This document shows positions 1-49,078 of a stretch of DNA of 49,078 bases, piece by piece. The DNA comes from Stramenopiles sp. TOSAG23-6. Taxonomy: Eukaryota. The notes under the pieces were generated by a model. That model searched no databases, was not told the DNA's origin, and was given only the letters and a program-made list of their open reading frames with translations. The translations under genes and the position numbers were made by a program. The stretch lies in the NCBI GenBank assembly GCA_900128565.1, contig LT635924.1, positions 1-49,078 on the forward strand, written 5' to 3'. Every line of letters starts with the position of its first letter. The first letter of the stretch is position 1.

Positions 1-74
1 ATTTATTTATTTTTTCGTACGAAATTCCGTACCTAACAAATTTTACAAAAAAAAATATATTTTTCACAATACAT
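1..74 (+). other. Non-canonical intron family copy (5' truncated by window)
   Basis: Core cgtacgaaattccgtacctaac and 3' end ttttcacaatacat; the downstream exon resumes in phase 1. Confidence 0.8.
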
Positions 75-902
75 TGGAACCAAATCTTTTAGAAGGCTAT
101 GTGAAAGTCGAACCCACTCGTTTTCATGTACGTTTTCTTATTTATTTCAAAAATGTCTTTTTTTTTTTTCATACGAAATTTCGTACCTAACAAATTTAAA
201 AATATATATATATTTTTATAATACATGATATTTACGGGAAAGGTGGAAAAATCATTCGCTGCCTCCAGGACAAACTTAATGTTAAGATAGATGTTCCGAA
301 AGACACAAAAGGTATTTCATCTAATTTAGTATCTCATCGCGTTTCGATCGTTGGTGATAAGAGTGATGTAAAAAAAGCGAAGGAGACAATCAAAAATCTC
401 ATAAAGTTCCACTATATACGTTTTATATGAATTTCTAATTTATTTTTTTTCATACGAAATTTCGTACCTAACATTTTTTTTAGATTTTTTGAAATATTTT
501 TTCACAATACATACAGAAATTACTCACCCTGGATTTACACATTCCTTGGTTGAAGTTGAAGAGTCAAAATATAGTCTTATTATTGGCATACGAGGTCAGA
601 CAATCAAAAGTATCGAAGGAGATACCAGGGCAAAAATTCATGTACGTTTTCAAAATTGAATTTTTATCTACATTTTTTTTCGTACGAAAATTTGTACCTA
701 ACAAAAAAATATTGAATGTAAAATATTTTTCATAATACATATACCCGGAAAGAATCACTCTGGTACACAGGTGATGATTGTGGGCCTTCCTGCAAACGTT
801 GCTAAGGCAGAAAAACGAGTTAAAGCGATCATTGATGATACATATTCTAACCGTTCTGCTCTTGCTGAGGATGTTGAAGTTGTTAATGATGATGAAAAAT
901 AA
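75..902 (+). CDS. Multi-KH-domain RNA-binding protein (5' partial, spliced)
   Basis: Exons 75-127, 227-415, 513-641, 741-902 (TAA 900-902). The spliced product contains KH motifs RFH|DIYGKGGKIIRCLQDKLNVKIDVP and SLIIGIRGQTIKSIEGDTRAKIH|IPG. Not visible in the ORF track because of the introns. Confidence 0.85.
128..226 (+). other. Non-canonical intron GT-AT, 99 nt, phase 0
   Basis: cat|gtacgtttt...catacgaaatttcgtacctaac...taatacat|gat; removal gives RFH-DIYGKGG. Confidence 0.88.
416..512 (+). other. Non-canonical intron AT-AT, 97 nt, phase 0
   Basis: tat|atacgtttt...cacaatacat|aca; removal gives KFHY-TEITHPG in frame with the next KH domain. Confidence 0.82.
642..740 (+). other. Non-canonical intron GT-AT, 99 nt, phase 0
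   Basis: cat|gtacgtttt...cataatacat|ata; removal gives AKIH-IPG; contains an in-frame stop. Confidence 0.88.
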
Positions 903-938
903 TGAAGAATTTTGGGATGAGTCTGCTTTGATAAGGTA

Positions 939-995
939 TATTCTAGTTTTTGTCCATAATTAGGGTTAGGGTTATTCTAGTTTTTGTCCATAATT
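939..995. repeat. 23-bp direct repeat flanking a short TTAGGG tract
   Basis: tattctagtttttgtccataatt at 939-961 and 973-995; ttagggttagggtta at 960-974. Confidence 0.9.
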
Positions 996-1300
996 TTTCT
1001 AGTGAAAATGGATTCATGTTTTTATGTACCATGTAGCAATTTACCAATAAACAAATACGAATATTTTCTCCAATATTTTATTTTGATACAATTTTGATTT
1101 TTTTACATTTTTGTTGAGAAATTACGTACCGACAGACCTGCTTTTATTATAGGAATACGAATGTGTCTTTTGGCCAAAATTGTAGGCAAGTGCGCTGAAT
1201 CGATCTAGGATAGCTCTTCCGTCACACTTCGACTTTGGCTTCTTACAAAATACTACTTTAGTCGAAGTGTTTATGTTGTGATGTCAACATCCTAGAGAGC

Positions 1301-1951
1301 ATGGCAATGGAAAAGCAAACATCCAGGTTTAGGAGTAACGCATGTACACCAATTGCTCAGGGTGCTTTAGTTGGTGGTGTATTTGGTAGTGCTTGGGGTG
1401 GTATTTTAGGTACTCTACGAAATCAACCAGTAGGGTTTTACTCCACAGCAATGGGTTTTAATTTCTTTATTGCAAGTGGTATTTATTGTAGTGCATATCA
1501 ATGTATAAAGTCGATGCGAGGTGGAACGGATTCTCCATGGAATGCTGTTATTGCAGGGGTTTCAAGTGGTAGTTTGTTATCCGGTTTATTCGCTGGTCCT
1601 CGCAAAGTTCCTATTGGTGCTTTCATGTTTACAGTAGGAGGACTTGGGATTTTCTATACTCAGCAAATATATTACGACTGGAAAGAAAATGCTCGTAGAA
1701 TTATGATAAATGAAATAAACAATGAATATAGAAAGAAATCTCAAAAGGCTGTACCTAAAGAGTTCAAAGAACAGATTCAAGAGAGCTCACAAGAGAGCTG
1801 GATTCCAAACTGGTCTCCAATTCAAAAAGTAGATCATATAGAATACCGGAATAAGTTGAAGAAGAGATTGCTTGAAATAGATGCTGAGCTTGAAGGGAAA
1901 GTATATAGGGGTAGTAATGATGATGGTGATACTGATAATTCTTTGTATTAG
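1301..1951 (+). CDS. Tim17/Tim22/Tim23 (PRAT) family mitochondrial inner-membrane protein
   Basis: Gly-rich TM helices and an RGGTDSPWNAVIAGVSSGSLL PRAT-like motif; intronless 216 aa. Confidence 0.8.
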   Translation: MAMEKQTSRFRSNACTPIAQGALVGGVFGSAWGGILGTLRNQPVGFYSTAMGFNFFIASGIYCSAYQCIKSMRGGTDSPWNAVIAGVSSGSLLSGLFAGPRKVPIGAFMFTVGGLGIFYTQQIYYDWKENARRIMINEINNEYRKKSQKAVPKEFKEQIQESSQESWIPNWSPIQKVDHIEYRNKLKKRLLEIDAELEGKVYRGSNDDGDTDNSLY

Positions 1952-1991
1952 AATGTAATTCGCAATTTTATACAATATTAAATAATATATA

Positions 1992-4546
1992 CTAAACTTT
2001 GTTTTCCTCATGTAGCAAATTTTTGGTCAGAGCAGCAATCAGTGCTTCGTGGTGTGGTTGTCCGCTCCTTTTCTCAGAAGTATCTGTAGATTTCCCATAA
2101 AAATCACTATAATCAATAGATGAATCGATAGAGGAATCAATAGCATGATCACCGAGAGATTTTCGCTGCTGAACGATATGATACTCCCGCTCTTCTCTTA
2201 ACTCCTCCTCGGCTGCTCTCGCTCGATTTCGTGCTGCTTGTAATTCAGCCCTGCAAGATATTAATGTCTGCATCGCTTGTGACTCTTGTGAGGATTCATT
2301 CAAATGCAACTTAACTTTATCTTTCAATTCTTGTAGTTCTGCTTCTGTTGTGCGACATTTCTCTCTAGATTTCTGTAATTCTACTCGACTATGTTCAAGA
2401 GCCACCTCATGTATTGTGAAAAAAAAAAAAACTCAAAAAAGATTTGTTAGGTACAAAATTTCGTATGAAAAAAAATAAATTTGAAATTCATAATGAAAAC
2501 GTTCCAATTCTTCTATTCCAGGTGACTTTTTCTTTAATATTGTTTCTGCGAGATGTTTCTGTAATTCTACTAAATCATTATGTACTGCCTTCTTTTTCAT
2601 TTTTTCTGTCCCTAACAATACCAATGATTCATCGAGTTGGTCAGATAATGATGCTATTTTAATCTTGAAGACCTTTTTTTCAACTATATGCTGATCAATT
2701 TTGTCTTTAGCTAATCCATGCTGTTTTTTTATATGATTTACGTGCCTTTTTAATTTTCCATGTAATTTTTCTTTATCTTCTAATTCTTTCATTGTTTCTT
2801 TGTGAATTCCTGCAAGTTCTGAATGTTCACATTGTAATCGATTTACCGATTTTTCCATAATTTCTCTATAGACTTCATGTATTGTGAAAGAAAAGTACAC
2901 AATTTTTGTTATTAGGTACAAAATTTCGTACGAAAAAAAAATAAATTCGAAATTAAAAAAAAATAATGAAGACGTACATAGTCTGAAAGTTCTTTTTTCA
3001 CTCTTTGAAGTTCTAGATGCATCTTTTTTTGAGAAATTCGTTGTCTTTCGTGCTTGCTACTATTCATTTCTGTTAATGCAGCGCATTCTTTCCTTGAAGA
3101 TTTCAATTCTTCGGAACTTTTTTTTAATTGACGCCTTGACAATTCTAATTCTTCGGAACTTTTTTTTAATTCATTCAATATATTTGATATAAAACTAAGG
3201 GCTTCATCTCCGCCGTTAAGAATGATTTTTTTTGTGTCATCTGAAAGTTTAAGTCCTTCATTTTTCTCTTCACTAATCGATTGAACTTTCTCATTTACAT
3301 TTCGTAGAGTTCGAGGCTTTCTCGGATTTCGTGTTGTTGTTGTTGTTGTTGTTGTTATTTTCGCTGAAGAAAAAAAACGTGGGTTTCTACTTCGTGTTTT
3401 TTTTACCATACTATTTTGTTTTTTAATTTCATTCTTTAGATCTTTTCCAGATTTTTTTTTTACCACTATACTCTGCTGGTCAATTTCATTCTTTAGATCT
3501 TTTCTAGAAATTAAAGAATTCTTTGGTTGTTTCGTATTTCCTTGCTTAGTTGCAGCACGCATTCTTTGTGCAAATTTCAAACAGGTTAGATTTTCTGCAA
3601 TACAACTTTGTTGGTGTGAAAGAGCTGTTATAACACTACAATGAGCTTTACACAGAACAGCACCACGAAGTACCTTGGTTATAGTCGATTTATGATATGT
3701 GGTATTTACACCTCTCTCGTCTGTAGATAAAAATGCATCCAGTGTTAATTTCCATGGTGCTGTTTTATTTTTCCCACTATTATTTGAACTTTCAATCAAA
3801 TCACTTGACGCAGATGCAATGATTAAGGTTTGAAAAGTTGATGACAAAGGTTCAGTTTTGAGCTTGTCTTCTTCATCAGATTGTAGCGAAATAGTTAGTA
3901 GTAGATGATTAGATTTACTATGGATGGAGTCATTCGAATGATTCATCGTCGTTGTAAAATATTCCTGTATACTATTCATACTACGATGCAGCTCATCTGG
4001 GCTTCTAACAGTAACTCTTGTTTGCCCAGGAACAATAAAACTTGGTTTAGAAACATCCACACTTTCATTCAAGATCTGATTAGAAATGTCCTTTTCGTTA
4101 CTCCCTGCAGCATGTGCTAAAACATCAATAACTTTATCGTCGGATAAAAGGAGCCAGGAAAAGTGAAGAGTTGAGTGGCCTTTCTTGAACATCATATCTG
4201 TTGCTAAAACTGTCATTCCGTAGGCTAATTTGTCAACCGGATCGTTTGAATGCTTTGTACTTCGACCTGTAATAATTAAAAGTGCATTCTCCCCATCACA
4301 TACTTCACGCACCAACGGCATCACGCTTTTAGAGAATATATCAGTCAAGACTGTTCGATTTGTGTGACAAGAATCCATTTCAAAGCTGTACATACAGCTG
4401 AAATCTTCCTCTGGGCAGATTACAGTATTGCCTGAAAACTTCAGAACTGCGGGTAAAACTTTACCATCCACTTCTGTGTCAGAACTAAGTGGTTCACTAG
4501 TAAGAGCACATGCAGCAATATGTGAGACCTGTGCATTTTGTGCCAT
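1992..4546 (-). CDS. Divergent kinesin-like protein (degenerate motor domain plus coiled coil), spliced
   Basis: Exons 4546-2978, 2876-2505, 2408-1992. Kinesin-like segments DIFSKSVMPLVREVCDGENALLI, SKSNHLLLTI and YHKSTITKVLRGAVL..ENLTCLKFAQRM, followed by coiled coil. Confidence 0.7.
2409..2504 (-). other. Non-canonical intron GA-AT, 96 nt, phase 0
   Basis: Minus strand ttg|gaacgttttcat...catacgaaattttgtacctaac...cacaatacat|gag; contains an in-frame stop and joins the two coiled-coil ORFs. Confidence 0.75.
2877..2977 (-). other. Non-canonical intron GT-AT, 101 nt, phase 0
   Basis: Minus strand tat|gtacgtctt...cacaatacat|gaa; gives KELSDY-EVYREIME. Confidence 0.85.
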
Positions 4547-4905
4547 TTTTCAAAAGAAAATAATACCGACTTTCTGTTCACCTAAAAAGATCCGAAAGAT
4601 ACTACAATAACTGTCGGCTAAATTTAGCATTGATCGAAGAACATCTCTATCACACGAAATCTGGTTTTTTTTTTTTAAGGTTTTCGTGTATTTTCTTCGC
4701 ACTGGTGCTCTTGAGATCAGTTCATCAAACCGACAGGTAGTAGTACATCTCCACGCACTCTCCACTCTGTGAGGCAGTCTAGTGTATAAAAGTTTTCAAG
4801 CTGCGAATTCAGAGAGGGTAAACTTGTGATTTAGTATACTATTCAGTGAAAAGTCTGGGTATTATTTTCTTTCGTTTAAATTTGTAGTAGATTGTCCGTT
4901 GCAGA

Positions 4906-6486
4906 ATGTCGGAGAGACGTTATTTCTTAGTTGTAGACGCTGGTTCCAGTGGTTCACGAATCTTCGTGTATGAAAACGACAACACGAAAACCCTTCCCAG
5001 TGAGCGACTTCAGCTAATTAACGAAAAATATGGTCGATCTAAGACTGAGCCTGGTCTGTCTTCATTTTCAGAAAGCGGGGACTATGCTGGTGCTTGTACA
5101 TCTATCTCATATCTTCTGGACTATGCTGTAAGTGTTATCCCTGAAGAAATGCAAAAATCAACCCCGTTATTAATATTTGGTACCGCTGGATTACGCGTAG
5201 TGGATAAAAATAAGCGGAATGGTTTATTTGATTCACTTATTTCCTGTATATCTAGTAAATATGATTTTTTTGTGACCAGCGATAATGTTAGAGTCATAAG
5301 CGGGAATGAAGAGGCTGCTTTTGCGTGGATTGCTACCAATGCGAAGCAAAATCTTTTAGGTTCAAAGGAAGCTGCAACCATCGGTTCTTTAGATCTTGGT
5401 GGTGGATCGATGCAAATTGCGTTTCAACTGAAGCCATCTGACATTGTAGATGATAAACATATAACGGAAGTTTTCGGGAAAAAACTCTTTACTGCATCTT
5501 TCCTCGGGTATGGGGCGAATGCTGTAAGAAAAAGAGACATCAAAAATAGAATAGTTCCTCTAGCTAAAAACTTATTACTAAATAATTCGAATGGTCATGA
5601 GGTAGAAGTAATAGATCCGTGTCTAAATCCAGGTTATCTTGCTCGTTACAAATTGGTGGATGATAATAAAAATGCGATATTTATTGACGATAATTTTTTT
5701 CCACCCCACAAATTAAATCCTAACCCTAACCCTAATGGATCTACTGGTGATACGTTTGTTTTAGCTGGCACGGGTGATTGGGCTAAATGTCTCCTGGCAA
5801 TGGAACCATTATTGAATAAAAATGATTCGTGTAAAAACAAGAAAACATGTGGAATTAATAATACTAATATTCCTGATATCCGTTCGTATTCCAGTCCAAC
5901 CGGGCTCGGTAATACTTATAGAACGAAATGGTTTGCATTTTCTGAATATTATTATACTTTAGAAGATATATGGCATATTGGTAAATCCCCATATAACGCA
6001 AAGGATGTGAAAATATATTCCGAAGAATGGTGTGCAAAACAATGGTCCGAACTTTATGATAATTTTGATAAAAGTTATAAGAATAATATTTCACAAGATC
6101 GTCTTCACAACCAATGCTACAAGGCTGCTTGGATGGCATTAACATTGGAAGGTTTAAATTTTTGTCAATCAAATCCAACTAATCAGTCTTTATCTTTTAG
6201 ACAAATACAAGAAAATGGATTTCCCATTCATACTACAATGATACCTAACCACCCTGATGGGATTTCTTGGACGCTAGGCGCAGTTATAGATAAATTTCCA
6301 TCGGCAATGATAAATGAAGTGGTCGACTCTCAACAAACATTTTATGTCACAGTTATCTTCTGGTTATTAATGGTTGGTGGTCTCTTTGCTACTTTTATGG
6401 GCTTACTGAGGTTAAACAGGATTGGGAAAATTAAAATTTTTGGTAAAAAACTTAAATCATATAGTCGTTTAAGACTTTATTCTTGA
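4906..6486 (+). CDS. GDA1/CD39 family nucleoside phosphatase (apyrase/NTPDase) with C-terminal TM helix
   Basis: Apyrase conserved regions DAGSSGSR, GTAGLR, SGNEEAAFAW, DLGGGSMQ and ISWTLG; TM segment near the C-terminus. Confidence 0.93.
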   Translation: MSERRYFLVVDAGSSGSRIFVYENDNTKTLPSERLQLINEKYGRSKTEPGLSSFSESGDYAGACTSISYLLDYAVSVIPEEMQKSTPLLIFGTAGLRVVDKNKRNGLFDSLISCISSKYDFFVTSDNVRVISGNEEAAFAWIATNAKQNLLGSKEAATIGSLDLGGGSMQIAFQLKPSDIVDDKHITEVFGKKLFTASFLGYGANAVRKRDIKNRIVPLAKNLLLNNSNGHEVEVIDPCLNPGYLARYKLVDDNKNAIFIDDNFFPPHKLNPNPNPNGSTGDTFVLAGTGDWAKCLLAMEPLLNKNDSCKNKKTCGINNTNIPDIRSYSSPTGLGNTYRTKWFAFSEYYYTLEDIWHIGKSPYNAKDVKIYSEEWCAKQWSELYDNFDKSYKNNISQDRLHNQCYKAAWMALTLEGLNFCQSNPTNQSLSFRQIQENGFPIHTTMIPNHPDGISWTLGAVIDKFPSAMINEVVDSQQTFYVTVIFWLLMVGGLFATFMGLLRLNRIGKIKIFGKKLKSYSRLRLYS

Positions 6487-6534
6487 AGAAATAAAAACAA
6501 ATAAAACGTTTAAACATTTTAGGCTGAAGAAACA

Positions 6535-6612
6535 AAAAAAACAAAATTGGTCCTTTTCCTTCGGGTAAATATTAAAAAAACAAATTGGTCCTTTTCCTTC
6601 GGGTAAATATTA
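6535..6612. repeat. Tandem duplication, 38-bp period, 2 copies
   Basis: aaattggtccttttccttcgggtaaatatta starts at 6544 and 6582, between convergent gene ends. Confidence 0.9.
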
Positions 6613-7071
6613 ATCATGGTCTGCATTTTCCCTTCTGTTTCTTTCGGTCTGCTTCTTGTAGAATTTGATATCTTTTTCTAACCACGACTCATCGTCAAAG
6701 TCAGACAACTCGTCAAAATCAGACAACTCGTCAACATCAGACAATTCGTCAACATCAGATTCGCGGTTCGTATGGGAAGGAGGTAGAAATTTATTTAACC
6801 TATACAAGCTGTCCACATACACATTTGTTTCTTCTTTCATTTCAAATCCATTAAAAAGTACATCTCTTGGTTTTAGGATGCTTTCCCGAGTCACTGTAAG
6901 CCTGCCATAAGGGAAACGCTTTTTGTTATAGGCGATTGTTTTAAAAAACTTACGTTGGCGCATCGCTGGTAAGTTTTGAAGATGGCGTATACGTCGAAGA
7001 CCTGTAGTACATCCTTGAATTTGGACTATTTGTATTCCCAAAAACAACAACAACAACAACAACGGGGGCAT
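6610..7071 (-). CDS. Small putative secreted protein of unknown function
   Basis: Signal-peptide-like MPPLLLLLLFLGIQIVQIQG, basic middle region, 4x SD(V/F)DEL-like acidic repeat. Confidence 0.55.
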   Translation of the reverse strand: MPPLLLLLLFLGIQIVQIQGCTTGLRRIRHLQNLPAMRQRKFFKTIAYNKKRFPYGRLTVTRESILKPRDVLFNGFEMKEETNVYVDSLYRLNKFLPPSHTNRESDVDELSDVDELSDFDELSDFDDESWLEKDIKFYKKQTERNRRENADHD

Positions 7072-7286
7072 TTAAGTGACTTGGAGTGTTGCTTATCTAT
7101 CTAAAGAGGTAGCTACGATGCTTTAGTAGTATTACTATACTAGAAAGGTACGCTATATTTGAAGTGAGTCCAAAGCCTCCGAGGTCAACAAACAAACTGA
7201 CTCGCAAAAATCGAAATAAATTTTGCAATACTATACGTCCTCTCAGCTCACCTTATCATGCCACTACTATAGTAAGCTAGAGAATC

Positions 7287-9704
7287 ATGATTCCCACTTC
7301 GTTTGTGTGCATGTCATGTGATGGTTCGGGGAAACGTCGTGGTAATTTGACAAAGAATGCACGGCGTATGTTACGTGCAGCAAAAATCTGGGGCAAACCA
7401 AAACCTAATGTAGAGTCTATGAGACTTGTTGTTAAGTGCAAAAGCTGTGATGGTTCGGGTCTCATTTCTGATATTACAGGTACAAGTTTGTCAAAGGAAG
7501 CGTGTGGTGCAGCACGTGATCGCGATGACTTCGTTGTTGGTGTTGCGGGTGGAGGTATCGGTGGTCTTGCTGTTGCTTTGGCTTTACAGCAGCGTGGTAT
7601 TCGTGTCATCGTATATGAAAGAGACGTTTCCTTCAATGAACGTAGTCAAGGCTATGGTCTTACGATGCAGCAAGGCGGTGCTGCGTTAGAGGCATTAGGA
7701 ATACGTTTTGAAGAAGAAAGTATATCATCTTCTGCGCATTATTCATTTAAACCTTCCGGTGAAGTTATCGGTTGTTATGGTCGTCGGCTTCGAGCTGCAG
7801 CACAAAGAGGCAGTTCAAACGAAAGTGTTGATGATGTCAGTGAAAAAGAGACAATTACTATGAGTAAAAATACACCAAAGCAGAATATGTATCATTTACT
7901 CAGGGACCCTCTCTTGAAAGTATCTATAGCAAAGAAAACGGATGAAAATCGCGGACTAAAAAGATTTCGATCGGCGGAGAAATCGACAAATACATCTGAA
8001 AAACGTGGTAATACTTGTAATACTAGTAGTAATAATAATAATAGTAATAATAATAGTATACCAATAGAAACTGAACAAAAGAAATCTAAAAAAAAGAAAA
8101 ATATAACATTCGATTCTCAGCCTCAAAAAACGAAAACTGAAAAATGTAAAAGTAGAAATAAAAACACGAAAACTGAAAAATGTAAAAGTAGAAATAAAAA
8201 CCGACATATTCCTCGACAACGACTTAGACAACTTTTATATGAAAGATTATTACCAGGTACTGTGCAATGGGGCTGCCGAGTAGTAGAATATAATGATAAT
8301 AGAATGAATAAAGTTGAACTTTCACTGTATAAGAAACAAAAGCACAAAAGTGTTGACAATGAGAAGAGCACTCAGCAAATTCGAAATTCGTTAGGTACGA
8401 AATTTGGTACGGATTCGAATCGGCCAACCAAAGAGACGATGTTTCAGCAAACAGTTTCTGTATTAGTAGGTGCTGATGGGATATTTTCAACCGTGAGAAA
8501 AGTAAAATTAGGTGATGATAAACAAAGCTTGCGTTATTTAAACGTCATGGTTATACTCGGTATTGTAGGTTTTTATTATGAATTTTGATTTTTTTTTTTT
8601 CGTAAAAAATTTTGTCCCTAACAAATTTCAAATTTTTAAAAATATTTCCTCAAAATAAATGCTCCTTGTGATTACCCAGGATATAATGAAACTGTATGTC
8701 AGACATTAGATGGTGACACGCGATTATACTCCATGCCTTTTACTAGCCCTATCCAAGAGTCTGGTGTTTATCATAATAGAAATTCATCAAATGATAATTT
8801 AAATGAAACAAAAAATTCTAATATTCCAAATGTTGTCAATTCAGCAGTTGCAGCAGTTGGACATGGTACAACTATGTGGCAGCTTTCTTTTCGAGCGACT
8901 GAAAATGAAGCAAAACAAATTGTATGTTTTATTTTTTTTTTTTGTATGAATTTTTTTTTCGTACGCAATTTTGTACCTAACAATTTTTTAAATTTTTTAA
9001 AAATATTTTTCCAAAATACTTGCTTCAACACCAAAAACTTTGAAAAGTGAAGCACTTCGTCGATGTTCGACTTGGCATGAACCGATCCCTCAGCTTTTGC
9101 AAGATACTGATTTCGAATTAGTTACTGGATATCCTTGCTTTGATAGACACCTACTTTCTGCTGAACGATGCAGAGGAGATTCTAATTCCAGGGTTACTTT
9201 TTTAGGTGACGCTGCTCATGTATCTTTTATTTTTTTTTTACAAAAAAATCGAATTTATTTTTCGTACGAAGTTTTGTACCTAACAAATTTTAGTTTTTTT
9301 TTTTGAAATATTTTTCCAAAATACATCCGATGTCACCTTTCAAAGGTCAGGGTGCAAATCAAGCGTTGCTTGATGCTGTCCTCCTCGCTCAACATTTATA
9401 TACATCAAATATAGCTACAAATGTTCGAAAAGAAAACGAGAAAATAGCGAATTCTTTGAGAAAAGCTGACAAAGTTAGAGGTTCCACAAAATATGAAATT
9501 CCTGATAGAACTGTAATTGATGCTATGGCTGCATATGAACGAATAATGTTAGATCGAAGTTCTATAAAGGTGAAGCAATCAGCTGAGGCAGCAAAAGTTT
9601 TACATATGAAGGAAGCGACAGCTGCTGTTGGGGGACAAACACGGGCAGCTGTGGCAATAGCTGCAATTCAAGGTCAGAATTTACAAACTCTGAATCATTC
9701 TTAA
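7287..9704 (+). CDS. FAD-dependent monooxygenase (group A flavoprotein hydroxylase type) with N-terminal CxxCxGxG pair, spliced
   Basis: Exons 7287-8564, 8661-8921, 9022-9219, 9327-9704. Motifs GGGIGG, LVGADGIFSTVR and, after splicing, LGDAAH|PMSPFKGQGANQALLDA. Confidence 0.9.
8565..8660 (+). other. Non-canonical intron GT-AT, 96 nt, phase 0
   Basis: att|gtaggttttt...tttgtccctaac...caaaataaat|gct; gives VILGI-APCDY in frame with ORF 8733. Confidence 0.82.
8922..9021 (+). other. Non-canonical intron GT-TT, 100 nt, phase 0
   Basis: att|gtatgtttt...ccaaaatactt|gct; gives EAKQI-ASTPKTLKSEALRRC. Confidence 0.85.
9220..9326 (+). other. Non-canonical intron GT-AT, 107 nt, phase 0
   Basis: cat|gtatctttt...ccaaaatacat|ccg; restores GDAAH-PMSP. 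Confidence 0.92.
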
Positions 9705-9767
9705 TATTAATACATTTATAAAAGAAATTGTACTATAGATTTCTTAATTTTGTTTATAGATAATCAT

Positions 9768-12700
9768 CTAGTCGTCGTCGATAGATGAGTTACCCCATTG
9801 AATAGCTATTTTTAATGCTCGTAGCATGGCTTTCTGTGAAGAATACTTTGGCAAATCAATTTGAAAAAAGCATGTATGAGCCGAAGGTAGAGCAGCATCT
9901 TTCCCGGGTTTTGAGTGCACAGTAAAATTATGTGTCCAGCCTTGCTTACCTAATGGAAGCCTTCCCCTACCCCAGCAGAATCTAAGGAATCCTTCACGCT
10001 CCGCATCACTAAGTTCGCCCAAAGATTTCCAAAGCCATTGTTGGTACTTATGATCTTTATTATAGCTCTTCCATGTAGTATGTGCTTTCAATCGATCAAT
10101 ATCAAATCCAGATTTTCCACAGACATGTAATTGAAATTCTTCCCAAGACCATAATGATAATAGAGATATAGGCACAATTGTGGACAAACCAGCTCGCATA
10201 GCTAATGCTTGAGGGCGAATTTCTTCTAGTCGATATTCTTCGCATAATGAAATATATTTCAATCTTGAATCGTATGTTACAGGTGTATTCTCACCTCCAC
10301 GGAAAAGAGGAACTTCGATCCCATTGTTATTGATTACTACATGATTCAGTTGCAATGTTTTTTGAAAATCTCCATCGGAATCTTTCCATTCGCGTATTGA
10401 TTTATTTAGCTGACAAAAACCTTCATCTATTGCTTTCATATCTGATTCTGTTGGTTTTTCATCAATAATCATTTTCCAAATTACTGATGGGAAATCAAAA
10501 TCTAGAGGATTGTGAATACGCAGTGCAATTCCCATAATTTTGCCTACAAAACACCACATGTGTAAATGATCTTTGCTTTTGTACTTTGGATTTGGCACCC
10601 ACTTATCCCTACCAGTACTACCATCATTCAGTCTGTTATTTGGACATGGAATAACCATTCCAACATGTACTTCACGCAAGTCTGATATACACTGCCCCAA
10701 TGTATCTCTAAAAGGACCACCTTGATCAATAGCTGATTCACCTTCAAACTTCACCTTCCAGACTCCGTGAGGTCCTCCAGCTTCGCGGGACCGCTGACGG
10801 AGACATTTGGGTGGCAAATGATTCAAGCCCGTATATATTTGACCAAATATAGATCTTTTCAATGATTCTGTCGTTGGTGTTGCCTGGCCAGTATATTTGA
10901 TGGACTCTAAACGATTAATTTTTATTGATACTTGGTCTTCTTCCGAAGCATGCGTCTCTTCCAAAGCATCATGCCATATTTTGAGTTTGGGCTTCGAATA
11001 TATCAATTCACGACAGGCTTTCATTTTAGCTCCAATATTACTCGATCCTCCGATTTGAGACATGTCTATTAAAGGGAGCAGTGATTCAACAGCATTGTTG
11101 AATATTTGAAGCAGAGAAAATCGAGAATTCAATTCACTCTGAGTTCGTGTTGTAAGCAACCAATATGCAGCTGCATCTTTTGCTTCGAATACCATAGACG
11201 AATCTTGTAGCCCGTCAGCATCAGCAATATTTTCGGTCAGAGTAGTATTCTCATTAACCGAGTTAATATATCGAACAAGCTGTGTATCAGCTTGGTGCTC
11301 AAATGAATGTATCATTGTGAGAAACTCTTGTTGTAATAAATTTTGGTCATGGTATAGTTGGCTTACCATTTCTTCTGCTGCGGGGTTTTCAATATCTGTA
11401 GATACTGCTACAAACTTTACACCAAACAAATTACCACTCTCCCTTCTCGAATGTGTTGGAGACTGGCGGTCAATAGTTTTCATTTTTCCATTCTCATTTT
11501 TATTCTTTGAAATTAGCTGAACCGTGTCCCCGGGTTGAAATAAAGTTACATAAGGGAAGAGAGATTTACCATGAATATTTGTAAACGCAATGCCTTGGAA
11601 TGATCCATTGACATTGAAACATAATGTGTTTGCATTTTTATCTAATACACATTCAATTATATCGCCGTCGTGAGCTTTAATACCATACGTGGATTCATCC
11701 TTAGAACTAGCTTTCTCACCAGTTTTTGTATTATAGTGCCAAAACTTTCTACTTTTACCGATCGGTATTTCACAAACACCAATGTATGCTTTTTCAACCG
11801 AAATCAACTTCACTTTGAATGAATTCTTTCGTGCTGACAATGGCATATTACATATCACCGTCCTATTTGGCAAATTGGCGCGACCAATGTAACGAAGAAT
11901 GGAAGGATCTTCATCATCAATTTCAACCAATACACTGTATTTTTCATGCCCCTTGAGGCATTTTCGAAGATCCTTTTGAAGATCCCATGTGAAAGATTCC
12001 CTAACAGGAAAATGCCAAAAGAATTCTCCGACAGGTAAATTAACGACGCGGTCTTCTGAAGAAATCTTGTTTTGATGGCCAAGGTATAAAAATTCTCCTT
12101 CAACCCCAAGATGATCTTTAGACTCTTTATTTTCTGCATGTCGGAAAACTCTGAAATATGCTGCTGGTTGATGTTTAACACACATCAGTTCATTTTTACA
12201 TTGCTGATTAATACTTATAGGCAAACCTTTATGACTCGGTCCGACACATATTAAAGAAATTTTTCCATTATTATATGCCGGCAACCAAATTGAAGCTTTG
12301 GATGCAAGCACGCAGTTATTCCGTAAAGTACCTACATTTGAAACTTTTATATAATTACCATTCATACTTTTCATACGAAATGTGTCCCTATTTGCTATAT
12401 CTTTTTCAGAATTATCTTTTGATACTTTTTCAAATGTTATCTTTTCTTTTAATGAAACGTTTTTGATATCTGTGGTCGATTTTTCCCATGCGTTTTTCTT
12501 TGAAGGCACTACAGCGACGAAATCAGATGTAAAAGTCAATACTCTACCTGGTGTGTACTCCATGGATATTATATTTGATATAATAGTGTGATATTTGCTC
12601 ACAACACCAACGCGGGCAATCTCGTCTACCATATATTTATCTTTACTAAATACGATACAATGGTCCGATTCTATCTCTGTTTTTACATCAAAAACAATTT

Positions 12701-15700
12701 TTGTATTAGTAGCATGTGGCAAGATAATATGAGAAGTATTTAGTGTGTCAACATATGGATACGGGCTTCGGCCTGTTATACCAAAGCGTGACGGGTTCAT
12801 CTTGACCATGACGCGAATTAAAGAAGGTGGCATCACATCGCTTGAAAGATTTTCTGATATTGTACAATCGGTTCCTTTTGATTCAACTTCATCAACTATT
12901 TTACTTTCTAGAATCGTAGGTGGTGTTGAATTGAAAACTTTCATCGTACTATTTGCTTTATGCGTTTCCCCCAGTGTTTGTATTCTTTTGCTGAATATAT
13001 CGAGTAATGCTAGTGCAGTTTCAGCTTTACTAAACCAATCAGGTCGAGATCGCCTCATTGAAGCAGGAGCCTTCACGACACATTCAAGTTTTGACAACGC
13101 GATTTCCATTTCAACTAATGCTGACATATATGCACTGTCTCTTAAAGATCCATGTTCATGCAATGTTTCAAGCTGACCCGAGAAATGACCTAGCATAGTT
13201 TTAAGTATATTGTTTTGTCTTACAAGATTTTTTGTGGGTGTATCACTTTCAGAATTTGATGTTGTACAACTTTCCTCCAATACAAGCGTTAAAGTGTGCA
13301 TTGCTTCAATCCGAATATTTCCATCACTAGATGTAATAAATCGTAGTATTGCCTTTACGAGAAAAATAAGACGATCTTTTGGTAGTGATTGTGTTTCGAT
13401 CAAGAGTTCGATTAACCAAAATGATAACCGCGGGTTAGCTCTCTCAAGAGCATGTTTGTCACACATAATTAGTAAATGATTTTTCTCTGGATCATCTTGT
13501 GGTTCATTATTATCGCTACTTTCTGAATTCTTATTTCTAAGTAAACTATTTGATTTCAAGCTCACTGGACGCTGTGCATGACATGCACGAAATAAATGAC
13601 AAATACAAGTGTCAATTAAAGTTACTGCAATATCTTTAGTGTCATTTTGACCCGTGGGCATCGCTACAACATCTGTCTTGGGTCTTGAAAAATCTTTAGA
13701 CAATAAAACTTTTTTTAATACACTCTTAAAATTAGACAATAAACTACTGGATGCTACAGCTCCGTGAATAGCCGGAATTTTAAGTTCAGAAGAAAATTTA
13801 CCAGCAAGTAACTGGCACATTGACACAAGAAATGAAGATCCCCCAATAATATTCACTGAAGTAAATGCATGTATTGTGAAAAAATATTTCAAAATAAAAT
13901 CGTTAGGTACTAAATTTCGTATGAAAAAAAATGTAAATTAGAAATTCATATAAAACGTACATCTGAAGGTAAATTCTGTAATAGGGCAATGTACAAATCT
14001 CGTGCAAATAAAATCGATAGACTTTGCATCGCATGAATTCCGTGTGAATATACGGACAACTGCCAAAAGTTTTGATTCATATGAACTTTCGCTTGCTTTT
14101 TCAATTGGGTTATTTTGTCTTTTTTTGTATTTATTTCATTTCCATCTGTCGCTTTCGAACATTCTTCGGTTCGAGGACATCCATCAAAAGTCTCCATAAG
14201 ATTGTTATTTGAACGAGTTCCCAAATCACCGACTGGTAATTCTCTTTTAGCTTTATTACTTGATACAAGTGTATCTAGGGTGTCTTTTTCACCATCCATT
14301 ATATATTCAGATAAAGATCTCTCATGAGAATTTTCGACGGGCACATATTTTTCTTTGAACAATTCTCTTAACACAGAATCAAAATCTCCATTGTGTTGTT
14401 TCAGGATTTTAGATGTAATATCTACTTTAAATCCAAGAGTTTTGGTAAGTTCTTCATTTAGAGTACAATCTAAAATACCATTTTGATACACATTTGTGTC
14501 ATTGCCTCTAATAAAAGTATACATATCCCCACAATTGTGCATAGTAACACAGGGATATAACTCTTTACCCAGAAGATTTCCCGTATATTGAGCAGGATAC
14601 CAATTATCATCGTTCAGAGCCCACTGAATTGACCCAACGAACATATTTACACGAACTCGGACAATTGTCCCTGATCGAAAGCTTTTATCTGTAACTCGAT
14701 TTGAGCCACTGTTGTAACACTCCCCGTTATGATACAATGCATACCCTGATCTGTTTGTGCCACAATAGCTACTCAAATTTTGATTCCTTTCTGCCACTCC
14801 AACGAAGCCATATTTTTTCATTTTTGTGACTTCCACTGAAAACTCCGTAATTCCACTTTTTGGTATAGGTTCTGAGGCCAACACGGATCTGTAAGAGTCA
14901 TTAGATCCATTATCATCCTTGTATCGAACACAGACGTCTGACAAAATTTCAATGCGTTTATGGCACCCTCTAGGATCCCAGACAAAATTATGTGTCGTAA
15001 TTTCGTATCTATTTTCCATACTTGGAATTTTCTTGTACAACCATTTCCCATTAGCTATTAATCCATGCCGTTGTCCTATTCGATCAAATGCAAGACATCC
15101 TATACCAGAAGACATTGGCCACCAACCGATTAGTTGTGGGCTCAACGGTTTACATAAATTTTGAAATTCCTCAAATTTGTCTTCATTTAAACTTTTGTGC
15201 CAAATGCGTACGTCTCGAAATTCCATTCTCATTTGTTTTAACACATTTGGCTCTGTAAAATTTTGTTGTTTCGTTTCTATTACATCTGAATTCACTATTG
15301 AAGTATGATTTACGTTCGTAGCACATCCTCCAAATATCCACCCACCGAATTTAATGTTTGATGGTGAAGTTTTCAATGGGCATTCTCCAACTTTAACTCT
15401 ATTTCGATAAAGATACCAAGTTCCCCCGTCTGATGACACCAAACTATTTTTATCAATACCTATAGGAAGTTTTGATGGATTACCATCAATTGTAACTTTA
15501 TCAGATGTGAGATCCATAAGAACAAATGGATGCCATATAATACCACGAGGAATAATTATTGATGTTTGGAGTGAACCATTCTTATAGAATACTATTCTAC
15601 CATTATCACAGTCAAGAAAACAACCAATAATATCGCCACTTCGGTATGTATCAATCGGCGAACCATCAGCTTTTGTATCAATTGTAGTTCCACCGGCTTC

Positions 15701-18700
15701 GCATCTGTTTCCCCTCGAACCATTATAGTAGCTATATTGGTCCGCATGGCCACGAATGTGCGAAGAAGCAGGTAATCTACGATTCATACTGATCCCAATC
15801 CACATTTCATCACCTAAGCCATCAACTTCGATATTCCAGTAATGTTTCCCGGAAGACAATTTCTTGTTCGTAAATATATTATTACAATCATGCACTATCG
15901 AAGTTTTATAAACGGTTTGATCATTATTGGAGAATACAATCTCTCCTGGAGCATAAATACAATCTTCGGTGACAAAACGCCAACTATTTGTTTCGTACAC
16001 AGCAGCTAAATGTACCCATTGGCCCCGGTCTTCATCTTGGATTGAAGAAGACACGATTGTTTGAGAAGGTGTTTTTTCTAGCGAGTGCATTCCAGTTTCA
16101 TAGCAATTTTCGGATAACCGAAGAAACAAACCTAATTCTTCTGTTCCGTATCGGATTATAGGTTGAGTATGCATTTGTTTTGATGTCCATTCATCTTTTC
16201 TTGGAACAGTTACCCATGCCTCAATGGTAAGCCCAGTGACTTGCGAAGGTGGATGTAGCTCAATTGGTCTACCAACAAGCACATATCCTGTATGATCATC
16301 ATCTCCTGGATCTTTATTTGTACATTTACTGTTTAGTCCTAAAGATAAAACATTGCTCATCGAAGGTTCATTTTTACTTTTTAATAAAACAAATGAATGA
16401 CCATGTTCGCCTCTACCGATGAGAATTTTTCCATCCTTAGAAAATGATAATGAAAATGTATTTGGTGTAAATCCAATAATTGAAGAAATTCCAACTCGTT
16501 TCGGAACTACACCCCAAAGATTTAAATCTTTTGCCGATATCGTACCAGAAACATCTTGTCCTTTCATACTACATTGAGGATGTTTTCTGAGATTAGGGAA
16601 AGACATGACACCAGAGAAATGGCCACTTTTCGAATCTCTCTGATTGACTTTAAGTTCAATAAAATCACTCGTTAGGTTGAAATCTTCGTAGAGGCTCCCA
16701 ATTTCTCCTAATAATTCTGCACCTTCCGCAAGTTGCTCTTGAGACTGTGGGTAACGAAGTAAACCTGAAAATACTGCACCAGCTTTTATCGTATCACTTG
16801 TTTTATATTCTCGAGGCATACTTTCCAAGTATTGCTGGCATGACATTCCAAATTGACCTTTGTTGATAGGTAGAATAGTACAGGCTGCTACGCCAGACAA
16901 CCATATTGCTGGTCTCATTTTTGCAATAGGATTTTGATAAACATTTCCAAGACGTTTTCCATTTCGAGTAAATAAAATTTTCCCATTACGATAATCACGA
17001 CCAACACCAATTGTATCACCAATTTTCCATTCTCTCGAAAAAACACGCTCGCCAATATTCTGATCATGTGTGAGCGCATCTGCTACATGTGGGTCTATAA
17101 ATTGCGAGTAATCTTCTACATCATAATCTTTATTGTTATTTTGTGTTTTATTTATTGGTTTCTCATTTGAAAGTATTTGTCTTTGTATGTCAGTAATATC
17201 ATCTGTAAAATGTACAGGACTGGGTGGTTCTGAAACTGCGTCCGAGTCACAATCTGTAAAATTACTAAAGCGAAACTCATCCGATGCACTTTCAGCAGGG
17301 AATGACGGTGGATTTGGTGGTGGAGATGGGATATTTGGCAAATGTACCTTACTACGAGGAACCACATTAACTATAGGATTAATTTTCTTTTGGGGAGATG
17401 CCATTACAGAATACATCGAAATATTTGTAAAGTATGTTGAGTGCACCGATGCAACAGTGCGTACCCATCGTGCTTTATCATTTGATACTTCAATTAGTTC
17501 TGTTGTTTGAATCCCTGAAAACTCTACAGGAATGAGTGTTGCGCTCATCAATGAACTTGCAGATACAAAGCGTGGTATTTCAGAATGTGATTTTATAAAG
17601 AGCTCAATTGCAAATATTTTTGAGGGGTTTTCTTCTTTTCCTCCAACTGTGATTTTTTTGTCGTCAATGGAATGTTGATTCTCAATTTTGTTTTCAGTTG
17701 TGGTTTTCCAATATCTATAGAAAAATAGTGCTTGTTCTTCAGTTGGGATCATTTTCTTTTCCATTTCAGCGCGAATTGTCGCATCTGGAATACCATTATT
17801 TTTCATGGAAGCATATTCTTTGAATTTTTCTGGGATTTTACTATGATTAATAACTTTCCATGACCCTTTTTTCCTGACGACAATTTTCTTTAATTTAGTA
17901 TTTGCTACTTTAAAAGTGAATGTTCCGCCAGATTTGAGCTGTAGCTGACAACTCATATGTGCAGACCAATTAAGAGAAAGCCAACGCTTCTCTATCCAAC
18001 GGCCTTCATAAACACCAGCAGGAGCACTCATGCGATCTCCATTTGAAAGTATCGTGATACTTGATTGTTTGAAGTCATCAGTGTTTGTGTTTCCTTCATA
18101 AATAGAACTTACTTCAGAAGCTTGCAATGCACGAGGATAAAACCTCATATCACGTAAATGGCCTTCTAAGAAAAAATCATCTGGGTGTCGTTTACCTATC
18201 CATACTACACCATTACCTTGCCCAAGGCTATCATAAAAATTGCGTGCTAGTGATGTTTTCTTGATGAGCAATCCATCTACATAAAATGCAACGGAAGGAT
18301 TTTCAGTAGTCCAAACACAAACTGCAATGTGGTGCCAATCTCCATCATTAGGTAAACAACTAGGGGTCTCAATTTGATTGCGAGAAAATCCATCTCCTTC
18401 TGAATGAAATAGACTTAATGTACGATCATCAGCTGCGGCAAAAATGGCCATAATTCTCACATCCTCATTTTCTCGTGGGACACTTTTACATATAATATGA
18501 CAGCGATTTGATGAATTATCTTGTTTCATCCAAACGCAAATTGTCCAACTCTCAATGTTGAAATCAGGATGCTGATCCTCTGGTAGTCTAATATATGTTG
18601 AAGGGTCAGATTCTTGAAATTTATGATCCTTGTTCAGTAGTACTTGAAACCCTTTCTTCTTTGCTTCTTTATCTTTACGTTGTTGAATCAGTCTTGTTTT

Positions 18701-21700
18701 GAATGATCGTTCCTCTGGTGTTAGTTCATAGCTAGCTAAGCGAGCTAACATTACTTTTGCATCAGAGTCACAAAATTTACCAGAATTTGAAAAGTGTGTC
18801 TTCTTTGTGATCTTACAAAAAGGAGTAGTCACAGTCGGAAAAGAAATCAAATGTGATTTTTGCTTCTGTGCTTCATTATAATTGGATGTGGCATTATCTG
18901 AATTAACTTCGTTAGTTTTACTTTTATATTTTGATTCTTTTGATTCGAATGACCTTTTAAAGCTTATAGCATCATAGTCAAAATTATTTAGAAGTTTTCC
19001 ATCGCTGCTCCACATTAATGCAACATTGTTAGGGGGGCCTACAGCACCCCATGATTCACATCCCTCGAGACTACTTTCTGTAACCAGCCCAACCGAAACG
19101 CGCCCTAAATAATTAGATTCTATTCGAATTTCAAAATAGTCCGATGGTAAATATTTAAAAATTTCACCATCATCACATTGTTTTTCCCAAACAGCATCTT
19201 GACCATCGAAAACGCTTTGCTGCATTTCAGATGACGAAACTAAACGAGATAAACCTTGTGATGGAATGCAGAAGATTGATTTATTTAGTTGGGAACTCGG
19301 CCATGCGGTTCCAATCACACCACCACCAGAATCTATATCAGAAGGTGTTGCATGCCTGATGAGAATAAAATCTGTCATCTCGTTTTCAATACCAACATTA
19401 GTCGTAATATCTAATGTAATTGATTTCGTAAATTTAGATATATTACCTAAAATTGATTTGACCTCTTTTGTGCCACCAATTAGCGGTATCCTTGCTTCAT
19501 ATGATAATCCAGATACTTGCAATAATTTCATGAGTAAAGCATCTTTGTTGCCAAACTCATTGAGAATTTTTACAGGGTTTGAAGCAATACGGCACAATTC
19601 ATCAATAAAGAAGTTACAACTATTATTTTTCATACTCATTTTTGATCCAACTTCCGACAGCATAGCAATCGGTGCGGCTGGGTTCGGTAGAAGTGATCGA
19701 AGCACACACATCGCTTTCATGCGAAGCATCCAAAATGTGGCCGATGGAATCATATATGTCATGGATTGCTCATTCGTGTTGCTGAATTTTATTAGATGTG
19801 CAAGTCTTTGTACAAGTGTTTTTACTTGATCCACTGGAAAATTTTCAACATCCAGTGCTGGTGAAACTGCTGGCGTTAATAAATTGAGTGGTATAGTTTC
19901 AATTGAAGTTCCATCGCCTAATGCTACCATTGCACTAGTTCCAGGTTGAATGAATCTTACCACAGTTCCAACTTGTGGCATACCTGCGTTGTCGATGGGG
20001 GCAACATTAACCTGAAAGCCAACACGAACAGCTTCCATATGAGCACCCAAAACATCTAATGCAGATCGCGTCATACGTAATTTGTGGCGTATTTCGGAAG
20101 ACTTCAGAAGAGATGCATCACAGGAAGGTGTAATTCCTAAATCATATATTGAACTAACTTGTTTGACTAAAATGTTTAATGTAAGTTGCGACCATATCTT
20201 AGAACGTTGGAGGGCACGAACCACCATGACCAACTCTGCAGAAAATTCCGATGCACATGTTCGAGAAAAAATATTTCAAATTCGAAATTTGTTAGCCACA
20301 AAATTTAGTAAGAAAAATGAATAAATTTGAAATTTATGATGAAAACGAACACTGGGAAGAAGGTATAGCATGGGGTTCCGTGTAACCATCGGACGCATCA
20401 TCTAAATAATAATATGATGTAGATTTCCCAATTAATTCAAGTAGCGAACATACGACGTCTTCTGCCGTCCAGTTAACACCAAGTGCAGAAGAAACAATCT
20501 CTGGGTCAATGTAGGGTAATGCCTCACAAAGTACTCGAATAACTCTCCTGCGAACATCAGGAGTGACGAGTGTGAATCCGGCATTGATATGTTTGTGCAA
20601 CAACAAAGGCACCGAACTTAAATGTCTGGGCGAATCACAGTTTTGTAAATGTTTATGAGGCGGTGATCTAGTTGCAAATCTACCACCTACCATTGATAAA
20701 AGCAGCCGTAATGTATCACTATCGCACACACGAGATCTCCCTACTGGTGATCGTACACAATGAAATAATAGTTGAAGTAGCCAATCGACACCTTGACTTG
20801 TTATTCTTCCAATTTCACCACCTGCCGCGGGCTTGCTACGAAAGGCATGGTGCTTCACCCATTTTTGTAGTTTTGCATAGGACAGCGAATCAGAAGTTTT
20901 ATCATTCAAAGATAAAGGTTTTATATGTAATGATCTAATCCAAGAGTGCATACCATGAGTAATTTCTTCTTCAGATTTTGATGAAAACGAAGGTGGCAAT
21001 GGTGGAGCACCCACATAAATAGGCGGAACATTAATTTCTCGTTCATTGGAGTTCACTCGTTCAGTGGCAGATTTTGGGTAAGAAATACAACTGCTTCGCA
21101 TGATTCTTAGCTCGTCATGAGGACCTTGACATTTCAGATCCATCATAGTTGCATGTGGAGGAACGCTTTTGTTACGCCATACACGCACCCCACCAATCCA
21201 ACCAGAAAATGTTAGTTTAGGCGAAAATAAAGAAAATCCTATACCTAAGTACCCACCAGTAGGTGGTACGGGTTGTCTTGCATCTTCCTGGAGTAGTTTG
21301 TTAAATACTAGAAGTTGACCATCAATGTATATGCATATTTCTTCCGATATGCTGTCATATATAGCACATATGTGATACCATTTCATTTCTTCCAATGTTT
21401 CATCAGGATTTGCTGGGTTGAATGGGCATAATGTGTTATTATCAGATCTGGTTTTGGTTTTGGAATTTTCAGTTACAAATATAAATTCAACAGTTGTTTT
21501 GTTCATTCGAAGTTCCCAGCCTGTTTCAGTACCATTCGTCGACAAAATTGGATTTTCGAATGTTTTGTCTGAAATATCCGATATACTTTCAATGCGAATC
21601 CAGACATGGGCTGTAACTGAATCATTATTATACATTACAATGTCACCCATATCTTGGTATTTAACCTCTTTTAGATTCCTTGTGTCATGAATGTATGCAA

Positions 21701-24700
21701 CATCTTTAGCCTTCTGTAAATACAAGTTATCTATTTGGGTTGTGATGTCGATTTTACCCCCGATATTTGTTTTGTGTTTATTTAGTTCACTCATGCTTGT
21801 GTAAGGGTTTTTGCAATAATCGTCATAAGAGTCTGCTTTCATTATTATTGATGTACTTTTGCCTGCTTTCTCATCTATGTCAACCAGCGATGTGTCAATT
21901 TCACCATCGATAATTATCGACATCCGCTCAATCGTATCACTATCTTCTTGATTTGTAATGATCTTCTTTGAAGGAACGTAAACGAAGCCGATGTGCACCC
22001 ATGTCTGAAGTGGGATTGATTGTGTTGATTTTACAGAAGATACTTTCCCTGAAAACTTAAGTTGTCGAGAATTACCGTCAAGGAGACATCTCATATGAGG
22101 TTTGCTTGATCCCCAATTTCCATGTTGCCATATTATATATGTTTTATCTTTTTCAGATTTTTCAAGTCGAATCCATAATGATAGTGCAAAACCATTTGCA
22201 AGTGATGGAGGTCGAGGTACAACAATGCCTGCCATACCAGACTCCATATGTAAAAGCACTGAGACATTCTGTAACAAAATCATACCCTGGTCCTTAAGAC
22301 CTGCTTCTCCTTTATCATCAATATTACTTGTATCAGCAATATCAAAAGAAAAACGACGTTCTCTCGGTTGAAGATATCGACGTAAAGCTGAAGGAATCAT
22401 GCTAAATAAATGATGGAGATATTTTTCGTATACTTGTCCATAACTACCATGTGAATTATTTTCTAATGCCGATAATACTAATGTGCCATACACTGCTCGG
22501 GCTGACTGTAATAGTGACATCTTTTGCGAGGGCAACAATTCGGTAAGCTTCCGCTGTACAGTTTGTTGCACTGTTTCATCATCGGATTCTTCCTTTGATG
22601 ATATATTCTCTTGAGACAACTGTCTCACAAGTGCAACAGCCAATGACGTTTCGTCAATACCAAATTTTGCTTCATCTGAAGTTTCGGGTTTTTTCCAGTC
22701 TTCTTCACTCAACGTTCCGCATATTATATCAAATCGGCCCACAAATTCTTCCTTTAGAATACGACCAGATTTTGTTTTGACACATCGTTCATAAAAAAAT
22801 TTGGTCAATCTTCCACTGCTTGTACATCGAAGTACCGAAAGAATTTGAGATAATTTCAGTTTCAATTGGGCTGGTGGGGCACCGATACCATTTTTACCAG
22901 TAACACATTCAATAGCCGAACAAGTTTTATCCAATATACGACCACATAAATGTCTTAAACCGGCAATCAGCACCCCGCCCTCTCTTGTTGTAGTTAGTGG
23001 TTCTTCGCCCCATTCCTCATTCCATACATCTGCACAGAGGGATTCGCTTCCTCGATTTCCACGATCAGTACACAATTCGTATAATTCAGCAAGTCTAAGA
23101 CTCATACTATTATTGATACTATTATTGTCCATCATATTCACAAATCTAAATAATCCAGCCCATCTCCCCCCCTCGAATTGTTCTTCGTGTTGTTCCATCT
23201 CTTCAGCCTCTAGCTCAAGTCCTAAAGATAATAATTGTAATAACTTGTCTAAAAGACCCTCTTGCCCTAGCTTTGATTGCTCGTCTGGTGGAAATTCTAA
23301 ACACAATGCATCTAAGGCTAACAATTGCAATGCCGTTGTTGTACCAAATTCGGAACCTTTAGAGGCCAAACTTTTATTCAAAGGCTCAACACCAATTAGT
23401 TGAAGCATAGGTTCGAAAAATTTTCTACTTGCCTGTTGTAGTTGCATAGCAGCGCTGGGACCACATCCTTGAAGGTTATCCATTACTGAAGCAACAACCA
23501 TATGGGGTTTCCCATCCTGTTCACCCTTATCACCACGAAATGCATTCGCAGCATGTCTAAGTAATTCCAAGGCAGCTCTATGAGCAGGTCCATTGACCCC
23601 GGATCTCAACGAAACTAATGCAGACCCTGAGTCCGACGAACATGCATTTAATAGTAACAACAATGCGTCAAGGCCACGAGCACGCAATCGTGCTCGATGG
23701 CGCCGTTGTTGCAAACAAAACTCCAAGGAAGAAACAGATAAAGATGATGTAGCAAAACGCAGGACCAGAGAAGCGGGTGATGCAACACCAACAACATTGT
23801 CATTTTCCAGGGAATGCTGCCCACGAAGCATTTGAAATCTGAAATTAATGACACGCCTCAATTTCGAAAGTTCATCAACGTTATTATCATCTACTGTACT
23901 TGTATCATCATCACTAATACTATTCGTTGATTCCCGTCGAATTTTGTTTGTCTGTTCAGCGATTTGATTCAATTGATGTTGAAACGAACGAATTTGCTTT
24001 CCAAAGACAAGGGGTTGCTGCATTCTAAGTAGAAACATTGCCCTCTCTAGAACTTCTTCTGCAATTTCGGCAAATGATTTGTCTTCAAGCCGTTCGGTTT
24101 CAATAAACCATCTTCGCTTGGCTGTAACAACTTTCCACACATAGTTAAGTTCCATAGGAGGTTTATCCCAGTACCGACGGGGTGAAGTTTTCGGTCCTGA
24201 CTTGGCATTTTTCCATGCTATTGATTGAGCTATTGCAATATCTACAAGTCCCTCATGAACCAACGCAGATAGAAACATGACACGAATGGCTTTGTCAACA
24301 GCAACACCGCCCTTTTTAGCAAAAACACGAAGTTGAAAACTTTGCCGTGTATGCTTCTTTAAACCCTGAATTAAAACACATGCTTGAGAATTGATAACTT
24401 CTTTAAAAAATTCATTCACTTCATCTAAACCAGTTTTACTTCGTGAAAGTATTGGCTTCATTCGTGCTGGGGGATTTGGTGGAATGATAATACTAGAAGG
24501 TAATGTATATTTCTTCGTTTCTTCACTTTCTTTTAGCTTAGTCGCGTCAATTTTTATTTCATTTTCAAATGAGATTTGTTTTGCATCCTTCTTTTCCAAA
24601 TGATCGGTGAAAGAGCCAAAAATGAGAGGCGGGCCTAATTCACCAGTGAATATTTCCGTTTTAAGCCAAAATGAAAATTTTTGTTCAAGTTTGTTCACAC

Positions 24701-27700
24701 AAGGACCATCCAGTAAAGTTCTCGCACAGCGACCAGAAATCCATGCAAGTGTGATATGTAATTCACGTACAATGGTCCAAGCCCGTGCTGTTTCGGAATG
24801 AATGCTTAGATCTTGCATAGCTGCTTCCATTGCAGCCTGTGCCATTGCTTGTGCTCTTCTTGTTGCTGGAGATTCTTTGTTTATTGGTGATCGAACTATT
24901 ATCTGTGCAGCAAATACAGTCGTCCCCTTTTCATTATGACTTGCAGAGTATCTGCGGTAAGTGATTATATCGCCTTCTTTTGGAGGCCATGTTACAGGTG
25001 CATCTTGAGGACAATACCATGCAGCTCTTCCTATCACGTCATTCCCTGGTAAGCGCACTGATATATTAATATTTCCTTTCGGGTTATAAAAACCAATATA
25101 GTTTCCAGAAGTTATAGATATAAAAGGTTCTTTCAATTTCAAGTTAAGGCGACCCGTTGGGTAAACAAATGAACTACCATCTGCATTTTGCCCTGTTACT
25201 AGTGCCTCTGGCAAATGTACTTCTTTACATGCTTTGATAGTAAATTTCTTCGTCTCTCCGTCTACCAATTGAGCAGTATATATCATTATCGAGCTTGGAT
25301 TCCCTACAGGAGCTTTTTCAAAGCGGATAAATACATCTGTAATCACACCTGACTTTTCTGCGGGGAAATCCAGTATAAGATGACCAGTTCCCCATGCGGA
25401 TGTAGTAGCAAATATATCCGGGCCAACACGGCATAATATTTCATCTTTTCCTGTGATCGAACCCATTACATCTACAGCGATCGGCGCTCCACCGCTAGCT
25501 TCAAGATCCAGAAGACCACTTTCAGGCATTTCTTTAACAAGTTCACCACATGTAGCGAAAAGTTCACTTAATGGGCCCAATAGTTGCTCCGACAGCTGAC
25601 ATCTACATGCGAATGCTGACAGGGCTGTAAATAGTGGTAACGTTATTGATGAAATAATCGATGGTGAATCTGTAATATTCTGAACAATAGTTGCGCGAAT
25701 TTCTTGGAGGTGTTGTTTCGACGATCGTAATGATTCAATGCCAGAAATTGCCTCACATAGTAGATCTCGCGCTGCATTTGCACATCGAATAGCATGTGAC
25801 AAAATAATGCGACAAGCATGTGACATGGGTTGTTTAGTTCCACTTTGACTTTTCTCAAACCCTTCCAAAGTACAGCAGCACAAAACTTGGACTTGAATAG
25901 CGCCAAGGGACAACAATGCAGACTTTTCAATATCATCATATTCTAATTTTGGGGATTTACCTTCCTGAATATATTTTAGAGTCCTCAATAAACGTAATTG
26001 TGCACCCTGTAAAGTTCGCGATAGAAGTGATTGAAGTAAATGATTCAAAACACAAGCATCGGGGTTATGCTGTCGTGGGGTAATTGTCTTTCCTGCTTCA
26101 TTATTTTGGTCGAACTTTTTATTTTCATCTATGATTAATTCGATTACTAGCTTACGTGCGGTTGATAGCTTCGTAAAGCACTGCAGCAAACTTGAAAGTA
26201 AAATATTTGCACTTTCTCTATTGCTTACAATTTGAATTGTATCAGATAGAAGCTCTCCTTGTTCGGCTGCCGTTGGATAAAACAAATCGAGGCCTGCGGA
26301 AATTACCGTACACGCTTCCGTTCGAACTTTTTCCCATGGTTCTTTTGCTTCAGTAGGTTTTGACTTTATGATACGGATTATTTCTTTCCGCAATTCAATA
26401 ACTAAATTAGACCCATATATTATATTTATTCCAGCAGATAAAGCTGAGCGTCTTACACTATCAGATAGCTGCAAAGATTCAACTGGATGTCGACTCATAA
26501 TAAGTTGATGTATTTTGGAAAAATATTTAAAAAAAAAATTGTTAGGTACAAATTTCGTACGAAAAAAAAATCGAATTTGAAAAAAAATAAAACATACATG
26601 TACGTGGACCTTTAGCAATTGAAGACACGAGAGTACTATATAGAAGTTACCTTCATCGGTTGCTAAATTGTCTTTCAACAAAATCAATAATTGGAAGAAA
26701 GTATCACCTGATAGATCATATCCAAGAGGTACAGATAGGAGGCTTGTCCTTTTCGACTCTTGGTCAACTTCTAAAACTCCAGAAGGACCGAATGCTTCAG
26801 ATAATTGAACTAGTCGCGCAAGAAGTGCAAATCCAGAATCAGCAAGAGAAATGCATTCACTCCCTGTAACAGACGTAATGACATGTTTGGATCCCTTAAA
26901 TACGAGATTTGATCGTTCATGCTTAGTTAACATCGAAGGAGGTTTAATTTGAACTGAATTATTAAAACATGCTGAATTATCCCCTATTGTTTCTAATATT
27001 GGAATTCGCCCAATGGGCGTTCCTGCATTTGAATATCGTTCAAGCAGAAGCTTTTCACACACTGTATTACTGTTTGAGGAAACTCTACTCATACGCCATA
27101 CGCTATTACCATTCCAATCATAACAAACACCAGCCCCTTCGAGTCCATTTGTTGGCCCTGATTGAATACAATAACTACTTAAAAGTCTCCCACTCACCAA
27201 GCAAAATACATAACAAACATTCCATATATTTTCTCCAATATCATGTGAAGCGGGTACTATGACAAGTTCATGCCCATTTGTAAACATTGTAGAGCTTTGC
27301 GTCCAATCCTTATCAATAAAATTGAGTTGACTCAATGGGGCGCTTTTCCTATGTGGCATCTCTCGTATAGCAATTGCAGATACACATGGCCGAAGTCCTT
27401 CAAACTCTATGCACATTGAAATGTTTTCTCGTTTACTTTTTTTCACAATGTCGGTATACCGTTTAATATCAAAACAAACTGGAAAATGATATTCAACAGA
27501 TTTAAATTTCCCTCCTAATTCTTGAAATGGCCTAAAGTTTGCCATAACTGTGCACCCATCAATAACTACATTAAATCGACGCTCAGTGCTATCAAATGTA
27601 CAAAAACTAACTGTGACCATAAAGTAGCATGTATCTGCCGTACCCCTATGACTCGGGGTTTCTATTGGAATGTCATACTGAAATTTCATTGTATGTGATC

Positions 27701-30071
27701 GAAGATGCCGAAAGAGTTCTTCATCTGCGGTACCATCAATTGACTTGTCTACTTTGCACTTAATGCGATCCTGGGCCCGAAATGGCGTTTTTGCATCACA
27801 CGAAAAAAAGCGATCTGAAGAGAATTCAATCCCAGTAGATGAACAGTAACCTGGCCCACCGCAATTTACTGCATTGATTAATCTAAATTCCTTCATTTCA
27901 GATGTACTTGGACCTTGGCATCCTCTACCCCCTTTCACGGAATGCTCAGCACCCTCAAAGGATTTCAAGGTAACACTTCGTAACCACCCATTATTTTTAT
28001 CACAACATATCAGTTGTTTGCAAAATTTAGCATCGTAAATGTCAATGATTGTCTCCTCACGTTTTGTATCATTGTCACTGCGTTTTCTGAAGCTATATAA
28101 AAATTGCCCATCTGAAATTAATGGCGGAGGAGCTTTCATAAATTCTATTTTCTTCACTTGAGGCTTTTCTAATTTAGCATAAGTGGATGTGTCACTTTGT
28201 AGATTTGTGGATAATGGCTTACAATTAAAACAAAGATCAAAACCTAATTCCGCATTAAACCAGCGACTCGTGCCAGGTTCATAGCTAATACCACAATGAT
28301 CACAGAAGAAACCGCCCATGTAAGGACCATCAGCATACTCAGATATTTCTAAATCCATATGCGCATATTGTTCTAATTGATCTTCTCCTGCATCTTGACC
28401 TTGATCATCTTGAGTATTCTCATCTTCAGATATATGATCTTCATCTCTTTCTAATTCTACTTTTGTCTCTTTCATAATTTCTATTTTTTCTTCTACTAAA
28501 TCATTACATACTCCCCCGAAATGCGAACGTACTAGTTCTAAAGTACTACACTTTACTACATCTAATCTACATTCTACATTTGATGGCGACGATGCTATTA
28601 ATCGTCGTAAGAATAAAAAACCACCAGCACACACTAATCGACACCCCAACACCCCTGAATATTGTATTGAAGAATATGTTTCATCTCTTTTACTATCAGT
28701 ATCAGTAGCAGCAGATGAAACTACTAAAAGCTTAGGAGAATGGACATATAATTTGCCTGCGACAGTACCACTACCTGGCGAACCCGTTCCAATCTTTAGC
28801 AATCCAAACTCCGAAGTATATACAAAGATATAATATCCATCTGTTGCTATCGTAATCCTGGATTTAATCTCAGAATGAATTACCTTTACAGGAATTACAA
28901 GAGGCCATGACCCTCTAGCATGTGATGGACCTAAACTTCGCAAATAATGAGTGTATCGAAAACGCCGAAGAGCAGTTAACGATTTGAAATGAAGCTCAGA
29001 ACTCCTAGCTTTATCCGAATTACGAAATTCAATTACATTATTTTCCCACTGGAGGATTGGTCTTACAACAGCGAGTATACCACTAACAGAACCTCGAGCA
29101 ACTGCGATCGATACCAACAAATCCAATAAATTGGATACACTGATTGGGGCTTTATAAAAATCATTTTGTTTACTACTACTAAAGTTATTTGGTTGCTTAT
29201 TTTGAGGCAGCAAGACACCAGACAACTTTAACAAAGATGACGCTAAGTCTCCAATACTATTTATAATTACTGGTGACAAAGGAGGGCCGCAACATATTGA
29301 TAATGGCTCCAAACAATTTCCTAAAGATGACTGGAGTATTTCTACAACTTCGTCAAATATATCAGGTTCATGACGCGACGCACATTTTAGAAGTACAACA
29401 GCCATACGAAGACCAGCGGTGACACAGGAAGATAAAATAGTTTCATTTGAGAATGTTTCTTTACTACCATTCATTCGAATAAGAGAGACGGAATCATTAT
29501 TTAGCGTTGCTATTCCACCCGCGTTAACATCCGATTTCTTTGAATTTTTTGAGTCATTGCTCTCATGATAATATGTGCGCTGAGCCTCGCGATGCAATGA
29601 CCTCTGTGCTTGACGTAAAACTCTCAAGCGCGTTTCTAAAGTAGGTGCAAATGCAACGGGTCCTCTAGCAGTAGACGATAAAGAAGATACCCTTCGTAAA
29701 TATGCGTTTGCTGCTCCACGTTTTCCTACTTGGTCACCTCGCATAACAACAGCGGTAACAAGAGTTTCTATTTCTGCTGCTTCAATGGAAGCATTACTAT
29801 TCACCTCAACTTTTACTAAGTAGCCGGGCTTAAATGAATCTAAATTTCCTGCTAGTCGCTCACTAGCTTCACATGCAGGAAGTAGTTGAGATAATAATCC
29901 GACGTTGAATAGGTCATCAGGGGACTCAACAAGGGAAAGCCATTGCTGATCATCTCGTATTGTTTTCTGAAGTTCCTCTGGGTCTGTTTCTAAAAGTGAC
30001 GTATCATGAAGCAATGATTGCTCTTCTTTTTTTAGACTTGGAGATCTTACTACAGAAATACGATTTCCCAT
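9768..30071 (-). CDS. Giant HECT E3 ubiquitin ligase (~6675 aa; ZZ-like finger, malectin-like, LamG, SPRY, UBA-like and HECT domains), spliced
   Basis: Exons 30071-26598, 26507-20351, 20256-13961, 13868-9768 join three ORFs in frame. HECT motifs VKFEGESAIDQGGPFRD, FLRFCWGRGRLP and LPSAHTCFFQIDLPKY; SPRY motifs such as GDIIGCFLDCDNGRIVFYKNG; LamG motifs such as WHHIAV..FYVDG. The first ATG gives MGNRIS. Confidence 0.88.
13869..13960 (-). other. Non-canonical intron GT-AT, 92 nt, phase 0
   Basis: Minus strand gat|gtacgtttta...cacaatacat|gca; joins ORF 13946-20233 to ORF 9768-13892. Confidence 0.87.
20257..20350 (-). other. Non-canonical intron GT-AT, 94 nt, phase 1 (diverged copy)
   Basis: Minus strand cagt|gttcgttttcat...ttttgtggctaac...ctcgaacat|gt; joins ORF 20334-30077 to ORF 13946-20233. 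Confidence 0.8.
26508..26597 (-). other. Non-canonical intron GT-AT, 90 nt, phase 0, in frame with no stop
   Basis: Minus strand cat|gtatgtttt...cgtacgaaatttgtacctaac...ccaaaatacat|caa; read through in the ORF track as VCFIFFQIRFFFRTKFVPNNFFFKYFSKIH. Confidence 0.82.
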
Positions 30072-30361
30072 AGTCAACCCCTCGAAAGGAATTTATAAAA
30101 AAGGTTTGGACACACTCTCTCTGTCTCTTGGAAAGTGAGACGCGGCCGTTATATCTCTCTCAACGGTTGTTTTTTGCAAAATTATAAATTCCAAATTCAT
30201 CGAAGTCATTCCCGATTCGAACGATTCGAAGTTGATTGATGTCAAAACACTCGTAACTCGTACTCGTGTGTCGTGATGAAGCACTCTGAGAGTCCTGTTT
30301 ACTACAAAATAAAACACACTGGTCAGCATTAGTCCATTTGTTCCCCCGTTAAATTAAAACA

Positions 30362-31012
30362 ATGACAGATTATTATAGCACTTTAGGGGTGGCAAAGACT
30401 GCGACTGATCGAGAAATAAAAAAGGCTTTTAGAAAGCTCGCTCTAGCTCACCACCCTGACAAAGGTGGCGATCCAGAAATGTTCAAAAAAATAAGTGAAG
30501 CGTTTGCAACCCTCAGTGATGTTGACAAGAAACGCGAGTATGATAGATATGGTGCAAAGTCATCACGTGGTGTTGGCAATAGTAGAGGGTTTCGTCAAGC
30601 TGATGCGGATGAATTGTTCCGTCAATTTTTTGGCAACCAAAGTGGTGCTAGTGGGATACATGTGCAGAGAGGAGGGTTTACCTTTGTATCAGGTGGACCT
30701 GAGATGTTTTTCGGTAGTAATATTAGAGGGAGCCCTTTTTTTAGAATGTCACAGCATAATCGGAGAAGACGTGGTTCAACAGAGTCTTCGAGTGCAGCTG
30801 CGACAAACAGAGAAACATTTCGACACGCTCAAAACCGTCAAAGTAGTCCAATTTTAGTTTTTTTAAAAGTGTGTGGAATGTTATGTTGCCCCCCAGGTTT
30901 ATTTTGTTATACTTTATGTTTCATAATGTTGTATTGGCTGGGATTTATGTCTTACCTATTTCCGTCGCCATCGGCTGATGCTAAAAACGACGAGATTGTT
31001 TGGGAATTGTAA
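30362..31012 (+). CDS. DnaJ-domain protein with G/F-rich region and C-terminal hydrophobic segment
   Basis: J domain with HPD (LAHHPDKGGD); Cys-rich hydrophobic C-terminus. Confidence 0.9.
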   Translation: MTDYYSTLGVAKTATDREIKKAFRKLALAHHPDKGGDPEMFKKISEAFATLSDVDKKREYDRYGAKSSRGVGNSRGFRQADADELFRQFFGNQSGASGIHVQRGGFTFVSGGPEMFFGSNIRGSPFFRMSQHNRRRRGSTESSSAAATNRETFRHAQNRQSSPILVFLKVCGMLCCPPGLFCYTLCFIMLYWLGFMSYLFPSPSADAKNDEIVWEL

Positions 31013-31285
31013 TTTCCTACTAAAATATGTCAAAATTTTGATTTTGTTTTGTTACGTACAAAATTTTCTACCAAAAAAAAAAAATGTAGATGAAAATGAA
31101 GTGATGGCTAGCTAAATAGAGTTCTAGTATAGATTTCCTACTATAATTAAATACAATTTAACCAATACAAATCTAATTTATAACACAATAGTGAATTAAT
31201 ATAAAATAATAATTTAAATTTCTCACATCATTTGAAAATCAATTTACTACAAAATTCCATACCTAACAAATTTCAAAAGTCTTTA

Positions 31286-32539
31286 TTACCCCCATTTTTT
31301 ATTCCTTGAAGATTTCTGCCTTGTATCAGAATAAGCACCACTTTCTCCAACAATCACAGTTTTACTGACTCGACGTCCATCGTCAGATTTTTTACGATCA
31401 TCAACGACATTTTGTATTGTGAAAAAATATATATTTTTTTGTTAGTAAAAAAAATCGTTAGGTACAAAATTTGGTACGAAAAAAAAATAAAATTTTGATG
31501 AAAAAAGTACGCTATCTCCTCTAGTAGCTTGTGCGACAGTCTCGGCCGCAATTTGAAGTGCCTCCCTCAAAGTCTCAACTTCATTCTTGTATCTTTGCAT
31601 CATCGTTTCGACATGTTTTCTTGCCTCATCCTCCTTTTGGACATTTTGCATCCTCTGCTCAAGTAGAAGTTGTACTTCAGCAACTTTTTCATTGGAAACA
31701 TCAAGCATAATTTGTGAACAAATATTTTTTTTGTTTTTTTTTTGTTAGGTACGGAATTTCGTACGAAAAAAAATAAATTCGAAATTGAAAAAAATAAAAC
31801 ATACATAATTTGAAGTTCTGTACACTTTGCTCTACTCGTAGCTAAAATTCGCCAAAAAAATTCGCAGACCTCGCCACAAGCGTAATATTCCAAGCATTCT
31901 TAGACTGATACTATATCCATGAGAGTGTTGATATAATGAGATACTAATAATTGCCATATCAGTAAAGTAACCAAGGTGAAGAAATACACGAAATCCAAAA
32001 CAAACACATAAGAGTGACAATTCTGTCACAAATATACACTGTGTTATATGCAGGACAATAGACACAATTAACTGTAGATTAATAAAATCAGGAGTAGACA
32101 ATCCAAAGCGTATACCAGAGACCATTAAAAGTGATATGACAACTGCGCATATGTCTACAATTGTGACAACAACTAAAAAAAGTTGCATGAGTGTCGTTTC
32201 TAATGAGCTTCCTATAATGTATCGAAGGCTTAGTCCAGAAGAAGCATGCTTATGAGTTGATTCTTTCTCTGTCACATTTTTCATTTTATCTGAGTGAGTA
32301 GAGGATTTTTTTTTCCGCTGCCTTAGTTCTGATCCTTTTATCTCATCATGATCAGATTCGATATCTTCGTTTTCAACTTCTTCGTCATCTGCTTCTTCAC
32401 CTAATTTATCTTCGTTTTCTACTGTTGCATCATCCAATGAGTTCTTTAATTTCCTTTGCTTCTCATCGCGCTTTCTTTTCGCATCCCATTGACTATAATC
32501 CAATTCGCGCCCATCATTCATCAAATCCTCATCAACCAT
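31286..32539 (-). CDS. Hv1-like voltage-sensing-domain protein with C-terminal coiled coil (spliced; 1-nt frameshift in an A7 run)
   Basis: S1 Asp (VVTIVDICAV), S2 F..E, S3 Asp and S4 LRLWRGLRIF. Exons 32539-31805, 31706-31511, 31411-31286; needs one A removed at 31854-31860. Confidence 0.7.
31412..31510 (-). other. Non-canonical intron GT-AA, 99 nt, phase 0
   Basis: Minus strand agc|gtactttttt...cgtaccaaattttgtacctaac...cacaatacaa|aat; the 3' end is set by alignment to the family, and the next exon is open to TAA at 31288-31286. Confidence 0.7.
31707..31804 (-). other. Non-canonical intron GT-AT, 98 nt, phase 2
   Basis: Minus strand at|gtatgtttt...cacaaattat|g; gives ELQIM-LDVSNEK. Confidence 0.8.
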
Positions 32540-32805
32540 CAGATGTAAAACCGTAGATACAAAAGATTACTTAAAAACAAAAGTCTAACATTACTTGAAA
32601 GGGAAAAAAAAACTTACCTACCAAAAAAATACTAAAATAACGGACACACGAAATCCATAAAAATTTAAAAATGTCAAACATCAAGAAAAAAGAACTGCAC
32701 AATGAATCACTCTTTACATATGGTGTTTCTTTTTCATGCGAGAAGGATCAACTAAAATTTTCCAAGTAATGATGAATCACTTGATCTAAAATATTATATT
32801 ACGAC

Positions 32806-33489
32806 ATGACAATTACCCTTGCAAACAGCAACGCTAGTAATGAATCTTTCAGGAATGATAGACTCATCAGTATAGATGACGTACACTGCAGTTTAGCAAC
32901 TCTACTGCAGTGGCGTTTTATCAACTGTACGGCTGAGAGAGCCTTTGCTGCACAAAAAGCAAGAGCTAAAGCTGATCTAGTAGCACTATGGCACCACACA
33001 GAAGCTCGACGACACCGGTTAGCTCAGCTTCGTATGCGAATTGCACAACGACGACAAAAAAAAATATCAGAGTTACATCAGTCTTCCAGGCGCATGGAAA
33101 AAGTTAAGACAGAAACGTTTATCCCGACTCACGAAAAATTGTTAGATACATTAAAATATGAGAAAATAAAGAATCAAAGTTTTTTGAATTCAAAATTTAA
33201 AAAAAGACATCAGAATAAAGCAAATGATAATGCAGTAGATTACTCAAGTTTTCAAAATGCTTTGAGAGTTGTATCTACTGCTGTTGAAAAGTATAAAATA
33301 AACCAAGATTTTGCGAATGAAGGAAATGAAGAAAATGAATTAAGGTTAGGGTTCGAAGTAAATAAGTTGAGTGATTTGCTCAAAGAAAGAACAACTAAGT
33401 ATATTTCTCAGAAGAATCAAATAACAAACTTAATTTGTGAAGAGTTTGAGCAGTTTGATTTTGCTGTAAACAATATGGTCAAAGTGTGA
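32806..33489 (+). CDS. QWRF/augmin subunit 8 (HAUS8)-like coiled-coil protein
   Basis: LLQWRFINCTAERAFAAQKARA..L..LW resembles the QWRF motif region. Confidence 0.6.
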   Translation: MTITLANSNASNESFRNDRLISIDDVHCSLATLLQWRFINCTAERAFAAQKARAKADLVALWHHTEARRHRLAQLRMRIAQRRQKKISELHQSSRRMEKVKTETFIPTHEKLLDTLKYEKIKNQSFLNSKFKKRHQNKANDNAVDYSSFQNALRVVSTAVEKYKINQDFANEGNEENELRLGFEVNKLSDLLKERTTKYISQKNQITNLICEEFEQFDFAVNNMVKV

Positions 33490-33644
33490 AAAATAAATAT
33501 TTTAAATTACGAAATTTAGTACCAGGTACCGCTACTAAGCGAAGGGTCTAGAGAGTCAGTGTTTTTTTTTCAACAATGTCTTTTTGGGCGGGCTACCGTA
33601 TATATTTTACCTAAGCGAGCGTTGTGGATGTTGTATTGAATAAA

Positions 33645-36600
33645 ATGCTTTCCACATTTCTCTGTATAGTTATATACTTAGGTGTATTTCAAGTATGTCC
33701 AAGTTCAACAACTCCACGTCTACGTCCGCTTGCTGAAAATTTTTTAACCTTGGAAGATCTAAAGACTACCGCTCATGTTCTATTCAGTAAAAGAGGAGAC
33801 GCAGATTTGAAACTTTCTAGCAATACAGATACGAATCTGTATCGTATCGTCGAAATGATTGGAATGTTTCCATCAGAACGGGTTATTTCTCCAGAACATG
33901 CAAGAGCCGAAGTGTTGCCAAAATTACTAATACTTATTCAAGGTTTTAGAAGTAAATTCGTTTCGCGGGATGCACTTTCAAAAGCCAAACTGCATCTATA
34001 TGGTTCTGCAAGCTATGGTGCATTCATACCAGGGATATCGGATATTGATATTAGCATTGAAATTCCTGGATTCGATGATCCTAATCCAGGGAAGCAAATT
34101 AGTTTTTTAAGTGAGCTTCGAACATATATCAAACGACAATCGTTAGAATTTACAGTTTCACAGCTAATTCCAGCCAAAAAAGTGCCTCCTTTGCTCATTT
34201 TGCAGTACGATACTTATGAGACTAAGATTGACTTTTCAATATTGACAACTAAAAGCAATTCAAGAAAAAGTGTCGAAATAGCCAAAACATTTTTGGAAAA
34301 TGAAAATTATAAATATGCAAATGAAATTGTCTTATTGCTGAAGGCCTTTTTAAATAAAAAGGAGTTGAATAATCCATCAAAAGGCACTATGGGTAGCTAC
34401 GTGTTGTTACTCATGGTCAAGTTCTTCCTAAGCGCTGGTTGTAGTGACACGGATATGAAAGTTTGCTTACTACAGAAATCAAAACATCTTTCACTTGGTG
34501 AAACACTAATAAAGTTCTTGGATTGGTTTTCGCCTGGAAGCCCATTCCTAAACAAATATGTTGTAAAATTATCAACAAATCCTTATAGTAGATACGTTTT
34601 CGATGAAAAGGTTACTCATTATAATTCTTTATTTATCGTAGATCCATCTACTTCAAGAGAAAATAACGCAGCCGGTAGCATGTATCAGTTTTCTCTAGTA
34701 TCCGAGGCCTTCTTGGAATTGGCTAAATCACTAAAGGCTACAGGAGTCGACCAATTAATTGCAAGTCAATTTGGAATCGATGCTGCCGCCGCTATTGGGA
34801 AAACGCTTACTGAACCAGAACCAGAAGCGCATGGTCCCCTACCACCACAAAAACAACCAATTAAAAAAACTGAACTCAAACCAGATCCAGAACCAGAACC
34901 AGAACCTGAACCTGAACCTGAACTAGAACCAGAACTAGAACCAGAACCAGAACCTGAACCTGAACCTGAACCTGAACTAGAATTAGAAGTAGAACTAGAA
35001 TTAGAACCAAAACCAGAACCTGAGCAAAAACCAATATCAAAAGGAGCTAAAAAAACAAAAAAAACAAAAGAATCAAAAGAAAAGAGCATTCAATTGATCT
35101 TGTTTCGCACAATGGAGTTTCGCAAAGAAACCAAAGAAAACGAACTTCTTAAAACAACTAAAGATTTGATTTCTAAAGCAAAAGAATTGATTTCTGAAGC
35201 AAGAGAGGAAATCAAAATTGAAGACGTTACTGAAAAAAGTTTAAAAAAACGAATTAAAAGGCTTCGAAGAATAGAAAAAGAAACGCAGCTGGAAACACTA
35301 CGCAATATTGTGGATCAAGCAAAAAAAATGATGCGTGACAATTTAGAATCGATCCACGGGACAGATAAAAAAGGTGGTAGCAAAATTTCCAAGTCCATCA
35401 TTAAATTCGAAGGGTTACATAAGTTACAGAAGTATGAATTGTACCGTCTTGATTTAAGACTAAATGAATTTGAAAAATACTATATAACCACAAAGGACCG
35501 TATCTATGGCGATGATTCTTTCCGCAAATCCGAAGAGGAAATCATTACTTGGAGTGACTGGGTGAAGCGGAAAACATGGATGGTGGTGGAAAAGAAACAA
35601 TCTAATAAGAGGGTTGAAATATCTACTCGCATTGATAATATGATCAGTTGTCCTGCAGAAACATTATTAAAGCAAGTTGCAGTTGAATTGCATTCAAAGA
35701 CAGCACAGGCAATGTCAACAGGACCCATTGACCCTTTGCTAGAAGCTGAGATATTTAAGTTATTAATTCATTACACGATGTGCTATGAGAAGTATACTAA
35801 AGATTTTCGGCTTCTACCTGAAGATATACAAGAAATATTTGTAGAGGAATTCAGCTCCTACAAAGAAGATTATGAGGGTTTTGTCGCCACACAGAACAGG
35901 TTATTGAATACAGTCAAGAAGCCCGACTTAATGGGGGAAGAGACTGAAATGCCTTCTGATGGACGTGTGTATAGCTGTGAGGAGGCTAGAGAAGCTCAAT
36001 TCATGGTTGATCAATGTTGTTTTCAAGTACGTGATTATACCTCAATGACGTTTTCGGAACTTTCCAATAAGGATATAGATCACGTGAAAATGAAAGTTAT
36101 TGAAATGACTAGGAATTGGATGAAAACTTACGAAGTATACATGCTAAAGTATAATGGATTAAAACGTGAAGAAAAAGAGCGTTTTAAACACGAATATTTA
36201 AAACTTGAGGAGGAAGATCGAAATTTTACACTTTCATGCGCAGCTCTAAGTATCATCTTAACTGGACGTCATAATCCAACAGTGTCAGAACCTGAACCTG
36301 AAGCCATATCAATGTCAGAACCAGAACCTGAAGTCACATCAATGTCAGAACCTAAAACCTCAAGAATGAGGCACAAGGACTTGATATTGCGGTTGAAAAC
36401 CGCTGAAATTGAATTTACGAAAGAGAAACAGAGAATAAGAAATGTAAAATTTTTAAATCAAATAGAGGAGTGGAAAAAATATTGGCACCAGGTTCATGCA
36501 AAGGATCAATCCTTTGTTGGTCCAGATTTCTCAGCTGAAGATTTGGACGAACTACATTCTTACGAGATCATGAAAGTGTGGAATTTCTATAAGAAACATC

Positions 36601-36809
36601 ATGCATCTTTGACAAAATTTCATAGTAGTGAAATGGAAGACGTCAAAAGATTCCAAGATCTTCAAAACTGGAAACCAAATAAATACATATACGAGGATCA
36701 TAGTTTTCATTTTGAAAAGCGAATTCAAAAGAACCCTAAGATTCGATTTAAAGCTTCCGTTAAAAGAAAGAAAAAAGCAAAACCGAATGCTAAAGATGAA
36801 AACGAATAA
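33645..36809 (+). CDS. Trf4/TENT4-like non-canonical poly(A) polymerase (pol beta nucleotidyltransferase) with signal-peptide-like N-terminus, PE repeat and long helical C-terminus
   Basis: [20 protein letters not shown] catalytic motif, [29 protein letters not shown] and PAP-associated [12 protein letters not shown]; first ATG at 33645. Confidence 0.82.
34810..35025 (+). repeat. Coding hexamer repeat (GAACCW/GAACTA) encoding a PE/EL linker
   Basis: Visible ccagaa/cctgaa/ctagaa arrays. Confidence 0.9.
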
Positions 36810-37069
36810 AAAGCTTATAGATTTCAGATGAATAACATATTTATTTATAAAATTCAAAGATATACATTTAGATCGAATTATAAGAATTTAAATAAAAAAC
36901 TTTGAAGAAACATACAATATGATATTTATTTACAATGAATGAATCAATCTCTTAGAAACGTTTTGAAAATGTATACCTACTGAATCAAATTTGAAATTAA
37001 TTATTATTGAAAATACTGTTTATAATAATAATGATAGTAATTTATTTTTGTACATTTCAGAGTCCCTTT

Positions 37070-37894
37070 TTAATTTGGATAATTAAATTGTAAACCATCA
37101 GAAAATGTTTCTTCTCTCTTACCACTTAGTGGATCCCATATTAAAAGTGTCTTATTTGACTCTTCTCCTCCTCCATTATCTTCGGTAGTGTATGAATAAC
37201 CATAAACAGTCATCCAATGATTTGGACTGCCATATGCAAACATTTGATTGTTATTTATTTTAGATTTCACTTCAGTCCATGATAGTGTCATTGTTCCACT
37301 TATAAAAGTTGGAACATATCTTGAAACTTGTAATTCGCCTTTATTATTTTCGCATGCGTTTTTCACAGCTTGAGAACGACCTGGATTACAACAACATAGT
37401 GTATTAGGGACTGCACATTCAGGAGGAATTGAAATATTAATGAAGTCATGTGGTTCTCCGACATTGAAAAGACCTCTGTTATTTTCTGAAGCAATCTCAC
37501 ATTGTCTTTTTTGCGCAGCTCCCATGAATCTCATTATAGTGGCAGTAGTGGCTGCGTAACACATGTTCGGCCCCTCTTGAATATCGAGGGACCTGTTAAA
37601 ACCTCCACCTACTGGCCAATTGACAGTTGTCGCATGCTTCGTTAAATTTGCTGGAAGAGGTGTTGGACCAGGTGATGATTTTGATTTTACCGCAAAAGAA
37701 ACTCCAACAGCGGTACCAACTATAATAGTGATACACAGGACAGCAATTAGTACCTTTTTCATCATTGGCATATCTTGCTTCTTTGCATTTGGCATAGCGA
37801 CTGACATTTTACATGGCGCTATAGGTACTGCTGTATCTGGCAATACAACTGACACTGCGGTGGGATAAATTACCGCTGTTTCTGGCTTCATCAT
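37070..37894 (-). CDS. Membrane-anchored papain-fold cysteine peptidase-like protein (C39/C70-like)
   Basis: QEGPNMCYAAT (Q..C), HWMTVYGYS and LLIWDPL give a C-H-D arrangement; single TM near the N-terminus. Confidence 0.65.
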   Translation of the reverse strand: MMKPETAVIYPTAVSVVLPDTAVPIAPCKMSVAMPNAKKQDMPMMKKVLIAVLCITIIVGTAVGVSFAVKSKSSPGPTPLPANLTKHATTVNWPVGGGFNRSLDIQEGPNMCYAATTATIMRFMGAAQKRQCEIASENNRGLFNVGEPHDFINISIPPECAVPNTLCCCNPGRSQAVKNACENNKGELQVSRYVPTFISGTMTLSWTEVKSKINNNQMFAYGSPNHWMTVYGYSYTTEDNGGGEESNKTLLIWDPLSGKREETFSDGLQFNYPN

Positions 37895-38081
37895 TGTACT
37901 AGAAAATCAAATTTATTGAAAAAGATACCAAGAGTTAATCCGCACGAGGTCCTCGTCAGCTTATAAGTAGAATTAGTTACTAGAAAAGTTATTAATTAAT
38001 GTTGACGACGATTGCCAGTATATATATACTACCAGTAGTTCCTCGCTAGTTCCTTTTAGTTCCTAAGTCAGCCTCCCGAAA

Positions 38082-38180
38082 TTTGGTACAGATTTTTATA
38101 CCTAATTGAATATCGATTTGTTACCAGTAATTTTGGTACAGATTTTTATAGTTCGATTTTTGGTACAGATTTTTATAGTT
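38082..38180 (+). repeat. Three copies of tttggtacagatttttata (variant of the intron core)
   Basis: The first copy continues cctaa like the intron core; lies in a divergent promoter region. Confidence 0.75.
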
Positions 38181-38324
38181 GAATTGTTTTTTTTTGGCGA
38201 AATAAACGCCTTCAAAAATGCATTTAACCGTCGAAAAAATGTCTTCTTCTGGTTGGAATACAGGTACTATTTTGGAGCCTATATTAGATTATAACATGTT
38301 TATTGCCGTGTAAACCTCAGGAAA

Positions 38325-39017
38325 ATGCATTCAGTTTGTAAAATAGTATTCCTTGGTAATGGAAGTGTTGGTAAATCATCGCTGATCCAACGTTTCGTCC
38401 AGGACGGTTTTAAGAAAGTCTATGAACAAACTGTAGGCATTGACTTTTTCACAAAGACAATTCAAATTAAAGGCAAAGAAACTGTTATGCAAGTGTGGGA
38501 CATTGGGGGTCAGTCTTTTACGAGTAAAATGCTTGGTAAATATATCCATGGTTGTGATTCTGTGTTATTAACGTATGACATTACAGATAAACAAAGTTTT
38601 CGTGATTTAGAAGACTGGCTTTCCACTTTGCGACGTATCCAGCGAAAAATCTCAACAAAGTCTAATAAACCTAATATATTCCTGCTAGGAAATAAGAGCG
38701 ACCTCTCTCATCAGAGGACAGTGAGCGAGCCAAAGCATGATGCGTTTATCAGAGCACATAATTTAGATGGCGGTTTTTTTGTATCTGCTAAAAGTGGGGA
38801 TCAAGTTTTAACTATAATGCACCAAGTAGCTGCAAAAGTAGCGGGTGTAACTCTCTCGTCTTATGAACTCGAATTTACCAATCGTAACCTAAAAACTTCA
38901 ATTTCTAGTCAAGACGATAATGCTCGTACAAAATATGCAGATAAAATTGCAGCAGAAGATGAAAGGTTTGAGGCAAATAGAAATAAAAATTTTATTTCGT
39001 GTTGTATTGTTCAGTGA
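38325..39017 (+). CDS. RAB28: Rab28-like small GTPase
   Basis: GNGSVGKS, WDIGGQSFTSKMLGKYIHG (Rab28-type DIGGQ switch II), GNKSD, VSAK and C-terminal CaaX CIVQ. Confidence 0.85.
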   Translation: MHSVCKIVFLGNGSVGKSSLIQRFVQDGFKKVYEQTVGIDFFTKTIQIKGKETVMQVWDIGGQSFTSKMLGKYIHGCDSVLLTYDITDKQSFRDLEDWLSTLRRIQRKISTKSNKPNIFLLGNKSDLSHQRTVSEPKHDAFIRAHNLDGGFFVSAKSGDQVLTIMHQVAAKVAGVTLSSYELEFTNRNLKTSISSQDDNARTKYADKIAAEDERFEANRNKNFISCCIVQ

Positions 39018-39403
39018 ATCCTACCCCTAACCCTTTATGAGAAACTATAAAAATATATAAAACTACAGTGATTTATTATAGAAAAATATATAGAACGAAA
39101 GTGATGTATTACGATTTAGATATGGAGATTTTAAAGTTTTGCTTTTTTCTTTTCTTTTCTTTTTTGATTCGGTAAATAAACAAATTTCAAAATCAAACAA
39201 GATCATATCGTAGTACTAGGTAGGTAGGGTACCGGGTCCAAAAAAGTTCAACACTATTTTTGCTACCAAACGTAAAGTATTTTCATTAGGTACGAAATTC
39301 CGTATACAAATTTGACTTCAGAGATTCAGCCCAAAATGATGTGATCCACTTCTTCTCTACTATCGCACGCTTTTATCGTAGTAGAAATAGTATTTACTTT
39401 GCG

Positions 39404-40819
39404 ATGCATGCAGCCGATGCTCTCCGGACGGCTGTTCGTGTAGCACATCATTACAGAGGATGTGTTGTTCGTGGATATACAATATGTTCAAATGGTCAGC
39501 GTAAGGCACTACCTCTCTTTGGTGGAGTTCGTGCCCTTCCTGCGGGAAGTCGCTGCATTGGTGGTTTTAGTGGTTTTGGCGGTGGAAGTGGTGGTCGCGA
39601 TACGAAATATTATGATTTACTGGGTATATCTTCTGATGCAGATAAGAAAGAAATCAAAAAGGCCTTTCGTAAAGCTGCAATGAAGCATCATCCTGATCAA
39701 GGTGGAGATATGGATAAGTTCAAGGAGATTAAGCAAGCATATGAGGTCTTAGTCGACGAACAAAAACGTGCTGCTTATGATCAGTTTGGTGAAGCTGGTG
39801 TAGATGAGTCTGCTGGTGGTGGACCTGGTGGTTTTGGTGGCGGTGGTATGGATCCCAACGACATATTTAGTCAGTTCTTTGGAGGACAGCAGGCGCAGCG
39901 CCCGCAGCAGCCACGCAAAACGGATAATATCAATTCTGCCGTTCAGTTGACACTTGAGGAGTTGTATGAAGGCACAACAAAATCTTTAGCATTTAACAAG
40001 ACTGTGTTATGTGGCACATGTGATGGCCTTGGCGCAACATCTACCAAAAGCATTCGAACTTGTACTGTTTGTAATGGCTCGGGATACGTAATTCGAACTC
40101 AGCAGATGGGTCCAATGTTGCAACAGTTTCAAAGTGTTTGTACAGCATGTGGAGGAGAAGGGAAATCTATTGATCCAAAAGATCGTTGTGGTACTTGCCA
40201 TGGAGCTAAAGTTGTCTCAAAACGGAAAGAATTGGAAGTAACAATAAAACCTGGCTTAAAGCACGGTCAGAAACTAGTCTTGCGTGGTGAAGCAGACGAA
40301 GCACCTAATCAGGAACCTGGTGATATAATATTAACAATTCATGAAAAGCCACATCATACATTTTCTAGATCTGGTAAAGATTTGTTGTATAAACATACAC
40401 TATCATTAAATGAAGCTCTCACGGGTTATCAAATTCCTCTTGTATTAGTGTGTGGGAAAACACGCGCTTTGAAATCAGTCGATGGAGAAGTTATAGCTCC
40501 AGGGGATCTTCGTGTTTTGAAAGATGCTGGAATGCCTTTACCTGGTACCCAAGCAAAAACAAAAAATGATGAAAAAGATCCACCTCGTGGTGATCTTTTT
40601 GTTCAATTTGATGTGGATATGCCAAATTCATTGACAGATGAACAAAGAAAATTAATCACCGAAGTGTTTGGTGAAAAAAAGTTAAGTGGATCCGCAAAAG
40701 AATATAAACAAGTGACTTTAGAACCTGTTTCAAAATCTCGGGTGAAACAATCCATGAGTTCTGGAGGTTCAGATTATGGAGGAAATGGCGAAGAAGGGTC
40801 TGGATGTAGACAAATGTAA
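39404..40819 (+). CDS. Class A DnaJ (DNAJA/Ydj1-like) with N-terminal extension
   Basis: J domain HPD, G/F region, four CxxCxGxG-type repeats, C-terminal domain and CaaX CRQM; first ATG at 39404. Confidence 0.92.
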   Translation: MHAADALRTAVRVAHHYRGCVVRGYTICSNGQRKALPLFGGVRALPAGSRCIGGFSGFGGGSGGRDTKYYDLLGISSDADKKEIKKAFRKAAMKHHPDQGGDMDKFKEIKQAYEVLVDEQKRAAYDQFGEAGVDESAGGGPGGFGGGGMDPNDIFSQFFGGQQAQRPQQPRKTDNINSAVQLTLEELYEGTTKSLAFNKTVLCGTCDGLGATSTKSIRTCTVCNGSGYVIRTQQMGPMLQQFQSVCTACGGEGKSIDPKDRCGTCHGAKVVSKRKELEVTIKPGLKHGQKLVLRGEADEAPNQEPGDIILTIHEKPHHTFSRSGKDLLYKHTLSLNEALTGYQIPLVLVCGKTRALKSVDGEVIAPGDLRVLKDAGMPLPGTQAKTKNDEKDPPRGDLFVQFDVDMPNSLTDEQRKLITEVFGEKKLSGSAKEYKQVTLEPVSKSRVKQSMSSGGSDYGGNGEEGSGCRQM

Positions 40820-40852
40820 ATTTGTTTTTAATCCCATAATAAAAAATATGTA

Positions 40853-43800
40853 GGAAGTCGTCCCCCCTATACCGGCCACTTTTGATTTTGTACGAAAATC
40901 AGTACCTAAGCAAAACTGAACAAAAAATGTACGTTTCCTATTCCGGCCGGTACTATGATAAGATCGAAAAGATACTTTTTTTCTAAGACTACGTAGGTAA
41001 GTATATAAGTGTTCCTATGAATAAAAGAGTATTTATTAAATTAATCTTAACATCTTGTTCTTTTGTATCACCCACTATTGTACCAACTTCACGTTAAAAA
41101 TTTCTACGCTTCGCTATCGTTGTCGCTTTCACTCTCAGACTCGCTTTCGGATTCGGATTCGCCTTCGCCTTCAGATTCATCATCCGTTTCGCTATTGGAA
41201 CTTTCACTATCAGATATTTCTCTATTAGAACTCTCGCGATCTCGTGCAGGCTCGTCGAAACAACTCTCGCAACAAACCCATCTACTGGATTTGCTTTCAT
41301 ATCTTGGTATTTGTAAGTCAATGTTTACGCCACAGCAGTTGCAAATGCAAACATCTCCAGACAACTCTCCAGACTCCGTAAAAATAAGCTCCTCCTCACT
41401 AAATTCATGACGACGCAATGCTTTATGTTTTTGTAATTCATCATATGTATAATCGGTAGATCGATCTTGGGTGCTTGCCCACCTAATTGTGTATTTTTCA
41501 TTTTCATAACTAACTACTGTTGCTTCTAACCAATCACCTTTCCAAAGAGCCAATACTGATTTGTGATTCATAAACCATTCATGATTTTCTTTTTTCTTTG
41601 CTTGTCTTGCTTTTTCTGCTTTGCTCATTTTTTTCTTTACGACGTATTGTTTTTTATTTCTAGAATTATACTCATCTAGAAAAAGCTGCTTAAGTTTCTT
41701 CGAATCAAATTGAATTGGTTTGTTTGAGCCATTTTCTTCCGACACAGAAATCTTCCATGAGAGAAGAATTGCTTTATAATCATTTTTGTATAGTGTTTCA
41801 TTTGATTCCATTTTGCTAATTGCACTATCAAGTATTTCTTTTTCTCTTGCTTTTTTTTGTTGAACTCTTTTTTCTTGTGCTTCTTTCTCTTTCTTTTTTT
41901 TCTCTTCTCTTTCTACAACTGCAGCAACAACATATTTACATTTATACTTAGCCTCATATTGCTCCTCAAATACTGCCTCTATTTTTGTTTTAGCAATCTT
42001 TGAGAGTTTTTTTCCATCTATATTATCTATTCCCCAACTCTCAAGAATTGCACGATGTTTGTTTACAGTAAGACTCTTTTTAGCATTCATGTCTTCAACA
42101 GCTTCCTCACGTAGTTTCATTTTTTTACGGATTAATTCCTGATCTTTAATAACTTTATCTTTTTTCTTTTGCTCTTTATCTTTTTTCTTGTCATCTCTAT
42201 TCTTTTGGACAGCTTTAACTTGTTCTAATTGTTCCGCAAGTGAAAAATCTGCACCATGAGAAGTATTGACACCTACTCTTTTTCTTTTATTTTTTTTTCT
42301 TTTTTGTTCTTCGGCATTTGCGCGTCTTGTTGGTTCAAACATCCCAGTCTCCAGAGATTCATATACTATACTTCTAATAACAACATCTCTTTCAAGAGGA
42401 ACTTTATATATCAAAACTTTGTCTGCATTTTCAGGTTTATTCCGTGGTGATACGCGAAGAGGTTTTGCTATATCTAAGTCTTTCGGAGCTTCTTCGAGGT
42501 AACTAAACATATCGATAGCCGTTTGCCAACTGGAATTATAACGGTCAACCGGATAAACACCGCACCTTTCAAACGCTCTTGTGACAATATTACCAACTTT
42601 AACTTCTTCAAAACCAAGTATATTGTTTTCCATGTACATATCATACCCATTTTTTTTAATTCGTGAGTCAATTAATTCTTTCTTTAGCCTTTCTGTAACT
42701 GTCATCCATGAACGACTGATAATTTTGTTATAGTCCGAGATCGAATACTTATTTGTATAGTTTAATTTCTTCCAATCATCAACTAACACTGAATATGCTG
42801 CACGGAGCATAGAATTGATCCCAACATCATTTGGTTGAGACCAAGATGATGTATGCGACGCAAGACAAAAGGGAAATACGTTATTATCCCGCAGTGTCTT
42901 CATTGCTGCCATTGACCACCGAGAAGCATGCCCATCAAAAGTCAAGATGACAGGTTTTCCATTCTTTCCGTATCCTTCTGGCAGTCCTTTGACAAACCAC
43001 TCACAATAACGCTTAAAAATTTCAATAGTCATAGAACCACTTGTAGAAACTTCCACTCTCCAGCCATTTGTCGAAATATCCGAATTAGGGTCACCTTTCC
43101 AAATAGGTTCGTCTAGTTCAAAGCCTGATAAGTGGTTTTGGTTTCTTTTTGGATTAGTTACACCAGGAGATGCGTGAATCACCATTGATGGTAAAATTGC
43201 TCCATCAGCCCTTGAAGTAACTACACATGTAGCATGGAATTCCGGATGATCTGAACCAAGTTTCGATCTCTTTCTTTTCTTTTTCCCTCCTCTATTAGGA
43301 ACATGAGCTTTACCAACAACTTTATTCCGCTTTCCATCTTCTTTTCCTCCAAACTCATCCATGTTGTAAATTTGTTTTGAAAAATCATTAACATCAAATT
43401 TTCCAGGAAACTCTTCTCCTAACCTCTTTACCAAACTTTCCAACTTCGAAAACACGGCATCTCTGACTTTGGTATTGGCCTTTTTTGCTCGTTCAAAGCT
43501 CAGAACTGCAGTTTTGTACTGTTTTAACTTCGGGTGACGCTTCAAGAATCCATGAACAAATGACCGTGTGCAGCCTTTCTCATACCCTAGCCTTGTAACA
43601 ATATGACTGGCAAAAGAGGTGATTTGTTCAATAGTCATTCCTAGACCAAATCCATCCATTTGTATTATAATTTGTTCCAACCACAATTCTTCATCATCAG
43701 TGAAATACCGCTTGAAATTTGGGTTTCCTGTTGATTTCAGTTCAAATTCCTCATTAATCAGACGAGTCATTCTTTTCTTGGTTTGTTTACCAATTTTTTT

Positions 43801-44664
43801 TCCGTATTTTGAGCGGGGTTTCCCAAAAAAACGTTCGAAATTATCAGATAATGTAGAATGTGGTATTCCATACTTCTTTGCGCAAGTATTCCGACCTGAT
43901 CCGTCTACCCATTCTTTCAAGGCATCCTTCATCCTTCTGAGACCTCGACCATCTTCTTTCCATTTCAATTTTTTTTTCTTTACAGTACGCTCCTCACGCT
44001 CCGCCGCAATCACCCGCTTGCGCTTCTTTGACTTCGCAGCTCTTAGAATGCGTTTGGGCAGACTGAAATTGATCTCCTTCAGTTTCCCACTAGTATAAGT
44101 GGGAGTGGTCTGAAGAAGATCTTTTTCAATCGGAGACGACAAAGACGAAGCTTCTTGTCGCTCTTTTTCTTCCTCCAATAAACGATTTCTGGAAGCCAGC
44201 CTCTCTTTATCAGCTTCCAACTGTGCAATTTTGAGGAGCAACGCCTCTTTATTAACATCATCTTCATTACTTTTGTGCGCAAGTGTTGACAACATGGTAT
44301 TTTTGAGCTTGAGAGTGAAGAAAGCATAACTTTGTGAACGAGTGGTTCAGAATCCAACTTCAAATTGAGTGGTTCTGATTCAATGGTATGTAATGTTTCC
44401 CGCGCTTTTTTTTTTATGCCTACAAGCCAATACATATTTGATAATCTTTATGGAGAATATTGTGAATGGGCATACAATGCTTCAAGCAGTATTACTGCTA
44501 AAAGCATACTAACGTTACGCGAATGTTCACATGTATGGTATCTTTTTAGTATCTTTACGTTATTGGTACGAATTTTCAGGCTTAACGGTCGATGTTAACC
44601 CTAACCCTAATCGTGGCCGGAACGGCCGGAATAGGATTCGGCCGGAATAGTAAAGAGTACTTCC
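40853..44664 (-). mobile_element. pogo/Fot1-like (Tc1/mariner superfamily, DD35D) DNA transposon, apparently intact
   Basis: TA at 40851-40852 and 44665-44666; imperfect TIR GGAAGT-N8-CTAT(A/T)CCGGCC at both ends; extra CTATTCCGGCC subterminal copies (40938-40948; 44615-44650); uninterrupted transposase ORF; inserted 33 bp after the DnaJ stop. Confidence 0.9.
41104..44295 (-). CDS. DDE_1 (pogo/CENP-B type) transposase with Tudor-like and Cys-finger C-terminal extension
   Basis: HTH AKKYGIPHSTL, CENP-B-type HTH (FVHGFLKRHPKL), catalytic YNMDE, TFDGHASR and QPND with 35 residues between the last two Asp. Confidence 0.92.
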   Translation of the reverse strand: MLSTLAHKSNEDDVNKEALLLKIAQLEADKERLASRNRLLEEEKERQEASSLSSPIEKDLLQTTPTYTSGKLKEINFSLPKRILRAAKSKKRKRVIAAEREERTVKKKKLKWKEDGRGLRRMKDALKEWVDGSGRNTCAKKYGIPHSTLSDNFERFFGKPRSKYGKKIGKQTKKRMTRLINEEFELKSTGNPNFKRYFTDDEELWLEQIIIQMDGFGLGMTIEQITSFASHIVTRLGYEKGCTRSFVHGFLKRHPKLKQYKTAVLSFERAKKANTKVRDAVFSKLESLVKRLGEEFPGKFDVNDFSKQIYNMDEFGGKEDGKRNKVVGKAHVPNRGGKKKRKRSKLGSDHPEFHATCVVTSRADGAILPSMVIHASPGVTNPKRNQNHLSGFELDEPIWKGDPNSDISTNGWRVEVSTSGSMTIEIFKRYCEWFVKGLPEGYGKNGKPVILTFDGHASRWSMAAMKTLRDNNVFPFCLASHTSSWSQPNDVGINSMLRAAYSVLVDDWKKLNYTNKYSISDYNKIISRSWMTVTERLKKELIDSRIKKNGYDMYMENNILGFEEVKVGNIVTRAFERCGVYPVDRYNSSWQTAIDMFSYLEEAPKDLDIAKPLRVSPRNKPENADKVLIYKVPLERDVVIRSIVYESLETGMFEPTRRANAEEQKRKKNKRKRVGVNTSHGADFSLAEQLEQVKAVQKNRDDKKKDKEQKKKDKVIKDQELIRKKMKLREEAVEDMNAKKSLTVNKHRAILESWGIDNIDGKKLSKIAKTKIEAVFEEQYEAKYKCKYVVAAVVEREEKKKKEKEAQEKRVQQKKAREKEILDSAISKMESNETLYKNDYKAILLSWKISVSEENGSNKPIQFDSKKLKQLFLDEYNSRNKKQYVVKKKMSKAEKARQAKKKENHEWFMNHKSVLALWKGDWLEATVVSYENEKYTIRWASTQDRSTDYTYDELQKHKALRRHEFSEEELIFTESGELSGDVCICNCCGVNIDLQIPRYESKSSRWVCCESCFDEPARDRESSNREISDSESSNSETDDESEGEGESESESESESESDNDSEA

Positions 44665-44690
44665 TAGTAAAGTTGTAATGCCTTTTTTTT

Positions 44691-44812
44691 TTTTTTGTTA
44701 CATTTCTCATTTGTATACATTCTATAGAATTTTTTAGATGTTTGTTTTAGATTTTTTTGTTACATTTCTCATTTGTATAAATTCTATAGATTTTTTTTGA
44801 TGTTTGTTTTAG
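44691..44812. repeat. Tandem duplication, 62-bp period, 2 copies
   Basis: gttacatttctcatttgtata.attctataga..ttttt.gatgtttgttttag starts at 44697 and 44759. Confidence 0.9.
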
Positions 44813-45098
44813 CTTTTATGATCTATTAGATCTCAGATCGGTATTGCATCGATCATCGGGTCTCTCGTTTTACTTTTTTTTTGACTGTTCTTTTTGATTG
44901 ATTGAAATCGAATTAATTGGCCGTGTGCGTGAAACTTTGGATTCTTTGAGATCAGCTAGATCAGCTCTCGACAATATTAAAATATTTTGAGTCTTTTACA
45001 TTATTCAATAAAGATATTTTTCTAGCATACTGCTCACAAAGTGACTAAGGGTTACTGAATTTCATTCACTTTATGAGTTCTCAGTGTGTTTAAAAGTC

Positions 45099-48084
45099 AT
45101 GACAGATAATATGTTACAAGATTGGGGTCAATTTACAAACGTAGTACGTGATACGGAAAAGCCTAGTTTAGGCCAGGTAAGTAAAGAGCCTTCGAATCAT
45201 AGTTCATTAAACGAAACCCAAAAGCAACATTCTATCATAGAACCATTTAAGGATGCTAATTCTACAACTTCTACTATAAATGATCGCAAAGACGATACAC
45301 AAATTAGATCTTTTTCTAACTCAAATTTGTTGACCACTACCCCCTCTTGCCCTAGTTTAAAAAATCTCAGTAGTGTTGCTGAATCAAACGTATCAACTCT
45401 TTTATCACATAATACTTCAGTAAATACCAATGATCTTCAAAAGAATCGAATAAATGGAGATTCATCATCAAATTTGGGTGTATCCAAAGTCCATCCATCT
45501 TGTCCAGATATGAAGGCACTTGCTCAAAATAGGGTAAGTCAGTCACGACAGACCCGAATACACCTCAGTGAAGCAAAAGCTGCATTATTTAGACACTCAC
45601 TCACCGGGGTCTTAGTAAAACGAGGTTTCGGAGGATTTAAGCGATGGGTACCAAGATATGTGACTTTGCGAGGGCGTATGCTCTCCTATTACACATTGAA
45701 AGATTCCAAAAAATGTGATATTGTTCGTTTTCATCATGAAATTTCGATTGTTTTTTTTACCTACGTTTTTTTTCGTAGACAATTTTGTACTTAATCATTT
45801 TTTTACTAAAATTTTTTTTTCACAATACTTGATTCTGTACACGCCAGAGGAGTTTTGGAACTTACAAAACATACAGTTATTAAAGCTGTACACTTCGATA
45901 CAAATGTATGTTTTATTTTTTTTTTTTCAAAAAAATCGAATTTTTTTTCGTACGAAATTTTGTACCTAACGAGTTTTTTTTTGAAATATTTTTCTAAAAT
46001 CCATATCGCTAATAGTCAATTTGGTATAAAGATTATTCCTATCAAAGAAAATACTTTAAATAATGATTTATATGACACTCAAACTCCAGGAGGCATAGAA
46101 CCGAATTTTTGTACTCAAAATAAAAATTCATTTGGTTGGTGGCGTGATAGAGCTTCATCAGCCCAATGTCCTCTACAGTTTGTTGATGAGTCCTTCAAAA
46201 ATAGTAATAATATGACGGATAACTCCAAAATAATAAAGCAAAGAAACAAAAGTATGCCTCCTCCGACTCGATCAGTCATCTCTAGTAAAAAGTTGTGGAT
46301 GTACATTTTCATTATTTATTAAAATTTGATGTTTTTTTTTGTACCAAAATTTGTACCTAACTAAAAAAAAATTTGAAATTGTTTTTCATCATTTATTTCA
46401 AATGTATTTGTTTTTTCTTTTTTTACGTAAAATATTTTTGTACCCAACGAATATTAAATATATATTTCAATCTATATGTGTATTTTTTCACAATATATGC
46501 TCATTGCAAGATCTGCCGACGAGCAGAATCGATGGTTAGAAAATCTTGCAAAAGTAATCCAATTGATATCACGTGTTGAAGAACCTGCAACACTTCGTGG
46601 CATGGGTACAGTCTATGATCATTTTTTTGTTGGTGAAATTTTAGGTCGTGGAAGATTTGGAATTGTTAGAGAATGTATACATAAAACAACAAATAAATTA
46701 TACGCATTAAAAATGGTTAATAAAACGAAAGCGTTCACCGCTGAAGGATTAGCTGCTCGAAGAACACTTCACAATGAATTAGCTGTTTTGAAACGATTAA
46801 AACTCGTCCTCGGACCTCATCCAGCTATATGTAATACATTTGAAGTATATAATGATAAATTTATTACTTATATTGTACTTGAGCATTTAGGTGGAGGTGA
46901 TTTATTTGATAGATTAGTTCAATTAGGAAAATATACAGAAGCAAATGCATCCACTTTGACGCGACAGTTACTCACAGGATTACAAGAATTACATCGTCGA
47001 AATATTATTCATCGCGATGTCAAGCCAGAAAATATTTTATTTTCATCAAAAGATAAAAACAAATTAGACGTAAAATTAGCTGATTTTGGTTGTGCCTTGA
47101 TTCTGAAACGGAACCCTAATGTACGTTTTTTATTTTTATCATGATTTTTTTTTACAAAGAAAATTTAAAATTTTTGTACTTATGAAAATTTTGTTGTACT
47201 ACAAAAAATATTTTCCCAAAATACATGCAAGTCAAAGACGGACTCAAAAGTTTCTGGATCGAACAATCGTAGGGACACCTGGTTATATCGCTCCAGAAGT
47301 GATACTGAAGTGTGAATATACTCCAAAATGCGATGTGTGGGCTGCAGGAGTGATATTATATATAATGCTTGTAGGCTATGTACGTTTTATTTTTTTTTTT
47401 AGTATGAATTTTTTTTTCATACGAAAGTTTGTACCTAACGATTTTTTTTTGAAATATTTTTCCAAAATACATCCTCCTTTTTATGGTAAAAATGAATGGG
47501 AAATATTTGAAAGAACAAAGCGTGGTTGCCTTAAATTTGATAATTCTGATTGGAAAGGTATATCTAAAAATGCTGTTGATCTCGTACGAGGAATGTTATG
47601 TGTCAATCCAGAGATTCGTTTGTCAACAAAACAGATTCTACGACATAATTGGATTATAGAGCCACCTTCTTCAAAACTTTTACCAGACACTCTTTCGCGA
47701 TTAACGAATTTGAATACACGAAGAAAAGCAAAAGAAAAGATGAGAAAATCAATGGAAATCGTCCCAAATACAATGAATACAAAAAATACAAAAAATACAA
47801 AAAATACAAAAAATCAAGAATCAGTAAAACATCAAAACTATGAAAATTGTACAAAATTGAATGAAATCGAAAGAAAGCAAGAGGAAGTGAGTAAAGAAAA
47901 TTTTGAAATTTCGAATACTCGAATGGATCAAACCAAACGACTAACACCAAAAGATATACGCCATGTAGATCAAAAATGTGACACAGTAAAACCATCAAAA
48001 AAAGCAACACCTGGCAGTTTGAATTTTACAGACAAGGAAATTGCAGAAATTAGAAGTAAAGTGAAATTTCGATCTATGGGATGA
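45099..48084 (+). CDS. PH-domain CAMK-family Ser/Thr protein kinase, spliced
   Basis: Exons 45099-45722, 45831-45905, 46005-46300, 46499-47120, 47227-47379, 47473-48084. PH motifs GVLVKRG..KRWVPRYVTL and ARSADEQNRWL; kinase motifs GRGRFG, HRDVKPEN, DFG, GTPGYIAPE and LVGY|PPFYG. Confidence 0.9.
45723..45830 (+). other. Non-canonical intron GT-TT, 108 nt, phase 0
   Basis: att|gttcgtttt...ttttgtacttaat...cacaatactt|gat; gives KCDI-DSVHARGVLEL within the PH domain. Confidence 0.82.
45906..46004 (+). other. Non-canonical intron GT-AT, 99 nt, phase 0, in frame with no stop
   Basis: aat|gtatgtttt...cgtacgaaattttgtacctaac...ctaaaatccat|atc. Confidence 0.82.
46301..46498 (+). other. Compound non-canonical intron (two tandem family units), 198 nt, phase 2
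   Basis: at|gtacatttt..ttgtacctaac..caaat gtatttg..ttgtacccaac..cacaatatat|g; gives KKLWM-LIARSADEQNRW. Confidence 0.75.
47121..47226 (+). other. Non-canonical intron GT-AT, 106 nt, phase 0 (degenerate core)
   Basis: aat|gtacgttttt...cccaaaatacat|gca; joins the DFG and APE parts of the activation segment. Confidence 0.87.
47380..47472 (+). other. Non-canonical intron GT-AT, 93 nt, phase 0, in frame with no stop
   Basis: tat|gtacgtttt...ccaaaatacat|cct; restores the CAMK motif LVGY-PPFY. Confidence 0.92.
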
Positions 48085-48152
48085 AAACATAATAAAATAG
48101 TTCAGAAATCAAAAAAAATCAAAAAAAAAGAAAGATGAGAATAAAATCAATT

Positions 48153-49026
48153 TTAGAGATCAATTTTTTGAACGCTTTCAATTGCTCTTTTCCTCCAGCG
48201 TTTCACTAAATATGACGTCAGACACGAGTTCTGTTGACTCAAATTATCTATATTTCGTGTATCACTATTTTGATCAATTATTGGTAATAAAGGTAAAATA
48301 GAGGGTTTGGTCATAATTTTCCTATATTTTTCATCATTCATTGTATCAACTTCATGTAGAATTCTAGATAACAAATTATGTGATAAGCGACCATCAGGTG
48401 CAGCCTTATCAATTGCATAAAGTGCTTGTATAAGTTGGGTCAAAGCAGCGGTTACATTTCCAAATATAGAACTTTTTTCATCAACATCGGATAATAATTT
48501 TCGAACAGCTGGAATAAATATTGTAGTGTGAGTTTCTGTCAATAAAGATACTTTTTTATCCTTTTCTATTTCCTTTAGCACTCTTTGTTGATTGATCGAA
48601 AATGGATCTTCTGTTACATGTATTTTGGAAAAATATTTCAAAAATTAAAATCGTTAGGTACAACATTTCGTACGAAACCGAAAAAAAAATTCATAGTAAA
48701 AAAAAAATTAAAACACACATCATTACTTTTTGTACTCGATCTTAATTTTAAGCCAATACCATCGTGACGTATAGAAAAAAAAGAATGTAAATGGCTAGAG
48801 GAATCATTTTCATTTTCATTTGAAATTTCATTTACATTTTCATTCAAATTTTCATTTTTATTCAATCTTGAACTGTTTGATGAGTCTTCTTCTATTTCAT
48901 TAATTTTGTTTGTTTCAAATTTCTGTTGTATATTTGTTGATGTTTTCGTACTTTCAAATAAATTCTTATTTCGTGCATCAGGATAAACTTTGTGCAGAGC
49001 TGATCGTTTCGCTAATCCACCACCAC
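48153..49026 (-). CDS. Hypothetical protein, 3' part (5' end outside window), spliced
   Basis: Exons 49026-48719 and 48617-48153 join in frame after removing a family intron; no recognisable domain. Confidence 0.6.
48618..48718 (-). other. Non-canonical intron GT-AT, 101 nt, phase 0
   Basis: Minus strand gat|gtgtgtttt...cgtacgaaatgttgtacctaac...ccaaaatacat|gta. Confidence 0.8.
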
Positions 49027-49078
49027 ATGTATTGTAAAAAAAATTAAATTCGAAATTTGTTAGGTACAAAATTTCGTA
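49027..49078 (-). other. Non-canonical intron family copy (truncated by window)
   Basis: Minus strand tacgaaattttgtacctaac...tttacaatacat|gt, phase 1. Confidence 0.78.

Follow-up and report, generated by a model that had tools for sequence, protein, structure and literature searches.

The 49,078-nt contig LT635924.1 of Stramenopiles sp. TOSAG23-6, analyzed over its whole length and hereafter called the window, harbors 22 related units of about 90-108 nt each, which are spread over seven genes, lie in every case (22/22) in sense to the host gene and never end in AG. We suggest that they are probably copies of a high-copy, transposon-derived Introner that itself supplies a 5' splice site as well as a branch site, and whose 3' end comes from a duplication. 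In our best reading, what is new is an Introner-type family with a non-AG 3' end generated by a 2-bp duplication, within a kind of Introner that is already known.

Family size and conserved signals

In the window, a scan for TTYGTACCTAAC allowing up to two mismatches returned 34 matches, against 6.7 expected and a shuffle maximum of 13, and the 3' motif was retrieved eight times against 0.36 expected. A nhmmer profile built from 16 units gave 21 matches at E<=1e-5, together with weaker, diverged copies. The motif scans and the profile bore out the 22 units, the seven genes and the exclusively sense orientation that had been proposed by an earlier inspection of the letters (the sequence-only reading), and the observation of a family of non-AG units of about 100 nt is confirmed in full.

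The pairwise identity among 19 unit sequences has a median of 71% (57-93%), and the alignment is conserved in three blocks, at the 5' splice site, around the branch site and at the 3' end. The unit starts, from its first base, with GTAYGT, a yeast-like 5' splice site; its interior contains a T-run and the small palindrome GTACGAAATTTYGTAC; a strong branch site, TACCTAAC, is located 34-46 nt before its end, and the 3' motif is ATATTTTTYCAMAATAC. RNAalifold applied to 19 units gave 0 consensus pairs and no common structure. Group II and group III introns are characterized by a domain V/VI structure, a 5' GUGYG and a 3' AY. The unit termini, GUAYG...AU, loosely resemble GUGYG...AY; no conserved structure was found, and the window matched neither an Rfam family nor a tRNA.

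Location of the units and restoration of the host frames

The 20 complete units make up 19 introns, two of them being arranged as one tandem pair, and two further units are truncated by the ends of the window. On the forward strand, the first unit (U1, 1..74) is truncated by the window start and ends with CACAATACAT (nhmmer 7-74, E 5.9e-10). The next one (128..226, 99 nt, cat/GTACG..ATACAT/g, where slashes mark the unit borders) is in phase 0 inside the first KH domain, the KH_1 profile of which is split between positions 13 and 14 and resumes at position 14 in the following exon. It is followed by an AT-AT unit (416..512, 97 nt, tat/ATACG..ATACAT/a) and by a GT-AT unit (642..740, 99 nt) that splits the second KH domain between profile positions 34 and 35. 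The kinesin gene, on the reverse strand, hosts a GA-AT unit (2409..2504, 96 nt, ttg/GAACG..ATACAT/g) and a GT-AT one (2877..2977, 101 nt). Back on the forward strand, U7 (8565..8660, 96 nt, att/GTAGG..ATAAAT/g) interrupts the gene for a FAD enzyme and is crossed by an independent bulk-DNA contig; U8 (8922..9021, 100 nt, att/GTATG..ATACTT/g) is a GT-TT unit, and U9 (9220..9326, 107 nt, GT-AT) leaves upon excision the junction GDAAH/PMSPFKGQG, read directly from the sequence.

The HECT gene, on the reverse strand, contains two GT-AT units (13869..13960, 92 nt; 26508..26597, 90 nt) and, in phase 1, the diverged copy UH2 (20257..20350, 94 nt, GTTCG..CGAACAT) with 7-nt complementary ends. On the same strand lie a GT-AA unit (31412..31510, 99 nt, agc/GTACT..ATACAA/a) and a GT-AT unit (31707..31804, 98 nt) that follows a stop codon and precedes the next ATG, and which is either a 5'-UTR intron or an intergenic copy. 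The forward-strand gene coding for a PH domain and a kinase carries the GT-TT unit Ux (45723..45830, 108 nt, att/GTTCG..ATACTT/g). Further forward-strand units are a GT-AT unit ending in ATCCAT (45906..46004, 99 nt), the head-to-tail pair at 46301..46498 (46301-46403 and 46404-46498; joint removal, phase 2), a diverged unit in the kinase activation-loop region (47121..47226, 106 nt, aat/GTACG..ATACAT/g; E 0.18, with a full-length alignment) and a GT-AT unit (47380..47472, 93 nt) whose excision joins LVGY/PPFY. Finally, on the reverse strand, there are a 101-nt unit (48618..48718, gat/GTGTG..ATACAT/g) and the one truncated by the window end (49027..49078), which ends with ACAATACAT/g. Besides complete units, and in addition to the tandem pair, the family includes a decayed intergenic copy on the reverse strand (31022..31086, between two genes, ending with TATTTTAG, nhmmer E 2e-5), whose 5' splice site is gone, and isolated core fragments, such as the 35-nt one at 8378..8412 (nhmmer E 3.1e-6), which lies on the reverse strand, antisense within the open first exon of the FAD-enzyme gene.

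Cutting at the exact unit ends leaves an open host frame in all of the 19 complete introns, and the resulting spliced frames measure 786 aa for kinesin, 706 aa for the FAD enzyme, 6682 aa for HECT and 793 aa for PH+kinase. The spliced kinase aligns to its homologues without a gap across LVGY/PPFY, where the positions of the Pfam kinase profile are contiguous (193/194 on one side of the junction and 195/196 on the other). Removal at the exact ends restores the kinase and KH domains.

In the GT register, the 19 complete introns divide into GT-AT (14), GT-TT (two), and GT-AA, AT-AT and GA-AT (one each), which reproduces exactly the earlier table; AG occupies the 3' terminus in 0/19. If the family's own donor is joined to the nearest AG that follows the unit, the frame is kept in only 4/19; an AG lying 4-15 nt past the branch site is present in 4/20 units, and its use would break the frame; frame-keeping GY..AG pairs exist near every unit, yet they delete exon codons. 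Rescue by nearby GT-AG sites was therefore rejected. The other genes of the window look complete without introns (the Ras profile is covered from 1 to 160 of 162 positions, and DnaJ and Tim17 are nearly full length), every required intron belongs to the family and, as already maintained by the sequence-only reading, no GT-AG intron is needed in the 49 kb. The host genes (HECT, PH+kinase, kinesin) are of a typical eukaryotic nuclear type.

Border repeats and a probable origin of the 3' end

The dinucleotide preceding the unit is identical to its last dinucleotide in 17 out of 21 cases (permutation mean 13.1, P=0.003), the repeat being missing in the other four, and both TT-ending units (U8 and Ux), which belong to different subfamilies, are preceded by TT. 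The termini form short inverted repeats, GTAY/RTAC, of 4-6 nt. This arrangement has the appearance of a target-site duplication of 2 bp (AT in most cases, TT in some) beside short terminal inverted repeats, an argument based on the two TT/TT loci and on the permutation test. The transposon marks, namely the border matches, the TT/TT loci and the inverted termini, are present but short, and the evidence they provide is modest. The border repeat had been overlooked before, and the odd acceptor would most simply be the target-site duplication carried by a transposon-type Introner. Since the acceptor can be explained in this way, the data do not require a specially evolved acceptor signal. Of the earlier interpretation, which had envisaged a lineage whose splicing machinery accepts AT, TT and AA acceptors, we retain a single mobile-looking intron family, without any AG-ended member and with GT-AG alternatives that fail the frames, but not the need for a special acceptor system.

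According to the model that we favor, a short non-autonomous mobile element landing in sense within a gene would create an intron. Upon insertion, a 2-bp stretch of target, most often AT and in some cases TT, would be duplicated, and the message would be restored by removing the element plus one copy of the duplicated 2 bp; the removed piece, being the element and one copy of the duplication, would therefore read GT...AC+AT (or AT+GT...AC) and would never end in AG. The major spliceosome might carry out the first step using GTAYGT and the branch site TACCTAAC, and ligation might then occur at the element end and not at the first AG. A broader and more tentative proposal, which we consider less likely than not, is that essentially the whole intron complement (of the order of 10^3-10^4) consists of one Introner family, and that the major spliceosome ligates at a non-AG site set by the terminus and the 2-bp duplication, passing nearer AGs. 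To our knowledge, there is little direct precedent outside Fritillaria for a spliceosome that skips a nearby AG in favor of a distant AT.

The same borders might be read differently, if the family were a spliceosomal introner spreading by reverse splicing and reverse transcription into sites located after an AT, so that the border AT would reflect a site preference. Passages of PMC9860276 interpret fungal introner-like elements in this way, and the phase 0 of 16/19 introns, the very short inverted termini, the window without an autonomous element bearing these termini (a pogo-like element differs) and the lack of antisense intragenic copies, except for the 35-nt core fragment, are in agreement with this idea. 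However, both TT-ending units have an upstream TT in spite of belonging to different subfamilies, as a duplication predicts, decayed and fragmentary copies occur outside coding sequence, and selection acting after random DNA insertion would also leave sense-only survivors; on the whole, spreading by reverse splicing appears unlikely. The pogo-like transposon was also considered as the autonomous partner of the units and rejected, its inverted repeats (GGAAGT...) and its TA duplication being unlike theirs.

The borders of the units can slide by 2 nt, making GT..AT equivalent to AT..AC, because the flanking dinucleotide repeats the unit end, and 15 of the 19 complete introns are equally writable as AT...AC. 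It is therefore conceivable, although quite improbable, that the true cuts lie 2 nt leftward, giving mostly AT...AC introns in which A(+1)/C(-1) replace G/G and which might be handled by the major or the minor spliceosome. In U12-type introns, the 5' end bears a /RTATCCTT box, and TCCTTAAC serves as branch site a short way before the 3' end. The AT preceding GT and the ATAC carried by the element itself would suit this register, and AT-AC is mentioned as an accepted terminal pair in the methods of PMC12130899. On the other hand, the units read ATGTAYGT, or (AT)GTAYGTTTT, and the U12-type ATATCC is missing; their branch box is closer to TACTAAC than to TCCTTAAC, and its A stands 34-46 nt from the end as compared with about 10-26 nt for U12-type introns. 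Furthermore, in the shifted register the 5' dinucleotide becomes variable (AT, TT, TG, GT, GC) and GTAYGT falls out of place. No U11, U12 or U6atac gene was found in the window, which is uninformative for the genome.

The last 6 nt of the unit can pair with the exon positions -2/-1 and the intron positions +1 to +4, with a median of five contiguous pairs over 20 units, and in UH2 three changes of the 3' end all add pairs with the altered 5' end. Together with the direct repeats that make the ends of 17/21 units slidable, this pairing (AU/GUAU with AUACAU) recalls a non-spliceosomal or mixed RNA excision like that of euglenids and diplonemids, in which the paired intron ends draw the two sites to each other; slidable Euglena introns with direct repeats and inverted ends are described in passages of PMC12501133 and PMC12621601. 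Such an excision is improbable here. The nonconventional introns of euglenids and hemistasiid diplonemids share slidable borders, short direct repeats and pairable ends with our units, but they contain neither GT nor a branch motif, their ends are CAG/CTG or rich in G/C, and their pairing is extensive, whereas GTAYGT and TACCTAAC are the most conserved parts of the family. Moreover, the end helix is of just 4-7 bp, pairing ranges from 0 to 7 nt, 5/20 units have no contiguous pairing from exon position -2, and the alignment yielded no consensus pair.

Units in seawater DNA and RNA

In seawater DNA (X3), the summed depth over a unit core (position 2468) is 85,617, versus about 8.5 in the flanks, so that the family is very abundant there, roughly 10^3-10^4-fold over single-copy flanks, a ratio that is rough because depths sum all organisms of a sample. 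A bulk-DNA contig of X3 (record 5) covers positions 8387-8950 and hence crosses U7, and further bulk-DNA contigs terminate inside the units at 642..740, 9220..9326 and 13869..13960. These data bear on the idea that the units are removed from DNA by programmed elimination, as ciliate IESs are, the assembly being a germline-like version. Short AT-rich segments with a 2-nt direct repeat, inverted ends and one retained repeat copy are indeed reminiscent of TA-bounded IESs. Nevertheless, the repeat is AT or TT and not TA, DNA excision does not require the 22/22 sense bias, the window contains ORFs as long as 3252 aa under the standard genetic code, and no skip of about 100 nt in DNA appears among the joints listed (219 more lie beyond these). 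The sequence-only reading had allowed for a somatic DNA version devoid of the segments; the contig spanning U7 and a unit depth far above that of the flanks speak against it, and we consider elimination from DNA extremely improbable.

In the polyA RNA library (X8), the depth at position 2468 is 24.6 versus about 1-3 in the flanks, and the units are thus strongly under-represented relative to DNA. In the RNA libraries labelled "other" (X6, X7), it is 18,311 versus about 1-3, a DNA-like enrichment that could reflect DNA carry-over, excised introns that are stable, or RNA still unspliced. Some polyA contigs run from the unit 3' end into other exons, with loose ends at 9326 (five records) and 9327 (two records). 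No exon-exon joint occurs among the 15 joints listed (219 more lie beyond these), which are driven by cross-copy repeats; removal at the RNA level at non-AG sites is something we infer, as are the spliceosome as its agent and transposition with a 2-bp duplication. When the read-through kinase ORF was compared with a protein database to detect transcript-derived peptides showing a 31-aa gap, the best match had 44% identity, and none was near-identical or came from this organism.

Comparison with known introns and implications

The Introners known from marine algae and further protists (Micromonas, Aureococcus, Chrysochromulina, Symbiodinium and others) likewise consist of many near-identical short introns in unrelated genes, typically in marine, compact genomes, and show a target-site duplication and/or inverted termini, with a message left unchanged after removal. 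The 22 similar copies in seven unrelated genes and the frames restored in 19/19 conform to that description; the GY-AG ends of the described families are found in 0/19, and the difference resides in a 2-bp duplication (AT/TT) and in a 3' end that is never AG. One Introner class in which the element supplies the 5' splice site and the duplication supplies the 3' one is described in passages of PMC9860276. According to the methods of PMC12130899, published families were found via annotated GY-AG introns, and unfamiliar ends were discarded unless supported by RNA.

The non-canonical introns of the tunicate Fritillaria borealis belong to an animal in which U2AF was duplicated, are diverse and have 5' ends that are also non-GT, whereas ours form one homogeneous family with a canonical GTAYGT and a strong branch site. 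A transposon origin was reportedly proposed for them by Henriet in 2019. Passages of PMC13326754 ascribe them to a U2-type machinery with a diverged U2AF. The introner elements of Amoebophrya, another marine protist, are repeated non-canonical introns with inverted repeats and with direct repeats overlapping their borders, as described in part of PMC7789003. In the same descriptions, the inverted repeats measure 8-20 nt and the direct repeats 3-5 nt, the terminal dinucleotides are not conserved, and the elements show no clear splice signature; our units, in contrast, have 4-6-nt inverted ends, a 2-nt repeat, a canonical 5' site and a branch site.

Few signals of eukaryotic genes are as constant as the AG with which introns end. 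Here, in a natural, homogeneous set of about 100-nt introns, the 5' site and the branch site are of textbook form, with the AG apparently replaced by whichever 2 bp were duplicated, and the choice of the 3' end is therefore isolated as the sole odd variable. If RNA data confirm the removal, the cell would pick intron ends in an unusual way, and the family would offer a clean system to study how the second catalytic step locates its site without AG, as well as an example of a transposon able to force its host to tolerate non-AG acceptors. In that case, standard gene callers and Introner surveys, which presuppose or favor GY-AG, would get most multi-exon genes of such plankton genomes wrong and overlook families like this one. 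If the broader proposal of a genome-wide family were true, AG recognition (U2AF35, second-step G/G contact) would be relaxed or replaced throughout the genome of this uncultured, free-living marine protist, the 5' site and the branch site being otherwise canonical.

In a literature search, no paper combining "GT-AT" with "introner" was retrieved, and the main-text passages of the SAG genome papers do not mention non-canonical introns, although their supplements may carry intron tables. In IMG/VR, a 17-nt core matched six loci, each of them by chance, as nhmmer detected a full unit in none. In the JGI metagenomes, the 20-nt core motif retrieved one locus (L001), which contains one typical unit of the form AT/GT..ACAT.

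An intron family in a compact stretch of genes

The window is AT-rich (G+C 30–40%) and its gene density is very high; the longest open frames reach 3252 aa under the standard code, and the spaces between genes are roughly 30–400 nt. The extreme compactness of the genome is also visible in convergent genes lying 40–70 nt apart (1951/1992, 9704/9768, and 48084/48153).

The units were searched for by scanning for GTACCTAAC and with a profile built from 16 of them. In the motif scans, TTYGTACCTAAC was found 34 times at ≤2 mismatches, versus 6.7 expected and 13 in the largest shuffle, and the 3' motif eight times, versus 0.36 expected. The profile search gave 21 matches at E ≤ 1e-5, further diverged copies scoring weaker; matches outside its training set included the two units cut by the window ends (U1, 1–74, plus strand; U19, 49027–49078, minus strand), the two members (U15 and U16) of a head-to-tail pair (46301–46403 and 46404–46498), and units Ux and Uy. 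Besides the two cut units, 20 complete ones were counted, which represent 19 introns, and all 22 are placed sense to the host gene. The seven host genes are a KH-domain gene, a kinesin, an FAD-dependent oxidoreductase, a HECT/SPRY ligase (6682 aa, encoded by one 20-kb gene), a small coiled-coil gene, a PH+kinase gene, and an unnamed gene. According to profile matches, the remaining genes appear complete without introns (Ras 1–160/162, GDA1 6–416/423, DnaJ, and Tim17), and therefore no intron beyond this family is needed in the 49 kb.

In alignment A1, the 5' end of the unit reads GTAYGTTTT and is followed by T-rich sequence that varies between copies; next, the palindrome-like block CGTACGAAATTTYGTAC leads into the branch box TACCTAAC, after which 10–25 variable bases precede (GA)AATATTTTTYCAMAATAC and two final nucleotides, the branch A lying 34–46 nt from the unit end. 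At least two subfamilies exist (GTACGTTTTCATTATGAATTTC...CACAATACAT and GTATGTTTTATTTTTTT...CCAAAATACAT), pairwise identity between units having a median of 71% (range 57–93%), and RNAalifold predicted no common RNA structure for them. Scanning the window for Rfam families and tRNAs returned no match. In the GT reading, the classes of termini are GT-AT (14), GT-TT (2), GT-AA (1), AT-AT (1), and GA-AT (1), in exact agreement with the table of the sequence-only reading, whose observation of the family itself is borne out by motif scans, profile matches, and open frames.

Coding frames and the non-AG border

Cutting at the exact unit ends produces single open frames of 786, 706, 6682, and 793 aa, with 16 of the 19 introns in phase 0, one in phase 1, and two in phase 2. 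The spliced kinase (...IMLVGY|PPFYGKNEW...) gives gap-free alignments with CDPK1 of Cryptosporidium and with an environmental homologue of 51% identity, and one exon stops at position 193/194 of the Pfam kinase profile while the next starts at 195/196; a protein database search with the kinase ORF gave a best match of 44% identity and none closer. KH_1 is interrupted at profile positions 13|14 and 34|35. The junction GDAAH|PMSPFKGQG can be read straight from the sequence, and it presumably corresponds to the flavin monooxygenase motif GD(A)AH...P..GQG; both this locus and the LVGY-PPFY one are as they had been described.

GY..AG pairs that keep the frame exist near every unit, at the cost of exon codons. 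The family's own donor joined to the first AG past the unit is in frame in 4 of 19 cases (chance about 1/3, 6.3 expected), and an AG lying 4–15 nt 3' of the branch site occurs in 4 of 20 units, where its use would disrupt the frame. Since these GT-AG alternatives lose codons or frame, the need for a non-AG cut is robust as far as the coding sequence goes. The earlier interpretation stands as regards the non-AG end and a single mobile family making up every intron of the window; its further parts, i.e., AG-independent splicing at the RNA level and a lineage-wide scope, we infer.

Marks of a mobile element

The dinucleotide 5' of the unit equals the unit's last dinucleotide in 17 of 21 units (15 AT/AT and 2 TT/TT), including the one carried by the JGI metagenome contig L001; the permutation mean is 13.1 (P = 0.003). 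The two TT-ending units belong to separate subfamilies, and TT lies upstream of both. The inverted repeats at the unit ends are short (GTAY...RTAC); where AT flanks the unit, its final 6 nt are reverse-complementary to the stretch made up of exon -2/-1 and intron +1 to +4. Judging from these borders, the flank repeat beside inverted ends looks like a 2-bp target-site duplication next to terminal inverted repeats. Such a duplication renders the borders slidable, GT...AT and AT...AC yielding identical mRNA, and the AT-AC notation is possible for 15 of the 19 complete introns. The tandem pair (46301–46498) is the expected outcome if a further copy inserts into the AT that adjoins an existing one.

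Remnants were also detected: a decayed copy between genes (31022–31086) whose 5' site is destroyed, isolated unit-core fragments at 39278–39305 and 40879–40910, and an antisense core fragment of 35 nt (8378–8412) inside the still-open, apparently translated first exon of the FAD-enzyme gene, where bulk-DNA contigs break, so that the fragment behaves as a repeat. On the minus strand, near 31805–31834, unit U13 (31707–31804) lies 27 nt past the stop of a 244-aa ORF and abuts the ATG of the next ORF, which encodes a coiled-coil protein of 129 aa; it is either an intron of a 5' UTR, the intergenic space being extremely short, or both ORFs belong to one transcript.

Public DNA and RNA reads

Positions 1–10000 are present almost entire in two small 2015 DNA records (organism A), largely in 2024 seawater metagenomes, and partly in marine metatranscriptomes. 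Reads of a 2024 bulk seawater DNA run (X3), a polyA RNA library (X8), and two RNA libraries labelled "other" (X6 and X7) were compared with positions 1–20000. In the bulk DNA, depth was about 8.5 in single-copy parts and from thousands up to 85,617 (position 2468) in unit cores, an excess of the order of magnitude that the window's own density (22 units per 49 kb) would produce if the genome measures tens of Mb. One X3 contig (8387–8950) fully spans U7 (8565–8660, plus strand), and further ones stop within U4 (642–740, plus strand), U9 (9220–9326, plus strand), and U10 (13869–13960, minus strand). The units are thus present in bulk DNA at those loci, which speaks against their being missing from somatic DNA, the alternative that the sequence-only reading had named.

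In the polyA library, depth at position 2468 was 24.6 versus about 1–3 for exons, that is, two to three orders of magnitude depleted relative to DNA. Because read depths pool every organism and every copy in the sample, we take this depletion as a weak sign of RNA-level removal. X6 and X7 displayed no depletion, the unit core at 2468 (18,311 versus about 1–3 in exons) being over-represented as in DNA, which could reflect DNA carry-over, (very) stable excised introns, or pre-mRNA. Some polyA contigs pass from the unit 3' end into foreign exons, and among the 15 joints listed (219 others) from the reads compared with 1–20000 no exon–exon joint was found. Contig L001 harbors one typical unit (cat|GTATG...ATACAT|g), sense within a gene; six IMG/VR loci with the 17-mer core were chance matches.

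Possible origin and splicing of the units

The conserved blocks of the unit, GTAYGT and TACCTAAC, are those that the spliceosome reads, and an exclusively sense placement is predicted by a strand-specific RNA-level process, not by DNA excision. For these two reasons we favour the idea that the units are transposon-type Introners. Such an element would itself supply both the 5' site and the branch site, and the 3' border would be formed by the end of the element together with the 2 bp that were duplicated; the exons would be ligated at a non-AG site set locally by the ...TTTTTYCAMAATAC terminus, possibly with the aid of a short helix with the 5' site. A single, anecdotal case might favour the pairing of intron ends: in UH2, a unit of the HECT gene (20257–20350, minus strand; 5' GTTCG, 3' CGAACAT), one 5' and three 3' changes lead to a 7-nt perfect end helix, and each of the three 3'-end changes pairs with the altered 5' end, the only clear compensatory-looking case. 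The family may have spread by transposition or by reverse splicing, and either of the slidable cuts may be the one used.

As far as the consulted portions of these reports go, introner surveys describe families with their own 5' site and a 3' site co-opted from the duplication, always GY-AG (PMC9860276), whereas here the duplication-derived end is non-AG; introner curation drops families with unfamiliar ends unless RNA-supported (PMC12130899). In Fritillaria borealis, 95% of introns are non-GT/AG; among them are introns with 3'AC and 3'AT ends, which a diverged U2AF reads (PMC13326754). Here, we deal with one homogeneous family whose 5' site and branch site are fully canonical. These sites also set it apart from the repeated non-canonical introns of Amoebophrya (inverted repeats of 8–20 nt, direct repeats of 3–5 nt, ends not conserved; PMC7789003) and, with its GT and branch motif, from the slidable introns of Euglena and hemistasiid diplonemids, whose ends pair and which lack both (PMC12501133 and PMC12621601). 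The combination of canonical 5' and branch sites, a duplication-derived non-AG end, and a single homogeneous family differs from all of these systems; our literature search found no paper linking "GT-AT" and "introner". The family singles out the choice of the 3' end as the sole deviant signal, and the proposed non-AG splicing is directly testable with existing metatranscriptomes.

A pogo-like transposon and nearby motifs

An apparently intact pogo/Tc1-mariner-type DNA transposon occupies 40853–44664 (ORF 41104–44346, minus strand, 1080 aa, DDE_1 domain), with 27-nt terminal inverted repeats (74% complementary), TA flanking each side, and repeated subterminal CCGGCCGGAATAGG motifs. With termini unlike those of the intron family, it does not readily suggest itself as the autonomous partner of the units. 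Its ends (40879–40940 and 44567–44590) carry the unit-core-like motifs GTACGAAAATCAGTACCTAAG and GTACGAATTTTCAGGCTTAAC in direct orientation, followed at the left end by ATGTACGTTTCC, which resembles the unit 5' end. Inside the transposon end, two units of a short telomere-like repeat (CCCTAA/TTAGGG) lie at 44596–44612, and similar inverted blocks adjoin the unit-bearing gene of L001 (about 2290–2345). On the strand opposite to the transposase ORF, 44387–44548 (plus strand) reads GTATGT ... CATACTAAC ... TTTTTAG, a canonical-looking 160-nt intron; this arrangement may be due to chance, about 10 TACTAAC being expected in the window by composition (rough estimate).

Follow-up and report, generated by a model that had tools for sequence, protein, structure and literature searches.

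What is the sequence TCATACGAAATTTCGTACCTAAC at positions 169–191 of the window (the whole stretch of 49,078 nt analysed here; positions are on the forward strand unless marked as minus), and does its palindromic part serve any purpose? An earlier note had taken it for a perfect 16-bp palindrome fused to a CTAAC branch point in the core of a repeated intron, with the palindrome acting either as an RNA hairpin or as a dimeric DNA-binding site. The reading that we favour, at a probability of roughly 0.8, is that the motif forms the branch-site core within an introner family, i.e., introns of ~99 nt which the major (U2) spliceosome removes from GT to AT. Our best reading of the system is that these introners are spliced by a co-evolved major spliceosome without need for AG, and the palindrome looks like a decaying leftover and not a working hairpin. 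The major spliceosome is commonly regarded as almost strictly dependent on a 3' AG; in this genome, introns by the thousand appear to be AT-ended while the Prp8 segment that was checked and the motifs of U2, U5, and U6 are ordinary.

Copy Number and Architecture of the Family

The motif is real and hugely repeated. With up to three mismatches allowed, its 16-mer occurs 20 times in the window, against 0.25 expected by chance, and the 21.1 Mb genome contains 9,264 matches to the core against two for a control, a count which includes, and is inflated by, duplicated contigs. Contigs C2, C4, and C13/C14 show inverted and whole-contig duplications resembling amplified single-cell DNA. Family statistics are based on 137 de-duplicated copies from 537 kb sampled, in which there were 322 raw cores, 198 of them with both ends called; copies for column conservation were picked at up to six mismatches across the whole core. 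The many similar copies lie at unrelated gene positions, as is the case for introners.

Two details of the earlier description did not survive, namely that the consensus is a perfect palindrome and that the intron ends in AATAC. No perfect palindrome is present among the 20 window matches, the copy at 169–191 begins with A, position 12 of the core is T in 75% of the 137 copies (majority core GTACGAAATTTTGTACCTAAC), and the exact perfect palindrome plus CTAAC has just 402 occurrences genome-wide. The intron terminus of the copy at 169–191 is ...AATACAT. On the other hand CTAAC does stand directly 3' of the palindrome, as had been stated. The core consensus is composed of two tandem 12-mers, of which the first (TTTCGTACGAAA) is self-complementary; a palindrome of 16 bp therefore arises by itself, and the window letters and the copy alignment place the imperfect one of this copy (171–186) at the junction of the two units.

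The family element (137 copies) has a median length of 99 nt and consists of GTAYGTTTT, a T-run and the core, then AAATATTTTT and a terminal AATAYAT. The block AAATATTTTT, conserved at 77–99% per column, bears out the second block seen earlier before the acceptor, and the branch A is predicted at a median of 39 nt from the 3' end (5–95% range 33–47; n = 137; 36 nt in the copy at 169–191), in keeping with the 34–43 nt given before. The first two intron bases are GT in 115/137 copies (AT 11, GA 4, GC 4), and the final dinucleotide is AT in 109, TT in 8, GT in 8, AC in 5, another in 5, and AG, the usual end of U2-type introns, in 2. Genome-wide, AT and AG ends number 1,989 and 85, respectively (AG 85/2,074). 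The proposal that a 3' block replaces the AG signal thus held in so far as AG is mostly absent, while the acceptor is YAT and not AATAC. As five AG-ending family members were inspected individually, AG is a permitted yet uncommon end in this family. At L082 (3535–3636, minus strand) a family body bears fully canonical AG|GTAAGT...AG ends. A search for canonical AG|GTAAGT...CTRAC...YAG|G introns gave 0 matches against 10 for a control, with a pattern so narrow that absence is not implied; an apparent non-family intron at L159 (~1505–1610) resembles GTAAGT at its start and shows no evident AG end in frame.

Introns of the Window, Reading Frames, and RNA

The intron that hosts the motif is a phase 0, GT...AT intron of 99 nt in a KH-domain gene (128–226); when retained it brings an in-frame stop, and the next exon matches KH_1. 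Letters and ORFs place further family introns at 1–74 (the 3' portion, truncated by the contig start), 642–740 (GT...AT) and, on the minus strand, 2409–2504 (GA...AT, with restoration of the frame) and 2877–2977 (GT...AT). Homologue alignment supports those at 8922–9021 (GT...TT, with a TT duplication) and 9220–9326 (GT...AT, within a conserved monooxygenase motif). A very large HECT-ligase gene of ~6,700 codons with SPRY, laminin G, and malectin domains (9768–30092, minus) is broken by three family introns only; ORFs and domain matches place the intron at 13869–13960 (minus) in this gene, and the letters reveal introns at 20257–20350 (minus), a diverged copy which keeps CTAAC while the palindrome has decayed, exactly as had been noted, and at 26508–26597 (minus; 90 nt, in frame and stop-free). 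Toward the end of the window lie 45723–45830 (GT...TT, kinase gene), 45906–46004 (GT...AT, majority core), and 47380–47472 (GT...AT, inside the kinase domain match). The major ORF breaks that were checked in the window coincide with family copies. A long intron of the kinase gene (46301–46497) has two cores and is likely a nested or duplicated copy; double copies of this kind are also present in L059, L067, and C448. Core-like copies without intron ends were seen at 8390, 31247, 33502, 38086, and 39285, intergenic or near starts, with one antisense in a coding frame.

Exact excision of the element opens at least 30 codons on each side, in sense, for 119 of 132 copies, compared with 17 in antisense, 34 when the cut is off by one, and 32 when it is off by two; intron phases among family copies are 50/34/35. 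Removal from RNA was seen for one copy (two runs, one study), in addition to the restored frames: 97 nt of the copy at 416–512, a family member of 97 nt with A at +1 (AT...AT), are skipped in runs X3 and X4 (joint 413 to 511). The support consists of one contig per run from two poly(A) metatranscriptome runs of a single study at a depth of ~3, with the letters between recorded as "not known", and the joint has 3 bases of slide, so that the RNA does not fix the splice register. No other of the 15 joints shown (of 26) is a true junction, and none of them crosses 128–226. Runs X1 and X2 yielded for the most part contigs full of repeats and cross-copy joints, which were set aside as artefacts.

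Could the elements instead be excised at the DNA level, as happens in ciliates, or through non-spliceosomal end-pairing, as proposed for euglenid introns? Their ends are indeed short inverted repeats of each other (ATGTAY...RTACAT), and a direct repeat of 2 bases is present as well. We attach very little weight to this explanation: orientation tracks the gene (119 sense versus 17 antisense), U1, U6, and U2 fit the motifs at donor and branch site, and the first and last bases covary as those of spliceosomal introns do.

Splice Register

Because AT usually flanks both sides, GT...AT and AT...AC cuts yield identical mRNA. Cut two bases further upstream, the introns would be AT-AC introns of minor or minor-like type, and the leftmost reading of the RNA joint is indeed AT..AC; furthermore AC precedes the final AT in ~72% of the 137 copies, and TACCTAAC is similar to the U12 branch box. 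This is nonetheless highly improbable in our view. The dinucleotide just upstream of GT is AT in only 89/137 copies, i.e., 48/137 would begin with non-AT dinucleotides, and two copies would gain a stop codon (in a set preselected for an open GT-register frame). The GT...AT family intron at 8565–8660, which has exonic TT upstream and hence differing flanks, fixes the splice register: the residue produced by the GT cut is found in 20/22 homologues and that produced by the AT-AC cut in 0/22 (22 of 120 matches aligned). The pairing with U1 and U6 is in the GT register as well. The U12-type donor consensus is RTATCCTT, and the donor of the 137 copies is GTAYGTTTT. U12, U11, and U6atac were not found in the assembly (nor was SF1, a sign that assembly or search is incomplete), and with this GTAYGT donor the suggestion of a branch site intermediate between the U2 and U12 types is not supported.

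Pairing of A+1 with C-1 is a known trait of AT-AC introns. Genome-wide, the last base is C in 13/107 A-starting copies (12%) and in 43/2,032 G-starting copies (2%), where ~3 C-ended A-starters are expected by chance (hand calculation, with one locus in two lists and one duplicated); subfamily structure could contribute to this covariation. Dinucleotide counts, homologue residues, end covariation, and snRNA pairing favour the GT...AT register.

Spliceosomal RNAs and Proteins

The U1 5' end of this genome is AAACGUACAUG, as compared with the Rfam consensus AUACUUACCUG, and differs from it by three changes. The gene scores 54.1 bits (E 9e-13), below the gathering score of 69.5. The three changes face the +7 U, the +4 C/U, and the last exon base U, and all of them pair with the YAT|GTAYGTTT donor; 11/11 bases pair with CAU|GUACGUUU, and also with UAU|GUAUGUUU when G.U pairs are allowed, while a fourth A upstream in U1 could pair with the donor +9 U. 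The donor of the host intron, CAT|GTACGTTTT (125–136), is complementary to this 5' end throughout. Searching the genome for U1 returned only this gene and its duplicate among 41 of 253 candidates scored, and the canonical U1 12-mer had three genome matches, none of which is a U1, against two for a control, i.e., chance level. The altered U1 gave 22 matches in metagenomes, and of the 20 checked none matched an RNA family.

U5, U2, U1, and U4 lie in a tight row on one contig which also carries a full family intron, and this ties the snRNA genes to the same genome. The four genes stand head to tail, spaced 2, 23, and 5 bases apart (L031/L160, 9–645, on G000:C1146), as if the row were one transcription unit. 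U2 has the normal GUAGUA pairing site, the U5 loop and the U6 ACAGAGA are unchanged, and U4 is present. The features of a U2-type intron found here are a GT donor that is complementary to U1 and offers G+5 to U6, and a CTAAC branch box that pairs with U2 GUAGUA (pairing read by eye).

From these matches we would propose the following course of splicing. U1, with its three 5' changes, would pair over 11 bases with YAT|GTAYGTTT (the match itself is seen in the sequences), and the unchanged ACAGA box of U6 would pair with donor +4 to +6. CUAAC would be paired by U2, the second A acting as the branch. The acceptor would then be chosen without AG, by the branch box together with AAUAYAU, at AATAYAT ~33–47 nt downstream, where AG, TT, GT, and AC could serve too.

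Among the proteins, U2AF65 is present in the genome; in this gene (L149, 664–2628, minus) each of the two central RRMs matches the family model's first RRM. U2AF35 was not found with two motifs or among 17 CCCH matches, and SF1 was not found either. Over human residues 1479–1578 Prp8 is identical except at two positions, and it is ordinary over the stretch aligned around the 1585 loop. The Prp8 gene has no intron, and its best named full-length matches are oomycetes and Tribonema. Near human residues 1440–1452 Prp8 (L076) contains a short, unusually diverged stretch amid a near-invariant region.

Palindrome and Branch Box

Conservation of the core is one-sided. In 137 copies the left arm GTAC is conserved at 54/89/91/67% per column, compared with 96/100/98/95/94/100/99/100/90% for the right part GTACCTAAC, which in the window is the branch-site box at 183–191 with a predicted branch A at 190. 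Among loci that were retrieved without use of a pattern (hand counts, duplicates included), TAA is kept in 90/91 copies with an intact palindrome, whereas copies with an intact right part keep the left arm TACG in 90/142 and have lost it in 52/142. These counts and the normal GUAGUA of U2 support CTAAC as a U2-type branch site. The branch-site idea was to be given up if CTAAC were no more conserved than its neighbours; across the 137 copies it is more conserved, so the idea stands.

One alternative is that the palindrome functions as an RNA hairpin which holds the branch point in place, or that its right arm pairs with the donor GUAYG and so joins donor to branch site. Isolated cores do fold at -3.3 and -4.4 kcal/mol (z -2.8 and -2.6), the common C-to-T change retains a G.U pair, and in the minimum-energy fold of the 128–226 intron the donor is paired with the right arm. 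A role of this kind nevertheless seems improbable. The covariation check, in 82 aligned cores (75 distinct), found 82.7% of stem cells paired against 82.2% in shuffles, a level reached by 116 of 500 shuffles, with 1/450 cells compensatory; three of the six stem pairs are broken in 29, 20, and 13 of the 75 distinct rows; and the left arm is lost in the 52/142 copies given above. One core folds at merely -1.2 kcal/mol, and the hairpin is absent from the minimum-energy fold in 2/5 whole introns, where folding is weak and unstable. Moreover, a hairpin or a fold with the donor would conceal bases needed by U1, U6, or U2.

A dimeric DNA site in current use is likewise unlikely, because conservation is one-sided. 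Variation in the core is largely C-to-T or G-to-A at CG sites, with G-to-A at 34 and 21% in the left arm, 5% at donor +5, and 3% in the branch box, a pattern which points to selection on the RNA strand. On the branch-site reading, the palindrome would be an inherited piece of the element whose left arm is decaying, mostly at CG sites, and whose right arm would be kept because it overlaps the branch box.

Origin and Relation to Transposons

The family may go back to a small DNA element, GTAY...ATAC, which would have entered YAT|G sites for the most part and duplicated two bases, and the two-base duplicate would have become the last two intron bases. Of the 48 copies in which the upstream dinucleotide is not AT, 14 carry that dinucleotide again at the 3' end, and AT is the 3' end of 28. 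The 2-base target duplication is genuine, with exon drift or selection for AT. The only terminal inverted repeat seen in the 137 copies, where at least 6 nt had been looked for, is GTAY/ATAC.

Might a transposase responsible for the spread of the family once have bound the palindrome, which would then be what remains of a transposon end and be free to decay now? The same core lies within TA-flanked TACCGGCCAC ends in three places, namely both ends of a small inverted-repeat element and, in the window, a site beside a DDE_1 transposase gene (40868–40956, a non-intronic core-like copy ending in CCTAAG, by letters and domain match). A shrunken copy of the core is also found inside an intact-looking Harbinger element. 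Against this, there are just three such TA-flanked copies genome-wide, with cores ending in CCTAAG or CCTAAT and not in CCTAAC; the introns have a single central core and not one per end; what they duplicate varies, with a bias to AT, instead of being TA or TAA; and the TA-flanked elements could have acquired intron pieces. We regard this former role as possible but less probable than its absence. It is compatible, as an origin story, with the branch-site reading, and the palindrome may descend from an ancestral transposon end.

The small inverted-repeat element (L053, 1937–2370) is TA-flanked and has an intron core in each end. The DDE_1 (pogo-like) transposase frame of the window (41104–44346, minus) is open over 1,080 codons, with CCGGCC-rich repeats near 40870–40956 and 44615–44655. 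The PIF/Harbinger element (L142, 481–3612, G000:C2432) is on four contigs and has a TAA duplication, GGCC ends, and two facing ORFs, between which lies the 45-nt GT...AT mini-copy of the intron core. As candidate mobilisers, five DDE_Tnp_4 matches (two distinct elements) were rejected as they do not have the ends of the intron, and no autonomous element with these ends was seen among the DDE_Tnp_4 and DDE_1 elements examined. The core is found in no viral contig (0).

Comparison With Known Systems

In the available text on Fritillaria borealis and F. pellucida (PMC13326754), a 3' AT is the commonest end of non-canonical introns (34 and 44%, respectively). What is common to both systems, as far as that text goes, is a U2 spliceosome and a YAY triplet that stands ahead of the donor and again at the acceptor, the minor spliceosome being lost there. 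Fritillaria is described in it as having mostly non-GT donors, very mixed ends, a strictly preserved U1 5' end, and a duplicated U2AF, whereas here a single family has GT donors, AT ends in ~80%, a branch box that hardly varies, and a rewritten U1. U1 5' ends changed to pair with an atypical donor are described for Entamoeba and Mastigamoeba in a preprint which, in the portion available, calls co-evolved U1 rare and reports none in 69 yeasts, Thecamonas, and Mamiellales (bioRxiv 10.1101/2022.06.08.495308). By comparison with the Entamoeba and Mastigamoeba cases as given there, U1 has three changes here, one of which faces the last exon base (AU instead of AG), and is linked to a mobile AT-ended family.

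Introners (PMC9860276, PMC12130899, PMC11282704) resemble the present family in being thousands of similar short sense introns that carry one splice site and take the other from a target duplication. The main text of these surveys gives duplications of 3–9 bp and 5 to >2,000 copies and admits AG or AC at the 3' end; here the duplication is 2 bp, there are ~9,000 matches, and the ends are AT. The introners of Amoebophrya likewise occur in a marine protist and are repeated and transposon-like, with non-canonical ends, but U1 is reported absent there in the text available (PMC11282704), while here it is present and matches the donor. ISL2EU transposons share a 2-bp AT target duplication; as described in the accessible account they have an A|AT|T target and GG termini (PMC4482050), in contrast to YAT|G, GT...AC termini, and a variable duplication here, and the family is accordingly not assigned to ISL2EU. 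The literature covered, which extended to few subscription papers and to the introner surveys without their supplements (PMC9860276, PMC12130899; these may list the family), holds no report of GT-AT introns or of AT-ended introners with a matched U1.

A more far-reaching and quite tentative extension is that invasion by a transposon rewrote the splice code: AG at the exon end and at the intron end would have become AU, U1 would have been re-tuned to the donor of the invader including the exon base, U2AF35, the factor that reads AG, would have been lost, and the acceptor would have come to be defined by the near-invariant branch box and a dedicated AAUAYAU signal. The matching U1 is a rare direct sign of a spliceosome adapting to a mobile intron family, and one of its changes faces the exon. 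Both the choice of a second-step site without AG and the question of which changed first, introns or machinery, become testable in this system, and it should be noted that gene finders which require AG cannot place introns of this family. The closest homologue of one of the window genes carries a MAST-type label, which together with the Prp8 matches makes an uncultured marine stramenopile the probable host. Short TTAGGG/CCCTAA runs lie within the contig at 960–972, 5720–5735, and 44597–44610.

What the first reader, a model, noticed from the sequence alone, without database searches (positions are those of the whole stretch)
8920..9021. 2-bp direct repeat plus GTA..TAC inverted ends: Introner/MITE origin and an unresolved splice register (GT-AT vs AT-AC)
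Seen: in 15 of 19 complete introns the last two exon bases equal the last two intron bases. This is AT/AT in 13 and TT/TT in the two copies ending aatacTT (8922-9021, 45723-45830), so the terminal dinucleotide co-varies with the insertion site as a target-site duplication would. The element proper is GTAY...ATAC (short inverted ends). The junction can therefore slide 2 nt, giving mostly AT...AC introns (15 of 19 end in AC). Four junctions discriminate: 2409-2504 (Leu vs Tyr), 8565-8660 (Ile vs Asn), 20257-20350 (CAG vs CAA) and 31412-31510 (Ser vs Lys). VILGI at 8565 looks more natural than VILGN, favouring GT starts (inference). A spliced-out 2-bp TSD would make insertion scarless for the protein.
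Basis: partly seen in the sequence, partly recalled or inferred. Interest (0 to 1): 0.85.

Follow-up and report, generated by a model that had tools for sequence, protein, structure and literature searches.

The report
Repeated introns that break GT-AG rule
A marine protist genome carries many copies of one 100-base intron that starts with GT but does not end with AG, and whose last two bases repeat the two exon bases before it, as a jumping element would leave them.

Summary
The 49-kb window holds 19 complete and 2 cut copies of one ~90-108-nt intron family (one intron holds two units), all in the sense of their host genes. Removing each copy together with one copy of its flanking dinucleotide joins open frames in 19 of 19 cases. 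The last two exon bases equal the last two intron bases in 15 of 19 (13 AT, 2 TT), more than the base frequencies give (permutation P = 0.004).

The register question is largely resolved. At the one junction that protein homology can decide (8565-8660), 97 of 118 homologs have Ile and none Asn, so that intron starts at GT. The family's first six bases match the classical 5' splice signal. The introns are therefore GT...AT (twice GT...TT), not AT...AC and not minor-type.

The family meets the working definition of Introners, but not of MITEs: the inverted ends are only 3-4 nt, and no transposase element with these ends lies in the window. A 2-bp target-site duplication is the best reading of the repeat, not proven.

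The closest named proteins carry a label I read as a MAST-3 stramenopile. No paper found describes this family. Similar systems are known in Fritillaria, Amoebophrya, Micromonas and euglenids.

The parts
1..74 (+). Family copy cut by the window start (3' part only); ends ..ATAC+AT at 74
   Evidence: nhmmer E 2.7e-11; model-to-sequence map
128..226 (+). Intron, 99 nt, AT/AT, phase 0
416..512 (+). Intron, 97 nt, AT/AT, phase 0; first base is A instead of G
   Evidence: flanking exons open in frame
642..740 (+). Intron, 99 nt, AT/AT, phase 0
2409..2504 (-). Intron, 96 nt, starts GA; flank TG against end AT (discriminating: Leu or Tyr)
   Evidence: RNA contig record 25 of X9 leaves the genome at 2503 (weak hint)
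2877..2977 (-). Intron, 101 nt, AT/AT, phase 0, in a kinesin-like gene
8565..8660 (+). Intron, 96 nt, GT..AT, flank TT (discriminating: Ile or Asn); homologs decide for Ile, i.e. a GT start
8920..8921 (+). Exon TT that is repeated as the last two intron bases (9020-9021)
8922..9021 (+). The intron of the finding: 100 nt, GT..TT, phase 0, in an FAD-monooxygenase gene
9220..9326 (+). Intron, 107 nt, AT/AT, directly after the His of the GDAAH motif; carries an unused AG after the branch-like motif
   Evidence: His in 100 of 101 homologs, no gap within 5 residues
13869..13960 (-). Intron, 92 nt, AT/AT, in the giant HECT/SPRY gene
20257..20350 (-). Intron, 94 nt, GT/AT flank mismatch, phase 1; its ends form a longer inverted repeat
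26508..26597 (-). Intron, 90 nt, AT/AT, in the giant HECT/SPRY gene
31412..31510 (-). Intron, 99 nt, GC flank against AA end (discriminating: Ser or Lys); an AT-ending site 3 nt further is also in frame
31707..31804 (-). Intron, 98 nt, AT/AT, phase 2; the ATAC motif has decayed but the terminal AT is kept
45723..45830 (+). Intron, 108 nt, TT/TT, phase 0; second co-varying copy, in a different subfamily
45906..46004 (+). Intron, 99 nt, AT/AT
46301..46498 (+). One 198-nt intron made of two family units (46301-46403 and 46404-46498); only removal of the whole keeps the frame
47121..47226 (+). Intron, 106 nt, AT/AT, in the protein kinase domain
47380..47472 (+). Intron, 93 nt, AT/AT, in the protein kinase domain
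48618..48718 (-). Intron, 101 nt, AT/AT
49027..49078 (-). Family copy cut by the window end (3' part only)
31023..31088 (-). Decayed copy downstream of the stop codon of its gene (outside coding sequence)
   Evidence: nhmmer E 7.6e-06
8377..8411 (-). Core-only fragment, antisense, inside a 96-nt in-frame segment (8351-8446) that homologs lack
39275..39305 (-). Core-only fragment, antisense, upstream of the DnaJ gene
   Evidence: nhmmer E 6e-4
40878..40916 (+). Core-like fragment inside the left end of the pogo-like element
   Evidence: nhmmer E 8e-4

Best explanation
These are Introner-type elements: one family of ~100-nt, AT-rich (16-22% GC) spliceosomal introns that spread through the genes of a MAST-3-like stramenopile.

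Each copy brings three things:
- a strong 5' splice signal (GTAYGT followed by T's);
- a strong branch-like motif (GTACCTAAC) 34-46 nt from the 3' end;
- a conserved 3' block that ends in ATAC.

The piece removed from the RNA starts at the G of GT and ends two bases past the ATAC. Those two last bases copy the two exon bases in front of the intron, mostly AT. I read this as a 2-bp target-site duplication made when the element was inserted into DNA at AT (preferably AT|G). Splicing removes the element plus one copy of the duplication, so the protein is left unchanged.

The intron therefore ends in AT (or TT) instead of AG. The 3' cut seems to be placed by the conserved context rather than by an AG.

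Shown: the family, the exact excised unit, the co-variation, and the GT register at one junction. Inferred: removal by the spliceosome, insertion at the DNA level, and how the 3' site is chosen.
For: - **Family.** There are 21 strong nhmmer matches (E <= 1.6e-8) among 32 rows, and all 21 lie in the sense of the host frame. Mean pairwise identity is 0.71 against 0.56 for shuffles, and up to 0.87 between unrelated genes.
- **Excised unit.** The frames join in 19 of 19. The automatic test passed 17, and the flanking short exons of the other two were checked open in frame.
- **Collinearity with homologs.** The three junctions of the FAD-monooxygenase gene are collinear with homologs. His follows in 100 of 101 homologs with no gap at 9220.
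- **GT register.** Ile appears in 97 of 118 homologs and Asn in 0 at 8565. G at +1 is found in 18 of 19, T at +2 in 18, G at +5 in 16 and T at +6 in 19, which matches the classical U1/U6-read signal (established knowledge). One poly(A)-library RNA contig follows the exon to 2503 and then leaves the genome. A GT-register product would do this and a -2 product would not, but the contig's remaining letters were not shown.
- **Non-AG 3' end.** The last base is T in 18 of 19 and -2 is A in 17 of 19. Four copies carry an AG after the branch-like motif that is not used.
- **Duplication.** There are 15 of 19 matches, permutation P = 0.0044. The TT/TT pair has P = 0.018 and occurs in two different subfamilies.
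- **Target preference.** AT precedes the intron in 13 of 19, against 9.6% background. G follows it in 12 of 19, against 29%. Phase 0 holds in 16 of 19.
- **DNA-level insertion.** The two-unit intron 46301-46498 fits a second insertion at the terminal AT of the first. Core fragments lie in antisense or non-coding places.
- **One more copy.** L001, a metagenome contig, holds another copy with AT/AT.
Against: - No spliced RNA was seen. The RNA contigs laid on 20 kb gave no listed joint across any of these introns.
- The co-variation rests on two TT/TT copies, and 4 of 19 junctions do not match.
- In all four exceptions the intron still has A at -2, and in three of them T at -1. The terminal AT may therefore be a splice signal in its own right.
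- The inverted ends are only 3-4 nt, and RNAalifold finds no pairing.
- No autonomous element with these ends lies in the window.
- No full-length antisense or intergenic copy was found, only ~30-nt core fragments with weak E-values.
- The register is settled by homology at one junction only.
Confidence: 0.5

Rival explanations
1. Same intron family and same GT...AT register, but no target-site duplication. The AT before the intron and the AT at its end would be two separate requirements: an exon context and a 3' splice signal, like AG|GT...AG| in ordinary introns. The family would have spread by reverse splicing, or by insertion with a preference for AT|G sites.
For: - In all four junctions without a repeat the intron still has A at -2, and in three of them T at -1.
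- All full copies are in the sense orientation and inside transcribed sequence.
- The inverted ends are minimal and no hairpin is found.
- No transposase partner is present.
- Ordinary introns show the same kind of look-alike repeat (established knowledge).
Against: - Both introns that end in TT follow an exon TT (P = 0.018), and they belong to different subfamilies.
- The permutation test, which keeps base frequencies, gives P = 0.0044.
- The tandem two-unit intron and the antisense core fragments fit DNA insertion better than reverse splicing into mRNA.
Confidence: 0.27
2. The register is two bases to the left. The introns would then be AT...AC (the TT copies TT...AC), removed as AT-AC introns by the major or the minor spliceosome.
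For: AC occupies -4/-3 in 15 of 19 and AT precedes GT in 13 of 19. AT-AC pairs are a known compatible terminal pair (established knowledge). The copy at 416-512 lacks G at +1 and would be a clean AT...AC intron in this register.
Against: - At 8565-8660 this register gives Asn, where 0 of 118 homologs have Asn and 97 have Ile.
- It puts the classical GTAYGT signal at +3 to +8 instead of +1 to +6.
- No minor-type 5' motif is present.
- The branch-like motif lies 34-46 nt from the end, not the 10-20 nt of minor introns (the minor-intron spacing is recalled).
- The contig that follows the exon to 2503 would have diverged at 2506 (weak).
Confidence: 0.08
3. The copies are not removed by the spliceosome. 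They would be removed either by a structure-guided, euglenid-like 'nonconventional' route, or cut out of DNA like ciliate internal eliminated sequences, with the 2-nt repeat serving as the excision pointer.
For: The borders are non-canonical with a short direct repeat and short inverted ends, as in euglenid nonconventional introns and ciliate eliminated sequences (review PMC11282704, passages; the ciliate comparison is recalled). No spliced RNA was seen.
Against: - The copies keep a near-perfect 5' splice signal and branch-like motif at a fixed spacing. Neither alternative route would need these.
- There is no end-pairing structure (0 pairs).
- The flank is AT, not TA.
- The copies are abundant in RNA libraries (intron bins at summed depth 900-1800 against 6 or less in exon-only bins), so they are transcribed or present in bulk DNA.
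- No nuclear dualism is known for this group (recalled).
Confidence: 0.07

Closest known systems
Non-canonical introns of the tunicate Fritillaria borealis (Henriet et al. 2019, known to me only through PMC11282704 and PMC13326754, passages read)
   Same: Many recently gained, transposon-like introns that escape GT/AG. Their 3' ends include AT and AC. A flanking exon repeat forms the 3' splice site. They are processed by a changed major spliceosome.
   Different: There the commonest borders are AG-AC and AG-AT, so the 5' GT is lost. Here GT and the whole 5' signal are kept (18 of 19) and only the 3' end is non-canonical. Here a single family dominates. The host is a stramenopile, not an animal. 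Nothing is known here about U2AF or the snRNAs.
Introner elements of Amoebophrya (PMC7789003, passages read)
   Same: Repeated non-canonical introns in a marine protist, with direct repeats that overlap the exon/intron borders and inverted repeats at the ends. No clear transposase partner.
   Different: Amoebophrya has 3-5-nt direct repeats and 8-20-nt inverted repeats that fold into a hairpin, with no constant terminal dinucleotides. Here the repeat is 2 nt, the inverted ends are 3-4 nt, no hairpin is found, and the 5' and branch signals are strong and constant.
Introners of Micromonas, Aureococcus and other algae (Gozashti et al. PMC9860276 and PMC12130899; review PMC11282704; passages read)
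   Same: Short non-autonomous elements in unrelated genes, flanked by a target-site duplication. The element plus one duplication copy is spliced out, and one splice site is taken from the duplication, so insertion leaves no scar in the protein.
   Different: Those families keep GY-AG borders and have duplications of 3 bp or more, often with clear inverted repeats. Here the duplication is 2 bp and supplies a non-AG 3' end. The surveys dropped families with unfamiliar splice sites unless RNA support was seen.
Euglenid nonconventional introns (review PMC11282704, passages)
   Same: Non-canonical borders, TSD-like repeats at the junctions, and a suspected MITE origin.
   Different: Euglenid introns lack a 5' signal and a pyrimidine tract, and they rely on end pairing. 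Here the 5' signal, the branch-like motif and a T-rich tract are all present, and no pairing is predicted.

Membership tests
Introner elements (working definition: sequence-similar introns in unrelated genes) | Many introns in unrelated genes share sequence | tested here: met
   21 strong nhmmer matches. Mean pairwise identity 0.71 against 0.56 shuffled, and best pairs 0.87 between different genes.
Introner elements | Each copy is an intron: its removal restores the reading frame and the protein | tested here: met
   Frames join in 19 of 19. Three junctions are collinear with homologs. No spliced RNA was seen.
Introner elements | Target-site duplication at the borders (present in many families, not all) | tested here: inconclusive
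   2-nt repeat in 15 of 19, permutation P = 0.0044. The co-variation rests on two TT/TT copies.
Introner elements | Recent gain: presence/absence between strains or species | not testable with these tools
   No genome is held. Only one extra locus was found. Relatives are available as proteins only.
MITE (non-autonomous TIR DNA transposon) | Terminal inverted repeats of about 10 bp or more | tested here: not met
   Only GTA(Y)/(R)TAC, 3-4 nt. RNAalifold finds 0 pairs. One copy (20257-20350) has about 7 nt.
MITE | A transposase-coding partner with the same ends | tested here: not met
   The DDE_1 element (~40851-44666) has other inverted repeats and TA flanks. All family ends pair up in ~100-nt units. 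Only this window could be searched.
Minor (U12-type) AT-AC introns | 5' motif of the minor class and a branch motif 10-20 nt from the 3' end (recalled definition) | tested here: not met
   The 5' positions read GTAYGT+T's. The branch-like motif lies 34-46 nt from the end.
Minor (U12-type) AT-AC introns | AT...AC termini | tested here: not met
   Possible only in the -2 register, which gives Asn at 8565 where 0 of 118 homologs have it.
Hairpin-type non-canonical introns (Amoebophrya introners, euglenid nonconventional introns) | Stable pairing of the two intron ends | tested here: not met
   Consensus fold of 19 copies with flanks gives 0 pairs and energy 0.
Hairpin-type non-canonical introns | Non-canonical borders with direct repeats across the junctions | tested here: met
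Fritillaria-type non-canonical major-spliceosome introns | Removal by a modified U2-type spliceosome (divergent U2AF, snRNA changes) | not testable with these tools
   No genome or snRNA is at hand. The Rfam scan of the window found nothing.

The most novel reading that the evidence does not exclude
In this stramenopile lineage nearly the whole intron set would be one Introner family. The 3' splice site would not be read as a dinucleotide at all: the cut falls a fixed two bases past a conserved ..AATAC block, on whatever the 2-bp target duplication put there (AT, TT, perhaps AA). That would be a major spliceosome that keeps textbook 5' and branch recognition but has given up AG at the second step. 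It would also mean that current gene models for the group are systematically wrong.
Probability: 0.3. Interest if true: 0.8.

Novelty: new variant of a known kind. Interest (0 to 1): 0.62.

Why it matters
- It adds an independent lineage, a heterotrophic marine stramenopile, to the few cases where transposon-like introns carry non-canonical borders. This variant is unusually clean: the 5' and branch signals are textbook and only the 3' dinucleotide is free. That makes it a good natural test of what the second splicing step really needs.
- It is a compact example of a target duplication supplying a splice site, so that insertion leaves no scar.
- It has a practical cost. A public gene model of the same or a very close organism (P0121) is wrong at all three family introns of one gene: residues are lost at two and intron-derived residues are added at the third. 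A paper on single-cell genomes of this group reports few predicted genes for MAST-3 assemblies and does not mention unusual introns (PMC5778133, passages). Whether the two facts are linked is my inference.

Tried and rejected
- **RNA evidence.** Four metatranscriptome runs (X6-X9) were laid on 560-20559. No listed joint spans any family intron, and the listed joints are cross-matches between copies. 15 joints and 370 loose ends were not shown, so this says nothing against splicing.
- **More copies.**
  - The metagenome scan with a 20-base core pattern gave 1 locus (L001).
  - The viral and prokaryote collections gave 0.
  - No genome is held.
- **Second discriminating junction.** A protein search with the kinesin-like exon found nothing at E <= 1e-10. 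The junctions at 2409-2504 and 31412-31510 lie in coiled-coil tails, so homology was not pursued there.
- **End-pairing hairpin.** Rejected.
- **TA duplication with shifted borders (Tc1/pogo style).** Rejected, because the empty site would then need six extra bases that homologs do not have.
- **3-nt duplication (ATG).** Only 10 of 19 match.
- **Pogo-like element as the autonomous partner.** Rejected on its ends.
- **Rfam.** No match in the window.
- **Earlier-findings tool.** It was closed.
- The table was then made from coordinates.
- **Literature.** Searches found no description of this family. The supplementary tables of the Introner surveys (PMC9860276, PMC12130899), which list the species examined, could not be opened and may bear on this.
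Full report
**What the window is.** The window is eukaryotic and gene-dense, with 30-40% GC in 2-kb windows and mostly long single-exon reading frames. Pfam finds a GDA1/CD39 phosphatase, a kinesin-like motor, an FAD monooxygenase, a giant HECT/SPRY/malectin protein, DnaJ proteins, a Ras GTPase, a PH-kinase and a DDE_1 transposase. No genome is held for it. The best named relatives of two of its proteins carry the EukProt label GSMAST32. I read that label, from recall, as a MAST-3 (Nanomonadea) stramenopile. One of these models (P0121) matches the window's translation exactly over its first 176 residues, so it comes from the same or a very close organism.

- A 15-base core motif occurs 24 times against 0.5 expected.
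- A profile built from 19 copies gives 32 rows. Of these, 21 are strong (E <= 1.6e-8), 5 are intermediate and 6 are weak echoes.
- Mapping the profile onto the sequence gave coordinates for 19 complete introns and two copies cut by the window ends.
- Each complete intron is 90-108 nt, except one of 198 nt that holds two units.
- GC is 16-22%.
- Mean pairwise identity is 0.71 against 0.56 for shuffles, and the best pairs (0.87) lie in unrelated genes.
- All strong copies are in the sense of their host frame.

**The excised unit.** I removed each copy from the G aligned with GT up to two bases past the aligned ATAC. This joins long open frames in 17 of 19 by an automatic test. In the other two the test had picked a longer frame by accident; the short exons beside them are open in the expected frame. 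The result is therefore 19 of 19.

For the FAD-monooxygenase gene, homologs from other organisms run straight across all three junctions. At 9220 the His of the GDAAH motif is followed without a gap in 100 of 101 homologs. No alternative with an AG end can give these proteins.

**The repeat.** Exon -2/-1 equals the intron's last two bases in 15 of 19: 13 AT and 2 TT, the latter at 8922-9021 and 45723-45830. Re-pairing flanks and ends among the introns gives a mean of 11.3 matches, with P(>=15) = 0.0044. Both TT ends fall among the three TT flanks (P = 0.018). The two TT copies belong to different subfamilies, so the TT end arose twice. A further copy on a metagenome contig (L001) is AT/AT.

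AT before the intron is far above background: 13 of 19 against 9.6%, P = 9e-10. G follows the intron in 12 of 19 against 29%. Sixteen of 19 introns are in phase 0, which is more than the phase distribution of AT|G sites in coding sequence predicts (55%, P = 0.007).

**The register.** Only four junctions can tell GT...AT from AT...AC.
- **20257-20350:** synonymous, so uninformative.
- **2409-2504 and 31412-31510:** both lie in coiled-coil tails, where homology cannot decide.
- **8565-8660:** lies in a conserved strand. The GT register gives Ile and the -2 register gives Asn. Of 118 homologs whose alignment spans the site, 97 have Ile, 15 Arg, 3 Phe, 2 Tyr, 1 Met and none Asn.

Two further points agree with a GT start. 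First, the first six intron bases in the GT register are the classical 5' signal: G 18, T 18, A 16, C/T 18, G 16 and T 19 of 19. In the other register this signal would sit two bases out of place. Second, a poly(A)-library contig (X9, record 25) matches the exon up to 2503 and then runs on unlike the genome for 35 letters. The two extra matched bases equal the first two bases of the next exon, as a GT-register product would give. The remaining letters were not shown, so this is only a hint.

I put the GT register at about 0.85.

**What the copies carry.**
- After the 5' signal comes a T-rich stretch, then a partly palindromic core.
- The motif GTACCTAAC follows, with its branch-like A 34-46 nt from the 3' end in the 17 single-unit copies that have it.
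- Next come a T-rich tract and a conserved end, with -7 to -1 each conserved in 16-18 of 19 copies.
- Four copies contain an AG between the branch-like motif and the end that is not used.
- There is no minor-class 5' motif.
- RNAalifold finds no pairing in the 19 aligned copies. The ends can form at most a 5-6-bp AU-rich helix. One copy (20257-20350) has changes on both sides that keep that helix, and another (45723-45830) breaks it.

**Origin.** The working definition of an Introner is met. A MITE is not shown:
- The inverted ends are 3-4 nt.
- The only transposase element here (DDE_1 frame 41104-44346, inverted repeats at 40851-40877 and 44640-44666, TA on both sides) has other ends.
- Every consensus 5' end pairs with a 3' end about 100 nt away.

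Several things still favour insertion into DNA with a 2-bp duplication:
- the co-variation described above;
- the two-unit intron, which reads as a second unit inserted at the terminal AT of the first, and in which only removal of the whole 198 nt keeps the frame;
- core-only fragments in antisense or non-coding places, at 8377-8411, 39275-39305, 40878-40916 and 31023-31088.

Against it, in all four non-matching junctions the intron still has A at -2 (and T at -1 in three), which suggests that the terminal AT is itself under selection as a signal. I put the duplication at about 0.6 given the rest.

**How it probably works (inferred).** The element inserts at AT, preferably AT|G, and duplicates the AT. 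Transcription then gives a pre-mRNA in which U1/U6 and U2 find textbook 5' and branch signals. The second step joins the exon to the base two positions past ATAC, so the element and one AT leave together. The A at -2 (17 of 19) and U at -1 (18 of 19) may still make the contacts that AG makes in other organisms. The one copy that starts with A instead of G also ends in U. How the site is measured is open.

**Comparison with known systems.** The principle that a target duplication supplies a splice site, so that insertion leaves no scar, is established for algal Introners (PMC9860276, passages; review PMC11282704, passages). Non-canonical, transposon-like introns are known in three groups:
- Fritillaria borealis, whose 3' ends include AT and AC and which has a modified U2AF (PMC13326754 and PMC11282704, passages);
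- Amoebophrya, with 3-5-nt direct and 8-20-nt inverted repeats that form a hairpin (PMC7789003, passages);
- euglenids.

The present family differs in four ways: it keeps a canonical 5' end and branch motif, it has only a 2-nt repeat, it has no hairpin, and its host is new.

**Whether it is in print.** Six full-text searches found no description of it. I also read passages of a paper on MAST single-cell genomes (PMC5778133) and of one on Incisomonas (PMC12614181, where 'intron' occurs 0 times). The species tables of the Introner surveys are in supplements that I could not open. The 2025 survey states that families with unfamiliar splice sites were discarded unless RNA support was seen.

**Abundance.** In two RNA libraries, bins that hold family copies reach summed contig depths of 900-1800, against 6 or less for exon-only bins. 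About 1,100 contigs per run were laid, mostly on the copies. This suggests very many copies in the sampled communities. It cannot separate unspliced RNA from carried-over DNA or from relatives.

**Verdict.** The finding is a real and striking feature. The Introner reading is supported, the MITE label is not, and the register question is mostly answered in favour of GT...AT. It is a new variant of a known kind rather than a new kind of system.

Noticed in passing
window 40851-44666: A pogo-like DNA transposon. It has a 1080-codon open frame with a DDE_1 domain on the minus strand (41104-44346), imperfect 27-nt inverted repeats at both ends, and TA on both sides. Its ends do not match the intron family.
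   Followed up: partly
window 40878-40935: The left end of the pogo-like element holds a ~57-nt stretch that its right end lacks. The stretch contains a look-alike of the intron family's core and, 27 nt later, of its 5' end. It may be an old fragment of the family inserted into the transposon.
   Followed up: partly
window 8351-8446: A 96-nt in-frame, stop-free segment of the FAD-monooxygenase gene that the five closest homologs lack. It starts GT, ends AG, and holds the family core in antisense (57% identity to a family copy, shuffled maximum 0.569). It is either an exonised antisense copy or a canonical intron. One RNA-library contig (X8 record 20) runs through it unspliced.
   Followed up: partly
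window 39275-39305: Another antisense core-only fragment of the family, upstream of the DnaJ gene (nhmmer E 6e-4).
   Followed up: no
window about 31850-31875 (minus strand): The frame of the gene upstream of intron 31707-31804 breaks at a run of seven T. Both frames look coding, and the upstream part has an arginine-repeat helix like a voltage sensor. It is either a homopolymer error in the assembly or a real frameshift.
   Followed up: no
P0121 against window 7287-9701: The public gene model of the same or a very close organism is wrong at all three family introns. It reads into the intron and loses residues at 8565 and 8922, and it adds intron-derived residues before the Pro that follows GDAAH at 9220.
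   Followed up: yes
window 44598-44611; L001 about 2275-2345: Short telomere-like CCCTAA/TTAGGG repeats (two units) lie in non-coding DNA, once inside the pogo-like element's right end and again downstream of the gene on the metagenome contig.
   Followed up: no
window 44690-44817: A 62-nt tandem repeat (2.1 copies, 93% matches) lies just outside the right end of the pogo-like element.
   Followed up: no
window, all 19 introns: Sixteen of 19 family introns are in phase 0, more than the phase distribution of AT|G sites in coding sequence explains (55%, P = 0.007).
   Followed up: partly
window 75-900 (plus strand): One small gene (KH-domain-like by eye) carries four family introns within 750 nt, with exons of 53, 189 and 129 nt between them.
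   Followed up: no
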